A stretch of 64,000 nt of DNA, taken from the IMG/VR virus record IMGVR_UViG_3300011116_000655, positions 13,870 to 77,869 of that record; one strand, given 5' to 3'. Numbering within the stretch: position 1 is the first letter of the stretch; the number at the start of each line of letters is the position of its first letter. Origin of the DNA: a virus. Made by a program: the position numbers and the translations under genes. This document shows, one piece after another, positions 1-64,000 of the stretch. The notes beneath the pieces were generated by a model that saw only the letters and a program-made list of their open reading frames with translations, made no database searches and was not told the DNA's origin.

Positions 1-1079
1 TGGCTTGGATAAGTTCTTTTTTCTGGTACGCCAATAATAGTATCTTTATCATTATCTTTGAGTGCCCTAATACGAACTCTTTGTAGTGGTGTAATACCTT
101 CAACCCCTTCTTGTTGATCAGCAAAGACTTCTGGTTTATTTAAGTCAAGACCTTGTAAATCTTCTGTTCGTACAGCAAACGCAATAGCACCTTCATTCTG
201 TGCTTCTGCAAGGGCACAATAAAAATAGCTTCCACCAGATGAATGACAAGATTCTATGTCTTCTTCTGGGAAGTCTGACATTCTTAATACATCAATAGGG
301 GCACGGGAAAGAACAATAGAATAATCATTGTTTTTTTCGCCTAATGTGGAATCATCTTCTGTTCCAAATTCTGTCCAACTACCATTTGTAAATCTGGTAT
401 TTCCTAATGTTGTTGCAAACTTAATAAGTTCTACGTCTTGAATAAGTTTTGATTGGTTTTTCTGCCACCAATCTGCCATTTTAGTTATTACATCAATTCT
501 TTGTTTGGCATTTACTATTCTGGATTCATTTAACTCAATGTCCCACTTCATTGATTGTTTTTTAGACTCTTCGGTTTCTGAATCTCTTGCAGCGTTCAAA
601 GCAGCTAATTTTGTTTCATGCTCTCGTAATTCTTGTTTTGTTACTACACCCAATTTTCTTAATGCATTTGCAACTGTTGTACTTGATTGCTTTAGTTGGT
701 ACTCGTAAGTTTTAGGATTTTGGATAGATTGTGTATAGGTTACAACAAAGTCAGCTATTTCTTGTGTTGTGTCTCTACCAGCTACTTTTGCTCTTACTTG
801 TTTTACTTGATCTGTAATTTCTACACTTGTACCCGCTGGTTGCATGTTATAAATAAAATCAAGTATTGTTTGTACTTTACCAATGTTTTTCTGAATAAAT
901 GGTATAGCAACTCTTAATTTATCACCAAAAATGTCACTAAATGGTAATACTGATGGGTTCCTTGTAGCAACTTGGGTAGCATTATTAATCAATCTTCTGT
1001 AATGTTGCTCCATTTCGTTGATTTTTTGCTTGCCAACGAAATCTTTCCAATTGCCATAAAATAAATTTTTGTTGCTCAT
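1..1079 (-). CDS. Large hypothetical protein, truncated by the window edge; probable late-expressed virion/internal protein
   Basis: Not in the ORF track because it runs off the edge. My translation from ATG at 1079 gives MSNKNLFYGNWKDFVGKQKINE...LPFSDIFGDKLRVAIPF..., and in the same frame YSIVLSRAPIDVLRMSDF...IESCHSSGGSYFYCALAEA. It is preceded by an AAGGA SD and the late motif at 1100-1107. Confidence 0.8.
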   Translation of the reverse strand, partial: MSNKNLFYGNWKDFVGKQKINEMEQHYRRLINNATQVATRNPSVLPFSDIFGDKLRVAIPFIQKNIGKVQTILDFIYNMQPAGTSVEITDQVKQVRAKVAGRDTTQEIADFVVTYTQSIQNPKTYEYQLKQSSTTVANALRKLGVVTKQELREHETKLAALNAARDSETEESKKQSMKWDIELNESRIVNAKQRIDVITKMADWWQKNQSKLIQDVELIKFATTLGNTRFTNGSWTEFGTEDDSTLGEKNNDYSIVLSRAPIDVLRMSDFPEEDIESCHSSGGSYFYCALAEAQNEGAIAFAVRTEDLQGLDLNKPEVFADQQEGVEGITPLQRVRIRALKDNDKDTIIGVPEKRTYPS

Positions 1080-1099
1080 TGTGTTTTCCTTATCGCAAG

Positions 1100-1107
1100 T
1101 AATTAGT
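1100..1107 (-). promoter_or_regulatory. Putative late promoter (ACTAATTA)
   Basis: Variant of the ACTA(T/A/C)TTA motif found upstream of structural genes; 20 nt upstream of the ATG. Confidence 0.55.
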
Positions 1108-1120
1108 TTTAGATACAAGA

Positions 1121-1148
1121 AAACCGCCAAGACTTAACATCTTGGCGG
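1121..1148 (-). terminator. Rho-independent terminator after hsp20
   Basis: CCGCCAAGA/TCTTGGCGG stem followed by TTTT on the minus strand. Confidence 0.75.
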
Positions 1149-1168
1149 CTTATTTTATGTCTTTTAGA

Positions 1169-1540
1169 CTAATTAACAGTTATTGTAGTTGCAGTATCCG
1201 ATGGTCTTGAAACTGTAACCTTAACAGTCAATACCCCATCAACATAGTCAGCAGTAGATTCACCGACCTCTACACGACCCATACTAAAATTATAGGTAAA
1301 TGGCTTACATCGATAGCCTTCTGACCCTGCATAAGAAACAGAAAGATTACCGTTCTTCATAACCCTTACACTAAACTTTGACTTATCCGCACCAGCAGCA
1401 TCAATGGTAGCTGTATACAAATTATCCTTGAAAGTAAAATCTACATTATTGATGTAGTTTCTTGGTGGAGGATAAGTAGAAAGTAAGTCTCTCGTTAACA
1501 TATCAAATGCGTTCATATTTAAGTTCTCCTTAAGGCTCAA
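1169..1540 (-). CDS. Small heat shock protein (Hsp20/alpha-crystallin family)
   Basis: IDAAGADKSKFSVRV...F.YNFS...TADYVDGVLTVKV matches the Hsp20 AxYxDGVLxV signature. Confidence 0.8.
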   Translation of the reverse strand: MSLKENLNMNAFDMLTRDLLSTYPPPRNYINNVDFTFKDNLYTATIDAAGADKSKFSVRVMKNGNLSVSYAGSEGYRCKPFTYNFSMGRVEVGESTADYVDGVLTVKVTVSRPSDTATTITVN

Positions 1541-1824
1541 CCAGCCTCACGCATATTCATAAACACCATTGAAGAACCGTCAACTGCTTCCTCAAGATTT
1601 TCATTTAGAAAATTACGAAGTGCCTTAGCCTCACGAATAGTAAGGTGGAATGTGCTTTCACTACGCCCATCGGGAATAGTTACAGATACACGGTTTGAGA
1701 GCCTACGCTTGCTAGTGTTATTACGAACAATACGAACACCAAAGCTTGAATACGAACGGTTTACATCAACATCGATGTTATCCTCAATGTCGGTAGTCTC
1801 GATAGCGTTACGGGCAAATGTCAT
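1537..1824 (-). CDS. Hypothetical protein
   Basis: 95 aa ORF overlapping both neighbours by 4 nt. Confidence 0.7.
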   Translation of the reverse strand: MTFARNAIETTDIEDNIDVDVNRSYSSFGVRIVRNNTSKRRLSNRVSVTIPDGRSESTFHLTIREAKALRNFLNENLEEAVDGSSMVFMNMREAG

Positions 1825-2204
1825 TCTGACTCCTTTGTGTTTTCTACACGGTTATAATCATCTTCAAGGCGCACAACATCATCAAGTTGTGGGGTAGATA
1901 CTTCCATTAGGTCAACAGGATAAAACCCTGCTGCAAAACGGTGAATCTGATTTGGCATGATGTGGAAGGCTTCTCCATAGTGGAGAGTGATCTTCTTTGT
2001 CTCTGTATCATCCTGTGAGCGTTTCGTCCATACGATTGCTTCCTCTGAGAGACAATAGATAGTCTCCATCTTCTGCGTATGGTATTGCAACGATAGTCGT
2101 TTTCCTGGGTTAATGTGAAGATGCTTAAAAGCATAACTCTCATTCACTTGAATAATCTCTTCGTATCCCCAAGGTTTATCTACTCTTTCTTTAACGCATT
2201 TCAT
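1821..2204 (-). CDS. Cupin, mannose-6-phosphate isomerase (type II C-terminal)-like
   Basis: VDKPWGYE...PGKRLSLQYH..KMET...HRF...EVSTPQLDDVVRLEDDY. Confidence 0.85.
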   Translation of the reverse strand: MKCVKERVDKPWGYEEIIQVNESYAFKHLHINPGKRLSLQYHTQKMETIYCLSEEAIVWTKRSQDDTETKKITLHYGEAFHIMPNQIHRFAAGFYPVDLMEVSTPQLDDVVRLEDDYNRVENTKESE

Positions 2205-2800
2205 CTAATAACTCCTTCACTCCAAAAGTGTTTGTTCTTTCTATCATCTGTTACAAAAGTTGCAACAATCCTTTCATCTTTAATTGAAAAAGTGTATGGC
2301 ATAAGATTACCGTACTTCTTTTTCTTGCCTGCTGTTATGCCAGAAAGATAGTTAATGCAACCAGCATAGATTGTCTTATCATCATAACCTGCTTGGCGGT
2401 ACTTATCAAGGTCTGTTGTGATGTAAGCCAAAACAGGCCAAACATTTTGATTACAACCCTTCACAGGATAGTGAGAACCAGAATAACGACCACCTCTGGT
2501 TTCAGAACCTGTCTCTGGAATAATACCCATCCATTGAGTTAGTTCTACAAATTGACATTCAAACTTTTCAATAGTGATTGGGATAAATGGGTCAAGCGTA
2601 TTTTCATCAAGAATACGACGCCTTTCAGCAGCATCTTCATCTACATAAACAGGCTTATCATCTTCTTTCTGTTTAGATGCCTTAGTGATTCTTGGCTTAC
2701 GCTCTTTTTTAGGTGTTTCCTCTTTTGCTTCTACTTTAACTTCTGCGACAGTTGTATCTTCTGTCTTTTTCTTTCTTGGAACGCCTTTAGGCCACGCCAT
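2201..2800 (-). CDS. Hypothetical protein with basic/charged N-terminal tail
   Basis: 199 aa ORF with SD (AGGAG); begins MAWPKGVPRKKK. Confidence 0.7.
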   Translation of the reverse strand: MAWPKGVPRKKKTEDTTVAEVKVEAKEETPKKERKPRITKASKQKEDDKPVYVDEDAAERRRILDENTLDPFIPITIEKFECQFVELTQWMGIIPETGSETRGGRYSGSHYPVKGCNQNVWPVLAYITTDLDKYRQAGYDDKTIYAGCINYLSGITAGKKKKYGNLMPYTFSIKDERIVATFVTDDRKNKHFWSEGVIR

Positions 2801-2808
2801 AAATACTC

Positions 2809-3009
2809 CTATGGTTCATAAATGTATGTGGAAGTTACATGATTACCAGCAACAACAGCAATTACTTTTACATTAGTTTTAGAAAGCTTTAGTAGTCTAA
2901 TTGCATCTTCAAGTGCCATTTTAGCATTGTGAGAGCCGTAAAATGTATTCAGATATGGTACGCTCTCAATCCCTTCCATACTCTGATATCCTATTACTGT
3001 CCAAAGCAT
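2809..3009 (-). CDS. Hypothetical protein
   Basis: 66 aa ORF packed in the operon. Confidence 0.55.
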   Translation of the reverse strand: MLWTVIGYQSMEGIESVPYLNTFYGSHNAKMALEDAIRLLKLSKTNVKVIAVVAGNHVTSTYIYEP

Positions 3010-3012
3010 CTG

Positions 3013-3300
3013 TCAACCCTTAAGAAGTGGTTTGATAGAATTCTGAATCTTCTCGTAAACAATCTCGATAGGACCAAGAACAGTAATGTCATAATTACCA
3101 TTAGAGCCACCACGCATAGTAACCCTAGTAAAATGCATGTTACGTTCAATACCTAGATTACTAAGTTTACCCTCGTTTAGATAATTTGTAAACTTATTAT
3201 CCTCTCGCACCATTACAACATGACTTGGATTTACAAAAACTGATCTAACAGAAAAATCATTAGCCATACTTTGCTCTACAATCTCAGTAAGTTTAACCAT
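3013..3300 (-). CDS. Hypothetical small beta protein (FlbD-like VFVNPSHV motif)
   Basis: 95 aa; SD GGAG; overlaps the upstream ORF. Confidence 0.6.
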   Translation of the reverse strand: MVKLTEIVEQSMANDFSVRSVFVNPSHVVMVREDNKFTNYLNEGKLSNLGIERNMHFTRVTMRGGSNGNYDITVLGPIEIVYEKIQNSIKPLLKG

Positions 3301-3523
3301 TTAGTTCTCCGTATGTATAAATGTTAAGTTTATCGGTATCCCAAACAATGTTGTCATTAGTCAACACTTTGATATGGGTGTAATTATCTTCTACAACCCA
3401 TCCTATCTCGGGAGCTTTTGTTTGTCTATAGTTATCAGCAGAAGAAATCGATGGATGAAATAACTCGACAGAAGCTGGAATCTTTACAGGTTCACCTACT
3501 TCATACTTATTCTTTCGATACAT
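3293..3523 (-). CDS. Hypothetical small SH3/KOW-like protein
   Basis: YEVGEPVKI...GWVVE pattern. Confidence 0.55.
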   Translation of the reverse strand: MYRKNKYEVGEPVKIPASVELFHPSISSADNYRQTKAPEIGWVVEDNYTHIKVLTNDNIVWDTDKLNIYTYGELNG

Positions 3524-3845
3524 CTTCTTCCGTCTGTCTGTTACTACTGTATCGTGCCTTCATGTACCCGTCAAGGATAGATTGTGCATCATCTAACTTA
3601 AGATCTAATTTAGCTAAATCTCTTCTAAAGAAGTCTATGTCCTCTAATGCACCTTGGATGTTACCTTCACGAATTAAATCTATAATACCTTTGTACACTT
3701 CATCTAAAGATAAAGGAAATTTATCTGACAAATGCTTAGAAACTTGATTTGGTACTTCATCAAGTTCTACTGTATAAGAAATTTTTACTTTCACGGATTC
3801 CTCACTATTTGAGTATAAGTAAATCCCATAGTTGTTTAGCGGCAA
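3507..3845 (-). CDS. Hypothetical coiled-coil protein (true start probably the GTG of VKVKISY, near 3794)
   Basis: Helical ORF; KISYTVELDEVP. Confidence 0.6.
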   Translation of the reverse strand: MPLNNYGIYLYSNSEESVKVKISYTVELDEVPNQVSKHLSDKFPLSLDEVYKGIIDLIREGNIQGALEDIDFFRRDLAKLDLKLDDAQSILDGYMKARYSSNRQTEEDVSKE

Positions 3846-4203
3846 GACCTATAATAGCAGTAATAGCAATCCAACTTACTTTTGACTGATTATCTTTCCA
3901 AGTTTCAAGTGTTGTAATCTTCAACAAATTAGCTGTGTTCGTGTCTTTAAGTGTTTGGATTTCTTTATCTAAATCAGAGTGCTTTCTTTCGTACTCTGCA
4001 TGTTTTTTACTGTGCGTTTCAAGGTCTTTGATTCTTGCATACAATCCGTCTTGAGGGTGGTAAACAGCATCTTTTATCTTAGTTATGTCTTTTGCTACAT
4101 CATCGTTACGTTCTTTTAGATTGTTGATAATGTTCATCATTCGATCTACTTTTTTGTCTATCGCAACGATGTAATCCTTTAACTCACTAAGCTCTGTTGA
4201 CAT
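3805..4203 (-). CDS. Coiled-coil protein with C-terminal transmembrane helix (XhlA-like architecture), late-expressed
   Basis: Heptad-rich body; C-terminal WIAITAIIGLAAKQLW; GGAGG SD; late motif at 4234-4241. Confidence 0.65.
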   Translation of the reverse strand: MSTELSELKDYIVAIDKKVDRMMNIINNLKERNDDVAKDITKIKDAVYHPQDGLYARIKDLETHSKKHAEYERKHSDLDKEIQTLKDTNTANLLKITTLETWKDNQSKVSWIAITAIIGLAAKQLWDLLILK

Positions 4204-4233
4204 TTACCAATCCCTCCAAGACAGCACTACAAA

Positions 4234-4241
4234 TAAATAGT
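4234..4241 (-). promoter_or_regulatory. Putative late promoter (ACTATTTA)
   Basis: Exact motif between the groEL stop and the next gene. Confidence 0.6.
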
Positions 4242-4242
4242 G

Positions 4243-5808
4243 TTATTGCTGAACAATGGAATAATTAGTTGTTATTAAAGTTCCTGCCGCTGATGCTGCA
4301 TTTTGTATTGCACACCTTGTAACTTTAACGGGGTCGATAACACCAGCGTCCATCATCATAATAATTTTACGATGTAGGAAATCATAACCAGCATCAAATA
4401 CTTCTGATTTAACCATAGATACAATAATGTCGGGAGATTCACCAGCATTTAGTGCCATTTGTCTAATTGGCTCTTCTGCTGCCCTAAGTACAATCTTGAC
4501 TCCTAAAGCCTGTTCCTCGTTGTCTGTAGTCACTTCTAGACCTTCTGTGGCTCTAATAAGTGCTACGCCACCACCTGGGACTATACCCTCTTGTTGGGCA
4601 CTACGGACGGCTTCTAGGGCATCTTCAATACGATGCTTCTTCTCAATCATTTCGACTTCTGTTGCAGCACCTACACGAATAATGCCAATACCAGAAGCAA
4701 GACGAGTAATACGCTCCTGTAAACGTTCACATTCATACATATTCTCCGTCTGTTGTAGTTCTGCTTTGATGATATCGATTTGTCTATCAACTTCTTCCAT
4801 ACCACCATGACCGCCAACAATTGTAGTTAAAGACTTAGCAATCTCAATTTTCTTGGCTCTACCAAAATCCTTAAGTTTAACGTCAGACATTTTTGTGCCA
4901 TTTTCTGTTGCAATAAAGTTTGCACCTACAGAGATAGCAAGATCTTTCATGATGTTTCTACGCTCTTCACCATAACGAGGAGCTTTAACTGCTGCAACCT
5001 TCATTGTGCCTCTCATAGCATTCATGATAAGCGCAGCAAGGGCTTGACCTTCAATTTCATCTGCAACAATTACAAATGGTTTTCCTTCTCTTGCAATAAG
5101 TTCAAGAACAGGTAGCATATCTTGTACAGAATCAAATTTACGATCTGTTACAAGAATGTAGGGATCTTCATATTTAACTACACCCCTTCTTTCATCATTG
5201 ATAAATGCTGATGCGAGATAGCCCGAATCGAAACGAAAACCCTCAACAATATCAAGAGAAGTATCGACAGAGCGTGCTTCTTCAATAGTAATCGAACCAT
5301 CTTTACCTACCTTGTCTACAGCAGTAGCAATTAATTTGCCAATTGTTCTATCGTTATTAGCAGAGATAGAAGCAACGTGTTCAATATCTTCTTCTGAAGA
5401 AATTGGTTTTGCAATCTGAGCCAAACGTGTGACAACAGATTCTACTGCTTTATCAATACCTCGCTTTAGCTCAATAGGAGATACACCAGCAGTTAGGTAT
5501 CGTTGAGCTTCACGAAGAATAGCTCGCGAAAGAACAACAGATGTAGTAGTACCATCACCAGCAAGTGTGGCTGTTTGTTGTGAGGCTTGTTTGATTACTT
5601 GCGCCCCTAGATTCTCAAATGGGTCAGACAACTCAACAAAATTAGCTACAGTTACACCATCTTTTGTAATGATTGGTGTTTTGCCTTTCTCTTGAAGAAT
5701 TACATTTCTGCCTCTTGGGCCTAATGTTGAAGATACATTATCTGCCAATACATTAGCACCCTTCAATAATGCTTCGGACAAAGTACGTCCATCACAATAC
5801 TGTTTCAT
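4243..5808 (-). CDS. groEL: Chaperonin GroEL
   Basis: TLGPRGRNV, ITKDGVTVA, AGDGTTT, GIVPGGG, GVIDPVKV; lacks the GGM tail. Confidence 0.97.
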   Translation of the reverse strand: MKQYCDGRTLSEALLKGANVLADNVSSTLGPRGRNVILQEKGKTPIITKDGVTVANFVELSDPFENLGAQVIKQASQQTATLAGDGTTTSVVLSRAILREAQRYLTAGVSPIELKRGIDKAVESVVTRLAQIAKPISSEEDIEHVASISANNDRTIGKLIATAVDKVGKDGSITIEEARSVDTSLDIVEGFRFDSGYLASAFINDERRGVVKYEDPYILVTDRKFDSVQDMLPVLELIAREGKPFVIVADEIEGQALAALIMNAMRGTMKVAAVKAPRYGEERRNIMKDLAISVGANFIATENGTKMSDVKLKDFGRAKKIEIAKSLTTIVGGHGGMEEVDRQIDIIKAELQQTENMYECERLQERITRLASGIGIIRVGAATEVEMIEKKHRIEDALEAVRSAQQEGIVPGGGVALIRATEGLEVTTDNEEQALGVKIVLRAAEEPIRQMALNAGESPDIIVSMVKSEVFDAGYDFLHRKIIMMMDAGVIDPVKVTRCAIQNAASAAGTLITTNYSIVQQ

Positions 5809-5828
5809 AAAAACTCCGTGTAAATGTT

Positions 5829-5856
5829 AATGTAATCTTATTTTATTAAGTGTCAA
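5829..5856 (-). promoter_or_regulatory. Sigma70-type promoter for groEL
   Basis: TTGACA-16 nt-TACATT on the minus strand. Confidence 0.55.
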
Positions 5857-7064
5857 GACTTTTTTTGATCTGACACAGCAGAAGTCATTTCCACTAGTGT
5901 ATCTTTGATTCTTCCTGCTGTGTCTGATGCGTCTTTACCAGAAACTGCATCATTATTGATTAAAAATGTTTTTGTTTTAAAATAAACATCATCAACGTCA
6001 ACTAATAATTCTTTCATTTTTTCTCTAAAAATTTGGATTTCGTGAGCTTGAGCAGAACAAATAGTTGCTACATCTTCTTGTGTAAGAGACAATTCAAATT
6101 TACTAAGTGTTCTTGCTTTATTAAAAAATATGTCTTTTGGTATAGCAAATGATGTTATTTTTTCTGTATCGCTAACACCATAATCTCTCATTAAATCAAT
6201 TTTTTCTTGTTCGCCTTTTGTTTCTTTGAATTCATAAAATAACTGTAATTGTCCATTTGGTTCATTTATTGCAATCTGAGGATTATGATTAGAAGGAAAT
6301 GATAAAAATATATCTAAACTAATAAAAGATATATTAAATTGTAGCGTTGTTTCTGAGGTTTTTGTAACTATAAGAAACCATAATTTGTCACTTTTACCAG
6401 TTTGGCTTCTTGATATTATGTTATTGTAGTCAAAGAAAGCCAACATATTTTGTAAAGAACCTTTGACAGAAGTAGATGGAGCCGTTAATTTTAAAGACCA
6501 ATATTCACCATCATCATCAATAAGGTCATAAATTGAATATTGATGTGGAGAAATTGTAACATTTTTTCCACCCAAAAATTCAATAAATGTTTCAAAAAAT
6601 GTTCCCGCTGTTTGAGAACTGTAATTTTTTATCATTGTAAAAATAGATGATGCAAACATAATATAAGACAAAGAGCTTGAAAAAGATTTTATTTTATTTT
6701 CTTTTATAAGATCTAATGCTTTTACAAAGTTTTCTAATCTTGTTTGTAAATTTGAACCTCTTGAAATTTTTTGTCTTAAAGTATCATAAAATACTTGTTG
6801 AGCTTCTGGTGTCTCTAGCTCTTGTGGCTTACCTCTAGCTAATTTCTTTACAAAATATTCAATTGGAAGTTGGGAAGCATGTGATAGTTCACCTCTGCTT
6901 ACTGGTTTTGGTCTATCTGCTAAATCGTCAACCTCGTTAAGTAATTGCTTAGTTTTTTCCATACTTTCAAATAGAGCAAAAAGCTCTTTAAGATCCATAG
7001 CTTTTGATTGTTGCTTTGGACTTAAAAAGCTTTCTACTAAATTATCTAATTCGTTATTGTTCAT
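5853..7064 (-). CDS. Late protein with putative PD-(D/E)xK nuclease-like domain
   Basis: AGTFFETFI...IYDLIDDDGEYWSLKL resembles the E...(P)D...(D/E/S)xK core; N-terminal ...LFE...LLNE; late motif 7070-7077 only 5 nt before the ATG. Confidence 0.5.
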   Translation of the reverse strand: MNNNELDNLVESFLSPKQQSKAMDLKELFALFESMEKTKQLLNEVDDLADRPKPVSRGELSHASQLPIEYFVKKLARGKPQELETPEAQQVFYDTLRQKISRGSNLQTRLENFVKALDLIKENKIKSFSSSLSYIMFASSIFTMIKNYSSQTAGTFFETFIEFLGGKNVTISPHQYSIYDLIDDDGEYWSLKLTAPSTSVKGSLQNMLAFFDYNNIISRSQTGKSDKLWFLIVTKTSETTLQFNISFISLDIFLSFPSNHNPQIAINEPNGQLQLFYEFKETKGEQEKIDLMRDYGVSDTEKITSFAIPKDIFFNKARTLSKFELSLTQEDVATICSAQAHEIQIFREKMKELLVDVDDVYFKTKTFLINNDAVSGKDASDTAGRIKDTLVEMTSAVSDQKKS

Positions 7065-7082
7065 GATACTAAATAGTCGAAG

Positions 7083-7778
7083 TTATACAATAATGTCAGC
7101 AATACCAAGTTTTACTGCTTCTTCCGCTGAAAGATAGACGTTTACTTTCTTATCAATCATTTTCTTAAGTTGGCGGAATGACATATTGGTTTCTGCTGCA
7201 AGTGCTTTTAGATAAGCATTTTGAATGTATCGAATTTCATCCATTTCATTTTCAAGATTGTGAAGTGGACCAGCGTTACCACCAATTACTGAATGAATCA
7301 TTACACGACAGTTCTTTCCAATTCTACGCTCACCTTTAGTACCAGCAGCAAGAAGAAGAACACCAGCGGACATTACTTTACCAACACCAAATGTAATAAT
7401 GTCACATTTGTTTTTGATAACTCGCATAATGTCATAAAGCGCAAACATATCATCTGCACTACCACCTGGGGTATTGATAATAAACTCAATAGGTTCGTTC
7501 TCTGTTAGAATCTCAGAATTTGGATCATCTGGATTTGCTGGATACTCTGCTTCACAATTTTCGGCAAGATCAAGCATTACACCAACAATCTGAGAAATCT
7601 TGGCTTCCTCTACTTCACCAAACAGACCAATCGTTCTTGATTCATCTTTGGCACCAGCAGGAGGCATAAAAAGCGTCATTGGCATTGTAGGTTTAGCAGT
7701 TTTTTCCTCTGCTTCATCTACCTCTTCATCGTGGTCATGTTCACCTTCGACTTTCTTACGAGATTTATTGAATAGCAT
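7083..7778 (-). CDS. clpP: ClpP-family protease
   Basis: IINTPGGS, GKVMSAGVLLL (Ser), RVMIHS (His), YLSAEEAVKLGIAD. Confidence 0.9.
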   Translation of the reverse strand: MLFNKSRKKVEGEHDHDEEVDEAEEKTAKPTMPMTLFMPPAGAKDESRTIGLFGEVEEAKISQIVGVMLDLAENCEAEYPANPDDPNSEILTENEPIEFIINTPGGSADDMFALYDIMRVIKNKCDIITFGVGKVMSAGVLLLAAGTKGERRIGKNCRVMIHSVIGGNAGPLHNLENEMDEIRYIQNAYLKALAAETNMSFRQLKKMIDKKVNVYLSAEEAVKLGIADIIV

Positions 7779-7791
7779 TTATACCTCTTTG

Positions 7792-8175
7792 TTAGATTCT
7801 TTTTTCTTTGATTAGCTTCTCAGCGTACTTGGTAGCAGTATCCCAATTATAAAATTGTAAGTCTTTTTTCAAAGGTTGTGGATAGCTGCTGACATAATGT
7901 ATGATAACCGATTCTTTCCAAGTTGTAAACCACTTGTCGAAAAGAGCTAACTGAAAAGTTATTTGCTCTTCTGTGGCACCTTTTTCTTTTAAGATAATGA
8001 TTCTCATTTCTCTTAAGTATTCTAACTGCTCTGCCATCATTATCAAGGATACTAAAATTCTATCTGAAAGTTTCCTTGTAAACTCTGTTGCAATTCCAAT
8101 GTCAAAAATAAATGAAAAGATTCTGGAAAAGATTATACCAGCAACAAAAAATAAAACCCATGATAAATAAGTCAT
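7792..8175 (-). CDS. Hypothetical protein with N-terminal TM helix
   Basis: LSWVLFFVAGIIFSRIFSFIF; GAGG SD. Confidence 0.7.
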   Translation of the reverse strand: MTYLSWVLFFVAGIIFSRIFSFIFDIGIATEFTRKLSDRILVSLIMMAEQLEYLREMRIIILKEKGATEEQITFQLALFDKWFTTWKESVIIHYVSSYPQPLKKDLQFYNWDTATKYAEKLIKEKRI

Positions 8176-8192
8176 GTTACCTCAAACAAAAA

Positions 8193-8234
8193 ACTACGCA
8201 GGATCATTATAACCCTGCGTAGTCAAAAGAGCAA
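8193..8234 (-). terminator. Terminator with embedded sigma70 promoter
   Basis: ACTACGCAGG/CCTGCGTAGT stem plus T-tract; TTGCTC (8234-8229)-17 nt-TATAAT (8211-8206), with the -10 in the loop. Confidence 0.7.
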
Positions 8235-8257
8235 CCTTTATTAATTTATTTTATTTA

Positions 8258-8827
8258 TCAGACTAATCTACGAATAACACGTTTGAGGACTTCATTTATA
8301 ACTTCATCATCTGTGAGGATTTCAATACCTTCTTCAAGTTTTTCATCCTCTTCGGCGGGTTCGGCAGGTTCATCACCCCCTTCATCGCCTCCCTCCATGC
8401 CGAGATCCATTTCCTCTTCTTCGCCTTCGCCACCCATTTCATCAGCTAATCCAAGGTCTTGAAGGGCATCCATTACTGCATCTTTAATAACACTTTTTAA
8501 ATCTTCAACTGAATCAAACTCTACTTCACCTTCGCCTTCCATACCTTCTTCTGGTTCCATGACAGAAGGCTCTTCCATATCCATATCTGCACCATCACCC
8601 ATTTCGCCCATGCCCATGCCCATGCCTTCTGGTTCTTCCATTGCGTCCATACCCATTTCTTGAGGTTCGTCTTTACGGGCATAACTGGCACCGCCATACA
8701 TTTCTTTTAATACTTTTTTACTTTTCTTATTTTCTGTAAGGAAATTTTCTGTTGCATTTTTGTCAATGTTAGCAAGTTTCATCCACTTTGCTACTTGACT
8801 TTCTGATAATAAAGGTTTCTTGCTCAT
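8258..8827 (-). CDS. Acidic Glu/Gly/Met-rich late protein, scaffold/internal-protein-like
   Basis: N-terminal LLSESQVAKWMKLANI, very acidic middle, C-terminal VINEVLKRVIRRL; late motif at 8848-8855. Confidence 0.65.
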   Translation of the reverse strand: MSKKPLLSESQVAKWMKLANIDKNATENFLTENKKSKKVLKEMYGGASYARKDEPQEMGMDAMEEPEGMGMGMGEMGDGADMDMEEPSVMEPEEGMEGEGEVEFDSVEDLKSVIKDAVMDALQDLGLADEMGGEGEEEEMDLGMEGGDEGGDEPAEPAEEDEKLEEGIEILTDDEVINEVLKRVIRRLV

Positions 8828-8885
8828 TTGTATTGCTCCTACACGAATAAATAGTGTCTAAATTATAAAAATACTTTTTTTTTGA

Positions 8886-9203
8886 TTAATCTTCAATATT
8901 TTCTAATATATCAAAAATATTTTCTATTTCATCCTTATTAAGAGCAAAGTCTTTTTCAAGTTCTTTGCCTTCTTTAATTAGTTTAATTCTTCCTTTTAAC
9001 CTAATTTTTGGATAATTTATAGTTTTTTTATACTCAAACCACCATTTCATAAATTCATCGTTATCGTCTAAATAAGCATCCACTACTGTTCTAAGGAATT
9101 TAGCACCATTAGTTTGGTCATACCTTAATTTAGCAACAAGTTGCGCTGCCTTTGCAGTTGGCATACGAAACGATAATTTAGTTAATTCGTCTTTAGGTTC
9201 CAT
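8886..9203 (-). CDS. Putative ribbon-helix-helix DNA-binding protein
   Basis: KLSFRMP beta strand followed by two helices ending FLRTVVDAYL. Confidence 0.5.
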   Translation of the reverse strand: MEPKDELTKLSFRMPTAKAAQLVAKLRYDQTNGAKFLRTVVDAYLDDNDEFMKWWFEYKKTINYPKIRLKGRIKLIKEGKELEKDFALNKDEIENIFDILENIED

Positions 9204-10234
9204 TAGTTTCTGTGTAGGATATGTGTGTCGGATTCTCTAGTTCCAGCAGAAGTTTGTTTAATGAATTTTGCTTTGGCCCACAGTTCGCGAATACTTCTAG
9301 CTCCAGAGTAAGATAAGCCAGAACGAATACCGTTTTCAAGTTGATCGATAATCTCTGATGTGCTTCCTTTGTATGGAATAGTAGTAGAGATTCCTTCAAG
9401 TGATGAAGTTTTACCTCTCCAATCAATTTGTGCATCTTTTGAAGCCATGCCACGATAAACTTTGCGTTGTTTACCATCTTCTGAAACAAGAATTTGCCCT
9501 GGCGTATCAGAGCTTCCAGCGAGAACTGAACCAAGCATAGCAAAATCACAGCCCACGCCAAGAGCTTTAACAATGTCACCAGAATTTCTAATACCGCCGT
9601 CCGCAATAACCGTAACATTTTTAAAAGTTTTAGAACACTCCATTACACTATCCAATGAAGGAACTCCGTGACCAGTTTGAATACGAGTAGAGCAAATGCT
9701 GCCCCCACCAATACCAACACGAATTGAATTAGCTCCCCAATCAGCCAAATGCTCAATTCCTTCAAGAGTTGCAACATTTCCAGCCATAAAGTGGGGTCCA
9801 TTTCCAAGTTTCTCCCTAAGAGTAATTAGGGCTTTCTTCATCAAAATGTGGTCACCATGAGCAACATCTAAACAAAGAATTTTAACACCACCTTCTACAA
9901 GGGCTTCTGCTCTTTCAAGATAATCACCTGTAATACCAATAGCACAACCAAATTTATGATTATAGATTTCTTGTGATACTGCTTCTGCTATTTCACATTG
10001 TCTTTGAATTGTGTTGTATCTGTGAATAATACCAAGACCACCCATTTTGCCAATTGTGATAGCCATTTTATCTTCACAGACAGTATCCATAGGCGATGCA
10101 ATAAGAGGCAGGTTAAACCAAAAACCTCTTTCTTCATCTAACCAATTACCTATACTTACTTCTTTGCGTGATTCAATATCACTATACTGTGGAACAAGTA
10201 ATACATCATCGTATGTAAGAGCTTCACGAAACAT
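9203..10234 (-). CDS. IMP dehydrogenase/GMP reductase family, no CBS subdomain (probably GMP reductase)
   Basis: LTYDDVLLVP, SPMDTV, DVAHG, GNVAT, GIGGGSICSTR (catalytic Cys), ADGGIR, YRGMAS, EGIS. Confidence 0.92.
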   Translation of the reverse strand: MFREALTYDDVLLVPQYSDIESRKEVSIGNWLDEERGFWFNLPLIASPMDTVCEDKMAITIGKMGGLGIIHRYNTIQRQCEIAEAVSQEIYNHKFGCAIGITGDYLERAEALVEGGVKILCLDVAHGDHILMKKALITLREKLGNGPHFMAGNVATLEGIEHLADWGANSIRVGIGGGSICSTRIQTGHGVPSLDSVMECSKTFKNVTVIADGGIRNSGDIVKALGVGCDFAMLGSVLAGSSDTPGQILVSEDGKQRKVYRGMASKDAQIDWRGKTSSLEGISTTIPYKGSTSEIIDQLENGIRSGLSYSGARSIRELWAKAKFIKQTSAGTRESDTHILHRN

Positions 10235-10422
10235 TAATCCTCCACTTCATTTACAAGCTTTACAAGATAATCCATTACTTGCTTATCTGCAACATAATAG
10301 TTATCACCAGCTTTAAATCCGTTACCCAATAATTGCATAAGTCTAAGATCTGGATTTCTTTTCCACGCAATAGAAAGAAACTCTAGCATGTTATTAATTT
10401 CAATAAGTCTATCTATTTTCAT
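10234..10422 (-). CDS. Small conserved phage hypothetical protein
   Basis: W..NPDLRL.QL...D.YY..D pattern. Confidence 0.65.
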   Translation of the reverse strand: MKIDRLIEINNMLEFLSIAWKRNPDLRLMQLLGNGFKAGDNYYVADKQVMDYLVKLVNEVED

Positions 10423-10786
10423 TTAGAAAGTTCTCCAAATTTTGAATTATGTACTCTTTTGAATAACCAGAATCTGGATCTGCATTTGTTTCTGGGTATT
10501 GAACGTTATAAATGTCGTCTTTATAAATGATAAAGATTTCTGGTACTCCATCAATGTTAAACAATTTAAACAACTTTCTTTGAGTTTTTGAATTTATGTT
10601 ACCAAAATAAAAATTATCTTTGTATTGCTCTGCTATTTCATTAAAGATTGGCTTTAAAGCCTTACATAAATAACAAGTATTGCTTGTAAATTTAATCACA
10701 TAAGGTTTATCAGATTTAGTGATTTCGTTAAAATCTTCTAAACCTAATTCTTTAACGATAGAATTATTTTTTATTACTATTTTCAT
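10409..10786 (-). CDS. Thioredoxin-like protein
   Basis: KFTSNTCYLCKALKP (CxxC) and cis-Pro motif GVP. Confidence 0.85.
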   Translation of the reverse strand: MKIVIKNNSIVKELGLEDFNEITKSDKPYVIKFTSNTCYLCKALKPIFNEIAEQYKDNFYFGNINSKTQRKLFKLFNIDGVPEIFIIYKDDIYNVQYPETNADPDSGYSKEYIIQNLENFLNENR

Positions 10787-11078
10787 AATAAGTTATCAAC
10801 CTTTCTGTGTACCATTTAATTTTTTTAAGGTCTTCTAGTGGAGTACCTTTATGTTTATAACGCATAATGTATTTAATTATATTAGCGGTACAAAAAGCTT
10901 CACCCAATCCTTGATCTTCAATAACTGTAATTGCCTCAAGCTCACCAATATTGTAATGTTTTGGATGATCAACCATTTCTGTTTTGTTATTAGATAACTT
11001 TTTTAATTGGTCTTTATCCATAGCAGAACAAACATTTAAGTAGTTTACCGTTCTTGGAAAATATTCATAATCACTCAT
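10764..11078 (-). CDS. DUF3310 / SaV-like (T7 gp1.7-related) protein
   Basis: VDHPKHY...EAITVI...NIIKYIMR..HKG..EDLKK..WY; start moved to the ATG at 11078 (MSDYEYF). Confidence 0.75.
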   Translation of the reverse strand: MSDYEYFPRTVNYLNVCSAMDKDQLKKLSNNKTEMVDHPKHYNIGELEAITVIEDQGLGEAFCTANIIKYIMRYKHKGTPLEDLKKIKWYTERLITYYENSNKK

Positions 11079-11319
11079 TTTCAGCCTCCTTAATTGTATC
11101 CTCTGCCCATGCTTGAACATCTTTATAGCAAGTAGGACAGAAAAGCTTGACCTGTTTGCTTTCATTAAACACCATAACAGACCATGAAAAGGCTTGTTCT
11201 CTATTATTTTTATCATATGACGAATTACAACCAGTACACTTCTGGGGTAATGCATCAAATAACATAGTTTTTTCTTGAATTAATTTGTTTTGCTTTCTAA
11301 TTTTGCGTGCTGAACTCAT
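11071..11319 (-). CDS. Small zinc-finger protein
   Basis: CTGC...FCPTC. Confidence 0.65.
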   Translation of the reverse strand: MSSARKIRKQNKLIQEKTMLFDALPQKCTGCNSSYDKNNREQAFSWSVMVFNESKQVKLFCPTCYKDVQAWAEDTIKEAENE

Positions 11320-12338
11320 ACTTCAAATCCTTCAATAGTTTCTGGGTTTCCACTAAAGTAGATATACTCTAGCAAATCAGAACTATTATAACAAACAAAA
11401 TCAATAAAGTCTTGTAATTTACCAAATGTTTCAAATTCAATTAGTTTGCCCTCATGGTATGCTTTAAATTGTCCAACTTCTTTTAAAATATCACACTTGT
11501 TAATAATTAAGTGTGTTGCTCCACCAATTTTAATTGCTTCGCATAGTTTATCAAGATTAAGCCAATTTACTTTTCTTCGCCTTCCTGTAGTTACACCATA
11601 TTCTTTTCCTAAATCTCCAATCTTCATTAAAATTGGATCTTCAAGTAAAGTTTCTGGGAACAAAGGGTCAGTACCAGAACGAGTATCATAAATCTTAGCA
11701 CAAGCAAAGACTTTATTAATTTTTTGTGGAGCAAACCCTAGTGAACAAGCTGCATAAGGTAAGCACTCGCTAGAGGTAACAAATGGATAATTGCCATAAT
11801 TAATATCAAGGTGATAACCCTGTGCGCCCTCACAAAGAATATTCCCGTATAACTCTTCTTCTAATAGGAAGGTTTTATTTATTGTGCTATCTTTGGCAAG
11901 TAAACCCTTTCTGGCGGCTTTGTCTCGATATGCTGGTGCTATACCTTGTGAAGTTGTGCCAAGGTGCCCTAGAGTAGATTTATCTTCTGCAATATGTTCG
12001 TCCGTAACAATGTGAGCTAAAGGATGAATTTTTACAAGAGAGGTATCTAAGCCACCCATAGCTAAGTCTGCTATTTCTTTATAGAAGGAGTTTAGGTTTA
12101 CAACACAGTTTGGTCCAATAACAGATTTAATACCAAAGAAAATACCAGATGGAACAATGTGTGTAGCGTACTTTTTGCCATTATGGTAAATTGTATGACC
12201 AGCATTACTTCCACCATTCCAACGACATACAAAGTTATAATGGTTTGGTTTTGACGCTAAGAAATGCGTAATTTTTCCTTTGCCTTCATCACCCCATGAA
12301 GCACCATAAACAATGTCAACATCTTTAATAATTCCCAT
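11316..12338 (-). CDS. purA: Adenylosuccinate synthetase (short form, about 340 aa)
   Basis: WGDEGKGK, GGSNAGHT, GTTSQGIAPAY, EGAQG, YPFVTSS, GVTTGRRR, NKCD; true start MGIIKD at 12338. Confidence 0.93.
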   Translation of the reverse strand: MGIIKDVDIVYGASWGDEGKGKITHFLASKPNHYNFVCRWNGGSNAGHTIYHNGKKYATHIVPSGIFFGIKSVIGPNCVVNLNSFYKEIADLAMGGLDTSLVKIHPLAHIVTDEHIAEDKSTLGHLGTTSQGIAPAYRDKAARKGLLAKDSTINKTFLLEEELYGNILCEGAQGYHLDINYGNYPFVTSSECLPYAACSLGFAPQKINKVFACAKIYDTRSGTDPLFPETLLEDPILMKIGDLGKEYGVTTGRRRKVNWLNLDKLCEAIKIGGATHLIINKCDILKEVGQFKAYHEGKLIEFETFGKLQDFIDFVCYNSSDLLEYIYFSGNPETIEGFEV

Positions 12339-12573
12339 CTTTAATAACTCCAAGTAGTTCAAAGGCAAAGAAACGTTCCAAGTATCCTGTTTCAAACACA
12401 AATACTTCGTGGAATTCCACAGACTCTGAAACGTCAAAACCTCTATCATCATAAAGGTTTCCAAAATACATGCCGTCAATAATCATATTATCAACAGCAT
12501 ATCTAACAATGTCACCTTCTTGTGGCTTAGCGTCCTGTAGAACCGAAACCACCACTTCCTCTATCAGTCTCAC
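12325..12573 (-). CDS. Hypothetical SH3-like protein
   Basis: PQEGDIVRY; bridges dut and purA. Confidence 0.5.
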   Translation of the reverse strand: MRLIEEVVVSVLQDAKPQEGDIVRYAVDNMIIDGMYFGNLYDDRGFDVSESVEFHEVFVFETGYLERFFAFELLGVIKDGNY

Positions 12574-12952
12574 TCAATGACTCCACAAACTCAAATTGGT
12601 CAGTAGAAATCTTCTCTGGGATTGCTTGTGCTACCCTATCACCAATCTCCCAATCAAAATGAAGCTTAGAAGTATTGTGAAGAATCACTTTCCATTCTCC
12701 TCTGTAACTAGAGTCTACAACCCCTGCAAGTACATTAATACCAGCTTTAGCAGCAAGTCCAGAACGTGGTGCAATTCGCATGTAATACTCTGGACTAAAA
12801 GATGTACAAATACCTACTGGCACAATTGCACGTTCTCCTGGGCCTATTGAACCTTCTTCTGTAGCATAAAGATCAAATCCAGCGTTACCCTCTGCTCTTT
12901 GAGTAAGGTTGATAAATCCATTCATTTTAATAACTTTTAGGTTAAGACTCAT
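12527..12952 (-). CDS. dut: Trimeric dUTPase
   Basis: AGFDL, PRSGLA, GVVDSSYRGE, GDRVAQ, RGSGGFGSTG (motifs 1-5). Confidence 0.96.
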   Translation of the reverse strand: MSLNLKVIKMNGFINLTQRAEGNAGFDLYATEEGSIGPGERAIVPVGICTSFSPEYYMRIAPRSGLAAKAGINVLAGVVDSSYRGEWKVILHNTSKLHFDWEIGDRVAQAIPEKISTDQFEFVESLSETDRGSGGFGSTGR

Positions 12953-12963
12953 TTTTTCCTCTT

Positions 12964-13593
12964 TTAAATTTCAATAGTTAGTGGAGCATTATTTGGTTTA
13001 TACGCTCTATCGCAAGTAGATGCATTAATGTAACACGTATCTCCAATAGTTTCAATTCCATATCCTTCATGAATGTGACCAAATGCATGATACTTTGGTT
13101 TGATGCGATGCACTACTTCGTCTAGCAGTATAGGGCAACCAGCATTAATGTTTTCATAAGTTACATCACGAATCGTGCTTGGTGGTCCATGAGTAATTAA
13201 AAGATCAATGTTATCTGGTATTTGTTTCCAATACTCTTTTAGTTGGTCATCATCTGCATTAAAAGCCCAATTATAAAAGCGAGGTTGCCAAGGAGAACCA
13301 TAAATTCTAAGTCCTCCAACAGACATCATACTATCTTGAAGATACCAAATGTCTTTGTGTTGTCCAAGCAACATACGGGCTTCATCTTGTCTTTTATAAA
13401 AAAGCCAATCGTGATTACCAGCAATCATAATTTTAGTTTTTGCTGGTTGTCTGCTAAACCATTCAAGTACACGACTTACTTCAACAAAAGAGCCATGTGA
13501 AGTCATATCCCCACAATGAATCAAAACATCAGTAGGCTCAATCTTCACAAGATCGTGCCTATTGTGTGTATCAGAAATAAAAGTAATTTTCAT
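12964..13593 (-). CDS. Calcineurin-like metallophosphoesterase
   Basis: ISDTH, HCGD, AGNHD, THGPP, FGHIHE; start MKITF at 13593. Confidence 0.9.
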   Translation of the reverse strand: MKITFISDTHNRHDLVKIEPTDVLIHCGDMTSHGSFVEVSRVLEWFSRQPAKTKIMIAGNHDWLFYKRQDEARMLLGQHKDIWYLQDSMMSVGGLRIYGSPWQPRFYNWAFNADDDQLKEYWKQIPDNIDLLITHGPPSTIRDVTYENINAGCPILLDEVVHRIKPKYHAFGHIHEGYGIETIGDTCYINASTCDRAYKPNNAPLTIEI

Positions 13594-14465
13594 TAGATTC
13601 CTGTAACAGTTGTAGCTGAACCTCTCCAATTTATTTCACAGATAGGTTCATAAAGCCCTTCGCTATTAATGTTTGATGTATCTGTCCATTCAAGAACACC
13701 ACCAACATAAATGTTTACGGTAACATCATTTCTTCCATTATAAACAGAACCAGGATAATCATGAACATAAACAGTATAGATTCCTGCATATGGTGAATCA
13801 ATGTTGATGTTTTCTGGTCCTGTTCCTGGGATATCGTCAAGGTCAAGAATTGGATTATCAGAAGGACCAGAAGAACCCCATTCTAATCCACTTGTACAAT
13901 TTGCATAGTAACAATCTGTAAAGTAGTCAGTTAGTGTACCAAATGGTGCTAAAAGATGCAAGTCCATATCGTCACCAGAATTAGTCCAGAACATTTCAAT
14001 CCATAGACCATCACCAGCAAGTGCATTTAAAGTTGCATAACAAGGTTCAGAGACTTGTCCAATCTCATTAGTAACAATTAATTGACCTACATACTCTCCT
14101 GCTAAATCTGGCGTAAACGAACGTCGGTTAGCACTACCCGCTGGCATATCAATTAAATTACCTGCTGGTGCTGAATATAAAGTCCATTCATAATTTGTAA
14201 TTGCATAACCAGCAGTATCGTATGAAGTATTGCCGATCCAATCTGCTGAACCGTAAATTGCATCAATGTTTGCAGGGTCCACAGAACAAACAGCAATTGG
14301 TTGTCCTAATGGCGGTGCGGTATCCTCAATAGCAGTATCAATAATTGCAGTATCGGCAGTATCATCTGGAATAATAGATGTATCTACAAACCCACTATCG
14401 TATGGATCTGGTTTTTTGTTAACCTCATACTCAGTACAGGCTAACATAAGTAAAGTTGTAATCAT
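13593..14465 (-). CDS. Putative lipoprotein with DT(A/S) repeats, Ig/PKD-like domain and YfaP/DUF2135-like C-terminal domain
   Basis: MITTLLMLAC lipobox; DSG/DTS/DTA x3; FTPDLAGEYV.QLIV; DMDLHL...DCYYANC...LDLDDIPGTGPENINI. Confidence 0.7.
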   Translation of the reverse strand: MITTLLMLACTEYEVNKKPDPYDSGFVDTSIIPDDTADTAIIDTAIEDTAPPLGQPIAVCSVDPANIDAIYGSADWIGNTSYDTAGYAITNYEWTLYSAPAGNLIDMPAGSANRRSFTPDLAGEYVGQLIVTNEIGQVSEPCYATLNALAGDGLWIEMFWTNSGDDMDLHLLAPFGTLTDYFTDCYYANCTSGLEWGSSGPSDNPILDLDDIPGTGPENINIDSPYAGIYTVYVHDYPGSVYNGRNDVTVNIYVGGVLEWTDTSNINSEGLYEPICEINWRGSATTVTGI

Positions 14466-14482
14466 TTGTAAACTCCCAAGTA

Positions 14483-15400
14483 CTAAATAGAGTGCAATTC
14501 ACGATACTTGAATAGTGCAAGCTCTTTCATTTTTGCTTCAATCATAATGTCTACATCGTGACCATAAGTGTCAATATAACGATAAACATAGTCAGAATGT
14601 GCCTGTACAGGACACTTAATCTTCTGTTCCTCGCAACGAGACTCAGAATAGTGAACAACAGGCTTTACATCACCCCAAGTAGATACGGCAATAGCAAGCG
14701 CATCAGAATGAGACATACCCCCACTATGAAGTGAATGGTGGTGATAATCAAAAACAATCGGAATTGAGGTTCGCTTGAAAATGAAATTGTATAGTTCTTC
14801 CACCGTGTATAGAGAAGGCTTATCGTCATTTTCAAGAGTGAACCTACACTTGATGTTCTCTGGAACAATCTCCCAATTACGGAGAAACTGCTCAATAGCT
14901 GCTGTCTTATTCTTGTAAGTTGCGCCAACATGGATGTTAATTTTGTTGTAATGTGTGTTAGAAAGCCCCATCAAATCCATAATTTCTGCGTGAACAGTCA
15001 AATCCTTGATAGTATTTGTAGTTACTGCCTCATTAGAAGAAGTAAGTTTGTTGAACGGGCCAGGATGAAAGCTAAGTCGTTGGTTATTAGCAATAGCATA
15101 ATCACCACACTTACGGAGCAAAGCAGAAACGGTTTGAATGTTTGGAAGATTTCTGATACCGTATTCAGATGCCCAAGGGAACATATCGGAAGACATACGG
15201 TAAAAGTTAATACCGTTTTGTGTATTCCATTCAAGAATAGTATAAAGGTCTTTTAGATTCTGCTCAATAAGTTCAGCAGCATAATTGATACCCTTTGCAT
15301 CAAAAGTCTTACGAATCATTGTACGATTCGTTGTAACACGGGTCTTGGTAGATTCAGAAAGACCCAAATTAATGCAAGCATAGCCAAGGTTAGTAGACAA
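14483..15400 (-). CDS. uvsE: UV damage endonuclease
   Basis: LGYACIN, FYRMSS, RLSFHPG.F, INIHVG, LENDDK, VFDYHHH, HYSE, AHSDY, MIEAK.KE; TTG start. Confidence 0.93.
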   Translation of the reverse strand: MSTNLGYACINLGLSESTKTRVTTNRTMIRKTFDAKGINYAAELIEQNLKDLYTILEWNTQNGINFYRMSSDMFPWASEYGIRNLPNIQTVSALLRKCGDYAIANNQRLSFHPGPFNKLTSSNEAVTTNTIKDLTVHAEIMDLMGLSNTHYNKINIHVGATYKNKTAAIEQFLRNWEIVPENIKCRFTLENDDKPSLYTVEELYNFIFKRTSIPIVFDYHHHSLHSGGMSHSDALAIAVSTWGDVKPVVHYSESRCEEQKIKCPVQAHSDYVYRYIDTYGHDVDIMIEAKMKELALFKYRELHSI

Positions 15401-15405
15401 GAGAA

Positions 15406-15447
15406 ACCCTCCAAGGACATACTATCCAAGGAGGGTCATAGTGTCAA
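15406..15447 (-). promoter_or_regulatory. Sigma70 promoter within an RBS-sequestering hairpin (uvsE)
   Basis: TTGACA-17 nt-TAGTAT; imperfect stem ACCCTCC..GGA/TCC..GGAGGGT whose 3' arm contains the GGAGG SD. Confidence 0.65.
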
Positions 15448-16232
15448 TGGTTTCTTTTCTTATTTTCTCTCATACCTTTATCAAGTGCAAGCGTTCCGTA
15501 TTGTTGTCCACCTATTCTTGCTCGTAATGCATCCATACCAGCATCTTGAGAAACTGGGCCTAAAGATGCTTGCTGAGAACGACTTGATTGTGTAGAAGCC
15601 ACATTTTGTGGATTTGTTGGTTCTGGAACTTTTATGTTCAATACATTTTCGTATTTTTGAATTTCACTTCTATCTAATGTAGGACCAGAAACTTTTCTCA
15701 TTTCGTGCGCCTCAGAAGAAAATTGTTGTCCTTTTTCTGCTCTTTTTATAGAAAGAGGAAATACTTCTATAGTATACCCTTTATCATATCTTTTAGCATG
15801 GTTGTAGTAAAAGACTATTACTTTTTTTGTTTTCATTTCAGAAATGTATGTTTCTAATCTTTGTATAGCTAGTTGTTTATTTTCATCATTTTTTGCAATT
15901 TTTATTTTGTTGTTGTAGTCATCTAAATCAAACTCATAATCTATTAAAAATTCTCTTAATGGTAAAGGAATTAAGTTTGCTTGTTTTTTTTGAATCATTT
16001 CTCTAAATTTTGGAAAAAGATTTATAATTTGAGCACCTGTTACGGATAACAATTCTTCTTTTTCTCCAAGTTCTGAACCTGCTTCACTTACTTCGACTTC
16101 CGTATCTATAACTGGTTGGTTTCTTGGTGATCCATAAATTGGACCTCTTTCAAAAGGGCTAATTTCATTTAGCAATCCAACAAGTTCTTCTCTAATAACT
16201 TGTCTAAGTTGTGATTCTGTTAATCTTTTCAT
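15444..16232 (-). CDS. Late hypothetical protein with N-terminal LTESQLRQVIREEL tag
   Basis: Tag nearly identical to the N-terminus of 36163..36795; late motif at 16254-16261. Confidence 0.7.
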   Translation of the reverse strand: MKRLTESQLRQVIREELVGLLNEISPFERGPIYGSPRNQPVIDTEVEVSEAGSELGEKEELLSVTGAQIINLFPKFREMIQKKQANLIPLPLREFLIDYEFDLDDYNNKIKIAKNDENKQLAIQRLETYISEMKTKKVIVFYYNHAKRYDKGYTIEVFPLSIKRAEKGQQFSSEAHEMRKVSGPTLDRSEIQKYENVLNIKVPEPTNPQNVASTQSSRSQQASLGPVSQDAGMDALRARIGGQQYGTLALDKGMRENKKRNH

Positions 16233-16238
16233 AAAAAT

Positions 16239-16270
16239 GGGTTCCTTACCAATTAAATAGTAAGGAACCC
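16239..16270 (-). terminator. dnaE terminator containing the late promoter and SD of the next gene
   Basis: Perfect 11-bp stem GGGTTCCTTAC/GTAAGGAACCC followed by ATTTTT; ACTATTTA at the stem/loop junction; TAAGGA in the 3' arm. Confidence 0.75.
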
Positions 16271-16274
16271 TTAA

Positions 16275-19200
16275 TTATGCCAACAATCTAAGTTGTTTTG
16301 CTACGTTGTTGATACTAAATCCCCAATCATCATGATTTGGTTTTACCATGTAAGGACGATTGGTAAACACAACATCTTTCTCTTTTATACCCCAACACTT
16401 GATTTTAACTTCTGTGTTGGTACTATCGATTGCGTTTAATACCCAATAATCTTTACCTGTTGCAGTTTTCTTCTTTTCAATCTCGCGGACAACAAACCAA
16501 GCAAGTCCAAGTTCTTCATCGTATTCAGAAATTGGTGGAATCATCTTCTCTTGAAGTCTAATCATAATTTCTGGAGATACAACAAGGTTCATTGGGTATA
16601 CACCTGTAAGTTGTGTAAGATACTCAATTTTCTCTTCGTTTGAAAACTCACCTTCTGGTTTATAAGTCTCAATGTTTTCCAGTAAGTTCTTAAGCTTACG
16701 AGGTCTATCTACTGCTACCGCTGACCAGAAGTGTTTTGCTCCTGTAAATCTGTTGTCAATAAGACAATTACAAGCACCAGAACGAATCAATACATCAAGG
16801 GCTTTTTTATTCAACTTGCTGTATACGATGTTTTCGTTGAAGATAAAATCTTCTACTGTTTTGAATGGACGATTGTTGAAGATTTGTTGGATAGCTACTT
16901 CACCAAGACCTTTAATCGAAGAAAGAGGTTGGATTAGAGTTTCACCATCTTCCGAAATCTCCCATACCATACCAGAAGTATTAAGGTTTAGAGGTTCAAT
17001 TTTGAAACCCATAGATTTTGCAAGATTAATTGCATACTCTTTGTTTTTTGCATCCTCTTTATCAAGGAATGCTGCTATCCATTCTGCCTTGTAGTAAGTC
17101 AAAAGCCAAGCACATTGATACGAAAGGATTGAATAGCAAACGGCATGAGACTTATTGAAGCCGTAACCCGAAAAATACTCAAATGTTTCCCAAAGTTTCT
17201 GGGCTTCTTTTTGCTCAATACCTTTTTCAACACAACCTTCGATAAATTTGTGGTGAATTTTATCTTTCTCTTCAAATCCTTTTCCAGTTCCTTTCTTTGT
17301 TAGAAGTTTACGAAGTTTATTACCTTCATCGAGATCAACATTTTTGCCAAGTTTATGAGCAAGAATAGCAATCTGTTCTTGGAAGATCAAAAAGCCATAA
17401 GTTTGCTTTGTAACTTCTTTAATTATTGGATGAATGTATTTAATACTTTCTGGATCTTCAACTGCTGCAACATAGAGTTTGTCTACATCTGCTCCAAGAG
17501 GGCCAGGACGATAAATAGAAGTAATTGCAGATACATCGATGATGTTTCTTGGTTTTACTTTCTTACAAAACTCTTGAACAGGTGCTTCAGTAAATTGGAA
17601 GACACCAGCAAAGTTACCTTTTTCAAATACGTTCTTGTAAACCTTCTTATCATTTAGGTTCATTTTGTCTGGATGAAGATGCTCATTATAGAATGCTTTT
17701 ACATCTTCAAATGTAGGATCTTTAATGCCCTTATGACGCTTAAGAACATGCCTAATTGCACCTTCAATCATTCTCAAAGAAGCAATACCTAGAATGTCAA
17801 ACTTAATGAAACCCATTGGCTCCAAGTGACGAACGTTTTGACCCTCTGACCAAGGAGTTTGACGTACACCATCGGAATTAATGAGAGGCATGTATTGATC
17901 AAGGTTTTCACCAACCACAACACCACCAGCATGACGGGAACAACTACGAACCTGTCCATAAAGTGCGTTAATGTGTTCTGCAATGTGAGGATACTTTCTC
18001 AAAAATCCTTGAAGAGTTGAAGAATACTCTTTTACCTCTTCAAATGTTGGCGTATAAACACCAGATTTAATGCCATGCTTCTGCTTTGCAAGAGGGGTTG
18101 CCTCAAGCATCATTTTACTGGTTACTTCATTTACTTCTTTAAACTCAATGTTGTAGAATTTACTAATGTCTTTTACAAGAGACTTTAGCTGTAGAGTATT
18201 CCAGTTAGAAATAGGAACAACTGTTGTATCACCCCACTCTTTGATTAGTATGTCTTTCAAAACCATTGGGTCTGCAACGTCATAATCAATGTCTGGGAAT
18301 CCATCTTGATTCTTTGTCATGAAACGCTCAAACAGAAGCCCATGTTTGATTGGGTCTACTTGAGTAATTCCAAGAACATACGAGACAAGAGAACCAGCAG
18401 CAGAGCCACGACCTGGACCTACTAGCTGCATTGTTTGTGCTTTGTCAGAAATAGCCTTCATTGTAAGGAAGTATTTGCTAAACCCTCTATCTTCAATAAT
18501 TTCAAGTTCTTGGTCAAGTTGCTTAATGTAATTTATTTTGTCAAGAAGTCCAAGATTACGCATACCTTCCATAGAATAATGACGAAGAGCCTCACCAGCA
18601 GTAAACCCAGCAGGTACTACAAAGTTTGGAAGTCTAACTGTTGTATCTGGCATGAAGTTTTCAATACGTTTGTGAGCAATTTCATAACTATTTGTAATGC
18701 TCTTCATAACCAAACTGTCTTGATAATGAACGTTTCCTTCCTTGGAATACTTTTTGTAAGCATCCCACATCTGTTCACCATTCTTTGGATAAAGTTCGTA
18801 TCCAATTTCATCTACACCAGCAGGAAGCTCAGAATTACCTTCTGCCCACTCTGGTCTGCCTTTGCCAAGCCAACCAAGACGCTTATAAAGCTCACGGTCT
18901 TTCCAAGCATTAGGATTTGGATAATGGCTATCACAAGTAGATACAAGTTGAATGTCAAATTCCTCTTGCATCTTGATAATGTACTTATTTAGAATGTGCT
19001 GCTCTGGTACATTATTCCATTGTAGTTCGCCATACCAACGGTCACCAAAAATGGAAACCATTCGCTTAGTTACTGTACGAAATGAATCAAGAATAGCTTC
19101 CTCACCCTTATCCTTATTCTCCCAATAACAGCCAGCATAAACTCCACCAAGGCAAGCAGAGAGAGCAATTATACCCTCGTTATACTTCTCCAACATCGCA

Positions 19201-19694
19201 TAATCCATACGAGGATAGCGATAATAATTTTCAGTCTTATAACTTTCAGAAACAAGCTTGAAAATGTTGTTTAGACCTTGCTGATTTTGTGCAAGAAGAA
19301 CAAGGTGTCGTCGGCGATTAAGAATAGACTTAATCTCCTTTTTAGAAGCCCCTTCATCTTCTACAATTGCACCCGTAACAGATTCATCATCTGCTGTTTT
19401 ATTCTTTTTATCTTCTTTTTGTTTATCATATTCTGTTCGCCATTCATCAAGAGAAGAAATGAAATAAGCTTCAACACCAAAGATTGGCTTGAACTCTTTA
19501 CCTTCTTTCTTCATCTTTTTAGCATGAAGAACCTGCCAAGAAAGACCATTCATGTTTCCGTGGTCAGTCAAAGCAAGTGCATCCATACCATTTGAATAAG
19601 CAAAATCCATGTGGTCTGGTGGGTAACCCATACCATCAAAAATAGAACCTGCTACAGAATGTGCGTGCAATCCAACAAATGGAATCGTATTCAT
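16275..19694 (-). CDS. dnaE: DNA polymerase III alpha subunit (family C)
   Basis: PHP motifs HAHS, TDHG, GVEAY, CDSHY; GPGRGSAAGSLV, FERF, PDIDYD, HAGG, KFDILG, RPGP, YGFNKSHA. Confidence 0.97.
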   Translation of the reverse strand: MNTIPFVGLHAHSVAGSIFDGMGYPPDHMDFAYSNGMDALALTDHGNMNGLSWQVLHAKKMKKEGKEFKPIFGVEAYFISSLDEWRTEYDKQKEDKKNKTADDESVTGAIVEDEGASKKEIKSILNRRRHLVLLAQNQQGLNNIFKLVSESYKTENYYRYPRMDYAMLEKYNEGIIALSACLGGVYAGCYWENKDKGEEAILDSFRTVTKRMVSIFGDRWYGELQWNNVPEQHILNKYIIKMQEEFDIQLVSTCDSHYPNPNAWKDRELYKRLGWLGKGRPEWAEGNSELPAGVDEIGYELYPKNGEQMWDAYKKYSKEGNVHYQDSLVMKSITNSYEIAHKRIENFMPDTTVRLPNFVVPAGFTAGEALRHYSMEGMRNLGLLDKINYIKQLDQELEIIEDRGFSKYFLTMKAISDKAQTMQLVGPGRGSAAGSLVSYVLGITQVDPIKHGLLFERFMTKNQDGFPDIDYDVADPMVLKDILIKEWGDTTVVPISNWNTLQLKSLVKDISKFYNIEFKEVNEVTSKMMLEATPLAKQKHGIKSGVYTPTFEEVKEYSSTLQGFLRKYPHIAEHINALYGQVRSCSRHAGGVVVGENLDQYMPLINSDGVRQTPWSEGQNVRHLEPMGFIKFDILGIASLRMIEGAIRHVLKRHKGIKDPTFEDVKAFYNEHLHPDKMNLNDKKVYKNVFEKGNFAGVFQFTEAPVQEFCKKVKPRNIIDVSAITSIYRPGPLGADVDKLYVAAVEDPESIKYIHPIIKEVTKQTYGFLIFQEQIAILAHKLGKNVDLDEGNKLRKLLTKKGTGKGFEEKDKIHHKFIEGCVEKGIEQKEAQKLWETFEYFSGYGFNKSHAVCYSILSYQCAWLLTYYKAEWIAAFLDKEDAKNKEYAINLAKSMGFKIEPLNLNTSGMVWEISEDGETLIQPLSSIKGLGEVAIQQIFNNRPFKTVEDFIFNENIVYSKLNKKALDVLIRSGACNCLIDNRFTGAKHFWSAVAVDRPRKLKNLLENIETYKPEGEFSNEEKIEYLTQLTGVYPMNLVVSPEIMIRLQEKMIPPISEYDEELGLAWFVVREIEKKKTATGKDYWVLNAIDSTNTEVKIKCWGIKEKDVVFTNRPYMVKPNHDDWGFSINNVAKQLRLLA

Positions 19695-20141
19695 TTATCC
19701 CTCGTAGTCGTCATAGTCTGGTTCTGGAGTATAACTGTCTCCCTTCCAGTAAGCAACTACTTCTTCTGTATCGTCTTGACAGTCTTCGTTTAGACTACCG
19801 CTAATAGGCATTGTATCTGTATCGTGTGGTACAAAAATGCTTTGCATAAGCTCTCCATCTGTAAATTTAAGTTTCCAAGTTGTATAAGCACCATACATTT
19901 CAAACCACCCATGATGGTTTGTATCTACTGTTTCTTGTTCAACAGCACGAAAAATACCAAAAACAGGATGCTTTCTTTCGCTTTCTGGTACAATTTCAAT
20001 TCTACGCTTAATAAGCCAAAGTCTCTTATCTTTAATAAAGTAATTATCTAGATAAGAACCAAGATCTTTAGTTTGGTACTCTCCAGCATCTGGTCCGTTT
20101 TCTATACTTTCCACAACTTCAATTGTATCAAACATCCCCAT
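19695..20141 (-). CDS. Conserved phage hypothetical protein (MGMFD family)
   Basis: MGMFDTI...YQTKDL...F.DG.L. Confidence 0.7.
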   Translation of the reverse strand: MGMFDTIEVVESIENGPDAGEYQTKDLGSYLDNYFIKDKRLWLIKRRIEIVPESERKHPVFGIFRAVEQETVDTNHHGWFEMYGAYTTWKLKFTDGELMQSIFVPHDTDTMPISGSLNEDCQDDTEEVVAYWKGDSYTPEPDYDDYEG

Positions 20142-21018
20142 CTTGTTCTTCCTCCTCTTCGTCTAACATACCGTATAACGTGTATGGTGTCTTTGTAAAG
20201 TACTTTTTTATAGTAGATTGATTGTAGTATTTAGTTTCTGATGAACCCAAAAAACTACAATAATTTTTCCAACTATCAATTCTGTGGTATGAATGAAGCT
20301 TGTTAGGTTTATAGTCTGTTATTATACTACTATTAAAAACGTCGTCAATGGTGTATTCAATCCAAGGTTTATCTAACTTTCTTTTGTTGATTATGTCTCT
20401 AAACATTTTAAATTGTTTTCTTGAAAAAGTAAATCCTAAGTATTCACCATCTAAAACAGTTTTTCCATCTTTTGTAGAATGAAGATAATTTTCGTATGTA
20501 CTAAACCTTTCTCTATTTTTAGCAATTTGCCTTGGAGCATAAACTCCATAAGGAAAAGCTACATAATACATTGCAGGTAACAACCATTTAGACATTTTAT
20601 AACTTGTATAGTATGCATAATAAGCACCTTGTACAACAGAAAATGGAAGACTTGTTTTATACCTTTTATTTTGTAAAATTGGTACGTAATAAATTGGTAT
20701 CTTTTTAAACATTACAGTATTAAAACCTTCTGGGGTTTTATGCTTAAAATAACTTCTAACTGGGTCGTATACAAACTCACCAATTTTATTTTTAAGTACT
20801 CTGCTTATGTCTTGATTGCATACTACCCAAATAGTTTCACAACCAGCCCAAGCACATTCAAGTATAGCTCTTTCAACTGCCGTATAGTTTTGTGCTATAG
20901 GCATCATAGCATCGGGCCAAGGCATGTTAAAATCTAAACTTTTACCTGCGATTGGGACGATACCTGCCAAGTGCGAGATCTTCGACGTTGTAAGCTGATC
21001 TTCATTAATTTGTTGCAT
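20128..21018 (-). CDS. Divergent sugar-phosphate nucleotidyltransferase-fold (GT-A) protein
   Basis: LAGIVPIAG...PDAMMPI....AVERAILEC..AGCETIWVV matches the NTP_transferase N-terminus, but the GxGxR loop is altered. Confidence 0.6.
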   Translation of the reverse strand: MQQINEDQLTTSKISHLAGIVPIAGKSLDFNMPWPDAMMPIAQNYTAVERAILECAWAGCETIWVVCNQDISRVLKNKIGEFVYDPVRSYFKHKTPEGFNTVMFKKIPIYYVPILQNKRYKTSLPFSVVQGAYYAYYTSYKMSKWLLPAMYYVAFPYGVYAPRQIAKNRERFSTYENYLHSTKDGKTVLDGEYLGFTFSRKQFKMFRDIINKRKLDKPWIEYTIDDVFNSSIITDYKPNKLHSYHRIDSWKNYCSFLGSSETKYYNQSTIKKYFTKTPYTLYGMLDEEEEEQDGDV

Positions 21019-21884
21019 AAGACATACTCCAGTATAGGCAATCTACCAAACATTCCAATTACTTCATCTGCCGTCAAGGACATAAATTTAATGTTGTCCG
21101 TATCTCTAAACACGTTTGGTTTTTCTTTTTCTATTACTCTGCTAACAAACGAATAAAGAACTGGTCTGTATTTTTGCGTTCCACTTTTATGAAATCCGTT
21201 TTCACAGCCTTTCATGTTGTATTTTTCAAACTGTTCTTTCAAAATAAATTTAATGTTGTAATCTGTAAGACCATCTTGAACATCTCGTAAGGAGTGACAA
21301 TAAGAAATTAAACAACCATCTTTTGCTCTTTTTTCGTTTGAGGGTGGAAGAAACCAAATTTGATTTACATAATCATAATCTGTATAAATTACATCATACG
21401 ACTTATCCATAAATTTTAATTTATTAAATTGTACAAAGTCTTTAACTATGTATTTGTCATTAACAACAATTGGATCTGGTAGACCTTCCACACCTTGATC
21501 ATCAAAAACTAAAATTTCTTCTGCTTCTATTTTTATTAGTCTTGAATTTTGCGTAGATAATTTAACTAATCCATCATCTATTCTTATTGATTGTAGGTTA
21601 GTAGCTGGCAATAAGCCACGAAGCGATAAAACAAAAACTAACCGACCCCAAAGTATTTCTTTTTGAGGTCTGGTTAGTATTGTTCCTTTATTAGTATCCA
21701 ACTCATGTAGTTCTGGAAACACATGGAGAAACCTGTAGTCTTGTCCTACTGTTAAACTATCAAAAACAGTAGGTACTTTTGGTACTACATAGAATACTGG
21801 TGTTTTAGTATAAAGTGCATATAATAGTGATTCAAGTGTCGCACCTATTATAATTCTTTTATGCTTGTGTATGGTTCCTTTCAT
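20934..21884 (-). CDS. Hypothetical protein with degenerate Rossmann-like N-terminus
   Basis: RIIIGATLESLLYAL...PVFYV resembles beta-alpha-beta dinucleotide-binding starts. Confidence 0.5.
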   Translation of the reverse strand: MKGTIHKHKRIIIGATLESLLYALYTKTPVFYVVPKVPTVFDSLTVGQDYRFLHVFPELHELDTNKGTILTRPQKEILWGRLVFVLSLRGLLPATNLQSIRIDDGLVKLSTQNSRLIKIEAEEILVFDDQGVEGLPDPIVVNDKYIVKDFVQFNKLKFMDKSYDVIYTDYDYVNQIWFLPPSNEKRAKDGCLISYCHSLRDVQDGLTDYNIKFILKEQFEKYNMKGCENGFHKSGTQKYRPVLYSFVSRVIEKEKPNVFRDTDNIKFMSLTADEVIGMFGRLPILEYVLCNKLMKISLQRRRSRTWQVSSQSQVKV

Positions 21885-22575
21885 CTACAATTCTTCTATA
21901 AGCTGCTACAGTCTTTGGATACAGTTCACTTGCAATTTCTAAGCAAGCCTCTGCAACTTTTTGGATTTCCCATTGTGCCCCTTCATGACTTCTAAGATCA
22001 ATAAATTTTAGAAGATTAGAAAGATTAACTGTTCCATAATACTCTGTATACATGGCTTGTGGAAGAACCATTCTTGCTTGTTCTCTACAAACACCGTTAT
22101 CAATTAATTTATTAAACAGAGTAAGAGAGTGCTTGAAGTGTCCAGCAACAATTGATGATGCAGGGTGTTGAATTCCAAAACCCTCATTGTGGAACATAGG
22201 ATCGAATGTCTCATTGGTCGAAGCCTGTCTATTAGAAGCATGTTGTTTACGGTATCCTTTTGGCTCATAGAATTCGATGTTAAAGTCTGTGTATCTACGA
22301 CTAATTTCATTATAAGACCAAGTACGGTGCCTGTGATGTTGTGAGCGTACAAACAGAGGTACTTTGAATCTAAAAGTAATTAGGTTGTGTTCTAATACAG
22401 AAGTATGTCTATGACGGATAAGATAATCAATAAGCTTTTCATCTTTATCATCTAACTCTTCCTTGTGTTTACCAAACGAAACACGGGCTGAGTTGACCAC
22501 AGTAAGGTCAGAACCCATATAATCTACAAGTTCTACCTTACCAATACCATCACCATATAGATCAATAGATTTCAT
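21859..22575 (-). CDS. thyX: Flavin-dependent thymidylate synthase
   Basis: NSARVSF, H.SVLEH, RHRTWSYNEISRRY, EQARMVLP, AQWEI. Confidence 0.96.
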   Translation of the reverse strand: MKSIDLYGDGIGKVELVDYMGSDLTVVNSARVSFGKHKEELDDKDEKLIDYLIRHRHTSVLEHNLITFRFKVPLFVRSQHHRHRTWSYNEISRRYTDFNIEFYEPKGYRKQHASNRQASTNETFDPMFHNEGFGIQHPASSIVAGHFKHSLTLFNKLIDNGVCREQARMVLPQAMYTEYYGTVNLSNLLKFIDLRSHEGAQWEIQKVAEACLEIASELYPKTVAAYRRIVDERNHTQA

Positions 22576-23058
22576 TTATTCCTCTTCTTTGTGAAGTGGT
22601 CCATCCTTTGGTGGTTGTGCTTTAGTACCAAAGTAATAAGCAAATACCATTAAACAAGTTTGCTGAATAAATTCAAGTATCTTCATTGATTCGTTACCAT
22701 GAAGAAGTTGAGTAGAAGGACCAGCTACAATCTTATCAGCTACGAAAATACCTGCAATAAGCGCAAACATTGTAGTTACAAACTGTGTCAAAGCTGAATG
22801 GTCAGACGCTGCCTTTCTATAAATGTACTGAACAACACCGATTACTGCTGTTACAATAGCAACTGCAAAAAATACAGCAATCATTGTTGACCCATAAGTG
22901 TCATAAAGACTTGGGTATTGTCTCTGACCGTTTAGCACAGCAGGAAGGTCAGCTAAATCTTCAGTTGTTGTGGTAGCTTGTACTGTTACAGGTTCATCTG
23001 CAAATGGTGCTTCTTCCTCGTTTGCAATTACTGGTGCATTTTCTTCTAATGGTTCCAT
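22576..23058 (-). CDS. Membrane protein with about 3 TM helices (holin-like C-terminus possible)
   Basis: Three hydrophobic segments; final one ends VFAYYFGTK. Confidence 0.55.
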   Translation of the reverse strand: MEPLEENAPVIANEEEAPFADEPVTVQATTTTEDLADLPAVLNGQRQYPSLYDTYGSTMIAVFFAVAIVTAVIGVVQYIYRKAASDHSALTQFVTTMFALIAGIFVADKIVAGPSTQLLHGNESMKILEFIQQTCLMVFAYYFGTKAQPPKDGPLHKEEE

Positions 23059-23060
23059 TT

Positions 23061-23318
23061 TTATTCCTCGCTAATTACGGCTTTACTTACAAGTGCGTTA
23101 TGACTTTCTACAAGTTCATCAATGTTAATTTTTGCCTTTGACAGTCTATAAGCCTTAACTGCCATTTTAATATCTTCCTTTGTAAGCCAAGCGTTATCTA
23201 CATAGTCTTGTCGAAGCTCTTTCATCTGTTCTTTGAAAGGCGTAATACATTCTTCAATCGAGGCAAGACTACGAATGTAATTCGCAATGTGTTCCTCACG
23301 ACTTAGTGCATCAGACAT
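23061..23318 (-). CDS. T4 DsbA/GapR-like dsDNA-binding protein
   Basis: YIRSLASIEE....KEQMKELRQDY.....L.KEDIKMAVKAYR helical pattern. Confidence 0.55.
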   Translation of the reverse strand: MSDALSREEHIANYIRSLASIEECITPFKEQMKELRQDYVDNAWLTKEDIKMAVKAYRLSKAKINIDELVESHNALVSKAVISEE

Positions 23319-23599
23319 TAATCCTCCTTAGTTACGGTTGCTAAAACATGATTTTCTTGAATTAGATAATGTGTTTGATTATCTATTTCTATTTCTTCCA
23401 ACATATGTGTAGGAACCAAAATTAAGCTTTCTGGTTCATACTTCTCTGTCGAATCCTCTATAACACGGACAACCTTGTATGGCTTCTCTTTTTCTTTATA
23501 ATCTGTTGGTAGAACGAAAGCGTGTTGTGGTTGCAATACTGCTTTAACCGCTAGTTGTTCAACAAGCAAGTATTTATTTCTTGGAGACAAATAATACAT
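23318..23599 (-). CDS. Divergent GroES-like co-chaperonin
   Basis: LSPRNKYLLVE...FVLP...EIEIDNQTHYLIQENHVLA follows the GroES pattern (PL.DRVLV...I.LP...E..Y.I..E.DILA). Confidence 0.7.
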   Translation of the reverse strand: MYYLSPRNKYLLVEQLAVKAVLQPQHAFVLPTDYKEKEKPYKVVRVIEDSTEKYEPESLILVPTHMLEEIEIDNQTHYLIQENHVLATVTKED

Positions 23600-23823
23600 T
23601 ATACACCTAATACCTTTTTGTGAGTTTCATATTCTTCTTTTGATAAGAAATTTGTTGTTCTTGCATTACAATACTTACAATAAAAATCTACCTGTATAGA
23701 ATTGTTAAATTTTGTTTCTATATTTCCTGTTGGTAACCAATAATGAGTTCTACTATCTGGTGAAGGGAAACATTTTTTATCTTGTTCTTGTCTTGCAACT
23801 AAATGATTACATTTTGTAGACAT
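23599..23823 (-). CDS. Small zinc-binding hypothetical protein
   Basis: C..H..FYCKYC; start MSTKC at 23823 behind an AGGAGG SD. Confidence 0.6.
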   Translation of the reverse strand: MSTKCNHLVARQEQDKKCFPSPDSRTHYWLPTGNIETKFNNSIQVDFYCKYCNARTTNFLSKEEYETHKKVLGV

Positions 23824-23829
23824 AAAAAA

Positions 23830-23878
23830 CCTCCTAATCAATTATTATTAAAATAATCAATTAGGAGGCTTATGTCAA
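23830..23878 (-). promoter_or_regulatory. Sigma70 promoter within an RBS-sequestering hairpin/terminator after nrdJ
   Basis: TTGACA-17 nt-TATTTT; stem CCTCCTAAT/ATTAGGAGG followed by TTTTTT. Confidence 0.65.
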
Positions 23879-23887
23879 GTTATTTTA

Positions 23888-26293
23888 TCAGCCGCACTTG
23901 CTATTTCCACAGTCTGCACAAGTAACGCATCCATCTTGGTAAATCAAGTTAGTTGAACCACAATCTGTACAACTTTTTTGTCCTGTTGCTTTTGTTCCAT
24001 CTGGTACATATTGCTTCAAAACTCTTGCAATAGAACGTGCAAATGAGAACATATCTGAATCTTGTTCTTTCTGTAACTGCTCCACAACATAGTTAATTGG
24101 CGCACCATGACGAAGTGAAAGAGAAAGTAGTCTGGTAAATGCTGAATGATTTGCATTATCAAATACCTTAACAACATCACGAATAGTTAAATCATCTACA
24201 ATTAAATCATAGCGTGATTGTGTCTTAGAAACAGATGTTTTGTATAGAGATCCTTTCTTTGCGTTCTTTGGAAGGTCCACAAGTTTGTTTGCACCACCAA
24301 GGATTTCGTATGGTTTACCATCCATAAGACCAACAAGGATAGTCCACTTCTCACCTTTAATTGAAAGATTGTGGATTTCTGCTTCTAGTGTTTCTGGGCG
24401 TTTTGGCGCATTGTATTGTGGGAATACGTCTTTCTTGGTTTCTGTAATAAGCACACCATCACGGGAACCATCAACATAAACTGTAATACCTTTAAGACCA
24501 AGCTTCCAGCCAAGTCTGTAAAGTTCAGAAACTACATCTGGACTTGTACCTTTTGGTAGATTGATTGTAGAAGAAATAGAATGGTCAATGTGTTTTTGAA
24601 TAACACCTTGAATTTCTACACGACGCTTCCAATCAATCTTATCTGATTCAGTAAAGAACGCAGGAATTTCTTCAGTCTCATACTCTTTCAAATAATCTTG
24701 TACGTTTTGGTGGTAAACCTTGTATTCTGTCCATTTATCTCCCATAACGTCTACAAAGGCAGCAGCTTGATCTTGCTCGTTGTGAGAAAGTTTACGACGA
24801 CGAATGTAGAAATTACGGAATACTGGCTCAAGACCAGAAGAAGTCTGTGACATAATTGAAACAGAGCCAGTAGGAGCATTTGTTAGAATACTAATGTTTC
24901 TACGACCATGAGTTTTAATTGCGTTTTGAATACTTGTTGGAAGTGATTTGATAAACTCATTATCTTTTTCAAGTTCCCAATTAAATACATTAAATGATCC
25001 ACGTTCTTTTGCAAGCCATACTGACTCTGTATAAGCTGATTCTTTGAGAGTACGATAGATTTTATCAATCATTACAAGACCATCAGCAGAATCGTATGGC
25101 ATCTTCAAACAAGCAAGAGCATCTGCAAGACCGTGAGTACCAAGACCTGTTCTACGACCATCTACACAAGCACGAAGAAGATTTAACCAAAGTTCTTTTT
25201 CATCTGGTGTGTCACAAGAAGCAACAATTTTTGTAAGCTTCTCAATTTCAAGCTCTACCAAATCATCTGAAAGTCTCATTGCACGCTTAACAACGCCTTC
25301 AAACTTCTCAAAATGGAAGTAAGCATTGTCTTTGAATGGATTAACAACAAATGACTTTAGATTTACAGAAATAAGACGGCATGAGTCATAAGCAGAAAGT
25401 GGAATTTCTCCACATGGGTTTGTTGTAAGGGTTTTAAACCCATGATCTTTATAGCTTTCTGCTGGCAAGAACTTCTCAATGTTGCCCCACATCAAGAGTC
25501 CTGGTTCTGCCGTTTTTGTCGCAGAATCAACGACACTTTTCCATACCTCTCTGGCTCTAACAGTTTTAGAATAACTAGGATTATCGGAATCAACAGGAAA
25601 TCTAAGAGTAAAATCCTTGTCTTGTTCCACAGCTTCCATGAAATCGTCTGTAATTCTGATTGAGACATTTGCACCTGTAACCTTTGTTAAATCATGCTTC
25701 ATTGTAACAAACTTTTCAACGTCTGGGTGTCTTACATCAATAGAAATCATAAGGGCACCACGACGACCATTCTGACCGATCATTCTACATACATAAGAAT
25801 AAAAGTCAGCAAATGACCAAGCACCAGTTGTAGTACCAGCAGAGTTATTTACTCCCATTCCTTCTGGTCTAAGATTTGAAATGTCAAGACCTACACCACA
25901 ACGACGCTTAAATAAGTTTGCAAGGTGTTTACCAGAGTCAACAATAGAAGAAACATTATCTTCTGGTGAAGCTACAACAACACAATTTGACAATGAAGCT
26001 AGGGTTTCGTTATTACCAATTCCATACATAGGAGAACCCTGTGGAACAATGTATTTGAAATCCTTAATGTCTTCATAAATTGTATCATAACTTAGTGCAG
26101 ATTCACCACCAAACTTTGCCTCAATACGTGCAAACTCAGCAGCAATACGCTTATGCATTTGATCTGGATTATTCTCCAGATACTTACCATTCTTAGTTTT
26201 AAGGGCATATTTTGTAGTAAATACATTTGCAGCAAGTTCATCACCCTTAAAGTATTGTAAACTTTCTGCATTTACTTCTTCTCTGTTATACAT
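23888..26293 (-). CDS. nrdJ: Class II (adenosylcobalamin-dependent) ribonucleotide reductase
   Basis: SLSNC, GRRGALM, GANVS, EPG, TNPCGE, RRTGLG, APTGS..SSGLEP, SISSTINL, GLKGITVY; C-terminal TSCPD-like domain and Zn ribbon; no small subunit gene nearby. Confidence 0.9.
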   Translation of the reverse strand: MYNREEVNAESLQYFKGDELAANVFTTKYALKTKNGKYLENNPDQMHKRIAAEFARIEAKFGGESALSYDTIYEDIKDFKYIVPQGSPMYGIGNNETLASLSNCVVVASPEDNVSSIVDSGKHLANLFKRRCGVGLDISNLRPEGMGVNNSAGTTTGAWSFADFYSYVCRMIGQNGRRGALMISIDVRHPDVEKFVTMKHDLTKVTGANVSIRITDDFMEAVEQDKDFTLRFPVDSDNPSYSKTVRAREVWKSVVDSATKTAEPGLLMWGNIEKFLPAESYKDHGFKTLTTNPCGEIPLSAYDSCRLISVNLKSFVVNPFKDNAYFHFEKFEGVVKRAMRLSDDLVELEIEKLTKIVASCDTPDEKELWLNLLRACVDGRRTGLGTHGLADALACLKMPYDSADGLVMIDKIYRTLKESAYTESVWLAKERGSFNVFNWELEKDNEFIKSLPTSIQNAIKTHGRRNISILTNAPTGSVSIMSQTSSGLEPVFRNFYIRRRKLSHNEQDQAAAFVDVMGDKWTEYKVYHQNVQDYLKEYETEEIPAFFTESDKIDWKRRVEIQGVIQKHIDHSISSTINLPKGTSPDVVSELYRLGWKLGLKGITVYVDGSRDGVLITETKKDVFPQYNAPKRPETLEAEIHNLSIKGEKWTILVGLMDGKPYEILGGANKLVDLPKNAKKGSLYKTSVSKTQSRYDLIVDDLTIRDVVKVFDNANHSAFTRLLSLSLRHGAPINYVVEQLQKEQDSDMFSFARSIARVLKQYVPDGTKATGQKSCTDCGSTNLIYQDGCVTCADCGNSKCG

Positions 26294-27677
26294 TTATTTC
26301 ATCCTTTGTTTTCTTTTTATAGTTCTTGTATTTCTTTTTTAGATTGTCTTCCTGCTCTTTAGAGGAACGTACCATTATGTCCGATGGAGTCTCACCTGTC
26401 GAGGGCAAAACTTTTATTTTTACATTAGATGTATCCATGAAGATTGGAAAGACAAGACCATCTGGTCCATTACGATTTTTAGCTACAAAGATACGTCCAG
26501 AATTAGATGCTTTATCCTCTACAGTTCTTGACACGGAACAAATAAAGTCTGCTACGAAACATTTGTTGAACGCTTCGCTAATACTTTCCATAGTAATAAC
26601 TTCCGCATTTAGACCAGATCGATTCGTTTGTGATGCTGTCCAAACAGGGCAAGTATATTCTTGAGACAATCCTCGTAGTTCTTCATAAATAGTCTCAAGC
26701 TCCTGTCTCTTCTCTTTCTGATTAGAAATAGGTTTCAACAAATCACCATAGTCAACAATAATCATATCTGGCTTAATGCCTTTCACTTTTAATTTTTCAA
26801 GATGAAGTTTAAGTGTATTGGTAGAAGCTGATTTTGTTGGATACTCTTTTACAATTAATTTACCAGGAAGGTTTTGAACAGATTCATAAATTTGTTCTTT
26901 ATAAGAATACAAATCTTTCAACTCAATACCTGTTAGACAACTATCATAACGTGAAGCAACAACAGAATCTGCAAGCTCCAAAGTATAATGCACTACAGTT
27001 TTACCTGCTTTCAAAGCCTCAGTACCAAGATGAACAAGTACCATCGATTTACCAGCACCTGTAGGAGCGATTACAACACCAAGTTCACCAGTACCAAGAC
27101 CACCCTTACAAATACTGTCAATCTCGTTCCAACCCATAGAGATAGGATTGCGAGACTTAATTTGGAATCGCTTCTCAAAGTCTACAAGGTAATCGTAACC
27201 AAAATCAGATGTAGTACCAAGCTTTAGTGCTTCATTGATGGTTTTGGAGATTTCATCAAAAGAAGCATTTTGTAGAAGTTTGACAGACTTCAACATAGCT
27301 TCTTTCAACTTCTGTTTCTTACAAAAGTCAAGTGATGTTTCTTTGATAAATTGTGCGCCATCTGGTTCTGCTTCTGGCATACGAGCAAAATAGTCACGCA
27401 CTTGCTTCTGTACTGTCTCATTTTGATCTTCAAGACCTGTACGAAGAAGTGTGGTCATAATTTCAAATGTAGGATGAATCTTGTATTTATCTTTGTAATT
27501 AAATACAAGAGTCACGAAAGATTGAAGGTATTTTAGCTCAAGAAACTCAATAGCAAAAACCTCACGAATCTGGTCACAAAATGGACGATCCATGAGCATT
27601 AATTGTACTAGACTCTCTTGAAAGCTTTTTCCAAAACGAGAGAAGTCACCCCTCTCGCTGGTAGAGGCTGTTGTCAT
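26286..27677 (-). CDS. Replicative DnaB/gp41-like helicase
   Basis: GELGVVIAPTGAGKS, YTLEL, IIVDYGDLL, WTASQTNR, KNRNG. Confidence 0.93.
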   Translation of the reverse strand: MTTASTSERGDFSRFGKSFQESLVQLMLMDRPFCDQIREVFAIEFLELKYLQSFVTLVFNYKDKYKIHPTFEIMTTLLRTGLEDQNETVQKQVRDYFARMPEAEPDGAQFIKETSLDFCKKQKLKEAMLKSVKLLQNASFDEISKTINEALKLGTTSDFGYDYLVDFEKRFQIKSRNPISMGWNEIDSICKGGLGTGELGVVIAPTGAGKSMVLVHLGTEALKAGKTVVHYTLELADSVVASRYDSCLTGIELKDLYSYKEQIYESVQNLPGKLIVKEYPTKSASTNTLKLHLEKLKVKGIKPDMIIVDYGDLLKPISNQKEKRQELETIYEELRGLSQEYTCPVWTASQTNRSGLNAEVITMESISEAFNKCFVADFICSVSRTVEDKASNSGRIFVAKNRNGPDGLVFPIFMDTSNVKIKVLPSTGETPSDIMVRSSKEQEDNLKKKYKNYKKKTKDEINV

Positions 27678-27712
27678 GTTAGCACCTGTTAGTGATTAAA
27701 GGATAATACGGT

Positions 27713-28729
27713 TTACCAAGCTCTGCAAGACCAATAACGAGCTTTTGTTTTTGGTCCTGGGTTATCGCAATTATGTCTTGCTCTAAAAGATTTACGTCTT
27801 CCTGGTATGTTCTTTTTAATCTTCATGTTCTTATCGCCAAAGTTTACTTTTTTAACATTACCAGTTTTTGGATCTCGTACATAAACTTTGGATTTTTTAA
27901 CATCACCTTTCATTGGTTTATTAAGGGTTACTGTGCGACCTTGGTATTTTGCTTCTTGAATTATTGTTCTCTGACTTTCCAATAACTCTTGAAGGCAACC
28001 AGCGCAAACAAGTGTTCCATCGTCTAAATGGGCATCATCGTATTCTGTTGATTCAGAAACTACTTGCGCTCCGCTTTGTTGTAGTTCTTGACCAGTATCT
28101 GTAATAAACTTTGTTAAATCTCCTACTTTTGCTAAAGTAAGAGAATTTTTTAAATGTGTTACAAGTTCAAGTGCGTCTTTAAGTGAAACTAAGTTATTAG
28201 TCATACGTGCATTTGCTAAATTTGCTAAAATCATACTAGACAAAACAATAGTAGCAGATGCACCAGTAAATCTATTAAAACCTTTTGTTAAATCACCACC
28301 ACCTAATTTAGTAAGACCTTTTTGTGCCGCAGACAAAACAGCTTCAGTTGTTTTATAAATTGGTCCTGGTTTTTTTGCCTCTTGAATTTGAGTAAGCAAT
28401 AATTTAGCATTTTGTGCAGCTTCAATTGGATCATCATCTTGTAATACATTTTTCAACAAATAATCTATTGCTGCATCAATTTCTTTTTTAGAAATAAATG
28501 CTTGTAACTGACGGATAACACTTGGGTCACTAATAGACTTTCTTGTGTTATCAGATGGTCCTGGTTTCACAACTTTTTGGTTACTGAGAGCAATAATTTT
28601 TTGGATTGGGGTTTGTTGAGGAGCAACAGCTTGTGGTTGTTGTTGTGGGGCGGCTTGTTGTTCATTTAAATAAGTTCTCCAACCTTCCATTAAAAGTTGT
28701 TGATTTTGAAATGATGAAAATTTAGTCAT
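27713..28729 (-). CDS. Late multidomain protein with CTS-like N-terminus and C-terminal basic Cys-containing (DUF6321-like) domain
   Basis: QLLMEGWRTYLNE; CAGC; IQE/AKYQGRTVTLNKP...KKVNFG...RRKSFRARHNC...ARYWSCRAW; late motif at 28734-28741. Confidence 0.7.
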   Translation of the reverse strand: MTKFSSFQNQQLLMEGWRTYLNEQQAAPQQQPQAVAPQQTPIQKIIALSNQKVVKPGPSDNTRKSISDPSVIRQLQAFISKKEIDAAIDYLLKNVLQDDDPIEAAQNAKLLLTQIQEAKKPGPIYKTTEAVLSAAQKGLTKLGGGDLTKGFNRFTGASATIVLSSMILANLANARMTNNLVSLKDALELVTHLKNSLTLAKVGDLTKFITDTGQELQQSGAQVVSESTEYDDAHLDDGTLVCAGCLQELLESQRTIIQEAKYQGRTVTLNKPMKGDVKKSKVYVRDPKTGNVKKVNFGDKNMKIKKNIPGRRKSFRARHNCDNPGPKTKARYWSCRAW

Positions 28730-28736
28730 AACTTAA

Positions 28737-29609
28737 TTAGTCCTTTTTCTTCTTTTTAGTCCATGAAATTGGCTTAGATGATTGTTTTTTTCTTAATGGA
28801 CCTTTACCAGCAGATTTACATTGTGCTTTTGTTGGTCTACAAGCTGGATACTTGCCACCACTATCTGCGGAGCTTCTACCACATGGACCACCAGTTCTAC
28901 AATTTATCCAACCTTTTCCTTTATTACGAGCAAACCAACCATGAAGTCCTTGTTCTTTTTCTTTAGAGAAGTTTGGTTTGTATGGCTTTTTCTTTTTGGC
29001 TTCATCTAATTCTTCTTCAATTATTTCTATGTCACCAAGGTCTATTTCTTCATTCTTTTTTTTTCTGCCTTGACAATGTGCCCTTTGAGAAAAACCTTTT
29101 GGATTTTTGCAATTGATAGAACGTTTGTACTTTTCAGACCATTCTTCTTCAAGTACCTCTATTTCTTCTAAAACTAGTTGTTGATCTATTTCTTCATCTG
29201 TTGCATTCTCAGAAATACCTTTCCAGATCTTTCCTTGACGGCATTTAACAACAGCACCAGAAGCATAAGCAGAAGGCCAAACATCATATTTACGTTTGGC
29301 AATTCTTGTGCAACGATCACCACTTTTTTTCTTTTTTGCTTCTTGAAGATTTGAAAGAAATTGTTGTATTTTTGGTTTAATGTCAGCAGCAGTAATGCCT
29401 TTTTGTTTAGCACTTGCAACAACATTTTTTATGTCATTTTCTATTGCATCAACTGCTATCTGTATTTCATTATCTTTTTTTTCTGCTGGAGATAAATCTT
29501 CTGGCTTTACTTTAGCTTGTTGATTTGTGTTTGTAGTTTGTTGTACAGAAGCTGTATCTGCTTCTTGCAAAAATTGTTTCCAACTCTCTAAAATTAAATT
29601 ATATTTCAT
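28737..29609 (-). CDS. Late polyprotein-like protein with three basic Cys-containing modules (DUF5872-like)
   Basis: Start MKYNLILESWKQFLQE at 29609; modules DRC..KYDVWPSAYASGAVVKC, WSEKYKRSINC..PKGFSQRAHC, WINC..GGPCG..KYPACRP..C; late motif at 29615-29622. Confidence 0.7.
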   Translation of the reverse strand: MKYNLILESWKQFLQEADTASVQQTTNTNQQAKVKPEDLSPAEKKDNEIQIAVDAIENDIKNVVASAKQKGITAADIKPKIQQFLSNLQEAKKKKSGDRCTRIAKRKYDVWPSAYASGAVVKCRQGKIWKGISENATDEEIDQQLVLEEIEVLEEEWSEKYKRSINCKNPKGFSQRAHCQGRKKKNEEIDLGDIEIIEEELDEAKKKKPYKPNFSKEKEQGLHGWFARNKGKGWINCRTGGPCGRSSADSGGKYPACRPTKAQCKSAGKGPLRKKQSSKPISWTKKKKKD

Positions 29610-29613
29610 ACCT

Positions 29614-30570
29614 CTAAGTAGTATTGTTAGCCACAATTTTCTTAAAACAAGTCATTAAAGATGAAAAATCTACAACACCAAAACCATCTTGCATTGACAT
29701 ACGCCTAAATTCAAGTTGGTTTAACTGTGGTTCAAAGTTCTCAACAAGTTCATCAATCTGTTGTTTTGTTTGATAGGAGATTTGTGGAGAGGAAAGCTGC
29801 ATGATGCGATAGTTATCTCTAATCACCTCAAAAGATGATGCGATACTTTCAAAAGCTTTACCTTCCTTATCTTTACAAAATTCTGTAACATCATTAGGAA
29901 GATAAGACTTCTCTTCAACAAGCATAGGAATTTTCTTAGCTATTGTAGCCATTCCAACACCTTTAACACCTTTAAGATTATCGCTATCATCACCAGCTAT
30001 TGCTCTTGCTAAAGCAAAGTTGTTAGGATGAACACCATACTTTTCAATAATTTTAGATACATTCAGCAGTTCTTCTTGAATAGGACGATAAAGAATTGTT
30101 TTACCATCAATAAGCTGAATAAAATCTTTGTCTGATGACACAATTACCTTTTGCCAACGCTTATAATGTTGATGGTTCACAACATAAGAAATAAGATCAT
30201 CTGCTTCAATGTTTGGATACAGTAGTTGAATCACAGGCATTTGATTAAAATACTCTGCAACTCTTGTTTGTTGCCAAATTCTATTAGCAATCTCTTCGTT
30301 CTCTGTAAGATTACGAACATCACGATTAAGACGAAGAGGGTTTCTACCATCTTTGTAATTTGAATTCATAATTTTACGTTTTTTGGAACCACCTTCACCA
30401 TCCCAACAAACATATATAAGATCTGGGTTTATAGTATTGCATAGCTTCTGCATAATTTTAAGAAAGCCAACAACACCACCTACAGGTTGACCGTTTGGTG
30501 AAAGAGTAGGATTTGTTATGTATGCACGCAAATATTGATTGTTTGCGTCTACCACCATCATTCTTGGCAT
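29614..30570 (-). CDS. 5'-3' exonuclease / RNase H (FEN/PIN family)
   Basis: VVDANN, CWDG, YKDGR, EADD, SSDKDF.QL, GDDSDNLKGVKGVG; start MPRMMVVD at 30570. Confidence 0.92.
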   Translation of the reverse strand: MPRMMVVDANNQYLRAYITNPTLSPNGQPVGGVVGFLKIMQKLCNTINPDLIYVCWDGEGGSKKRKIMNSNYKDGRNPLRLNRDVRNLTENEEIANRIWQQTRVAEYFNQMPVIQLLYPNIEADDLISYVVNHQHYKRWQKVIVSSDKDFIQLIDGKTILYRPIQEELLNVSKIIEKYGVHPNNFALARAIAGDDSDNLKGVKGVGMATIAKKIPMLVEEKSYLPNDVTEFCKDKEGKAFESIASSFEVIRDNYRIMQLSSPQISYQTKQQIDELVENFEPQLNQLEFRRMSMQDGFGVVDFSSLMTCFKKIVANNTT

Positions 30571-30788
30571 TTTAAATCCTCCATTAGAAAATAATGACAT
30601 TGCTCGTCTTCCATAGTCCAAACATAGCACAATTCTGGGTATGCTGTTACAACAACACCCAGAATACTAAATTCAGAGATTAATGATAATTGATTATTTT
30701 TACGATGAATAATAAGTTGTGAAGTATAAGACTTTGCGTACCTATTTATCCATACCAAATCGCCTTCTTGTGGTTGAGTGTTCATCAC
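30558..30788 (-). CDS. Small SH3-like hypothetical protein
   Basis: PQEGDLVWI...GVVV. Confidence 0.55.
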   Translation of the reverse strand: MMNTQPQEGDLVWINRYAKSYTSQLIIHRKNNQLSLISEFSILGVVVTAYPELCYVWTMEDEQCHYFLMEDLKCQE

Positions 30789-31128
30789 ATGCTGTCTCTA
30801 TGTTATAGCCCCACTTTGAAACTTTTGCAGGGGCACCGCAAAACTCACAAATAGTATAAGACATTTTCTCTGCGTCTGCAATTATACTATAAACATAATT
30901 AACATCAGTAGGATCTATCTCTTCAATAGAGATGTAATAGCGAAGACCACCAAACTTTTGCTTAACTTGAACAGCATGGATATAGCTAGATTCTGGGTAC
31001 TTGTTGTTTATTACTTCAATCTTTGCAGAAACATCATCAATAAGATGCTTCCAACCTTCATTGCATTCAAAATAGCCAAGAACTTTAAAAGTCTTAGGAT
31101 ACTTTTCCAGTATTTCAGTTTCCCACAT
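30742..31128 (-). CDS. Conserved phage hypothetical protein (K(E/Q)KFGGLR family)
   Basis: EGW..LI...QVKQKFGGLRYY...ICEFCG; start MWETEIL. Confidence 0.75.
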   Translation of the reverse strand: MWETEILEKYPKTFKVLGYFECNEGWKHLIDDVSAKIEVINNKYPESSYIHAVQVKQKFGGLRYYISIEEIDPTDVNYVYSIIADAEKMSYTICEFCGAPAKVSKWGYNIETACDEHSTTRRRFGMDK

Positions 31129-31423
31129 TTTGTTTCTCCTTAAGCACAATATCGCCTACTGCTTTAATTGTGTTTAGTGCAATGTCGCTAATAGAAAATG
31201 GCTTACCACTATTTTGCAGTTCAAAAATAGTATTCATCATAACATCGTAAGATACAGCCATAGCATAATGAAAAGCACCAAGTTCTTCATTAGCTTGAGT
31301 TTGATTTACTTTACGAGTTGAAGTAGATCCGTTTTTCTTGTATACAACCCAAAAACCACTTTCTGCATTTTCCCAAGGATAACGGAATTCTTCGTATGTG
31401 TATGGCTTATAGCTATTACTCAT
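31115..31423 (-). CDS. Hypothetical protein
   Basis: 102 aa ORF packed in the operon. Confidence 0.6.
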   Translation of the reverse strand: MSNSYKPYTYEEFRYPWENAESGFWVVYKKNGSTSTRKVNQTQANEELGAFHYAMAVSYDVMMNTIFELQNSGKPFSISDIALNTIKAVGDIVLKEKQNVGN

Positions 31424-31838
31424 TGTAAATCCTCATGGACTCAATCTCACCGTTCTCGTTAGAGTATACTACCTTCTTAACACCAACAAACTGCATAGCA
31501 GCCTCGCACATAGGACAAGGCTTAGAGTTACGAAGGCAACCATCACGACCAACGCGAACAACATAAATAGTTGCACCCTCAGTAATAGAACGATCAAGAC
31601 CAAGGATAGCACCAATCTCAGCATGAACAGTAGCATGACCACGCTGCTTCTTACTATCGCGGAATCGATTAGCCCAAGCCTTATACTTGTTCTTATTACA
31701 AGAAGTGTTCAAAACAGTACCACCGCGAACAAGCACGGCACCATGCTTATACTCCTTAAAATCGGTCTGCATAGCAATTCGTGCAGCAAGATCAATGTAA
31801 CGCTGCTTCTTCTTGGACAACTTCGGGTCAGACTCCAT
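31416..31838 (-). CDS. Zinc-dependent cytidine/dCMP deaminase family
   Basis: HGAVLV, HAE, ATIYV.R, SKPCPMC, KKVVYS; start MESDPK at 31838. Confidence 0.85.
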   Translation of the reverse strand: MESDPKLSKKKQRYIDLAARIAMQTDFKEYKHGAVLVRGGTVLNTSCNKNKYKAWANRFRDSKKQRGHATVHAEIGAILGLDRSITEGATIYVVRVGRDGCLRNSKPCPMCEAAMQFVGVKKVVYSNENGEIESMRIYNE

Positions 31839-31862
31839 GATGTTCTTCTCTCCAACACATAG

Positions 31863-31903
31863 ATAGTAACAAAGCCCCATAGGGAAGTCAACCCTATGGA
31901 GCC
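31863..31903 (-). terminator. recA terminator with embedded sigma70 promoter
   Basis: Stem GGCTCCATAGGG/CCCTATGGGGCT; TTGACT in the loop, then 17 nt to TACTAT with an extended TGn. Confidence 0.7.
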
Positions 31904-31922
31904 TGTTTCTTTTTACTTACTT

Positions 31923-33047
31923 TTAGTCTTCGCTTTCTATGTTGTAATAATTTGAAGCGTTACCAGTTTGCTTATCAAATTTGGTAATAAGTTCTTCTTC
32001 CACAATACTTAAAACTGCCTTTCTAAAATCTTCGTTATTTAATTCGTTAGGAAAGTCTGCTGATCTAAATCTCTTTTCTGTCCCATCAAGAAGTGTAATT
32101 GTCCACCATGCACCACTTGAAGCTCTATCAGATTTAGAAAGAATGTCAAGCCAAGCTTCATGATCTGATACTTCTACTCTCTCACCACCCCATAGTAGTT
32201 TAAGTGAGCATTCTCTACCCTCTGTTCCAAAACGTGATTTTTTAAGAACACATTTAGTTTCTGAACCAATTCTAAATCCTGTTGGTGATACAACATAACT
32301 TGCTTTACTTTTCTTTGGAGTAAGCCAAATTCTAAGTGAATAAGCGTATGAGAGTGCTTTACCGCCTGGAGTTATAAATGGGTTTACAAGCATTTCTGTG
32401 TGTGCTGTTGGACCCATTACAATGTTTTGTTTTAACTGATTCAAAACAAGGAAAGAACTTCTTTTGTTTGCAATTGGTTGAATAAGCTTTGCAAGACCCT
32501 TTGACATAATTCTTGGTTTTACAGCCATTGAAGATTGTGGATTAAAGTCACCTTCAAGGTCTGCAAGCGATGGAGTAAATGCAAATGAGTCAAGAATGAA
32601 TAGAAATCTATCACCTTCTCCAAGAAGTTGTTCGATAGTTTCAAGAACAAACTCAATATTAATTGCTTGTGTGTAAATAATCTCACCTACATTACATCCT
32701 GCTTTTGCAAGAAAGGATGGATCTAGAGCAGATTCTGAGTCAAAGTAAACTACAGTCATGCCCATTTTCTGGGCATTAGCAGCAATCTGAGCAGCAAAGT
32801 AAGATTTACCAGAAGCTTCAATACCAGCTAGTTCTGTAATACGACCTACAGGAATACCAGCTTTCTTACCTCTACAAATAATTGAATCTAATACGTCAGA
32901 ACCTGTTGGAATCCATTCAACTACTTCTGATGGGTTTTGTTCAAGAAGATCAAAAGATACTTCAATACCTGCTTTTTTGTTAATTGCATCTCTCATTTGT
33001 GCAATAGATAATTTACCATTTGTTGTTGTTTGAGTTTTTTTAGCCAT
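31923..33047 (-). CDS. recA: RecA/UvsX recombinase
   Basis: WIPTGS..LD, GRITELAGIEASGKS, YFDSE.ALD, ILDS, LNQL, TPGGKAL; start MAKKTQ at 33047. Confidence 0.93.
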   Translation of the reverse strand: MAKKTQTTTNGKLSIAQMRDAINKKAGIEVSFDLLEQNPSEVVEWIPTGSDVLDSIICRGKKAGIPVGRITELAGIEASGKSYFAAQIAANAQKMGMTVVYFDSESALDPSFLAKAGCNVGEIIYTQAINIEFVLETIEQLLGEGDRFLFILDSFAFTPSLADLEGDFNPQSSMAVKPRIMSKGLAKLIQPIANKRSSFLVLNQLKQNIVMGPTAHTEMLVNPFITPGGKALSYAYSLRIWLTPKKSKASYVVSPTGFRIGSETKCVLKKSRFGTEGRECSLKLLWGGERVEVSDHEAWLDILSKSDRASSGAWWTITLLDGTEKRFRSADFPNELNNEDFRKAVLSIVEEELITKFDKQTGNASNYYNIESED

Positions 33048-33069
33048 TTGTATCCTTATGTTAAATGAA

Positions 33070-33113
33070 AACGGGTGTACCATAAAGATACACCCGTTCT
33101 GTTATTTAGTCAA
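33070..33113 (-). terminator. SSB-gene terminator with embedded sigma70 promoter for recA
   Basis: AACGGGTGTA/TACACCCGTT stem; TTGACT-17 nt-TATCTT. Confidence 0.7.
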
Positions 33114-33117
33114 CAGA

Positions 33118-33912
33118 TTAGTCGTCTGTTCCTGTGAAATCACCAAACGCTTCATCTACAGAAGAGCTAGATTTCTTGGCTTTTGTACCACCCTTGACGA
33201 TTTCGCGTGAATCAGCTTCTGCACTCTCGTCAGAAGAAAGTGCTGCGTCAAGAATACGCTGGACTTCCTGTGTGCTTTGACGAGGATAAAGTGTGGAGAA
33301 ATCTGGAATGGTATCAAGAATCTCCTTGCACTTAGCTGGACCACCGTATTCTGGAGAACAAAGTGGTGAAGATTTACGACGAGGAGTAATCTTAGTCTCT
33401 GGGAACTGATCTTTTGCACCAGCAGGAGGCTTAGTGTAATCAATTACAAGGTCAAGACCATCCTGTGGGTCAGTAATGTCACCATACTCTGGGTTAAGTA
33501 CAAGTCCTACCATAGTCTCATAAGCACGCTTACCGTATTCCCAAACCTGTACACCTTTTGCTTCTTCTCCACGAACAAGTACGGGAGACATAAAACGCTG
33601 CTTGGGGAAAAGCTCTTTTGCCATTTTCTGGCTTGACTTGTCCTCATTAGCTGTTCCTTCCTTCCAAAGCTGTGAAGCAAAGTTACAGACAGGACATTCA
33701 TCGCCAAAGTTCTTCTTGGGACAAAGAACAGTCTTACCACCTACCTTATAATGGAAGAAAAGCTCCTTGAATGGATCGCCGTCTTCAGTTGGAACAATAC
33801 GAATAGAGTGTTGTCCCTCTTCCATCTTCCACTTTACAGATGTGGAAGCCTCTTTACCGTTGTTGGCAAGTTTATCAAGTTTTGCCTTCATTTTGCTCAT
33901 ATCAATAGCCAT
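33118..33912 (-). CDS. T4 gp32-like single-stranded DNA-binding protein
   Basis: IRIVP...FFHY...CP....CPVC, V.VWEYGK, YGDITDP.DG.D, acidic C-terminus. Confidence 0.85.
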   Translation of the reverse strand: MAIDMSKMKAKLDKLANNGKEASTSVKWKMEEGQHSIRIVPTEDGDPFKELFFHYKVGGKTVLCPKKNFGDECPVCNFASQLWKEGTANEDKSSQKMAKELFPKQRFMSPVLVRGEEAKGVQVWEYGKRAYETMVGLVLNPEYGDITDPQDGLDLVIDYTKPPAGAKDQFPETKITPRRKSSPLCSPEYGGPAKCKEILDTIPDFSTLYPRQSTQEVQRILDAALSSDESAEADSREIVKGGTKAKKSSSSVDEAFGDFTGTDD

Positions 33913-33979
33913 TTTATTGTCTCCTTAGTTGTTTGTTAAGTACGATTGAACAAATCTCTTCAATCGCCGCATTCTTATT

Positions 33980-34231
33980 CTATTCACTCAATACGCTTTC
34001 GTCAAGGTCTGTTTCCAGAATCTCTCCTACTAGCGTTTTATGATTGAAGATTCGGAATTCCTTACTCTCCAGATCATAAACCATTTCTGACCCATCGGGA
34101 AGTGTTCTAACTTTCCCTGTGCCCTTCACCATTCCTTCTAACATGGTTCTTGGTAGGTCTGCAACCTTCATAAAAGACATTGTTCTTTGAGAACCGTCTT
34201 TCTTTATAAATGTACCTTTATACGACTTCAT
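33980..34231 (-). CDS. Small SH3/WYL-like (DUF2693-like) protein
   Basis: F.KKDGS.R.M...VYDLE.KEFR.FN. Confidence 0.6.
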   Translation of the reverse strand: MKSYKGTFIKKDGSQRTMSFMKVADLPRTMLEGMVKGTGKVRTLPDGSEMVYDLESKEFRIFNHKTLVGEILETDLDESVLSE

Positions 34232-35028
34232 TAGTGCCTCTGTATGTGTGGTGACTTTTTAACAATGTAACAATAATTTACATCAAATGAAGTTGAATAA
34301 ACACCAAAACTATTCTTTACAAATTCTTCCGTTTTAGTGTCCATTTGTTTTACCAGCTTATCAAACAGGTCACCATCTGTTTGAAGTTGTTTTTCATTAA
34401 TACAGTAATAGTATCTCTTCTCTCTACACTCGTCAAGGTTGAAAAACAAACTTTCATTACCGTTATCAACATCCATTATACCTATAGTATTTATACAATA
34501 AGTTGGTAGTGATTCTAATTCATTACCTAAAACTGGTTCATTATGGTCAAGAAAATTTATCATATGTATTGTATCTGCAATAACTGTATTTAATTTATCG
34601 TAATACCCAACAATAGGTATTTTACCAACCATCTTCGCAACATCTTCATAAGTTATTATAAACATTGAATCAAATCTTTTTGATCTTGTATACTCTTGAA
34701 GAACATTATAAACAATTTTATCTGTTGTTTTTTGAAGATCTGTTAAAAATTTTGTACTTGGTTTAACATAAAAAATTCTTATGTTACTATCCTTATACTT
34801 TTCTAAAACTCTTAACGAAGCGGAACAAACTATTTCATCACCACTTACAATAAAATCAATGTCAGTATCATCACTATTAAAAATAATAGGCTCATGATTT
34901 GTTTTTTCATCGTATTTCTCTGGGTGATCTTGTTGCTCAACTACTACCTTATAGATTTTGTATTGTGGGTACTTGCTAAATTTATCTGCTATGTTGTGTG
35001 CTGTTTTACCTAACGCAAGAATGTTCAT
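34231..35028 (-). CDS. Divergent tubulin/FtsZ (PhuZ/TubZ)-like protein
   Basis: NILALGKTAHNIADKF (T1 loop), FIVSG...SAS (degenerate T4 loop), FYVKP, SMFII, YYDKLN.VIA. Confidence 0.55.
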   Translation of the reverse strand: MNILALGKTAHNIADKFSKYPQYKIYKVVVEQQDHPEKYDEKTNHEPIIFNSDDTDIDFIVSGDEIVCSASLRVLEKYKDSNIRIFYVKPSTKFLTDLQKTTDKIVYNVLQEYTRSKRFDSMFIITYEDVAKMVGKIPIVGYYDKLNTVIADTIHMINFLDHNEPVLGNELESLPTYCINTIGIMDVDNGNESLFFNLDECREKRYYYCINEKQLQTDGDLFDKLVKQMDTKTEEFVKNSFGVYSTSFDVNYCYIVKKSPHIQRH

Positions 35029-35429
35029 TCATAACCCATAGGAATCTGTAATGCAGTAGCAATAATTTCTTTAACGTATGGAGTTTTATTTTCTAAATCA
35101 TCTAAATCCTTATACTCAACCCATTTATGATCACAATGTTCATAATTAAGTTTTATATCACCTTGTACATCATCACAACGATAAATAAACATTTTACCAC
35201 TTTTAGCTTTACGAACACCACAGTATTTAATTCTACCATCTAGTTCTGTTTCTTCTTTAAGCTCTCTTCTAGCAGCTTTATAGGGTGCTTCACCTTTTTC
35301 TACATGACCACCTGGAAATGACCAATGTAATGGTTTCCATGTATCTGTTTTGGATCTTTTAATTAAGAGAATTTTATTTTTATCTATTACAACAACTACA
35401 ACTGAATCTTCGGTATCTTTTTCTTCCAT
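35025..35429 (-). CDS. Nudix hydrolase (MutT-like)
   Basis: Nudix box GGHVEKGEAPYKAARRELKEETEL; LNYEH...KW. Confidence 0.92.
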   Translation of the reverse strand: MEEKDTEDSVVVVVIDKNKILLIKRSKTDTWKPLHWSFPGGHVEKGEAPYKAARRELKEETELDGRIKYCGVRKAKSGKMFIYRCDDVQGDIKLNYEHCDHKWVEYKDLDDLENKTPYVKEIIATALQIPMGYE

Positions 35430-35436
35430 TTTGATC

Positions 35437-35805
35437 CTACTTTAGTAATTCTTTAATAACCTCTTTTACAATTTCTTCAAGAAGGTTTTCTTTCATGTGT
35501 TTAAAGTATTGTACTTGTTTTTCTCTTTTTTCTGCACCTTTTCTAGAATCATAACAGCCAAGATTCTTACCACTCTTTTTTGATTTCAAACAATACTTAG
35601 AACCTTGTTTAACAATGTGTTCACCAATAGGAGGAGCAGATTTAGAACGTTCCATAGATGGTTTTTCACTATAAGGGGCACCAGCGGGTTGATTGCCATG
35701 ACCAATAACTCTTTTCTTTTTACGACTGTGCCCTGCCTTCATCTTTCTCTGAAAAGGCTCTGTCTGTTCTAATAAGTCTCTAAGTTGTTGTACTAAAGGG
35801 TCCAT
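35437..35805 (-). CDS. Basic late protein, putative two-module internal-head polyprotein
   Basis: LLE/QTEPFQRKMK...; IGE/HIVKQGSKYCLKSKKSGKNLGCY...; C-terminal LLEEIVKEVIKELLK. Confidence 0.65.
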   Translation of the reverse strand: MDPLVQQLRDLLEQTEPFQRKMKAGHSRKKKRVIGHGNQPAGAPYSEKPSMERSKSAPPIGEHIVKQGSKYCLKSKKSGKNLGCYDSRKGAEKREKQVQYFKHMKENLLEEIVKEVIKELLK

Positions 35806-36161
35806 TATTTAAGTGTTAATAGGTATTTAAGTTTGTTAAACTCGCCAAGTATTTCATCGCGAATGTTTAAAAGATCTGTATCTTTTTGTTGGTCAAGAAT
35901 ATCTGTCATTCCAATAAGAGTTTCAATGTATCCATCTACAATTTGTTCTACATCACCACCAAGGTTTTGTAGTTCAATTGGACCAGTAACACGTACTCTC
36001 CCGTTTCTTCCCATCCAAGCTTCTGTAAAAGTATCTATAAGATCACCAAGAGTTCCATAGATTCCACCAAAAGCTGAATGTCTGGCAAACGATTTTGTTT
36101 GCCAATGAAAGATTCTCATTTGTTGTTCCATTTGAACAAGTTGCATTACTATTTGGTCCAT
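35805..36161 (-). CDS. Ferritin/Dps-like four-helix bundle (DUF5856-like)
   Basis: HWQTKSFARH.AFG.IY..L.DLIDTF.E...LLNIRDEI....NKLKYLLTL. Confidence 0.8.
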   Translation of the reverse strand: MDQIVMQLVQMEQQMRIFHWQTKSFARHSAFGGIYGTLGDLIDTFTEAWMGRNGRVRVTGPIELQNLGGDVEQIVDGYIETLIGMTDILDQQKDTDLLNIRDEILGEFNKLKYLLTLK

Positions 36162-36162
36162 T

Positions 36163-36795
36163 TTATCTCCTATCTTTTGTTGTTATGTCAGCACCATGAA
36201 CCGCTGTAATCAACGCCAAAGTAAGACACATAAGAGCAATAGCTAAACTTAGATTTTGTTTGTCTTGAGCTTTTACTGCTTTATTTAATTCTTGGTTTTT
36301 TTCAATATATAATTCTATATCATTTTTAAATTTTTGACCTTCTGGCGATCTCATAAATTTATCTACTTCACTTGATTTACCACTTGGATCAAGACTGACA
36401 AACCTTTTTGCTTGTTCTATTAAACTGTTATCTATTGTGGTTTTAATGCCTTTATAAATTAATTGTTTATTATCAACATCAAATTTAATATTTGGGCTTA
36501 AGCTTTCAATGTATTTTTTAGATAATACTGGAAGCTGCTCTTTATCTACTTGAGATGCACCAATTGTCCTGGCTACTTGAGCTATCGCTGGACCTCCAGA
36601 TAATGCTTCATCAGATTGGTTTATAGCTGTACCTAATGAAGCTCCACCACCAAATGCAACAGCTAATGGAAAAGCAAATTTAGCAAATAATTGTCCAAGT
36701 CTTCCTTCGTTTAAAAGATCTGGATTATTTTCACTTAATACTTCTAAAAGTTCTTGTCTAACTATAAGTCTTAATTGTGATTCTGTTATAATCAT
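36163..36795 (-). CDS. Late membrane-type protein with N-terminal ITESQLRLIVRQEL tag
   Basis: Tag followed by LLNE/G; hydrophobic segments at both ends; late motif at 36827-36834. Confidence 0.7.
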   Translation of the reverse strand: MIITESQLRLIVRQELLEVLSENNPDLLNEGRLGQLFAKFAFPLAVAFGGGASLGTAINQSDEALSGGPAIAQVARTIGASQVDKEQLPVLSKKYIESLSPNIKFDVDNKQLIYKGIKTTIDNSLIEQAKRFVSLDPSGKSSEVDKFMRSPEGQKFKNDIELYIEKNQELNKAVKAQDKQNLSLAIALMCLTLALITAVHGADITTKDRR

Positions 36796-36833
36796 TATAA
36801 AATTTTCCTTTAATTTACTTACACAATAAATAG

Positions 36834-37976
36834 TTAAATCTTACGCATTTCACCGTAATTACTTCCTGCTTTCACGTTTACTTTAAACATCCCAAGGTCA
36901 GTATTGGAATAAATCTTCATAATTTTTTTTAGGTCTTTTTTATCTTCGTCTGCAAGATCAATCACAATGTTGTCATGAATAGTAAAAGCAATAAAAGATT
37001 TACGACCTTTTAGAAACTGAAACACTTTAATCATCTGACGAAGAGCAAGCTGACCAAATGTAGACTGAACAATGTAAGAAAGAGCATGATGATTATCTGC
37101 TGAAATTTGTAAGCCGTAGAACGTAGTAACCTTTTCTCCATCCCAAAATCTATTAAGTACTTCTTCTTTATTGTAAATCGATTCAGCCTTTTCATTTTTA
37201 GTATCTCCATAAAGCCATGCAAGAAATGCTACTTTTGCTTCATCCCTTGTTTTCTTGTTATCAAAAATGTGTTGATTATTCCAATCGTGAATATCTTCTT
37301 TGGGTTGTGGCTTTCCTGCAAGAGCAAGAAACGTTCTAAGTTCTGCTCCGTTATAATCAAGCTCAACAAACCAATCATTTGTAGGATGGATAATAGAACG
37401 ATGATTCTTATCCATCTGCATTATTGGGAATGAACGTTTATGGGTTGATAGTCTACCTGTCTTTGTTCCAAAAATGTCATAGTTAATAAATCTACTAATG
37501 TTTGAATACTTTTGGATTATCTTTTTATCTTCCACACCATCCAACACAACATTCAATGGTCTACTTTTAATGTCCCAAAGAACTTCTGATAATTTAACGA
37601 GATAATCATAATCTTTTGGCTTTGCAACCGTATTTAGAATGTGTTCAACAATTTTTGTTTTGACTTCATAATAAGTCATAAGAAACTTGTGTGGAATCAT
37701 TTCAAATAAACAATTATCATCAAGATTAATTTTAGCATTTGAGAAAGATTTAAAATAAGCTTTCATCTTATCATTAACAAGTTTCCAATCATCTTTTGCA
37801 TTATCTGGACAAAACTTATTAATTTCATCTTGGCAATACAAATAAGCATAATCACCACCATTAAAGGATGGATGATAACTCCAAGATTTTACATAATCTG
37901 GTAAATTTTGAATTATTTCATTTTGACAATAAAAGCCCACACACTCGCCTTTATTATCAAGAGGTTCAACAAACAT
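36834..37976 (-). CDS. Compact family A DNA polymerase (polymerase domain only)
   Basis: TKTGRLS, motif A DYNGAELR, motif B RDEAKVAFLAWLYG, ALSYIVQST, motif C IHDNI. Confidence 0.85.
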   Translation of the reverse strand: MFVEPLDNKGECVGFYCQNEIIQNLPDYVKSWSYHPSFNGGDYAYLYCQDEINKFCPDNAKDDWKLVNDKMKAYFKSFSNAKINLDDNCLFEMIPHKFLMTYYEVKTKIVEHILNTVAKPKDYDYLVKLSEVLWDIKSRPLNVVLDGVEDKKIIQKYSNISRFINYDIFGTKTGRLSTHKRSFPIMQMDKNHRSIIHPTNDWFVELDYNGAELRTFLALAGKPQPKEDIHDWNNQHIFDNKKTRDEAKVAFLAWLYGDTKNEKAESIYNKEEVLNRFWDGEKVTTFYGLQISADNHHALSYIVQSTFGQLALRQMIKVFQFLKGRKSFIAFTIHDNIVIDLADEDKKDLKKIMKIYSNTDLGMFKVNVKAGSNYGEMRKI

Positions 37977-37986
37977 TTTAGCCTCA

Positions 37987-39183
37987 TTAAAATTTATAAA
38001 TAAAATTAGAAGACTTCATTTTCTTCTTCTTACTTACTTCGATTACTTGAGCATAATCTGGATTTGTTCCACCGTCAAGGAATGGTTTTGTATCTTTATT
38101 GATGTATTGCAAAGTAGATAATTCTCCAGATGCATTATAAATTGCGGTTAATGTATGTAATTTATTTTCAAATTGATTTTGATTAATTCTAAAATTTTCT
38201 TCTCTTAATCTAATAAAATAATACATTTTAATCCAAAATAAATCATCATAAGTATTGCTATTAATTTGTTGTTTATTTATTGTTCTGTTTATAAGTTGTC
38301 CTTCATTATTTAAAATGGGACTTTGTATTTTGTTCTTTACAAATACATTGTCATTGTAGTATTGTATTAATGTATCTTTAATAATTTTCCAATCTGTTAT
38401 GTATGTCGTAGTATAAGCGTTATCAAACATTTCATCAAGAGAATTAAAATTGTTTTGTTTCATTTTTTCTAATGCATAATTTGTTGAAAGATTGAATACT
38501 AATCTCCAGGGTGCATTCTTATCAACAAAAAAACTGTATTTTTCTGCTGTATTAATGAAAAATTTATAATTTGGATCATTTAAAAATTGATTAACTTTTA
38601 ATTGATCGTCACCATTATTAAGATTAGATAAATCAATTACTAATCCTGTAGTGGTTGGCGAAGCAATTCCGCTTGTCATAAAAGCTGTTTGAGAAATGTA
38701 TAAACCAGTATTATTCATAAGATAACAAAACTCATTAAGAAAATCATTTAAATTAGTTATAGAATTTCTTAATTTATTTTGATCAAATACTTTATCTAAA
38801 AATGTTCTTATTGTTTCATTATAGTTATTTTGTGGTATTGTTGTTGCTCTTACAATTTTTAATGGATTTAATTTTGATTTAGGAATTAAACTTAATTGAT
38901 TTGCTCTTTGAAACTCAATAACCATTTCATTAAAGGCATCTGCAACGAAAGAAATAGCATAAAATTGATTTGCTTGGTTTATGTTGCTTGTTTTGAGAAC
39001 TTTAAGATTATTAGTATTTAAAATAATTGAATCTAAATCTCTATTAATCTTTCCATAAAGAATTGAATTTTTCCAGAAATCAATAATGTTTGTGTATTCT
39101 TTTGGATAATACACAACATCATAGTATTTTCTAAATGTAAATTGTTCTATAGATTTTTGATTATTTCTTGCTATTGTTGCCAT
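37987..39183 (-). CDS. Hypothetical protein, last gene of the baseplate cluster
   Basis: LYGKIN, FVADAF, F.VDKNAPWRLV; operon position. Confidence 0.6.
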   Translation of the reverse strand: MATIARNNQKSIEQFTFRKYYDVVYYPKEYTNIIDFWKNSILYGKINRDLDSIILNTNNLKVLKTSNINQANQFYAISFVADAFNEMVIEFQRANQLSLIPKSKLNPLKIVRATTIPQNNYNETIRTFLDKVFDQNKLRNSITNLNDFLNEFCYLMNNTGLYISQTAFMTSGIASPTTTGLVIDLSNLNNGDDQLKVNQFLNDPNYKFFINTAEKYSFFVDKNAPWRLVFNLSTNYALEKMKQNNFNSLDEMFDNAYTTTYITDWKIIKDTLIQYYNDNVFVKNKIQSPILNNEGQLINRTINKQQINSNTYDDLFWIKMYYFIRLREENFRINQNQFENKLHTLTAIYNASGELSTLQYINKDTKPFLDGGTNPDYAQVIEVSKKKKMKSSNFIYKF

Positions 39184-39194
39184 TTTTATTCCTA

Positions 39195-42002
39195 TTAATC
39201 AAAAAAACTTTTAAGGTATTCTATTTCTGCTTCTAACGCAATTTGTGCTGCACGAGAAATTTCACCTTGTTGCATACTGATTTCAAGATCTTGTTGTAAT
39301 TGTTGTAGTTTCTTTTCTCTATCTAATTCTTCTTTTTGCTCTGCCACATCGTCAACAATTTCTTTTAAGTTAGCAAGAATTAAACTCATTTCTGGTAGAA
39401 CTTTTCCACTTGAGTCATAAAGACCAGCTTTTTCTAATTCTGTATAATTACAATCTTGTGATTCTGCTTCGCTTGGTTGTAAACCATCGTTGGAATGAAA
39501 TACACAATCTAAAGTAGTTGTATACGCTTCGTCAGTTATTTCACTTGTAACTTTTGTAACAGTATAATAACCGCCTATACCAGTTAATTGTGCAAATGTA
39601 GGAGCAGATTTTACTGTTGAAATAACTCTTCCAAATTCAACATTAGGTTTTATAAACAACATCATGCCAGGGTAATAAATGTTATTGCCAATCATTTTTA
39701 TTTCAGCATTATAAAGATCTCTAAATTGTCCAAGATAAATAGTTTTCTTTCCAACAGATTTTGATTCTCTTAAAAATGGTTGATCTATTTTTTTAAAGTT
39801 TATTGATTTTACTAAACCATAATCTTGTGCTAAAGTATAATGATAAATTCCTCGTTTTTCGTCAGCAACTTTATTCTCAACACCAGTAAAATCTTTATTA
39901 AATTTATCGTAAACAATAAAATAATTAAATGGAATTAATTTTGTATTAGATAAATTTGTTCTTGTTAAATAAAATGGTTTTAAATTTGTTTTATTAATTG
40001 ATAATCCAAACTTTACTGCATTTGTATTTGGATCAATAAAATCTGATAAAGGATGATTTTTTGGGTCTGTTGATCCTAATGAAATAATAGTACTAACTAA
40101 CGAAGTATTTGAATACTTATTAACATTACCGTTATAAATTTCTCTCGATTCAAGTGATGGTTCTGCTGCTTTTATTGTTAAGTCTTTAATAAATTTAAAT
40201 AAAGGGTATTCTTTAACTCCTTTTTCATACAATTCATTATCTAAAAAATTAACAAAAAAATTAATTTCAATAGGTATGTCTGCAATTGAAAAGTTCTTTG
40301 GTTGGTTTGGTATTTGTACAACCTCAGAAAAAGTAGAAAATAAAATTTTATTTCTTTCAAGTTCTTTTAAATTTGAACCGTACTTATTTCTAATTATTGT
40401 TATAGCTGCGTCTATTAAGTAACCAAAAGTAGTAAACATAATTCTTTTAGAAGTTACAGATTCTTCTTCATTTCTTAATGTCTGCTGAGCTTCGCCAAAA
40501 TCATCTGGATCTCCTTCTAACCACTCTAATCCATCGCTTGAAGTTCTTGCCAAATCAAGATTAGAAAGTTTTTTATCTAAAGCTGTCTCGTCTTGTGGTA
40601 AAATACTACCAGTTCTTGTTATTGAAAACTTTGGTTTACTAGCACTACCAATACCATTTTTCCAATTTAACCATTGTTTAACAAACGGAGCATCTACTGG
40701 TAAAAGAAAAATTTTATTTTTACCATTTGTTGTTTTAATTAATTCTTTTATTAATTGAGAATAATAAAATTGTTTTATTTCTACAGTTCTTGAATCAATT
40801 AAATTTTGTGCTAGATCAGCAGTAGCAGAATAAGTTGTTAATAGTTCTTGTACTTTTTCCTGTGCTACACCAGTAGAATAATCTAAATCTGGTATCCCAA
40901 GGTTTGCTAAAGTTGCATTAGGACCAAGACATAAATTTAATTCTGTTTTTAATTTTGAAAGATCATTACCATTTGATAAATAAGTTAAGAACTTTATTCT
41001 TCTTTCTAATTGAGTTATTGTTAAAGATTTTGATAATAATTCTACATCTGCTTTTTCATTAGATGTTTCTAGTTCAAAACCAGGAGTAACTGTTTGAAGA
41101 TCAACAGCATCGTAAGGAGAATCTAGTGTTAAAACGTCTACATCTTTTAGTTTATCTAAACTTTCTTTTAATCCTTTTAATAAATCAAAATTTGTAGAAA
41201 ATAAACTATTTTCTAAACTAGCAATGTAATTTGCTGTTAGTTTAATGCTGCCATCCTCATTGAAAGCAAAATTATGTTGTACAAGGTTTAGGTACATAAC
41301 AAGATCAGAATCATAAAACTCTTCATTTATGTCTTGTTTACCTTTAAAAATTTCATTAAGTATTTCTGGTCTTAGTTGTTCCCATCCAACAATTGCTTTT
41401 ATCCTAAATAAAGGACTTGAGTATTGATCTGGTAAAATAGATGGATGATAAATTAATGACCAATAGTTTGTAGTTTGTTTTGTTGTCGGATTATCAAATG
41501 GGCTTCTTAACAAACTTGGAGTTCTATTGTTCCAAAGTTTTAACATTTGGTCATAACTACCACCAGAAAAAGAATTAATAGAATCAAAATAAAATTCTAT
41601 TTTTACTTCAATTGTTTTTTCTGATGATGCTGGATTTGTACCTGCCAAGATCCAATTGATGGACTTAATACCGCAATTATTTCCTACAAAATGATTTTCA
41701 CTAAGATAATTGTATTTGTAATCTTTACTAAAAATAAACTCATACTCACTATCATCTTCTGAATTTACTCTAAATAATCTAATTTTTGGAATCAAAGAAT
41801 TGTATTGATAGGCTTTTAAATTTGTTAATTTTAACCCATCAGTCTTACCTGTTAACAAAGCTATTGTTTCTGGAAGACTTTTTTCTGAAGTATCTAAAGT
41901 TAAGATGTTGTCATACGTAGGTTTTATTAATTCAATTATTTCAGTTATGTAAGATGTAATAAAACCTTGATTATTAAACTTAACATCAGTTTTTGGTGGC
42001 AT
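39195..42002 (-). CDS. Baseplate hub protein (gp27/gpD-like)
   Basis: C-terminal YNAEIKMIGNNIYYPG...GIGGYYTVTKVTSEI....YTTTLDC typical of hub proteins; synteny. Confidence 0.65.
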   Translation of the reverse strand: MPPKTDVKFNNQGFITSYITEIIELIKPTYDNILTLDTSEKSLPETIALLTGKTDGLKLTNLKAYQYNSLIPKIRLFRVNSEDDSEYEFIFSKDYKYNYLSENHFVGNNCGIKSINWILAGTNPASSEKTIEVKIEFYFDSINSFSGGSYDQMLKLWNNRTPSLLRSPFDNPTTKQTTNYWSLIYHPSILPDQYSSPLFRIKAIVGWEQLRPEILNEIFKGKQDINEEFYDSDLVMYLNLVQHNFAFNEDGSIKLTANYIASLENSLFSTNFDLLKGLKESLDKLKDVDVLTLDSPYDAVDLQTVTPGFELETSNEKADVELLSKSLTITQLERRIKFLTYLSNGNDLSKLKTELNLCLGPNATLANLGIPDLDYSTGVAQEKVQELLTTYSATADLAQNLIDSRTVEIKQFYYSQLIKELIKTTNGKNKIFLLPVDAPFVKQWLNWKNGIGSASKPKFSITRTGSILPQDETALDKKLSNLDLARTSSDGLEWLEGDPDDFGEAQQTLRNEEESVTSKRIMFTTFGYLIDAAITIIRNKYGSNLKELERNKILFSTFSEVVQIPNQPKNFSIADIPIEINFFVNFLDNELYEKGVKEYPLFKFIKDLTIKAAEPSLESREIYNGNVNKYSNTSLVSTIISLGSTDPKNHPLSDFIDPNTNAVKFGLSINKTNLKPFYLTRTNLSNTKLIPFNYFIVYDKFNKDFTGVENKVADEKRGIYHYTLAQDYGLVKSINFKKIDQPFLRESKSVGKKTIYLGQFRDLYNAEIKMIGNNIYYPGMMLFIKPNVEFGRVISTVKSAPTFAQLTGIGGYYTVTKVTSEITDEAYTTTLDCVFHSNDGLQPSEAESQDCNYTELEKAGLYDSSGKVLPEMSLILANLKEIVDDVAEQKEELDREKKLQQLQQDLEISMQQGEISRAAQIALEAEIEYLKSFFD

Positions 42003-42005
42003 TTT

Positions 42006-42347
42006 TTATCCTATCATTCCCAATAAATCACCAAGAGGTTGTGGGATTTGTAAAACATCTCCAACAGCCAAAGAAGCCTCAATTGGCTTTTTGTTGTACC
42101 ATGCAATTATCCACCAATACTTTGGATCACCATAATAAGTAGATGATAACTTCCAATACTTATCACCAGCCTTCCAAATATGATTGGTAAAACTTAACAT
42201 TTGTATTTGTTCAACTGTTGGATAAATCAAATTAGCAGTTGAATAATGATCAATAAATTTTCTTCCTCTTGATTCAATAACTTGTTTTAATGAAGTATTG
42301 TCTGTGGAGGTGCTTTTTAAAACGTTTCCAGAGTATCTTGTAGCCAT
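42006..42347 (-). CDS. LysM-type baseplate wedge / tail X protein
   Basis: HIWKAGDKYWKLS..YYGDPKYWWIIA..N...VGDVLQIP. Confidence 0.8.
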   Translation of the reverse strand: MATRYSGNVLKSTSTDNTSLKQVIESRGRKFIDHYSTANLIYPTVEQIQMLSFTNHIWKAGDKYWKLSSTYYGDPKYWWIIAWYNKKPIEASLAVGDVLQIPQPLGDLLGMIG

Positions 42348-43141
42348 TATTTACCTCCTATAACCTTTGCAGCAGCAGCATCTTCTGGATTAGATGTGCC
42401 TTGGCTATTAGCATTTGTGTCTGGTGTTGCTGTTTCTGCTCCATCAGCGGCTGCATGAAATCCATCGTGACCACCAGCGGGACCATTAGTTGTACTAAAG
42501 TTGTAAAAATAACGTTTATTTAAAGTTCCTGTTACTATCACTCTACCGTCTGTATCAGTTACAAGATTTTCATTTAATACTGTAATACCTATTGTTATGT
42601 CAAAAGCTTTAGGATAAATACCTTGTGTAAGATTACCTATTTTATTGTTTGAAGCTCCATCAGTTTTGTAAAATACAGCATTCTTTTCCATAACTGGATC
42701 TGCTTTTATTGTTGTAATGTAACATAATACACCAGAATCATTTGTATTTTCTCCAGCTTGTATTAGATCGTGTTTTATTCTAAATAATGGTGGGGAGGTC
42801 ATAACTTGACTTGAATTGTATCTTGGATAACAAACTCTTTTTAAATGGTCTACACAATGTAATAAATCATCGTATGGAAGATAAGCAGTTCCATCTTTTA
42901 AATCTTCTTTTGCTCTTGCTTTAAAATTAATGTTCATTGTTCTACCCATTCTTTTAAAACGAGCAATAGGGTCCATTCTACCAATAACAGATTCTTGATT
43001 CCATTCTGGTGTTAAACTTTCTGTAATTCTTAAATCGTAAGGAAGGAACTGAATTTCAGAATCATAGGTAATACTAAATACTTTTAGTAAACCTACTTTT
43101 ACACCTTCAAAAATTCCAAAACCAGGATAAATGTCAGCCAT
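42347..43141 (-). CDS. Tail tube initiator / baseplate (gp48/54-like) protein
   Basis: W..ESVIGRMDP...F...R...YP.Y...SPPLFRI; immediately after tape measure. Confidence 0.65.
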   Translation of the reverse strand: MADIYPGFGIFEGVKVGLLKVFSITYDSEIQFLPYDLRITESLTPEWNQESVIGRMDPIARFKRMGRTMNINFKARAKEDLKDGTAYLPYDDLLHCVDHLKRVCYPRYNSSQVMTSPPLFRIKHDLIQAGENTNDSGVLCYITTIKADPVMEKNAVFYKTDGASNNKIGNLTQGIYPKAFDITIGITVLNENLVTDTDGRVIVTGTLNKRYFYNFSTTNGPAGGHDGFHAAADGAETATPDTNANSQGTSNPEDAAAAKVIGGK

Positions 43142-43153
43142 TATTATTCTCCA

Positions 43154-45322
43154 TTATTTTAATGGTACTCCAAGTGCTTGTGGTGATAAATTAGAACCAC
43201 CATTCATAACTTTATTAACAATACCTTTTATTGGTTCGTTACCTAAATAAACTTTAACTTCTGGTGCAGGTTGGTTAATCATAGGTGATACGGTAACATT
43301 AGGTTGTTGTGGTGACATAATGCTAACAAGTTGATTTGCTTTTTCTGTATTTAGATTATTAATTGAATCAACAGATTGTTTAGTTGCATCAGTTATTTTA
43401 CTTGTTACTTCCATACTTGTATTTAGTTTATCAAGTTGAGGAGTTGTTACAGAAATACTATCTGGTAATGCTTCAAAGCTTGATGCAATACCTTTTACAG
43501 ATCCTTCAAACTTATTCATGTTTCCTAGTGTTCTATTCATTTGACCATCTAAACCACTTAGAGAAGAAGTCATACCACCAAATACGCTAGGCATCTCATT
43601 TAAAACATCAAACAAAATTGGAGAATGTGGTTTTAAAATTATGTCATGTAGGTATTCAAACGCTAAACCTAGTGCATAAATTGCTGCTCCTAACCACCCT
43701 ACAGGAGTAAAAATTAAACCAATAGCAAGACCTATTTTAAGTAAAAATCCACCTATAGGATTATCAACCAACATTGTAAACATTGAAATCAATCCACTAA
43801 CAGCATCAACAACTGGACCCATAACAATAGCTAAATTTGCCATTAGTAATTGTATTTTTTCTTGAATTGGTATTGATCTTTGAATTGCATCATTTAATAA
43901 TTGTTGTTGATTTGCTCTTTCTGCGTCTGCCGCTGCTGCTCTTTCTGCTTCGGCATTTGTCATTGATAAAATACGACTTGCTTCTTCAACAGATTTGAAA
44001 TTACCAGCATCTGCTATTAATTTCTTTTCATAAAAAGACATTTGATTAAAAGCTAAACCTGCATCGTTTAATCTTGTTCTTAGTAAATCAATTGCTCTTG
44101 ATGGGTCTTCTGCTGATGCTTCAAGAAGTTCCATAGCATTAACAAAACCACCACCAAGAGCAGCATTAAGCTTACCAGCAGCAGTAGCAGCACCTTCAAA
44201 TGTTTGAAACTTTTCTGTTATTCTAAGAAGATCATTAAGAGCAACACCAGTTCCTTTTGCTTGAATTTCAAGATTTTTAAATACATCAAGCATTTTGTCG
44301 CCATAACCACCCAATCTTTCAGAAGCAGCAGCAAAATCAGATGCAACTTGTGTTGGTGATCTTCCTATAGCCAAAGCAAATCCAGCAAGTTTCTCAGAAG
44401 TCTTTGCAGCTTGAGATTCTGTCATTCCCATTATTTGAGTTAAACTAGCAATTTGTTTAGCACTTTGTTGAGATGAAATACCAAGCTTTTCTAATTTTGC
44501 AGTAGATACAACTAATTCTTCTTGAACTTTTTGATTAAGGTTTGAGAACGTATTTAGTTCTGTATACAAACCTTCAATTGCTTTACCAGCTTGTGCAAAC
44601 GAAATACCATAAGCAGTTGCGCCTCTTGCTGTGTTGTTTAAAACAGATTGTAATTGTGCATTTGCTCCTGCTACTTTTGATAATGACGCAGCAGCTTGAT
44701 CGTATTGTTTAAATGCCTCCATAGTTTGTTTTACAACTTCTTGTGCAAGTGTAATACCAATCATACTAAACGTGCCTTTAACACCACCACCAAACTTATC
44801 TATACTTTCACCAACTTGTCCAAATACTTGTTTTGGATTTTTGAACATTTGATAAACTAAATCGCTTTTTTTACTTTCATCAAATCCAAGAAGATTACCT
44901 AATTTATTACCAGCACCTTTTGCTCTACCAAAATCTTTTTCTGTTTCCACTATTTCATCTAGATCACCAGAAAGTTTCTTTAAATTTTCTAAATCATTCT
45001 CACTTATAGATCCATTATCTTTTTTTAGTTTGTTTATTCTTTGTAATTCATCAGCAATTTTTTTATTTATTTCTGCTTTTTTTAATTCATTCTCTATTTC
45101 AAGTTGTGCAAGAGATTCTGAATCATTATAAATTGATTTAATAAACTGTTGTTGTAATTTTAATTTTTCAATTTCTTTATCTAGGTATTCTACTCTTGAA
45201 GCACTACCAATTATGTCAACCGACGAAACAGGCGTAGCAGTAGTACCACCAGATGTTTGTTGTACCTTTTGTGAAATTGCTGCTACTAAACTTTCAATAA
45301 TAAGATTTATGTCGTCTGCCAT
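43154..45322 (-). CDS. Tail tape measure protein
   Basis: Long Ala/Gln-rich helical protein, F.TFEGAA..AGKLNA.LG, hydrophobic segment; synteny. Confidence 0.8.
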   Translation of the reverse strand: MADDINLIIESLVAAISQKVQQTSGGTTATPVSSVDIIGSASRVEYLDKEIEKLKLQQQFIKSIYNDSESLAQLEIENELKKAEINKKIADELQRINKLKKDNGSISENDLENLKKLSGDLDEIVETEKDFGRAKGAGNKLGNLLGFDESKKSDLVYQMFKNPKQVFGQVGESIDKFGGGVKGTFSMIGITLAQEVVKQTMEAFKQYDQAAASLSKVAGANAQLQSVLNNTARGATAYGISFAQAGKAIEGLYTELNTFSNLNQKVQEELVVSTAKLEKLGISSQQSAKQIASLTQIMGMTESQAAKTSEKLAGFALAIGRSPTQVASDFAAASERLGGYGDKMLDVFKNLEIQAKGTGVALNDLLRITEKFQTFEGAATAAGKLNAALGGGFVNAMELLEASAEDPSRAIDLLRTRLNDAGLAFNQMSFYEKKLIADAGNFKSVEEASRILSMTNAEAERAAAADAERANQQQLLNDAIQRSIPIQEKIQLLMANLAIVMGPVVDAVSGLISMFTMLVDNPIGGFLLKIGLAIGLIFTPVGWLGAAIYALGLAFEYLHDIILKPHSPILFDVLNEMPSVFGGMTSSLSGLDGQMNRTLGNMNKFEGSVKGIASSFEALPDSISVTTPQLDKLNTSMEVTSKITDATKQSVDSINNLNTEKANQLVSIMSPQQPNVTVSPMINQPAPEVKVYLGNEPIKGIVNKVMNGGSNLSPQALGVPLK

Positions 45323-45324
45323 TT

Positions 45325-46467
45325 TTAAACCTCACTATTCTTTATGTTTGCTAAGACTTTCCAACGGTTTATAATTGATTCTGATAAATGGTCAGGTCTT
45401 TGCTCCCTTGATTTAGTATGTATTAATCTAAGTACTTCACTAGCTAAATTTTCTAATTGTCCAATTTTTTGCTTAAGTAAGTTTTTTTGTTTAAATAAAT
45501 TAAGACTTGGTTTTTTAAATTCTTTTAAATCTGGTTCTAATTTATTTGTTATTAAAGTTTCAATGTCTGTATTTCCATCAATAATACTCTTGATTATAAG
45601 CAGTTTAATTTCTAATCCTAATAAAAATAAATACTTACCCTCTGGTGTTTCATTTGATTTAGCTCTTAGTCTTTTATAATTTAATCCTCCAATAAGAGTA
45701 CCTAGACTAATTGTACCTAAAAGGATAGATAAACCAGTAATTGGATCTAACACTTCAGACACAAGACCAGCAAGATCATTAGCAAGATCTTGTCTTCTTT
45801 GCTGTTTTCTTTGATCCATAAAAATCTTATCTGATAATTGTTGAATTTTATTTTCAATTTGTTCATAAACAGATTTAAAATTTTGGTTAGATTTTAAAAA
45901 TTCAACTGTTTTTTCAACAAAATTTATAAGATTGTTTTGATCTCTAAAATCAACATAATTTTGTACTTGAGACAATAAATCTACATAGTTAATTTCATCT
46001 GATACTTCCTCTACAGGTACTGGCGTTGCAGCCTCCTCTGTTGGTGCATCTTCTGGACCTAAAGGTACAGTTATTGCAGTTGTAGAAGTTGATTGACCTT
46101 TTTTCTTTTGTTCTTCGTTATAAGCTAAAGTATTTAAAGTAGAAAAAATTGGTGATGTTTTAGGTATAGGTAAGCCTATACCATTAGGTAACCAGCCACC
46201 ATTTGCATTTGCTTTGTATTTAACATCCTTTAATTGAATTTCTGTTCCTATTTCTGGTTTCCAGTTGGAAGGTACAGTACCTTTTGGTTTGGTTTCTTCT
46301 GGTTCTTGTTGTGATTGAGAAGATTCAGTATCAGTAACAGGAGTTTCTTCTTTAGGTGATTTAGACTTTATTTTAGTTTGTGGGTTATAATAACTTCTAA
46401 TTGCTTGCGTACCAGCAGCGGCAGTACCAGCTTTTGTTTTTTGTTCTTTTATTATTATCTTTATCAT
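45325..46467 (-). CDS. Late hypothetical protein with TM segment and C-terminal LSESIINRWKVLANIK tag
   Basis: Own late motif at 46473-46480; hydrophobic ITGLSILLGTISLGTLIGGL. Confidence 0.65.
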   Translation of the reverse strand: MIKIIIKEQKTKAGTAAAGTQAIRSYYNPQTKIKSKSPKEETPVTDTESSQSQQEPEETKPKGTVPSNWKPEIGTEIQLKDVKYKANANGGWLPNGIGLPIPKTSPIFSTLNTLAYNEEQKKKGQSTSTTAITVPLGPEDAPTEEAATPVPVEEVSDEINYVDLLSQVQNYVDFRDQNNLINFVEKTVEFLKSNQNFKSVYEQIENKIQQLSDKIFMDQRKQQRRQDLANDLAGLVSEVLDPITGLSILLGTISLGTLIGGLNYKRLRAKSNETPEGKYLFLLGLEIKLLIIKSIIDGNTDIETLITNKLEPDLKEFKKPSLNLFKQKNLLKQKIGQLENLASEVLRLIHTKSREQRPDHLSESIINRWKVLANIKNSEV

Positions 46468-46493
46468 GTTATTAAATAGTTTATTAAAAAATA

Positions 46494-46512
46494 AAGGGGC
46501 TGTTAACCCCTT
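46494..46512 (-). terminator. Rho-independent terminator
   Basis: AAGGGG..CCCCTT stem followed by a T-rich tract. Confidence 0.6.
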
Positions 46513-46515
46513 GTA

Positions 46516-46708
46516 TTATCTTTTCTTTGAAGCTTTTTCAATTGCTTCTGATTCATCTTTTAATTGTTTTGCAAGTCTTTCAACAAACCACATTCTAAGA
46601 CCAACTGGTAGATTATAGGCTTCAATAAACGACCATCCACCATGATACTTTAAAATAAAGAATTGTTCATAAACAACCTTTTGGTATTCTTCACTTAGGC
46701 CAAAAAAA
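46516..46708 (-). CDS. Tail assembly chaperone C-terminal extension (probably reached by frameshift)
   Basis: FFGLSEEY...YHGGWSFIEAYNLPVGLRMWFVERL; the protein-like part begins at the T7 run overlapping the upstream ORF end. Confidence 0.6.
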
Positions 46709-47539
46709 GTCCGATGTAAACGGAACCTCCAACCTTGTTTCGTAAGAACAAGCTTTACATTCAAAATCATGAGATAAGTCAACATTTGGACTTATTATTT
46801 TATAAACTTCTCTTATTGCTCTTGAATCTTTTGCTGGAAGAAGAGCAGAAGCTTCTGTTATAACTTGTCTATCTTCTTTACCGTTTATTGATTTAATCAT
46901 AACACTTAGTTGAAGAGTTAAAGAATCTAATTCTTTCTTTAATTGTTGTGCTTCTCTTGTTTTTTGTGCTATGAAGTTTTCATCTCTTCCTGTCATTAAT
47001 TTTAATTCAACTGGAACTTTAAGTATTGGAAGATTAAACATAAACGTACAGTTTTCTGTTCTTACAATGTTAGACTCATTCAATTCTTCATCGGATACTG
47101 GTTCTTTTATGTTAAGAGAATTTAAATCAAACTCATACTCTTGTGATTTACCACATGATGGACAGGTTATTTTTGTTTGATAATCTGAACCATAAGCAGA
47201 CTTTCTTGCTGCCACAATTATTGCATTTTTATCACCAACAAGTAATTGTTCTGATCTTATTGATTTATCAAGAATAATGTCTTGCAATACTTTTTCTAAT
47301 GCAAGACCTTTCTTAAGAAGAGATACGTTTGTCAAAGTATCTTCATCTTTTGCTGTCATGTATCTTATTTCAATTGTTTGTTTACCGTAAAGTGGGTGTC
47401 CTTCTGGATAATACAAACCTTTTGATGGAAGATCTATAATTTCTGTTGGTACTACAAAATTTAATGCAGACGTAACAGGACCGTTATCGTCTTGTGGGCT
47501 TTTTGTATCCAAACCCAATCTTTCTAGGTTATTTCTCAT
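46691..47539 (-). CDS. Tail assembly chaperone / T4 gp26-like baseplate hub assembly protein
   Basis: LPSKG..YP, MTAKDEDTL, GD.NAI...R..AYG, CPSCG, CKAC, ends FFWP. Confidence 0.75.
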   Translation of the reverse strand: MRNNLERLGLDTKSPQDDNGPVTSALNFVVPTEIIDLPSKGLYYPEGHPLYGKQTIEIRYMTAKDEDTLTNVSLLKKGLALEKVLQDIILDKSIRSEQLLVGDKNAIIVAARKSAYGSDYQTKITCPSCGKSQEYEFDLNSLNIKEPVSDEELNESNIVRTENCTFMFNLPILKVPVELKLMTGRDENFIAQKTREAQQLKKELDSLTLQLSVMIKSINGKEDRQVITEASALLPAKDSRAIREVYKIISPNVDLSHDFECKACSYETRLEVPFTSDFFWPK

Positions 47540-47553
47540 TATTCACTCTATTG

Positions 47554-48144
47554 TTATTCTACGCTATACAATTCACACCATTCTGGTATAAATGTTACAC
47601 TTAACTCATTTGATTCATCGGAAGAATAATCGTATGCACCAAATGAAATTTTAGTTATTCTTGGATTTAAAATTTTAAATTTTCTTTCTGATAAAATAGA
47701 TAAATCTTTTATCTCAGTTGTTACTGGCTTTTCAACTGCAATCGATTGATAAGAACTAATTATTATTTCATTGCAGAAAATTGGTAAGTCTAACATACCA
47801 GTTCTATTTACACCATTAACAGTTGAAGAAGCCAAATAATCAGTAAACATTTTTTGCCAATTAGGAATTTGATCTTGTTGTTCTGTTACTGTATCTACAA
47901 ATGTAACATTTATTGGCTCCCAATTAATTTCACCTTGTTGAAAATAGTGAACATAATTTGAAGCCAAACCTCTTTCAAAATTAAGATTCATTGAAGGGGC
48001 ATCAATCTTTTTTACAAATAACTTAATGTTTTGCTCATTTGCAATACCAGACCAACCACCTTTACCAAATTGATTTGTATTAGAAAACTCTGCAATAAAT
48101 AAATGTTTTTTAGATAATTCAATTCCACGTTGGGACCAAAACAT
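47554..48144 (-). CDS. Second tail-tube-fold protein
   Basis: P...WEPINVTFVD...ISFG.YDYSSDE..ELSVTF; paralogous to 48160..48777. Confidence 0.7.
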   Translation of the reverse strand: MFWSQRGIELSKKHLFIAEFSNTNQFGKGGWSGIANEQNIKLFVKKIDAPSMNLNFERGLASNYVHYFQQGEINWEPINVTFVDTVTEQQDQIPNWQKMFTDYLASSTVNGVNRTGMLDLPIFCNEIIISSYQSIAVEKPVTTEIKDLSILSERKFKILNPRITKISFGAYDYSSDESNELSVTFIPEWCELYSVE

Positions 48145-48159
48145 TTATTACTCCAATTA

Positions 48160-48777
48160 TTATGGTATTACAGATGAATCAAAACTGGTTTGGGTTATTT
48201 GTAGATCTGCCCAATCGTATCTGAATGTAAATGAAATCTCATTAATGTCGTCTGATGAATAATCAAGACCACCAAAGTTTACTGATTTTAACCAAGCATT
48301 ATTAAGAGTCCAAGTTTCAAGAGAATTACCATTTGCATCAACTTGAATAATTTGAATTTGATCAAATTGTCTTGTTGCCGTACCTTTTGCCATTGTTCTT
48401 AAAGTAGAACCAGTAGCACCACCAGCAAGTGCAGAACCAGCAGCGGTAGGGGATTGATAACCAGCACGAAGAAGAACGTTATAAATAGAATCTGCTACGT
48501 CAGTTGTTGGACCGTTTGGAGTACGTGCATCATCATCTCCACCACCAGCAGAACCAGCAGGATCTATTACAGTTGCTGTTACTTCTTTCCAAGTTACTCT
48601 ACCTGGATAATAAAACTTATGACCAAAGAAATCATGTATAGATTCTGTTACGTCAAACGATGGTTTATCGCATTTTTTTGCAATAAAACTTGGTAAATCA
48701 TCAGATGCTGCTCCAAATCTAATTAAGAACTTAAACTTTCTTTTTGGTTCTAACGCTGCTTCATTCCAGAATGCCAT
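48160..48777 (-). CDS. Tail tube protein (gp19-like)
   Basis: EPKRKFKF, YPGRVTW, WTLNNAW...FG.LDYSSDD..EI..T.RYDWA; late motif at 48804-48811. Confidence 0.88.
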   Translation of the reverse strand: MAFWNEAALEPKRKFKFLIRFGAASDDLPSFIAKKCDKPSFDVTESIHDFFGHKFYYPGRVTWKEVTATVIDPAGSAGGGDDDARTPNGPTTDVADSIYNVLLRAGYQSPTAAGSALAGGATGSTLRTMAKGTATRQFDQIQIIQVDANGNSLETWTLNNAWLKSVNFGGLDYSSDDINEISFTFRYDWADLQITQTSFDSSVIP

Positions 48778-48813
48778 TTAAATAATCCTCCAACCTTTTT
48801 TAATAAATAGTTA

Positions 48814-51642
48814 TTAATCTATAAATGACGCACCAGAATCAGTTATTGTAAAGTCAATTGCAATGAATTCAATTGCTCTTGCTGGTTTCAAGAAGATTTT
48901 TGCGTACATTATGTTTCTGTCAACTAAGTCTGGTGTAGTTGTTGTCTTATCAAGAATTACACGGTAGTCGCTAAGACCCAATCTTGATTTAACTGTAGCA
49001 AGGAATGGATTTACTTGACCTGTGAATCTTGACCAAGTTACATCTACGTTTTGATCAAACAATAGAGTTGAAGCAATTCTTGAAATTTCTCTCTTAACAA
49101 AGATCATCATTCTACGAACATTAATTCTATCAAGAGCAGATGGTGTAACTTGAAGTGTCTTTTGACCAAAGATTACAATACCTTCTGCTGGAAACTGTGC
49201 GATAGGATTGATGTTGGCTTCGTAAAGAGTATCACGATCCTTAGAAGAAAGTTTCTCAGTAACACCTATTACTGGAATACCACCACGACCTTCAGTTAAA
49301 CCACCTCTAGTAAATCCTGCTGGAGCAAACCAAAGTTCTTGTGTAGCTTGACCATAGGACATAGCACCAAGAGCTACAACAGATGGTGGTACAAATAAAG
49401 CTCTATTACTTACAGTATCAGTAACTTGTACCCAAGGATAGTATGTTGCGCCGTAGCTGCTATTTAATCCTCTGCCTTTAAGAGCATTAGCAACAGCAGT
49501 AGCAGTACCTTGGTATCTACTTTGTCTAGTTGTTGCAGTACCTTCGGCCTCTGGTTTGTATACGTTTGGAAGGTCAATAATTGCAAGGGCATCTGCTCTA
49601 GCTTCGCAAGTAGAGATAAGATGATTTGTAAGACCTGTGTTTGTTAGACCTGGAACTGTGATTATGTCAGTTACTAATGTTTCTGGGTCTGAACAAGTAT
49701 CGATTGCACGCTTGTATGTATTGTATACGTAGCTTGTTGTTTCAGTTGGTGTACCAGTACTTATTAATGAATTTCTTAATGGTTCAGATTCTGTAGCATC
49801 GAAGCCATCAAAACCGTTGAAGAGTGGCATTGTAAATCCATTATAACCTTCATTAAGCACTCCTCTAAATCCACTATTTACGGCTGTCAATGAAGTACCA
49901 GCTAGTCTTGATCCAGATACATAAACAGCACCTATTGTACCTGCAACTGCGCCAGATACATCATCAAGTGTGAATACAAAAGAATCTTCAAGATAAGATT
50001 CACTTGTAAAGCTATAAGTTGAGTATTTGTTTGCTCTTGTTAAATCATAGTAAGCATTTGTAAATTCATTATTTGCTCCACCATCATCTGTTCTAATACC
50101 AAAGTAAACATTTGTTGGATCGCTAAGACCAGCATAAGAAGCAGAAGTTACAAGAGGAAATCTTGGGAACTGAATAGAAGCAGTTACGTTTGCTGCTGTG
50201 AAAGCAAATGTACCAGCAGAATAAGTTGGTCCATAACCACCAGTTACAGGCGCAGCAATTGTTGGATTAGATCCGCTTGTTATTGTGAAATTTTTGTATC
50301 TTGGAGGACCAAAGAAACCAAATGGAAGATAAGTTGGATCAATGTTACCAGCGTCTACATCATCATTCATTTCAACACGGATGTATTTAGAGTTATTAGT
50401 GTAAGTACCATACTCTCTTAATCTTCTATCTGTATCGCTCCATTGAACAAATTTATCACCAATTACTCTTGCAATGTAATTTGGAGAACCTGGATTAAGT
50501 GTTACGTTTGTAAATGCTTCAACTAATTGTGGTCTAATGTCTGTATCTTGTGCTGTTCTTATAAATACAGAGAATGTGCCATAATCATCAAAATCATTTG
50601 TTGGTGCTTTAATGTCACCTATTGAAATCTTGTAATTTTTCTGTTCATACTCACCAGCATCAAGTGTTGCAAATCTGAAAAGTTTTTGTTGATTTGCAGG
50701 ATTAAAAGATGCAGCATTAGTTGTTAAATCTTGACCAATTACCCAACCAGTTTTTGCTGCTCTTGCTGAAATTTTGTGGTCACGAACATCTTGTGTTCCG
50801 TTTGTTAATGCAGAAATAAAACCATAACAATTAGCAGATGAAAGTGTGTAAGAAGGATTTTGAGTGCTAAATGTCTCAAGCAAGCTTCTTTCAAATGTTT
50901 CACCAAGCCAGTAGTATTCAAGATTGTCAGCAGTTGTAATGTCTGAATTTGTAAGTATTGGATTTGTATTGAAAACTTTTCTAATGTATTTATCAGAATC
51001 TTTATCAAAATTAAAGTTAGATGTATAAGTTCCACCTGGATATGTTACGATAGCTTGGAATTCTGCTGTAGAACCGCCTACTGTTGAAGCAACTACTAAG
51101 TTTGTTCCTTGATTTAAACTCATTGGTGAACCAGCAGTAAATCCTTTAAGTTGTACTGAACCAGATTGTACATACCAAATAGCAGCAAGAGTACCAGTAA
51201 CGGCTGTACCAGCAGAAGCAGATGGGTATACAAATAAGCCAAATGCGCCACCACCAGAAGAGTTAGCAGTATAAGCATTGTCTGTTGTCCAACCAGCTTT
51301 ACCAGCAGCAACTGCATTTGTGTGTTCGACACCAACTAGACGAATGACGTTAAGGGCTGGTGTGTTTCTAAGCCAAGCTTGTGCGGCATAAGCAGCGTAT
51401 GTTGGTGCTACGTAATTTCCGTCACGCCATACATCTGTACCGTTATTGCCAGGAATTGGGTTACCAAATGTTTGTAAGAATTGAGAAAATGAATTGACAT
51501 AAACAGGACGCATTGCTGGACCTTTCTCAAATCTGCCAATTATTGTTGGTCCAGTTTGTGCTGAATCTGAAGTACGAATTGAATTATCAATTTCCTGTAC
51601 TTGAACACCTGGAGATACAAATCTGTATGATGAAGCTGCCAT
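48814..51642 (-). CDS. Contractile tail sheath protein (gp18-like)
   Basis: SPGVQVQEID, YYPWV, PPS, WFAPAG..RG, INPI..F, GQKTLQ..SALDRINVRR, KPARAIEFI; late motif at 51685-51692. Confidence 0.95.
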   Translation of the reverse strand: MAASSYRFVSPGVQVQEIDNSIRTSDSAQTGPTIIGRFEKGPAMRPVYVNSFSQFLQTFGNPIPGNNGTDVWRDGNYVAPTYAAYAAQAWLRNTPALNVIRLVGVEHTNAVAAGKAGWTTDNAYTANSSGGGAFGLFVYPSASAGTAVTGTLAAIWYVQSGSVQLKGFTAGSPMSLNQGTNLVVASTVGGSTAEFQAIVTYPGGTYTSNFNFDKDSDKYIRKVFNTNPILTNSDITTADNLEYYWLGETFERSLLETFSTQNPSYTLSSANCYGFISALTNGTQDVRDHKISARAAKTGWVIGQDLTTNAASFNPANQQKLFRFATLDAGEYEQKNYKISIGDIKAPTNDFDDYGTFSVFIRTAQDTDIRPQLVEAFTNVTLNPGSPNYIARVIGDKFVQWSDTDRRLREYGTYTNNSKYIRVEMNDDVDAGNIDPTYLPFGFFGPPRYKNFTITSGSNPTIAAPVTGGYGPTYSAGTFAFTAANVTASIQFPRFPLVTSASYAGLSDPTNVYFGIRTDDGGANNEFTNAYYDLTRANKYSTYSFTSESYLEDSFVFTLDDVSGAVAGTIGAVYVSGSRLAGTSLTAVNSGFRGVLNEGYNGFTMPLFNGFDGFDATESEPLRNSLISTGTPTETTSYVYNTYKRAIDTCSDPETLVTDIITVPGLTNTGLTNHLISTCEARADALAIIDLPNVYKPEAEGTATTRQSRYQGTATAVANALKGRGLNSSYGATYYPWVQVTDTVSNRALFVPPSVVALGAMSYGQATQELWFAPAGFTRGGLTEGRGGIPVIGVTEKLSSKDRDTLYEANINPIAQFPAEGIVIFGQKTLQVTPSALDRINVRRMMIFVKREISRIASTLLFDQNVDVTWSRFTGQVNPFLATVKSRLGLSDYRVILDKTTTTPDLVDRNIMYAKIFLKPARAIEFIAIDFTITDSGASFID

Positions 51643-51712
51643 TTATTAGACTCCCTGCTTTTATTAAATGTTATTAATCAATAATAAATAGTCTACTAAA
51701 CAGCAAAAGGCT

Positions 51713-52585
51713 TTAACTTCTATAGTTTGTTTTATTTTTAGATGTATTTAAAAATGTTTGAATGTCACCAAAGATTACTCTCTCTCTTGGTATTTTAACT
51801 TCAACAGCATTTTCTCTTATAATCATTTTAGGAGTTATTTGATTTTTATCATCACCAATTAAATAACCTATAACTTCTAAGTTAATTGTAGCAGAATAAG
51901 TTTTACGTTCTTCGTTTAATTGTGCTGCATTATTATCGAATTGAAAATCTCCTTTAATAAATGCATCGTATTTATGACCATCTTGTTGTAATTGTATGTA
52001 TCTTGTATTTCCGTTTTTAGTAAAAAATGGAGTTGTTAATTCATTTAATTGTTGTTGATAATCGCATTTTAATGTTATTTGATAGCTTACTGTAACGTGA
52101 ACTGGTATAGGAATAGTAATTGTTTCATAAACTATTTTGTTATTTTCTTTATAATTTGTAGAATTTAATGGAAATACTGGGTTTGATTTTGGTGATTTAT
52201 TATACTTTCTATTATCTGCATCTTGAAAATTTGATGTTTTATCTTGTTGAATTCTTCTAGCTATAGTTATAACACCACCCTTTTCATCATTGATCGCTCT
52301 CAAATTTGCTGGTATAGATCCTGTTTTTGTAGGATCTTTGTTTATAGTTTTTCTTTCTATTGTTATAATGGGATAAATAACCATACCAGATGAATCGCGA
52401 ATGTCTTTGTTATTTTTTAGCTGGTAAGCTCTTTCAGCAGAAATCCATGTAACTGGTACTTTTTTCCAACCTTCTGGATAAGTTGCAAACAAATTCATTT
52501 CATAATTTATCCAATTATAAAAAGCAAGATCTATTGTTTCTATTGTAGAAGATTGAAATGTTATTTCTTGTAAGTTTGTATCCAT
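51713..52585 (-). CDS. Tail terminator / gp15-like neck protein
   Basis: IETID.A, VPV....ER, YPIITI.R, IPIPVHVTVSY; located between neck and sheath. Confidence 0.65.
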   Translation of the reverse strand: MDTNLQEITFQSSTIETIDLAFYNWINYEMNLFATYPEGWKKVPVTWISAERAYQLKNNKDIRDSSGMVIYPIITIERKTINKDPTKTGSIPANLRAINDEKGGVITIARRIQQDKTSNFQDADNRKYNKSPKSNPVFPLNSTNYKENNKIVYETITIPIPVHVTVSYQITLKCDYQQQLNELTTPFFTKNGNTRYIQLQQDGHKYDAFIKGDFQFDNNAAQLNEERKTYSATINLEVIGYLIGDDKNQITPKMIIRENAVEVKIPRERVIFGDIQTFLNTSKNKTNYRS

Positions 52586-52591
52586 TAATTG

Positions 52592-53881
52592 TTAACCTGC
52601 ATAAATAAGAACTGGAATCTTTTGACCTAGCTTCTGCATATCGTCAGACATTTTACCATCAATTTCAGCAAGTTTATGATAAGTAACTTGATCAAGAATT
52701 TTGTTAAGTTCTTCTTTAAGTTCTTTTCTTTCTTCTTTGCCTTCGCTCATTAATGCAGGACCATTTAAAGTTACTGATTCCCCAGGTATTGGAATTGTAC
52801 TAAACTTGGATCTTACATGCCCTAGCATTTCTTTACAAATCGCAAGAGCATAACGACGTATCCATTGTTTACCCATTGAGTTAATACTATTATAAGGTAT
52901 GTTTGCAAATGGAAGTGTGTTAATGTTGTTTACGCCATTAACAGTATCCTCAGCAGAGCCAGATGTTACTTCCCAAGGATTAGATTGATTTGTAATACTA
53001 AACTCTACCCAATAATGATCTATACCTATGTCTGGTGGTTGTGGAAAAAATCTTATTTTATTATTTTTAATCTCATAAGAAAAATGAGAATTACGTGTAT
53101 AAATTGCTGTCTCGTATGCCATAGCTTGAAGCTTATTATGCCATGTTGGAATTACTTCAAATGTGCTATCATCTGCATACTGTCCATAAGAAGATAAATT
53201 ACCAATAGCATTTAACCCACCATAATAACCAAAGAATCTCCACATTGAATTTGGAGTTTTATAAAAGACTCTTCTTATTATAACTCTTTTGTTTCCTACA
53301 GAACCAGAGAAAGGAACTGGGCTTCCACTAGCTGCATCATAATTATTTAACGAAGCAGATTCAATTATTGCTTGTAAATCATAATCTTGTACTTCTGCTG
53401 TTATTGGTATAGATGCAGAATAAATTGGTTCTGTTCCGCCTATACCAGTTTCAGTAGCAAAAGCATCACCATATCTTGTATAGTAATGTAAATTATACTT
53501 TGGATAAGCTAATTCTGGATTTTGTCCAACAAGAGCAGAACCAGCTTTAAATTCACCATCTTGGTTAAAAGAACCAGTTGATGCACCTAACATTGTTGGA
53601 AGAGCGTTGATTGATTGGTGAAGATTAACTAAGTAAGAGTATTCTAATACTGCTTCTTCATAAGCTGCATAAACATTTCCTGTTGTTAATTCAATGTCTA
53701 ATATGTCGCCACCAAGTCTTTTATAAACAAACGCTACTTGATCAGCAGCACCAGAAAGAAAATCACCATTAGAAGAATAAATTCCTAGAGGTAGTGCTAC
53801 TGCAACATCTGCTGGATTGCCAGAAGATGGTAGTACAACTGCACTTAATGTGGATGCTGGAGTTAAAACAGGAACTGCCAT
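52592..53881 (-). CDS. Neck/head-tail adaptor protein (gp13-like)
   Basis: LGG..LDIEL, WIRRYALA..KEMLG.VRSKF..IPIPG..VTLNG; late motif at 53905-53912. Confidence 0.8.
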   Translation of the reverse strand: MAVPVLTPASTLSAVVLPSSGNPADVAVALPLGIYSSNGDFLSGAADQVAFVYKRLGGDILDIELTTGNVYAAYEEAVLEYSYLVNLHQSINALPTMLGASTGSFNQDGEFKAGSALVGQNPELAYPKYNLHYYTRYGDAFATETGIGGTEPIYSASIPITAEVQDYDLQAIIESASLNNYDAASGSPVPFSGSVGNKRVIIRRVFYKTPNSMWRFFGYYGGLNAIGNLSSYGQYADDSTFEVIPTWHNKLQAMAYETAIYTRNSHFSYEIKNNKIRFFPQPPDIGIDHYWVEFSITNQSNPWEVTSGSAEDTVNGVNNINTLPFANIPYNSINSMGKQWIRRYALAICKEMLGHVRSKFSTIPIPGESVTLNGPALMSEGKEERKELKEELNKILDQVTYHKLAEIDGKMSDDMQKLGQKIPVLIYAG

Positions 53882-53921
53882 TCAATAAATACTCCTCGAT
53901 ACTTTAAATAGTTATAAATAA

Positions 53922-53949
53922 AAGAAACCCCCCATAAAGGAGGGTTCTT
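53922..53949 (-). terminator. Rho-independent terminator
   Basis: GAACCCTCC/GGGGGGTTTC stem followed by TTTT. Confidence 0.6.
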
Positions 53950-53964
53950 ATGTTTTGAAACTAA

Positions 53965-54381
53965 CTATACTCTAGAATAAATAAATGCCCAGTTAGTTGT
54001 ACCAGATTTAACTGCTACAGCACCTGTGCTAGCTGATAAAATAAGACCAGTAGCAGCAGCTACACCGTTTAAAGTTTCGGAACCAGTACTATAAACTTTA
54101 ATGTTAGCTGCACCAACGTTAGATAAAATATAAACTTCACCAGAAGTTGCAGTAGTTGGTAATTTTACACCAGAGTTAGCGGCACCAGAAACATTCGTTA
54201 CATGGTTTGAAACAGCTACTGCATCATTAACTGTTGTACCAGCAGCATCAAGATTGGCAGAAGCTACATCTGATAAAATTAAACCAGAACCAACAGTTGT
54301 ATCACCAGATGTTGCAACACTAGACATTGTTTGAGCAGCAAGTTCTTTTCTCATTCTTGCTACGCTAAATTTAGAACCCAT
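53965..54381 (-). CDS. Small virion protein (possible capsid decoration)
   Basis: Directly after the MCP with its own late motif (54414-54421); C-terminal VKLP...G....ETLNG...W domain like the fibre genes at 61-64 kb. Confidence 0.6.
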   Translation of the reverse strand: MGSKFSVARMRKELAAQTMSSVATSGDTTVGSGLILSDVASANLDAAGTTVNDAVAVSNHVTNVSGAANSGVKLPTTATSGEVYILSNVGAANIKVYSTGSETLNGVAAATGLILSASTGAVAVKSGTTNWAFIYSRV

Positions 54382-54431
54382 TTAAATACCCTCCTTGGAA
54401 TTAACCAACACAATAAATAGTTTTATAAAAC

Positions 54432-54470
54432 AAGAAAACCCCCAAACTTTTCAGAATGGGGGGTTTTCTT
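54432..54470 (-). terminator. Strong terminator after the major capsid gene
   Basis: AAGAAAACCCCC/GGGGGTTTTCTT 12-bp inverted repeat. Confidence 0.8.
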
Positions 54471-54490
54471 TTCCTAATTAGGCTGCTTTA

Positions 54491-56254
54491 TCAAGCTCCG
54501 CTTTCACCAAGGAGGCCACGAATGATTACCAAGCCGTAAAGGTCTGGTTTAACCATTTTCTTAGCGTAACGGGTCATTACGCCTTTGCGTGGAACAAAGT
54601 CCTCAGTACCAAAGATGGTAGGAGTGACTTGTAGTGGTACGTATGGTGCGTAAACGTAACCAGATTCAAGGAAGCTGGAACCCTTACGACCAACGAGGAT
54701 TACGTTACGGAGGAAGTATGGATCAACGTATACATCAAACTTCTTGGAGATTGAACCAACGTTAACTGCGCCAATTTCACCTTTCTCGTCTTCGTGAGTT
54801 ACTTTAGCTCTGAAGCCAGATGTGAACTCAAGAATGTTTGCGGTTTCTGGACCACATACGATGAAGTTAGCACCGCCACGGAGGGTCTTTCTGTGGATTT
54901 GGGCTGAAACGTCATTGATTGTTTCAATGAGGGTTTCGTACCATGCACTTACAGTACCTGTGAAGTCTGGAGCTTTAGCTGATGCACCAATCTCAACACC
55001 TGTGGTTCTGTTGACGAAAAGACCTGGGGATCTTGACCAGTAGAATGTACCAGCGGTAGCACCTTTGATAAGATCTTCAAGAATTTCTCTGTCAATTTCA
55101 AGACCAATTTGTTCAGAAAGAATTGAGGTAAGCTCAACTTCTGCATCAAGATTGTGGTAAGCATTAAGGTCTTGACCAAGTTCTGGTGTCCATTTTGCTT
55201 TGAGTTTCTTGGTTACAGCGGTGATGCTGATTGAATCGACTTTGATATCGATTTCTGGGATATTTGCATTACCTTCAAGACCCCAAGTTGATGTACCAGC
55301 AATAGCACCAAGAGCGTTGGTTGAACCAGCAGCTACTGATGTACCAAATGGATCAATAATTGGGAAACTAAGTACTGGTGAAGTTCCAGCAGCAGTTACG
55401 TCTGTTGAAACGTTAGCAGCAGTTTTACCAGCAGCACCAGCAAATACAAAGTATACTGCATCTGCTGAGGTTGTGTGGGAACCGACTACTGTTCCGTCAC
55501 CAAGTCTTGTAAGTCTTCTGACAAGAGTTGAGTTGTTAGAACCAGTTAAGTTTGGTGTTGAACCACTTAAAGAAACAGCAACAAAATCTTTTTTGTTAAA
55601 GTTTGTAAGGGAAGCCAAACTTGCTGATACTAGTACTAATGCAGTACCTGTTCCAGATGCACCAGAAAGGAAGTCAGCGTCATAACGTACCCATGAATCA
55701 AGTGTTCCGTCACCAAAGACACCAGAAGCAAGAGCGACGAATGTTGGGCTTGTGTATGAACCTGTTGGTGAACTGTAACCATTATTCATGTTGTAAAAAG
55801 CTTTCTCAGCATTTAAACCAGTTAAGCTTACACCGCCTGTGATTTGTTGACCAAGAACACCACCACCGTAGAGTGAATCATTTGTTCCGTAGCCAAGTCT
55901 TGGGGCACCAGCAGTATCTGAAACCTTGAAATCAAGGAAGAAGATAAGACCAGATGGAAGGCTCATTGGTTGTACGGAGACTAAATCATTGGCGATAAGA
56001 CCAGCAAATACTCTGCGAACGATTGGGAATGCAACTGCTGCGAAACCTTCTACGTCACCAGATGCCATTGTGTTAGACTCACGAAGAAGCTCTTTAGCTT
56101 GATTTTCGAGAAGTCTTGCCATTGTGTGTTTGGTTCTCTCGTTAGAAAGACCTTCAAGAAGACCTGTTTTTTCCCATTTACCTAAGAGGGCTGAGCCTTC
56201 TGCTTGAAGATCTCTTTGTACCATACCCTCTGTCAATTTTTCAATAATAGACAT
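54491..56254 (-). CDS. Major capsid protein (T4 gp23-like)
   Basis: KW...LLEG, LLENQ, P.VRR, VQPM..PSGLIF, KLKAKWTPELGQDL.A.H.LDAE.EL..ILS.QI..EIDREI, YAPYVPL, TRY. Confidence 0.96.
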   Translation of the reverse strand: MSIIEKLTEGMVQRDLQAEGSALLGKWEKTGLLEGLSNERTKHTMARLLENQAKELLRESNTMASGDVEGFAAVAFPIVRRVFAGLIANDLVSVQPMSLPSGLIFFLDFKVSDTAGAPRLGYGTNDSLYGGGVLGQQITGGVSLTGLNAEKAFYNMNNGYSSPTGSYTSPTFVALASGVFGDGTLDSWVRYDADFLSGASGTGTALVLVSASLASLTNFNKKDFVAVSLSGSTPNLTGSNNSTLVRRLTRLGDGTVVGSHTTSADAVYFVFAGAAGKTAANVSTDVTAAGTSPVLSFPIIDPFGTSVAAGSTNALGAIAGTSTWGLEGNANIPEIDIKVDSISITAVTKKLKAKWTPELGQDLNAYHNLDAEVELTSILSEQIGLEIDREILEDLIKGATAGTFYWSRSPGLFVNRTTGVEIGASAKAPDFTGTVSAWYETLIETINDVSAQIHRKTLRGGANFIVCGPETANILEFTSGFRAKVTHEDEKGEIGAVNVGSISKKFDVYVDPYFLRNVILVGRKGSSFLESGYVYAPYVPLQVTPTIFGTEDFVPRKGVMTRYAKKMVKPDLYGLVIIRGLLGESGA

Positions 56255-56272
56255 AGTATAACTCCTTAAATG

Positions 56273-57367
56273 TTATTTATTTTTAATACCAGCTAATCTT
56301 TGCATTCTCTCTATTACTGGAGGGGTTGCATCGTTATTTCTGGTTTGCATGATTATTGATGAAGTTCTATTAATTGCTTCGCTTAGTGATTTTGGAGCAG
56401 TAACTTTGTCATTGCCCGCCACGGTGCTTTGAAGTGTTTGGTAGATTGTTTTTGCTTCATCGGCTGTATTTGCATTGGATAGTGCTTCGACAATCTTATT
56501 TTTTTGTCGCTCATTCAAGGAGTTACTATTCAATACTTTATTTTTGTATAAAAGTTTGGCATTTGAAACTGTTAAAGATTCAAGCCTCTCTTTAAGTGTT
56601 GAAACTGCTGATTCGTACTCTTCAACTCTGTTTGCAAGTGCTTCAGCAATTTCAGAAATTTTAGCAAGTTTACCTTCGACTGAATCTAGTTTTCTTGCTA
56701 ATAATTTATTTTCTTTTGTAAGTTTTTTGTTTTCTTCGCCAACTTCTGCGGCTTTTTCTTCCGATGCAAGTTGGGCTTTTTTTGCAAGTGATACGTCTTT
56801 TGCGTATTCTACTTCAAGTGAATTAGCAGGGTATTCAATGTTACCGTATGGAACGTTTCTTGCATCAACTGTAAGTTTTTCATAAAGGTCAAGAAGTTCG
56901 TCTTTATCAACTTCGTATTCTTCTTGAAGTGCTACTGGTTCTGGACCTGGGGTTGGCCCTAAACTGGTTGGTGTTTTACCACCTATTGGCACTCCAGCTT
57001 CACTAGCCATATCTTCAATGTCAGAAAGATTTAAATCAATTGTTACTTGTTCTTTGTCTTCTGGGCAAGCACATAATTTTTGACCATCTCTAAAAGCTGA
57101 TGGGCTTTGATTTCTTACATTAGCACCACCACCCATAGGTTGATCACCACCCATTCCAGCAGCAGATGTACCAACACCAGATGCTTCCGCAGCAGATGGT
57201 TCAGTAAATCCTTCTTCTTGCTCTAAAAGACTTCTTAAAGCTTCTTTTACATCTGTTGAGTATTTTTCTAAAACTTGAGCCTCTGCATTTTTAAGTGCGG
57301 CTTCTTTAAGTGCAGTTGCATCAATAATTGCTTGTTCTAACAAAGAAGACATTAAATTGTTCTCCAA
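56273..57367 (-). CDS. Prohead core/scaffolding protein
   Basis: Acidic coiled-coil protein immediately upstream of the MCP; NAKLLY.N, C-terminal ERMQRLAGIK; late motif at 57389-57396. Confidence 0.8.
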   Translation of the reverse strand: MENNLMSSLLEQAIIDATALKEAALKNAEAQVLEKYSTDVKEALRSLLEQEEGFTEPSAAEASGVGTSAAGMGGDQPMGGGANVRNQSPSAFRDGQKLCACPEDKEQVTIDLNLSDIEDMASEAGVPIGGKTPTSLGPTPGPEPVALQEEYEVDKDELLDLYEKLTVDARNVPYGNIEYPANSLEVEYAKDVSLAKKAQLASEEKAAEVGEENKKLTKENKLLARKLDSVEGKLAKISEIAEALANRVEEYESAVSTLKERLESLTVSNAKLLYKNKVLNSNSLNERQKNKIVEALSNANTADEAKTIYQTLQSTVAGNDKVTAPKSLSEAINRTSSIIMQTRNNDATPPVIERMQRLAGIKNK

Positions 57368-57422
57368 TTTCTAATAGTTAATCATACTTAAATAGTGTGT
57401 AAAAATAGAAAATACTAATTAT

Positions 57423-57647
57423 TTATTCAACACTAAAAAAACCTTTAACTTTTGTGATTAATTGATTGTTTGAGTTATAAAATTCTACAACACCAGGATC
57501 TACACATTCATAAAATTGAATGTTTATTATTTTATTATCATTTATATAAAGTGTAGGTTCTTGATAATTAAACCAATTAGTTATTTTTACTAAACTTATA
57601 TCATTATTACTTTCTAATAATTGAATTACACAATCTCTAATTGTCAT
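57423..57647 (-). CDS. Small hypothetical protein coupled to the paralog trio
   Basis: TAATG overlap with 57647..58693. Confidence 0.6.
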   Translation of the reverse strand: MTIRDCVIQLLESNNDISLVKITNWFNYQEPTLYINDNKIINIQFYECVDPGVVEFYNSNNQLITKVKGFFSVE

Positions 57648-58693
57648 TATGGAGCCGCCTTTAAAGCAATAGCTTCTGCTGCTGTTGTTTCGTCGGAAGA
57701 TAAAATGTGGTATAAGTCTGTAGAACCAGATCTAATTGTTTTTAATCCAGCTTGTGCTACACCAAAACCATAAGTTTCTCTACTGTACCCAACTGTATAC
57801 TGACCTAATGAAGAGTTATTTCTTGTTATGTACATCTTTTCAAAGAAATAATTATCATTAACATCAATGTTCTCAAATAGTTGTGGACCACCGTGAGAAT
57901 AATGTCTTCTTACACCATTTGTAAAAGTTGATGTTCCTGGTATAAAATAACCACAATGAGCTTGAGAAATTGATAAAGCACCTTGATAAAGATAAAAATT
58001 TGATTGTCTTAAGTGTGTATTCCCAAGGCCAGTACCTATAGTTGCACCTAATGTTGAAATACCATACAATCTATTATCTGATTCTGCCGATGCTATGTAT
58101 TGATGCTTGGTATCTTCGTATGATGCAATTGGTTGAAAAATAGCACCAATATGACACCAGTATTGCAATGTATTGTTTAAAAACATTTGTAAGAATACAT
58201 TTTCTTGTGACACAAATGGTCTTACTACTGCTGTTGTAATATTTATTGTGTTTGGAGCTAAATACCAATAGCCAGAAAAACTACCACTTGTCATTGGTGT
58301 AGTGCTTGACCAACTTGAATAAGCACCAGGATTTAACACCATTCCAACGTGACCATAATTAAGTGTAAAAGAAGTATCTGGAGCTAACATAGTAGGACCA
58401 GAAGCGGGCGCACTTGAAGAACCAGCAAAAATAAATGTTGGATTTTTTGTAAGCGATGCTGTACTTGGAACTGCTGTATTGTAAACTGCTTCTGTTATGT
58501 TTGTAGCACTTCTAAATCTATTCCAAGTCCAAGTGTGCGAAGAGGGTATTGTAGTTCCTCTATAGTCTGTTGTTGAAATTAAAGACCCATAAATAGCATC
58601 TAAAAATTTATCAATAGTTGCAGCAGTTGGTGATGCATCTGGTAATCTGTAATAAGTTAAATCTGGTAATGGTGTTATCTCATAATTTGTCAT
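57647..58693 (-). CDS. Virion protein paralog 3 of 3
   Basis: PLPDLTYYRLPD, DYRGTTIPSSHTWTW, VSQE, LKAAP. Confidence 0.75.
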   Translation of the reverse strand: MTNYEITPLPDLTYYRLPDASPTAATIDKFLDAIYGSLISTTDYRGTTIPSSHTWTWNRFRSATNITEAVYNTAVPSTASLTKNPTFIFAGSSSAPASGPTMLAPDTSFTLNYGHVGMVLNPGAYSSWSSTTPMTSGSFSGYWYLAPNTINITTAVVRPFVSQENVFLQMFLNNTLQYWCHIGAIFQPIASYEDTKHQYIASAESDNRLYGISTLGATIGTGLGNTHLRQSNFYLYQGALSISQAHCGYFIPGTSTFTNGVRRHYSHGGPQLFENIDVNDNYFFEKMYITRNNSSLGQYTVGYSRETYGFGVAQAGLKTIRSGSTDLYHILSSDETTAAEAIALKAAP

Positions 58694-59691
58694 GGTGCTG
58701 CCTTCAATGCAAGAGTTGAATAAACGTTATTCTGTGCTTCGTCTGCTGTGATTATGTGAAACTTATCTACACCTTCGTCACGTATGACACCCCTCATGTT
58801 GTTTATCATGATACCAGTTGCAGGATAAATTTCTCTATAATGTCCAAGTGCTGCATTACCACCACCATGACCAGATCTCATAACTCTATTTTTATCAAAC
58901 ACATATTTACCAGTTAAATCTTGAGAGTAAAATGAAGAGTTAACTAAATGTGTACTAGCTCTTGCAACAAGCATAACTGTGGATGTTGTTGGCAGGAATG
59001 CGTTACTACGATTGTATAAAAATCCTGTATTTACTGCTGATAAAAATGTTGTCGCTAATGCAGTTGTTCCAGTTGTTGTTAGACCATAAATTCTATCATC
59101 TGGTTCTGCTGTTCTTGTACCACCAGCACTACTTGAATAACTATTGTGTGGTTCATAAATAGCACCAGCAATTGAAACATATTTTGAAGATGTAGTAGCT
59201 CTTAAAACAGTTACAACAACTTCTTGAGAAACATAATTTCTAATTATTGTACTGGTTCCTATCGTTACCGCCGATGGGGCTACTCTTGAGTAACCTAAAA
59301 AAGAACCTGCTGTCATTGGCAAATTATTTGTCCAATCTGTATAAGTTGTACCATTTATGTTAACACCAACGTATAAACTTTGTGATGCATAAGTATCAAT
59401 TGTACCAGTTTTTGGTGTAGCAGAACCAGTAAATCCAGCATAAATAATTGTTGGATTTTGTGTCATTGTAGTGCCAGTTGGAACAGCGGTATTATAAATT
59501 GAAGAAATACTACCAGATGTTGATCCAGTTGCCCAAGTCCATAAATGCGTTGAAGGAATTGCTGTTCCCCTATAGTCAACCGTACTTGTCAAAGAGGTTA
59601 ATAAATTTGTCAACATTTGTTGTATGTTAGAACCAGAAAATGTAATATCTGGCATTCTATAAAAAGTTAATTCTGGTAAAGGTAAACTCAT
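58690..59691 (-). CDS. Virion protein paralog 2 of 3
   Basis: PLPELTFYRMPD, DYRGTAIPSTHLWTW, VSQE, LKAAP. Confidence 0.75.
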   Translation of the reverse strand: MSLPLPELTFYRMPDITFSGSNIQQMLTNLLTSLTSTVDYRGTAIPSTHLWTWATGSTSGSISSIYNTAVPTGTTMTQNPTIIYAGFTGSATPKTGTIDTYASQSLYVGVNINGTTYTDWTNNLPMTAGSFLGYSRVAPSAVTIGTSTIIRNYVSQEVVVTVLRATTSSKYVSIAGAIYEPHNSYSSSAGGTRTAEPDDRIYGLTTTGTTALATTFLSAVNTGFLYNRSNAFLPTTSTVMLVARASTHLVNSSFYSQDLTGKYVFDKNRVMRSGHGGGNAALGHYREIYPATGIMINNMRGVIRDEGVDKFHIITADEAQNNVYSTLALKAAP

Positions 59692-60680
59692 GGTGCAGCC
59701 TTTAAAACAATAGATTGTGAGCTTGAAGCTGTGTTATAAGATAGAATATGATACAGATCGGTAGAACCGCTTCTTAAAGTGTTTGTTGCGTTTGTTAAAT
59801 TTTTACCTAGTCCATATATGTTCCTTAACATACCAATTCTATAAAGTGGTGCTACTAATTTTGCTACTGGCATTTCACTAAGAACCCAATTACCATTTAA
59901 ATCTTTTTCACCATCAGTAGCAGCCAAACCATTTCTCCAAGGATTGTTTACTGTAACAATTTGAGGATATGTAAATGGCATAATACAACCAGCATGATTT
60001 TGGTTTATACTTCCATTGTGTGCGTTGAATGTATTATCAGCAACAAATGTAGATGATATACCAGCAGTATTAGATGTATACAAACACAAAATTCTATCAT
60101 CTCTTTCGGCAGTAAAAACAGTACCATCTGCATTAGAAGTATATGGAGTTATTCCTGCTCCACCATAAAACCAATATTGTGTTGTACCGTTTTGTATAAC
60201 TCTTACAAACACAGATTCTTGTGAAACGTAACTTCTAACTACTGTTGTAGTAGCATTTGCTGTTGTAGCAGTAAAATTCCATAATCCTATTTCTTCGCCT
60301 GTTGTGAACGGATTAGAACCTGTCCAATGTAAATAAGCACCAGGATTTCTTATAACTCCAACAACAGAAGTAGAGTTAGTATAAGTATCTGGAGTAAGCA
60401 TAGAAGCTGGTGTTGTGGCAGAGTTATTGCCAGCAACTAGTACAGCAAAATTGGTTGTTCTTCCAGATCCAGCAGGTAATGCAGTACTATAAACAGCAAG
60501 ACCAGTAGTGCTTGAAGTAGCCCAAGTCCATGTATGTGTAGATGGTATTGCCGTTCCTCGATAATCTACAGAACAAGTTAAAGTATTATAAACTGCTGTG
60601 AGCAAACCTTGAATAGTTGCTGCTGCTGGTTGAGCGTCTGGTAATCTATAAAATGTTAAATCGGGTAAAGGTAAGCTCAT
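59688..60680 (-). CDS. Virion protein paralog 1 of 3
   Basis: PLPDLTFYRLPD, DYRGTAIPSTHTWTW, VSQE, LKAAP. Confidence 0.75.
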   Translation of the reverse strand: MSLPLPDLTFYRLPDAQPAAATIQGLLTAVYNTLTCSVDYRGTAIPSTHTWTWATSSTTGLAVYSTALPAGSGRTTNFAVLVAGNNSATTPASMLTPDTYTNSTSVVGVIRNPGAYLHWTGSNPFTTGEEIGLWNFTATTANATTTVVRSYVSQESVFVRVIQNGTTQYWFYGGAGITPYTSNADGTVFTAERDDRILCLYTSNTAGISSTFVADNTFNAHNGSINQNHAGCIMPFTYPQIVTVNNPWRNGLAATDGEKDLNGNWVLSEMPVAKLVAPLYRIGMLRNIYGLGKNLTNATNTLRSGSTDLYHILSYNTASSSQSIVLKAAP

Positions 60681-61234
60681 ACAGCCGTTCCAGAAAATGT
60701 TACTGATGTTGGTGCAATTTGTTGTCCAGCAAAAGGAACTGCAAAAGAAACAAAAGCAGAAAATACAAATGCACCAATTATTTTATTTCCAGATCTCTTT
60801 AAGTATTGTCCGTCTTCTATTCCTTGTATTGGAAAAGAGCCTGTTGTATCATTTATTGCAGATGATGTTACTTGTGTAATATTTGAGCCATTACCATTAA
60901 ACGAAGCAGTAACAGCAGTTAAGTTTATAGAACTTGCAAGATTTAATGTTACATCACCACTTGTACCACCACCTGTTAGATTTGTTCCAGCGTTTACTGC
61001 TGTTATGTCACCAGAGCCTCCTCCACCACCAACACCAGATAACGAAGAACCATTTCCAACAAAAATTGATGCACTAAATTGTGATGGTGTAATTGTTACT
61101 ACAGTTGCACCACCAACAACAAAATCTATTTGATTATTTGAAAAATCTATTTTTGTATCTCTTTGTGGATCGCTGCCTGCAACTATATCGCCTATTACTT
61201 GTACGGAACCAGTTCTTGTATAACCAAATGCCAT
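60677..61234 (-). CDS. Short fibre-like virion protein
   Basis: Start MAFGYT at 61234; FVGNGS.L, GDITAVNAGTNLTGGGTSGDVTLN fibre motif; late-like motif at 61252-61259. Confidence 0.7.
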   Translation of the reverse strand: MAFGYTRTGSVQVIGDIVAGSDPQRDTKIDFSNNQIDFVVGGATVVTITPSQFSASIFVGNGSSLSGVGGGGGSGDITAVNAGTNLTGGGTSGDVTLNLASSINLTAVTASFNGNGSNITQVTSSAINDTTGSFPIQGIEDGQYLKRSGNKIIGAFVFSAFVSFAVPFAGQQIAPTSVTFSGTAV

Positions 61235-61275
61235 GTTTTTTTCTCTCAAAATAAATAGATATAAAATAAAAAAAA

Positions 61276-61301
61276 GGAAGGCACCATCTCTGATGCCTTC
61301 C
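61276..61301 (-). terminator. Rho-independent terminator
   Basis: GGAAGGCA/TGCCTTCC stem followed by a long T tract. Confidence 0.8.
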
Positions 61302-61336
61302 AAAATTCTAATATAAAACCAGAACTTAATTCTAGA

Positions 61337-62875
61337 TTAGAAGATTCTCCATGTATCTGATGCTACATACACAAATTCAAGTGCTGCCCAAGGTGATTCA
61401 AGAACTACGAAAGTTTCACCGTCTATAGTTTGGGAACCATCTTTGTTAATTGTAATTGTGTTTGTTGTACTACAATCTGAGCCTGCTTTAACCTTAACAG
61501 AATTACCAACGGTCAAACCAGCAGAGGCAGGTAATGTAACAGAAACAGCACCACCTACAGTACCAAAGTAGTTAACACCAGTAACCAATGTTGCACCACC
61601 AACAGAAGCAGATACTGTTGAAGCCATTGAGCCAACAAGTGAACCATTGAATGTACCATAGAAGTTGGCTGCTTGAATATCGATAAGACCAGCAGAGCTA
61701 GAAGCTACAAAGATATCATTAGAAGAAGCTGCTGCGCCTTCACCGTCATTTTTATATGTCCATTGTACACTTGCACCACTTACAAAGAAACCAGCACCAT
61801 TAGCAACAGTACGATCAGCGGCACCATCGGCAAGAACTATTTGTTTATCTTCAATTACTAATGTACCAACAGATGCAGAGAAAGTATTACCAAGTACAAT
61901 TAAGTCACCATTGACTGTAAGTTTTTGAACAGATGAATCACCAAGAGATACTGTCAAGCCACCATCAGTTACTGTAACGCCACCAGAAGAAACTCTAACT
62001 CCAGAAGAAGCAGTTATTGATGAACCAACTTGCAAATTGCTTGAAGCTGATAGAGTTGTGAATTGACCAGCAGCTTGTGTTGTGCCACCTATAGGTGTTG
62101 CATTGATTGTTCCTCCACCAATTGTAACATTGTTGGAAGTCATAGATTGGAATGTTGCGGTACTAGAACCAGTAATAGTTGTAACTACAGTAGCAGCTAG
62201 TGTAGCACCTACAGATGCAGTAAGTGTTTGACCAGTTATGGAATTGCCTGCTCTTACTCTATTAGAAGCAGAAAGTTCAGTAGCACTTACACCAGCCCAT
62301 AAATTTCCTGGTACACCAACATTTCCTTCATTATTTACTTTTGGATTTAATGATGAAGTAAACAATCCATTTACATATATTGTATCTGCACCAGCATCAC
62401 CTAATGTTACATCGCCTTTAAATGTTGCTGCTCCGTCTACAGTTATTGTAGATGAAGCAGAAAGCGTTGTTGCTCTAACGGATGATTGGGTAGTAGCACC
62501 AATTGTAGTACCGTTAATTGCACCACCGTTAATGGCTACACTTGTTCCTGTTAAGTTTGTTATGGTAACGTGACCAGTTGTATCTGCAACGGTAACAGCA
62601 GCAGTACCATCTTTTGCTTTTATGTTTGTTACTTCAATATTTGTTGTATCAACTGTTGTTAAACCATCTAATGAAGTAGCTGCTACTCCACCTAGAGAAA
62701 CAGAAGTACTACCTATAGTTACGCTACTTGCTGCTAATGCTGTTGTTGCTACAGAAGAGTTTGGTAATGTAACTGTACCAGCGGATACTGTAAGACTATT
62801 ACTGGAAGTTAAGCCTTCTTCTGCTGTAAAAGAACCAGAAGCTACAGCAGGCCCCCTTTGAAATTTATATGCCAT
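61337..62875 (-). CDS. Ser/Thr/Gly-rich fibre protein
   Basis: Start MAYKFQ at 62875; INGGAINGTTIG-type repeats, LTVNGDL.V.G, IEDK.I.L, C-terminal TLP...QTIDG...W domain; late motif at 62946-62953. Confidence 0.75.
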   Translation of the reverse strand: MAYKFQRGPAVASGSFTAEEGLTSSNSLTVSAGTVTLPNSSVATTALAASSVTIGSTSVSLGGVAATSLDGLTTVDTTNIEVTNIKAKDGTAAVTVADTTGHVTITNLTGTSVAINGGAINGTTIGATTQSSVRATTLSASSTITVDGAATFKGDVTLGDAGADTIYVNGLFTSSLNPKVNNEGNVGVPGNLWAGVSATELSASNRVRAGNSITGQTLTASVGATLAATVVTTITGSSTATFQSMTSNNVTIGGGTINATPIGGTTQAAGQFTTLSASSNLQVGSSITASSGVRVSSGGVTVTDGGLTVSLGDSSVQKLTVNGDLIVLGNTFSASVGTLVIEDKQIVLADGAADRTVANGAGFFVSGASVQWTYKNDGEGAAASSNDIFVASSSAGLIDIQAANFYGTFNGSLVGSMASTVSASVGGATLVTGVNYFGTVGGAVSVTLPASAGLTVGNSVKVKAGSDCSTTNTITINKDGSQTIDGETFVVLESPWAALEFVYVASDTWRIF

Positions 62876-62961
62876 GTTATTTTGTCTCCTATAAAAAAAA
62901 AGACACATAACTAAACAATTAAATTTAAGTTATGCGCTACATTAGTAAGTAGTGTGCTGGT

Positions 62962-63528
62962 CTAGTATATGAAGTATTTATTTGACCCATTTGAATAAAT
63001 ATTTACTGCTGAGTACGGTGACTCAATAACTACTGTTCCTTCTCCATCAATTGTTTGACCAGAAACAGAACAACTTAAAGTAATTGTATAAGTGTCTGCC
63101 ATTCCTCCTTCGTCTTTTACAATAAACATTTGACCGTCAGAAAGAGTAGAAGCGTTTGGAAGAGTTAAAGTTATGCTCGCTGTAGCAGTAGCTGTATTTA
63201 CACCAATTATGTTTTGTGCAGCAGTTATTGACAAATTACCAGATGTTGTAGTTCTTCTTACAACAAAACCAGAATTAGCGGTAAACTTTGGTATTGTATA
63301 ATCAAACAATAGATCGGAAGAACCACTTATTTCTCCAGCAGATCCTGTCTTAAATTGTATTGCCGTTAAAGGACCACCACCAGTTGCAGAACCACCACCA
63401 GCAATGTTTGTTAATAAAGAACCATTACCTACAAAAAAAGAAGCTGAGATTATAGAACCAGATAGTGCGTCAATAAAAGTTTGACTACCAGTAACTCTAT
63501 TTTTACCTTTGATAACTTTATAAGCCAT
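62962..63528 (-). CDS. Short fibre/decoration protein with TIDG C-terminal domain
   Basis: MAYK start; FVGNGSLLT; LTLP.A...G..FIVKDEGG...QTIDG. Confidence 0.75.
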   Translation of the reverse strand: MAYKVIKGKNRVTGSQTFIDALSGSIISASFFVGNGSLLTNIAGGGSATGGGPLTAIQFKTGSAGEISGSSDLLFDYTIPKFTANSGFVVRRTTTSGNLSITAAQNIIGVNTATATASITLTLPNASTLSDGQMFIVKDEGGMADTYTITLSCSVSGQTIDGEGTVVIESPYSAVNIYSNGSNKYFIY

Positions 63529-63536
63529 TTAAAATC

Positions 63537-63998
63537 CTATGCTACGTGCCAGCCAGTTGAAGTGCAATAGATAATAATTGCACCATGATCAGAATCTATA
63601 GTGAATACAGACAAACCATCAATAGTTTCTCCAGATGATGCTGATACGTGAATTGGGTTGGTAGTAGCATTACCTGTTTCATCTTTAATTATTATTGTTC
63701 TTCCAGCAGTTGTTGTTGTGGTTGAAGGCAAAGTAATTGAAGCTGTTGCAGAAGTTGTATTAACTCCAATTAAATAGTCGGTTGAAAGAACATTATAACT
63801 TCCAGAAACTAAAACATTTCCATAAACTATTGCACCATTAAATGTAGAAGTTGATGATACTGTTAAAGTATTTGTAGTTGTGTTATTATTAACTATCAAA
63901 CCACCAACAGTAATTGTAGATGGGTTTGTATATGTTGACGAATAACCAGTAGAAGTAGAAGTTGTAACTCTTGTTGTTGGAATAGTGTCTGCATTAAA
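63537..63998 (-). CDS. Fibre/decoration protein with TIDG C-terminal domain, N-terminus beyond the window
   Basis: Frame stays open to the window edge (FNADTIPTTRV...); ITLP...GRTIIIKDETG...ETIDG. Confidence 0.75.
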   Translation of the reverse strand, partial: FNADTIPTTRVTTSTSTGYSSTYTNPSTITVGGLIVNNNTTTNTLTVSSTSTFNGAIVYGNVLVSGSYNVLSTDYLIGVNTTSATASITLPSTTTTTAGRTIIIKDETGNATTNPIHVSASSGETIDGLSVFTIDSDHGAIIIYCTSTGWHVA

Positions 63999-64000
63999 TT

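Follow-up and report, generated by a model that had tools for sequence, protein, structure and literature searches.

Short end tags on unrelated late proteins of an uncultured T4-like phage, one of them shared with the scaffold

Head-directed peptides in described viruses

The capsid targeting sequence (CTS) of T4 was described in the internal proteins IPI, IPII, and IPIII (Mullaney and Black 1996; reviewed in PMC9026906 and PMC9958956); its residues 4 and 7 serve targeting and its residues 8 and 10 serve processing (PMC9026906). IPII and IPIII both start with MKTYQEFIAE. We analyzed a 64,000-nucleotide stretch (the window) of an uncultured T4-like phage that likewise has a short N-terminal leader, starting with MK, common to otherwise unrelated late proteins. 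In this leader, tag (c), the spacing aromatic-x-x-aromatic-[ILV]-x-E is that of the T4 leader, in which two aromatic or hydrophobic targeting positions lie three residues apart ahead of [ILV]-x-E, the gp21 cutting site. However, tag (c) has 14 residues (MKLLxENW[KR]xF[LI]xE) rather than 10, shows no detectable homology to the CTS, is found on at least 35 cargo families including enzymes, with as many as 7 genes in one array, and coexists with two more tag classes.

T4 Alt, a packaged enzyme with propeptides at both ends, is cut at ITE-6 and LTE-619 (PMC5694885). The tags described here also occur at either terminus, and the very short M-x-x-[LI]-T-E start of Alt resembles the MKRLTE or MIITE with which tag (a) starts. 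Tag (a) differs in that it goes on as a conserved 17-residue helix to a second L[NS]E, and the Alt ends are not known on other proteins. The first-pass annotation proposed a loading code richer than the single T4 CTS, which is a fair description, but the principle is not new because the T-even phages are already known to have polymorphic internal-protein genes with CTS-like leaders (PMC9026906). In both cases the cargo is variable and non-essential, and related phages keep the leader but differ in the mature part. The present phage differs in having several leader classes, of which one is a copy of the scaffold tail, a much broader choice of cargo, and tagged genes that are scattered among replication genes, each with its own late motif. 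The giant phages phiKZ, 201phi2-1, and SPN3US carry long propeptides on head and ejection proteins (PMC5694885); a protease related to gp21 cuts many of their head proteins behind Glu, and a targeting role is suspected for the propeptides. Those propeptides have at least 100 residues and little sequence in common, whereas the tags here have 14–23 residues and are near-identical across cargo.

The scaffolding proteins of P22-type phages have a coat-binding C-terminal end, and nested protease and scaffold genes with a common C-terminal tail occur in lambda (C/Nu3) and in herpesvirus. As in these viruses, the extreme C-terminus of the present scaffold is its most conserved part, and a second protein may enter the procapsid by bearing the scaffold tail. 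Unlike in these viruses, separate unrelated genes bear the tail, most often moved to the N-terminus.

Tagged genes and their late motif

Every peptide quoted by the first-pass annotation was found at its gene, and all of the genes lie on the − strand (Table 1; proteins are named below by the lower coordinate of their genes). The tag-bearing late proteins are mutually unrelated, each bearing a short end tag from a small set, and similar end tags occur in hundreds of related viral contigs. All three tag families, (a), (b), and (c), which had been claimed as recurrent peptides on unrelated proteins, are real and above chance. The tag patterns were defined post hoc on data already inspected; independent support comes from their conservation in syntenic relatives and their terminal placement in IMG/VR. 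The tags were absent from the cultured T4-like phages P-SSM2, Syn9, HTVC008M, and RM378.

Table 1. Coordinates of the tags and associated features in the window.
Feature	Position	Strand	Remarks
Tag (a)	16164..16232	-	Residues 1-23 of the 262-aa protein 15444..16232 (MKRLTESQLRQVIREELVGLLNE); terminates in LNE
Tag (a)	36730..36795	-	Residues 1-22 of the 210-aa protein 36163..36795; terminates in LSE
Tag (b), N-terminal	8765..8827	-	Acidic 189-aa protein 8258..8827 (LSESQVAKWMKLANI)
Tag (b), C-terminal	45328..45387	-	380-aa protein 45325..46467 (LSESIINRWKVLANIKNSEV); LSE before tag
Tag (c)	28661..28729	-	Residues 1-23 of the basic 338-aa protein 27713..28729 (…LLMEGWRTYLNE)
Tag (c)	29562..29609	-	Residues 1-16 of the basic Cys-bearing protein 28737..29609 (MKYNLILESWKQFLQE)
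Weak tag (c) variant	1014..1079	-	N-terminus of a 914-aa protein leaving the window (…GNWKDFVGKQKINE)
gp22-like head scaffold	56273..57352	-	359 aa, ATG at 57352; immediately upstream of major capsid gene
Scaffold C-terminal island IERMQRLAGIKNK	56276..56314	-	Template of tag (b)
Scaffold island PKSLSEAINR	56366..56395	-	Second conserved C-terminal block; contains LSE motif
Conserved C-terminal helix LLEEIVKEVIKELLK	35440..35484	-	122-aa protein 35437..35805
Conserved basic amphipathic C-terminal helix DEVINEVLKRVIRRLV	8261..8326	-	8258 protein
gp23-like major capsid protein	54491..56254	-	Conserved motif LLRE|S
ClpP-like protease	7083..7778	-	Pfam CLP_protease 1.3e-32; PHROG head maturation protease 1e-23
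Late-type motif ACTATTTA	16254..16261	-	29 nt upstream of 15444
Like motif	57389-57396		Scaffold
Like motif	8848-8855		
Like motif	46473-46480		
Like motif	36827-36834		
Like motif	28734-28741		
Like motif	29615-29622		
Like motif	1100-1107		

The motif ACTAnTTA was found 25 times on the − strand and 5 times on the + strand. It lies 12–50 nt upstream of 9 of 10 tagged genes compared with 9 of 85 other genes (Fisher p = 3.7e-7), and also upstream of the scaffold, sheath, and tube genes. None of the replication proteins on the contig carries a tag. The claimed placement at protein ends, the tie to late genes, and the co-occurrence with this motif were borne out.

Conservation of the three tag families

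The N-termini of the 15444 and 36163 proteins gave a BLOSUM62 score of 50 over an ungapped 14-mer, which is within the true-paralog range, whereas unrelated protein pairs of the contig scored at most 42. A helix is predicted for residues 6–22 of the 15444 protein (low-confidence model), and the cargo of the 36163 protein, the gene of which is missing from the syntenic record G002, has a hydrophobic segment at its C-terminus. In relatives, tag (a) is nearly invariant across 6 unrelated cargo clusters. All 15 (a) tags are closed by L[NS]E. In relatives, the locus after the DnaE gene holds one or two differing (a)-tagged genes, and another occurs at a separate locus. The proposed modularity was supported: one tag is found on unrelated cargo, and the cargo is exchanged at fixed loci. 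Tag (a) makes up the third class and is restricted to its lineage.

The C-terminal ends of the 35437 and 8258 proteins, which had been regarded as amphipathic ends related to tag (a), exist and are kept in orthologs (a 328-aa ortholog of the 35437 protein has both ends alike). Their kinship to tag (a) is not supported: against an HMM of that tag, both score lower than shuffled decoys. Short amphipathic helices can resemble one another by chance, which may explain these two ends, and within the window the scores of the (b) and (c) pairs, 39 and 36, fall inside the all-against-all background. As an account of the three families, chance is extremely unlikely, and is refuted, given the score of the (a) pair, the terminal position of 79 of 81 (b) and 78 of 90 (c) independent IMG/VR matches, and the retention of the tags in orthologs while the remainder of the protein diverges; it could still apply only to the 35437 and 8258 C-terminal ends.

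The scaffold was identified by position, composition, orthologs P0011–P0069, and tblastn matches to IMG/VR gp22-like genes adjoining gp23/gp21. Its residues P320–A326, R329, R349, M350, R352, L353, A354, G355, and I356 are invariant in 24 orthologs, and its conserved C-terminus consists of PKSLSEAINR, a variable linker, and ERMQRLAGIKNK. The PKSLSEAINR island corresponds to the LSES..NR part of tag (b), which is a compact copy of this C-terminus. The description of the tags as scaffold-mimicking therefore holds for (b); it fails for (a) and (c), the HMMs of which matched none of the scaffold orthologs above decoys. The pattern [RK][WM]x[KRV]LA[NG]I occurs three times (8258 N-terminus, 45325 C-terminus, and scaffold C-terminus) against 0.0 expected from shuffles. 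In-frame RMQKLAGI in IMG/VR is located 1–4 residues before the stop in 66 of 81 matches, and 63 loci with this C-terminal form match gp22-like scaffold and gp23 by tblastn (36–37 loci also gp21). In 13 further matches it follows Met within 20 residues in small unrelated proteins.

The 8258 tag is 96–100% conserved in orthologs, compared with 62–68% in the middle of the protein. This protein is acidic and of low complexity (pI 4.1) with both end helices conserved, like the acidic-tailed T4 gp67, and the N-terminally (b)-tagged IMG/VR proteins are mostly small and acidic; furthermore, some tagged genes lie between portal and protease genes. These features would suit tagged proteins that, like T4 gp67 and gp68, belong to the scaffold or core as minor parts, use the shared helices as core-assembly interfaces, and are themselves degraded in maturation. 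Nothing would then be delivered to the host, and the tags would be modules for assembly and not a code for cargo. We regard this as unlikely: the diversity of cargo, enzyme domains among it, the basic 27713, 28737, and 35437 proteins (pI 9.5–9.8), and the presence or absence of tagged genes among close relatives fit essential core parts poorly.

In regard to tag (c), the 27713 ortholog in G002 reads ENFKNFIETEE and the 28737 orthologs, the window copy of which truly starts at the ATG at 29609, read ENWKKFLVEE and ENWRTFLKEA; the weaker WKDFV...INE form at 1014–1079 is real. The pattern W[RKQ]x[FYW][LIV]x[EQ] was found 4 times against 0.055 expected, each time within the first 30 residues, with two matches outside the window (genome 8333–9169 and 9166–12204). 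In IMG/VR, 78 of 90 matches to the tag (c) pattern begin no more than 12 residues past an ATG, mostly exactly 3. The common form of the tag heads 47 proteins of 35 cargo clusters, which include cytidylyltransferase-like, GNAT, HD, and NUDIX proteins. Much of this cargo in relatives consists of nucleotide-metabolism-type enzymes, which need not be virion components. In its layout, tag (c) follows the T4 CTS and not the scaffold.

Cargo is exchanged at fixed loci while the promoter-hairpin and gene start in front of it are conserved, and complete genomes contain (c)-tagged genes in tandem arrays. Both observations could also be explained if the gene starts acted as DNA or RNA, either as recombination linkers for cassette exchange or as translation-initiation regions, with a peptide of no role. 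The codons of tag (c), however, vary freely (five Leu codons at Leu4; AAC 28 vs AAT 26 at Asn7; TTT 33 vs TTC 21 at Phe11), the 30 nt upstream are unconserved and contain almost no information, and conservation ends at Glu14. Selection thus acts on the peptide. The nucleic acid explanation is largely refuted by these codon and upstream patterns and is very improbable; tag (b) moreover occurs at both N- and C-termini.

Proteases and a possible role in prohead loading

A [LIV]-x-E motif stands next to every tag: it follows N-terminal tag (b) in 13 of 13 cases, and LSE, ISE, or IVE precedes the C-terminal (b) tags. The presence of [LI]xE alone (300 observed on the contig vs 243 expected) is weak evidence because this motif is common in helices. 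Glu59 in the LLRE|S motif of the capsid protein is invariant in 42 relatives; T4 gp23 is cut in this region. The ClpP-like gene is the only head-protease-like gene on the contig, and a gp21-type protease was not found in this part (~43%) of the genome. In relatives, a gp21-type gene is adjoined by (c)-tagged genes in 5 loci, and each of five complete genomes (180–195 kb, 4–8 (c) tags each) has exactly one Peptidase_S77 gene.

GroEL-like and ClpP-like genes adjoin the doubly tagged 8258 gene, and the 45325 protein may be a tail component because its gene sits in the tail module between a baseplate-hub-like gene and a putative tape measure, upstream of the latter. These positions and the enzymatic cargo of relatives would accord with helices that dock to another late complex (a phage chaperonin, the ClpP-like protease, or a metabolic assembly) unconnected with the capsid, the likeness of (b) to the scaffold reflecting a shared partner outside the head. 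This is a doubtful explanation, given that the ClpP-like gene occurs only at orthologous loci of close relatives and is absent from other tag-bearing loci, that tag (c) has the T4 CTS spacing, that gp21 is adjoined by tagged genes, and that the scaffold works inside the prohead.

We consider it fairly probable, by comparison with T4, that the tags are removable CTS-like address peptides for prohead loading. From the features above we infer that they would target late proteins to the assembling prohead core, as the 10-residue CTS does for the T4 internal proteins, with tag (c) as the CTS counterpart. In this reading, each tag forms a short amphipathic helix at one terminus of its protein and is linked to the cargo by [LIV]-x-E, the putative cutting site under the rule of the T4-type (gp21, Peptidase_S77) prohead proteases, which would clip the tags after assembly. 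Tag (b), as a copy of the conserved scaffold tail, would occupy whatever prohead site that tail binds; the view of the first-pass annotation that this site is on the capsid protein, for the tail and so for the tags, is an assumption carried over from other phages. Some tagged proteins, such as the acidic 8258 protein, may be core parts that are later degraded, and the basic 27713 and 28737 proteins and the enzymes of relatives would be retained in the head, from where they could reach the host together with the DNA. If this reading is true, these phages would load a changeable cargo into the capsid.

Contig setting and the putative late motif

A viral contig of 77.9 kb, approximately 43% complete by CheckV, contains the 64-kb window; no gp21-type (Peptidase_S77) protease gene was found on the contig. 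Every gene lies on the − strand, and genes are named here by their lower window coordinate. In addition to the capsid and scaffold genes, the contig encodes a tail sheath, a tail tube, and a baseplate-hub-like protein, which are interleaved with replication genes. The source of the contig is a distant T4-like myophage. The sole protease encoded is ClpP-like (Pfam, 1.3e-32); its gene lies a short way downstream of gene 8258, which is doubly tagged. T4-like phages normally use gp21, and a ClpP-type protease is unusual there. The arrangement of the gene run at 4243-8827, to which it belongs, is kept in the close relatives L006 and L007. The three tandem paralogs directly upstream of the scaffold gene, where T4 has its portal and protease genes, have a common start, MSLPLP[ED]LTFYR[ML]PD, and a common end, LKAAP. 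No family match was obtained for them; they may be fibre or decoration proteins. The tagged proteins of the window were compared with Pfam and PHROGs, and none could be named; only 27713 and 28737 gave matches, in their C-terminal parts, to families of unknown function.

Positions of the features discussed (window coordinates unless another record is named)
Feature	Position	Strand	Remarks
gp23-like major capsid protein gene	54491..56254	−	closest cultured relative Flavobacterium phage immuto, 49% identity
Coiled-coil scaffold gene	56273..57352	−	directly upstream of the capsid gene
Three tandem paralogs	57647-60680	−	348, 333, and 330 aa
Gene run behind late motifs	4243-8827	−	acidic 8258 protein, 127-aa membrane protein, ClpP-like protease, 403-aa unknown protein, GroEL-like chaperonin
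Inverted repeat	16240-16275	−	late motif in loop region
722-aa and preceding 380-aa proteins	43154-46467	−
122-aa protein 35437	35437-35805
Ortholog of 35437 in related locus L011	9381-10367		328 aa, both termini kept
Three-gene (c)-tagged operon (L008)	genome 8333-14999, extending to window 1-1130
(c)-tagged array, genome G004	58139-60632		five to seven consecutive genes in G004 and G006
(c)-tagged array, genome G006	10414-15470
Composite tag, immuto locus L001	4774-5238		154-aa protein
Composite tag, related locus L181	850-903

The motif ACTAnTTA occurs in 25 copies on the − strand vs 5 on the + strand and stands 12–50 nt ahead of the starts of structural genes, including those for the scaffold, sheath, and tube; we infer that it is a late promoter. 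The first-pass annotation had described the motif as accompanying nearly all tagged genes, and the count agreed with this: 9 of 10 tagged genes carry it vs 9 of 85 others (Fisher p = 3.7e-7), the exception being the second gene of a tagged operon. Two gene starts were corrected by means of the motif, to 29609 and 1079. At the inverted repeat listed in the table, the ACTATTTA motif lies between the arms (TTCCTTAC ... GTAAGGAA), and the ribosome-binding site follows at once. L007 has kept this hairpin, and like inverted repeats were observed upstream of other tagged genes.

Three peptide families at protein termini

Every peptide quoted in the first-pass annotation was found in its place. The tags begin at the initiator Met or a few residues after it, and tag (b) occurs at the C-terminus as well. 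In an all-against-all comparison of 14-residue windows, the tag (a) pair at the N-termini of 15444 and 36163 scored 50, among true paralogs. The tag (b) and (c) pairs scored 39 and 36, within the background, and are rescued by their position. The tag (c) pattern W[RKQ]x[FYW][LIV]x[EQ] occurs 4 times on the contig vs 0.055 expected, with every copy in the first 30 residues, and the tag (b) pattern occurs 3 times vs 0 expected and is terminal every time. A likeness of the tags by chance is contradicted by the terminal-placement statistics.

Residues 1–40 of the 15444 protein were used as the query for tag (a), and ten proteins were found in which MKRLTESQ[LI]RQVIREELVGLLNE is nearly invariant and the remainder differs. 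Together with syntenic IMG/VR records, 15 carriers were obtained, which fall into 6 cargo clusters; every tag ends in L[NS]E. The locus that follows the DnaE gene holds two different (a)-tagged genes in one relative and a third kind in another. A relative that lacks the 36163 gene has one more (a)-tagged gene, between its RecA-like and deaminase-like genes. The DNA of tag (a) varies at synonymous sites. Tag (a) is a module. The immuto protein immuto35A_190 has an (a)-like tag. A pattern search gave 227 matches, of which comparison with the query confirmed only 2. The C-terminal ends of 35437 and 8258 had also been regarded as akin to tag (a); this relation was not upheld, the tag (a) HMM scoring them below shuffled decoys. 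Both ends are conserved among orthologs. The L011 ortholog of 35437 has an insertion or expansion in the middle, between the conserved ends. In the metagenomic protein P0008 (288 aa), tag (a) is internal, preceded by an N-terminal part of 110 residues that closes with ENKK; cargo of the 15444 type likewise closes with ENKKR. P0008 may represent two tagged cassettes fused in one reading frame or a miscalled start.

Tag (c), an aromatic-x-x-aromatic-[LIV]-x-E peptide, is kept in orthologs (ENWKKFLVEE, ENWRTFLKEA, and ENFKNFIETEE). A scan with LxENW[KR]xF.xE gave 90 matches, 78 of which start within 12 residues after the ATG, mostly as MKLLxENW. The conservation ends at Glu14; M1, K2, and L3 lay outside the search pattern. 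That such conserved gene starts act at the DNA level is contradicted because the codons of tag (c) vary synonymously and the 30 nt upstream are unconserved. Forty-seven of the (c)-tagged proteins form 35 cargo clusters, including cytidylyltransferase-like, GNAT, HD, and NUDIX proteins. Proteins in common with this contig are encoded at 25 of the 79 tag (c) loci, and the tagged gene adjoins a gp21-type protease gene at 5 loci. Five complete genomes of 180–195 kb (G003–G007) contain 4–8 tags (c) each, often on genes that follow one another in arrays, together with a single Peptidase_S77 gene apiece. The arrays of G004 and G006 (complete genomes of 180–191 kb) recall the variable internal-protein loci of T-even phages. 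The tag (c) HMM, for which the positive control on this contig worked, found none in P-SSM2, Syn9, HTVC008M, RM378, Mel-JY01, or immuto, and a tblastn search of cultured phages with a 22-residue tag (c) query gave no match.

Two more tag (c) carriers are encoded just outside the window and form one three-gene tagged operon with the 914-aa protein ending at 1079. The operon encodes a 278-aa protein followed by two paralogs of approximately 1000 aa that have a common Cys/His-bearing core, SCHxxGGxYFYCAL. These proteins matched no Pfam or PHROG family and have homologs in the related loci L143, L149, and L168.

In regards to tag (b), 59 relatives of the scaffold are conserved in two C-terminal islands, PKSLSEAINR and ERMQRLAGI(K/T)NK, with a variable linker between them. 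RMQRLAGI(K/T)NK forms the extreme C-terminus of the scaffold and is invariant in 24 aligned orthologs (R349, M350, R352, L353, A354, G355, and I356). The tags (b) of 8258 (N-terminal) and 45325 (C-terminal) consist of the same two islands minus the linker. IMG/VR was scanned with a DNA pattern for RMQKLAGI, and of the 81 in-frame matches obtained, 66 lie 1–4 residues from the stop codon; 63 of these 66 loci match the gp22-like scaffold and gp23 by tblastn, with gp21 as well in 36–37 loci. Another 13 of the 81 matches lie within 20 residues after Met on small, mostly acidic, unrelated proteins, whose cargo diversity was judged by eye from visibly diverse sequences, and [LIV]xE follows the tag in all 13. 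Immuto carries the motif at the end of its scaffold and N-terminally on two small proteins (immuto35A_42 and immuto35A_187). The motif also ends the scaffold of Microcystis phage Mel-JY01. An HMM search did not find tag (b) in HTVC008M or Syn9. The first-pass proposal that the tags mimic the scaffold held for tag (b) only: the HMMs of tags (a) and (c) matched no scaffold above decoys, and these tags were rejected as copies of scaffold helices for this phage.

It is possible, though unlikely, that the tags serve some other late complex; 45325 lies in the tail module. The 722-aa protein listed in the table is weakly similar to the tape measure of immuto (E = 7e-4). The 380-aa protein before it has a hydrophobic segment and a C-terminal tag (b), and no homolog was found in any related locus compared.

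Comparison with targeting and cutting in T4

The T4 internal proteins IPII and IPIII start with MKTYQEFIAE and IPI with MKTFKEF. Residues 4 and 7 of the T4 capsid targeting sequence (CTS) mainly carry targeting, and residues 8 and 10 processing (PMC9026906). The counterpart of its Y-Q-E-F-I-A-E in tag (c) is W-x-x-[FY]-[LIV]-x-E, whereas tags (a) and (b) do not show this spacing as such and have [LIV]xE only at their end or next to it. The tags share with the CTS the form of a short leader at the very N-terminus, of 10–20 residues in the T4-type class and 14–23 residues here. They also share the presence of one leader on unrelated mature proteins, and the cargo clusters of tags (a) and (c) (6 and 35, respectively) bear out the earlier description of the carriers as unrelated.

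T4 gp21 cuts after Glu in [LI]-x-E, and Alt is cut at ITE-6 and LTE-619 (PMC5694885); the Alt sequence was checked for both sites. Here, a cut-type motif stands after the N-terminal tags and before the C-terminal tags. In the capsid protein, the region corresponding to the T4 gp23 cut retains LLRE|S, and Glu59 is invariant in 42 relatives. In P22-type scaffolds the capsid-binding end is C-terminal; the conserved motif at the extreme C-terminus of the present scaffold is known from sequence. We know of no solved or measured complex of the end of a T4-type scaffold with the major capsid protein.

The most economical reading of these sequence data is that the tags would be removable peptides that address proteins to the prohead core. 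The CTS would have its counterpart in tag (c), tag (b) would be a mimic of the scaffold tail, and tag (a) would form a third class. Modelling suggests that the tags are helices; confidence in the predicted structures is low (mean pLDDT of 44 for the 15444 protein and 47 for the 8258 protein). The 8258 protein is acidic and resembles T4 gp67, and the 27713, 28737, and 35437 proteins have pI values of 9.5–9.8. Carriers like 8258 look like core parts, and 27713, 28737, and 35437 look like internal proteins.

A possible address code and its meaning

The mechanisms of core localisation in the T4-type prohead were called ‘mysterious’ in a 2023 review (PMC9958956). It is possible, if on balance rather unlikely, that environmental T4-like phages use a combinatorial address code with at least three tag classes, each docking at a different site of the prohead core. 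Tag (b) would dock at the scaffold-tail site, tag (c) at the CTS site, and tag (a) at a third site. Where dozens of exchangeable proteins are placed, and in how many copies, would depend on the tag class. Many cargoes would be enzymes (NUDIX, HD, GNAT, nucleotidyltransferase, and HAD-like) that are released by clipping and injected together with the DNA, as an arsenal of early-acting effectors. Composite tags were observed in two loci. The immuto protein listed in the table starts with tag (b), immediately followed by ITESQ, the start of tag (a), and in L181 tag (c) is followed by the (b)-like QQRLAGL. Such composites might be intermediates of tag exchange.

The principle is already known from the T4 CTS and the polymorphic internal-protein genes of T-even phages (PMC9026906). 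What is new is that several tag classes coexist, that a copy of the scaffold tail is used at the N- or the C-terminus, and that the cargo is so broad, and no mention of the tag motif strings in a phage context was found in the literature searched. To our knowledge, one targeting peptide has been known so far, from one phage. Natural variation here gives three classes of peptide that are clearly bounded, occur in hundreds of copies, and are carried by dozens of kinds of cargo. The identity of one of these classes with the tail of the scaffold itself suggests a concrete docking site, as well as competition between scaffold and cargo. Immuto (Flavobacterium phage vB_FspM_immuto, host Flavobacterium sp. 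LMO8) is a cultured carrier. If the address reading is true, the tags would be portable means of loading proteins into phage heads. The reading would also account for the late genes dispersed among replication genes and would imply that uncultured aquatic phages have many hidden proteins that are carried in the virion and probably injected.

Follow-up and report, generated by a model that had tools for sequence, protein, structure and literature searches.

Genes and features of the locus

Within the window, by which we mean the whole 64,000-nucleotide stretch of the virus record IMGVR_UViG_3300011116_000655 that was analysed, two adjacent genes lie on the minus strand between a DnaB-like helicase gene (26286-27677) and a gene for a flap-endonuclease-type 5'-3' exonuclease (29614-30630), as the sequence-only reading of this DNA had claimed; the helicase and exonuclease names were assigned by reading the translations. 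ORF1 (27713-28729, 338 aa) begins ...QQLLMEGWRTYLNE, and ORF2 (290 aa) begins MKYNLILESWKQFLQE and runs from an ATG at 29609 down to 28737, this ATG being preferred to an upstream TTG because homologues begin MKYNLILE. The gaps around the two genes measure 4 and 7 nt, and both genes belong to a tightly packed replication operon (exonuclease-dnaB-RNR). The possibility that ORF1 and ORF2 are not real genes was rejected, since their homologues number in the thousands and their synteny is conserved. Sequence searches against Pfam, NCBIfam and the PDB gave no significant match for either protein, and neither carries any Pfam domain or an enzymatic domain. Elsewhere in the window, a scaffold-like protein is encoded at 56273-57367. 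The parts of the two proteins are listed below, with slashes after the glutamates of candidate cleavage sites.

28737-29609, minus strand: ORF2 (290 aa), made up of a tag, a helical spacer and modules A, B and C, with an acidic linker after A and another after B
29562-29609, minus strand: tag T1, ORF2 residues 1-16, MKYNLILE/SWKQFLQE/; helix predicted at 3-19
29340-29561, minus strand: ORF2 residues 17-90, disordered stretch and helical hairpin, LQE at the end
29208-29339, minus strand: module A, ORF2 residues 91-134, charge +10, 2 Cys; AKKKKSGDRC..WPSAYASGAVVKC..ISE, bounded by LQE/ and ISE/
29145-29207, minus strand: acidic linker, ORF2 residues 135-155, charge -9; ends LEE/IEVLEE/
29052-29144, minus strand: module B core, ORF2 residues 156-186, 2 Cys; EWSEKYKRSINC..RAHCQGRKKK
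29001-29051, minus strand: acidic linker, ORF2 residues 187-203; ends IIE/E/ELDE/
28740-29000, minus strand: module C, ORF2 residues 204-290, charge +22, 4 Cys; AKKKKPYK..GLHGWF..GWINC..PCG..YPACRP..C with a Lys-rich tail
27713-28729, minus strand: ORF1 (338 aa), which comprises a tag, a helical region that is also rich in Q and P, a middle domain that includes a hydrophobic helix, a CxxC leader and module E
28661-28729, minus strand: variant of tag T1, ORF1 residues 1-23, ..QQLLME/GWRTYLNE/
27986-28378, minus strand: ORF1 residues 118-248, following IQE/; helical domain that contains a hydrophobic helix (157-177) and has homology to the central part of the fused relatives P0005, P0006 and P0010
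27716-27952, minus strand: module E, ORF1 residues 260-338, charge +20, 2 Cys; AKYQGRTVTLNKP..RRKSFRARHNC..YWSC; PHROG 7595

The junctions quoted earlier between linkers and basic modules, LQE/AKKKKSGDRC, LEE/EWSEKYKRSINC, LDE/AKKKKPYK and IQE/AKYQGRTV, are all present. The further proposal that the acidic spacers neutralise the modules had to be given up, as the net charge of the whole proteins stays at +19 and +17.

The phage late-type motif ACTATTTA occurs in 15 copies on the coding strand as against 1 on the other, and each of the two genes is preceded by a motif-like copy:

28734-28741, minus strand: ACTAATTA, a one-mismatch copy of ACTATTTA, overlapping the ORF2 stop codon
29615-29622, minus strand: ACTACTTA, which differs from ACTATTTA at one position and overlaps the stop codon of the exonuclease gene

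The late motifs claimed for the two genes are thus near-consensus copies, each one mismatch off; three relatives have the exact late-type motif at the corresponding place. The T4 late promoter TATAAATA was discarded as a candidate, being neither enriched nor found near ORF1 or ORF2. The location in a replication operon and the one-mismatch motifs overlapping stop codons argue against ORF1 and ORF2 encoding cargo of the capsid. Together with the short intergenic gaps, they would suit cytoplasmic, non-packaged multi-domain nucleic-acid-binding proteins made along with the replication genes, in which the N-terminal helix and the linkers, which are acidic and amphipathic, would serve folding, oligomerisation or auto-inhibition. 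We consider this alternative unlikely, and with respect to location it is weakened by the gene for T4 Alt, which also lies away from the head genes.

Position of the (L/I)xE sites and predicted structure

The tripeptide [LI]xE is overrepresented in both proteins, with 9 occurrences in ORF2 against 2.7 expected (z 4.2) and 6 in ORF1 against 2.0 expected (z 3.2). These are the top two z-scores among window ORFs of at least 200 aa, the lower of which is also reached by the capsid protein (3.2), and a 122-aa ORF at 35437-35805 scores 3.4. The expectation that [LI]xE precedes the modules at fixed offsets was borne out across hundreds of diverged homologues. Among 55 distinct contexts of module B, the P3 residue was L or I in 49 and the P1 residue was E in 53, while P2 varied freely (10 different residues); the background for this rule, L or I two residues before any Glu, is 24%. 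Likewise, the rule is obeyed in 9 of 10 contexts of module D and in 10 of 11 contexts of module E, close homologues of which read [LI]xE/A(K/E)Y.G in 112 of 119 cases. Evidence against capsid cargo comes from the P1' residue before module B, which is K or E where the inspected T4 sites have A, G or S, and from the deviating junctions of the myophages Melnitz (MME/SEYQG) and Syn9 (VAE, QME, FQE).

No compact fold across the linkers was predicted by AlphaFold2 (pTM 0.36 and 0.33), the models resembling beads on a string, as expected of separable modules. The predicted helices run through several [LI]xE sites, and the tripeptide could represent a helical module boundary inherited by descent. Helices crossing the junctions would also agree with a cytoplasmic role of the proteins, in which [LI]xE would be a by-product of Leu/Ile/Glu-rich helices travelling with shuffled module boundaries; however, such a by-product does not readily account for P3 and P1 being fixed while P2 is free. 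Foldseek searches of the PDB returned no match at E <= 0.001 for either ORF model, and the wide and second-look searches with VIA-align yielded only generic helical matches (Z <= 5.7). Module E is predicted to form a small beta-strand domain with short helices. A possible resemblance of this module to Cren7 was set aside, the recurring Foldseek matches to Cren7-dsDNA complexes being weak (E 1.3-4.5) and none appearing among the 50 VIA-align matches listed. The HVA1 and Hva1_TUDOR profiles of Pfam and NCBIfam did not match ORF1, which contains module E, and the Hva1 name was met solely in the annotation given to CRP-901 gp67 by its depositor. Similarly, Pfam DUF5872 and DUF6321 gave no match to ORF1 or ORF2 at E <= 1; in the Pfam profile search they matched 5 and 1 of 82 homologues, respectively, and neighbours in the ESM Atlas carry both. 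A description of modules A-E was not found in the literature on Syn9 gp114, DUF5872, DUF6321 and DUF5661.

Modules as independent units in other viruses

The notion that the modules are independent units was confirmed by their shuffling among homologues and by their occurrence as separate genes in other viruses. The search with ORF2 yielded 3050 clusters at 50% identity, module E is represented by at least 7995 clusters at 90% identity, and proteins of the Syn9 gp114 type are found in 489 phage records, the homologues of all three being annotated as hypothetical. In phages with T4-type heads the modules follow leaders in fused proteins, and [LI]xE keeps a constant distance from the module, whereas podoviruses, one siphovirus and an archaeal spindle virus encode them in small genes of their own that start at Met. 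The podovirus CRP-901, for example, has modules A, C and E side by side in small individual ORFs, with neither leader nor linker. Stand-alone module E starts MA(K/T/I)Y(Q/K/R)G in Kolga, HTVC026P, HTVC202P, CRP-901 and a Nitrosopumilaceae spindle virus, and the leader junctions of myophages with T4-type heads read LTE/AEYQG in C48C1, LEE/AEFQG in HTVC008M and LDE/GEYRG in immuto. The predicted mature N-terminus AKYQG... coincides with the natural one (MAKYQG...) of the protein that viruses lacking a T4-type head encode on its own. These comparisons indicate that the modules are self-sufficient small proteins, which other marine viruses encode separately, and since they are present in viruses without a T4-type head, their activity would need no processing.

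The presence of the modules outside T4-type heads also speaks against a role as capsid cargo, and the location of the podovirus stand-alone modules among early or DNA-metabolism genes would be in line with a cytoplasmic function. On the other hand, homologues join the modules to domains such as ART-PolyVal, GNAT, NUDIX, AAA_33, lysozyme/SLT/CHAP, ParB_N and ArdC-N, and the peptidoglycan hydrolases, ART-PolyVal and ArdC-N among them are typical of injected proteins. In CRP-6 gp55, module E is fused to Peptidase_S78_2, a putative prohead protease.

An N-terminal tag in a hypervariable slot

The exonuclease-[slot]-dnaB synteny is kept in 28 contigs of relatives (IMG/VR loci). The flanking genes share 59-95% protein identity, and the slot itself is hypervariable and ranges from 1.2 to 4.6 kb, which parallels the poor conservation of the internal-protein genes of T4-type phages (PMC9026906). 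Nearly every module-bearing gene in the slot is headed by the same amphipathic N-terminal tag, [LI][LIV]E[SNG]W[KR]x[FY][LI]xE. The gene for modules A-C fits a strict tag pattern in 18 of 22 syntenic slots, and most other slot genes show visible variants of the tag. Where the polyprotein is split (relatives L036 and L038), each piece has its own tag; a slot gene of L036 consists of tag, ART-PolyVal, LDE/ and module C, and unrelated proteins of the complete relative G001 likewise start with the tag. A short N-terminal leader ending in (L/I)xE is accordingly common to unrelated cargo proteins, as it is in the internal proteins of T4-type phages. A cytoplasmic role would leave unexplained why split genes regain the tag and why unrelated proteins carry it. 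The tag resembles the N-terminal regions of T4 gp21 (MNEPQLLIE/TWGQ) and gp23 (ELLNKWKPLLE/GEG), to which it is closer than to the leader of T4 internal protein III, MKTYQEFIAE; with about 16 aa, including W and F/Y, it is also longer than the T4 leader.

With respect to the head, the capsid protein of the window matches Pfam Gp23 at 9.5e-72, and a gp21-type Peptidase_S77 is encoded in G001, which has a genome of 184 kb (8e-29; gene at 154097-154690 of G001), as well as in Flavobacterium phage immuto. The protease gene was not found in the present contig, which is 43% complete, and this counts against the capsid-cargo reading. Next to the protease gene of G001 are encoded proteins that bear a second tag (T2). 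This arrangement, together with the cutting of T4 core proteins at many LxE sites (PMC5694885), would be consistent with ORF1 and ORF2 being prohead-core or assembly factors with a gp67/gp68-like role, which would be broken down and lost from the head instead of staying in it or being ejected. We regard such a role as very improbable, given that a hypervariable locus and the effector-type domains of relatives fit an essential assembly function poorly and that basic modules would bind DNA instead of exiting the head.

Comparison with known virion proteins

A homologue of ORF2 in the cyanophage S-SM1, SSM1_115 (T4-GC119; BLASTP 2e-10, 27% identity over 150 aa), was detected in purified virions with 13 peptide counts (Sullivan 2010, PMC3037559 Table S8), which is at odds with a purely cytoplasmic location. 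In contrast, Syn9 gp114, its annotated homologue, was not detected in Syn9 virions (PMC3037559 Table S8), and this result argues for a cytoplasmic location and against capsid cargo. In SSM1_115, VLE/ stands before module C, IQE/ before module A, FQE/ before module D and LNE/ before an E-like module. The T4-GC119 family (SSM1_115, Syn9 gp114; PHROG 727) thus resembles ORF1 and ORF2 in its modules (A, C, D and E-like) and its xxE junctions, but differs in its N-terminus and in the position of its gene, which lies in the structural cluster, flanked by gp16 and gp17. T4-GC969, a virion protein in the main text of Sullivan 2010, was rejected as the homologue, being a 19-kb ORF.

No sequence similarity of ORF1 or ORF2 to T4 internal proteins was found. 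They nevertheless share with T4 IPI, IPII, IPIII and Alt a short N-terminal leader ending in (L/I)xE, basic (here predicted) mature parts, a non-conserved or hypervariable locus, a gp23-type capsid and, in relatives such as G001, a gp21-type protease. With the ART-PolyVal protein of L036, which is analogous to T4 Alt, the tagged cargo of relatives includes an ADP-ribosyltransferase. Unlike in T4 internal proteins, several unrelated small modules are here combined in one putative precursor that has acidic spacers and candidate internal sites. Processed proteins of phiKZ and SPN3US, those of the inner body and those that are ejected, are similar in being cut several times after Glu by a gp21-related protease and in having propeptides that act as targeting signals, but they differ in their motif (S/A/G-x-E), their long propeptides and their large cargo as opposed to small basic modules.

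Polyvalent proteins (Iyer et al. 2017, PMC5512222) are likewise highly mosaic and predicted to be packaged and injected, and they share ART-PolyVal, GNAT, ParB, ArdC-N and lysozyme domains with homologues of ORF1 and ORF2. Their definition, at least two effector or enzymatic domains per polypeptide, does not extend to ORF1 and ORF2 themselves, although module-sharing homologues do have such domains. For ORF1 and ORF2 we propose cutting at linker sites by the prohead protease rather than through an embedded metallopeptidase domain (MPTase). The text of PMC5512222 does not mention marine, cyanophage, Synechococcus, Pelagibacter or cysteine-rich. ORF1 and ORF2 might also be polyvalent proteins that are packaged and reach the host essentially uncut, with leader removal at most and the inter-module [LI]xE sites unused. 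The N4 virion RNA polymerase, which is packaged unprocessed (PMC5512222), provides a precedent, and the S-SM1 proteomics record detection of SSM1_115, not its processing (PMC3037559 Table S8). Intact delivery would leave unexplained the strict position of [LI]xE before every module and the existence of the same modules as separate genes elsewhere, and we consider it rather improbable.

A putative route from prohead to host

In summary, we lean towards the interpretation, drawn from sequence comparisons, that a distant T4-like marine myophage uses ORF1 and ORF2 as precursors of proteins that reside in the capsid and are ejected from it. These comparisons and one published virion proteome suggest, rather than prove, that the capsid takes up the proteins and that they are cleaved into pieces. 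We infer that the N-terminal amphipathic tag would bring the polypeptide into the prohead during assembly, in the manner of the T4 capsid targeting sequence, and that the gp21-type prohead protease of the lineage would then cut after (L/I)xE, removing the tag and the acidic linkers. Cleavage at these sites would release the basic modules A (about 44 aa), B (about 31-43 aa), C (87 aa) and E (79 aa), along with the 131-aa middle fragment of ORF1, and the released modules would stay associated with the DNA in the head and accompany it into the host. Their likeliest role would be nucleic-acid binding or charge neutralisation, and they may also counter host defences.

More tentatively, and with somewhat less than even confidence, the tags and junctions may reflect a general, so far undescribed cargo-loading grammar in marine T4-like phages, including most cyanomyoviruses, in which interchangeable N-terminal tags and (L/I)xE-delimited polyproteins would allow shuffled small basic modules, together with enzymes (ADP-ribosyltransferase, GNAT, NUDIX, lysozymes, ArdC-N), to enter the head, where the prohead protease would separate them before their injection along with the DNA. 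If the tag and the (L/I)xE rule are real, the proteins that marine T4-like phages carry into the cell could be predicted from sequence, the hypervariable locus would be explained as an arms-race cassette, and the capsid-targeting principle of T4 would extend to polyprotein cargo.

(L/I)xE Sites and Basic Modules

Two adjacent genes lie between the exonuclease and dnaB genes of this distant T4-like marine phage (a slash marks a predicted cut after (L/I)xE, and P3, P2 and P1 the residues before it):

29609-28737, minus strand: ORF2, 290 aa
28729-27713, minus strand: ORF1, 338 aa

The sequences that the sequence-only reading had quoted from both proteins matched exactly when the translations were re-read. 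ORF2 contains nine [LI]xE sites versus 2.7 expected (z 4.2) and ORF1 six versus 2.0 (z 3.2), which are the top scores among window ORFs of at least 200 aa, the capsid protein tying at 3.2; a scaffold-like protein reached 2.1 and one 122-aa ORF 3.4. If every site were cut, the predicted fragments would include the basic modules A (+10) and C (+22) of ORF2 and E (+20) of ORF1, together with acidic linkers of -3 to -6. Because the whole proteins keep net charges of +19 and +17, the acidic spacers do not neutralise them, contrary to the earlier proposal of such a function.

Positional counts were made over distinct sequence contexts, which, coming from related sequences, are not independent events. 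Module B was preceded by L or I at P3 in 49/55 contexts and by E at P1 in 53/55, with ten different residues at P2. The corresponding counts were 9/10 and 9/10 for module D, which occurs in relatives, and 10/11 and 11/11 for module E, while for module A, P3 was L or I in 62 of the 84 contexts whose boundary could be defined. As background, 24% of all Glu residues in the same proteins have L or I two residues ahead of them, and [LI]xE/A(K/E) was present in 112 of 119 close module E homologues. This pattern of a free P2 between fixed P3 and P1 residues argues, at the sequence level, for selection acting on the (L/I)xE motif.

Modules as Independent Units

With ORF2 as the query, exhaustive phmmer searching retrieved 3050 cluster representatives of 80 to 1427 aa, in which the matches span single modules at varying positions, and module E alone matched at least 7995 clusters. 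The podovirus CRP-901, a roseophage, encodes A, C and E in three small ORFs of their own that lie next to each other and lack leaders and linkers; two of the three are unannotated:

L010:978-1498 (CRP-901 locus), unannotated stretch: module A of 54 aa, module C of ~91 aa, 47-aa basic protein

These single-module matches and separate ORFs bear out the suggestion that the modules are independent units. Stand-alone module E, with a Met start at most three residues from the conserved Y.G, is encoded by Kolga (a siphovirus), CRP-901, HTVC026P, HTVC202P and a Nitrosopumilaceae spindle-shaped virus, and in CRP-2 and CRP-235 it is likewise a separate gene without leader or [LI]xE site. Myophages with T4-type heads place module E behind a leader (MKKFKQYIDE...LTE/AEYQG in C48C1), with the junctions LEE/AEFQG in HTVC008M, LDE/GEYRG in immuto and a deviating MME/SEYQG in Melnitz. 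Since module E stands alone in other viruses, cleavage of ORF1 at IQE/ would give exactly their directly encoded protein. In two homologous proteins (P0011 and P0020), an intein-like insert of ~330-340 aa, recognized by eye, splits module A between SAYA and SGAVVKC; it begins with C and ends HN-like ahead of S.

N-Terminal Tag and Hypervariable Slot

The order exonuclease-[slot]-dnaB-RNR is kept in 28 IMG/VR relatives, with 59-95% identity for DnaB, RNR and RecA-like proteins and 52-89% for the exonuclease, and the slot measures 1.2 to 4.6 kb. The main rival explanation, that ORF1 and ORF2 are non-packaged DNA- or RNA-binding proteins of a replication operon, is considered unlikely. Architectures of the first slot gene include T-A-B-C, T-A-C and T-A-D-B-C (T, N-terminal tag), and module E forms the end of another gene that comes after it. 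The strict tag pattern [LI][LIV]E[SN]W[KR]x[FY][LI]xE was found in the module A-C gene of 18/22 slots, and most other slot genes, including those for module E, carry visible variants at the N-terminus; the exceptions are a few ORFs, one of them for a PurA-like enzyme. Where the polyprotein is split (L036, L038), each of the two pieces has its own tag, and one slot gene of L036 consists of tag, ART-PolyVal domain (6.7e-13), LDE/ and module C. In G001, a complete 184-kb relative, four unrelated proteins encoded at 72-77 kb also begin with the tag, and a second tag, xTExQLRxxIxEEL, heads proteins adjoining the protease gene; elsewhere among the homologues this second tag stands immediately before modules B and E. 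Related observations in the window were:

36163-36795, minus strand: second-tag protein starting MIITE/SQLRLIVRQELLE/
15444-16232, minus strand: second-tag protein starting MKRLTE/SQLRQVIRE/ELVGLLNE/
35437-35805, minus strand: 122-aa basic protein, [LI]xE at both ends

The tag resembles sequences of T4 gp21 (MNEPQLLIE/TWGQ) and gp23 (ELLNKWKPLLE/GEG). A core or assembly role of ORF1 and ORF2 is regarded as very improbable. The first 10 residues of T4 internal protein III are enough for capsid targeting, T4 gp21 cleaves behind the Glu of (L/I)xE sequences, and internal-protein genes are poorly conserved across T4-like phages (PMC9026906, PMC5694885).

Head Genes, Prohead Protease and Late-Type Motif

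The window is a section of a 77.9-kb IMG/VR contig, 43% complete by estimate, with all window genes on the minus strand:

54491-56254, minus strand: T4-type major capsid protein (Pfam Gp23, 9.5e-72)
7083-7778, minus strand: ClpP-family protease (1.3e-32)
4243-5808, minus strand: GroEL

A tail sheath and DNA polymerase are also encoded, and a class II-like ribonucleotide reductase (RNR), DnaB-like helicase, flap-endonuclease-type exonuclease, dCMP deaminase and RecA-like protein were read from translations. The capsid protein (587 aa) has a ~200-residue insertion relative to the Gp23 profile, and its N-terminal part (LLGKWEKTGLLE/, ...ELLRE/SNT) parallels the propeptide of T4 gp23. Two further observations in the window were:

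8258-8827, minus strand: extremely acidic protein of 189 aa, rich in Met, Gly and Glu, preceded by an exact late motif, with LSE/ and LTE/ in its N-terminal part and a C-terminal amphipathic helix, in character like T4 gp67/gp68-type prohead core proteins
57647-60680, minus strand: three tandem paralogous genes (330-348 aa; common N-termini MSLPLP(E/D)LTFYR(L/M)PD, C-terminal LKAAP), flanked by fibre-like genes and a scaffold-like gene

No prohead protease was found on this contig of 43% estimated completeness. Peptidase_S77 is present in Flavobacterium phage immuto, the closest cultured relative by capsid protein (49% identity), and in G001 (8e-29), whose syntenic-region proteins share 47-91% identity with the window (DnaB, RNR and RecA-like 86-91%; L029). 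In Roseobacter phage CRP-6, gp55 (L059:635-1324) fuses module E to a Peptidase_S78_2 (XkdF-like) domain (7.2e-18), a putative prohead protease.

The motif ACTATTTA, of which 15 copies are on the coding strand versus 1 on the other, lies in the majority of cases just upstream of structural genes and is probably the late promoter element of this phage, a variant of T4 TATAAATA:

4241, 7077, 8855, 16261, 36834, 46480, 48811, 51692, 53912, 54421, 57396 and others, minus strand: ACTATTTA copies

The earlier claim that ORF1 and ORF2 each have their own late motif held insofar as a copy precedes each gene, but both copies have one mismatch and overlap the stop codon of the upstream gene, the gaps ahead of ORF2 and ORF1 being just 4 and 7 nt. 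At the same position the motif is exact in 3/19 relatives, with a near copy in most of the remainder; late expression is thus possible, judging from these motifs.

Virion Evidence, Structure and Cargo

There are 489 phage records with proteins of the Syn9 gp114 type, the majority from cyanomyoviruses. The S-SM1 member SSM1_115 (alignment with ORF2, 2e-10) has VLE/, IQE/, FQE/ and LNE/ ahead of modules C, A and D and an E-like module, respectively, and belongs to gene cluster T4-GC119, for which proteomic data are listed (Sullivan et al., 2010; PMC3037559). In Table S8 of that study it was detected in S-SM1 with 13 peptide counts; S-PM2 lacks the gene, and the annotated Syn9 protein went undetected. 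Across cyanophages the gene measures 276 to 2985 nt. This shows that the homologue SSM1_115 is virion-associated, the data concerning presence and not processing. That the protein is delivered intact and uncut at its internal sites is rated as a rather unlikely alternative, slightly behind a non-packaged nucleic acid-binding protein. The neighbouring SSM1_114 (T4-GC403, L071:1582-2118), for which Table S8 gives 60 peptide counts, is abundant in virions; it is Ala/Thr/Gly-rich and without relation to the modules.

In the AlphaFold2 model of ORF2 (101-row alignment; pLDDT 76, pTM 0.36), the tag forms a helix (3-19), modules A and B are small and helical, the acidic linkers are helical as well, C holds a small beta-hairpin, and the model also contains a helical hairpin. 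In that of ORF1 (pLDDT 69, pTM 0.33), residues 7-24 form the tag helix, a Q/P stretch is disordered, further regions are helical and include a hydrophobic helix (157-177), and module E is a confident four-strand domain. Neither model is one compact fold across the linkers, so the polyprotein reading, which such a fold would contradict, stands on this point. Structure-database searches returned no significant match to either model.

Among 82 larger homologues, Pfam domains included ART-PolyVal and GNAT (8/82 each), NUDIX (6/82), AAA_33 (5/82), phage lysozyme and SLT (4/82 each), ParB_N (2/82), and CHAP and ArdC-N (1/82 each). Such domains are characteristic of the 'polyvalent proteins', for which Iyer et al. 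(PMC5512222) predicted packaging and injection in a text where a search for marine and cyanophage terms gave no hit; their processing was proposed to occur by embedded metallopeptidase domains and not by a prohead protease. The most economical reading, which we favor by a modest degree, is that ORF1 and ORF2 may represent a polyprotein variant of the T4-type capsid-targeted internal proteins.
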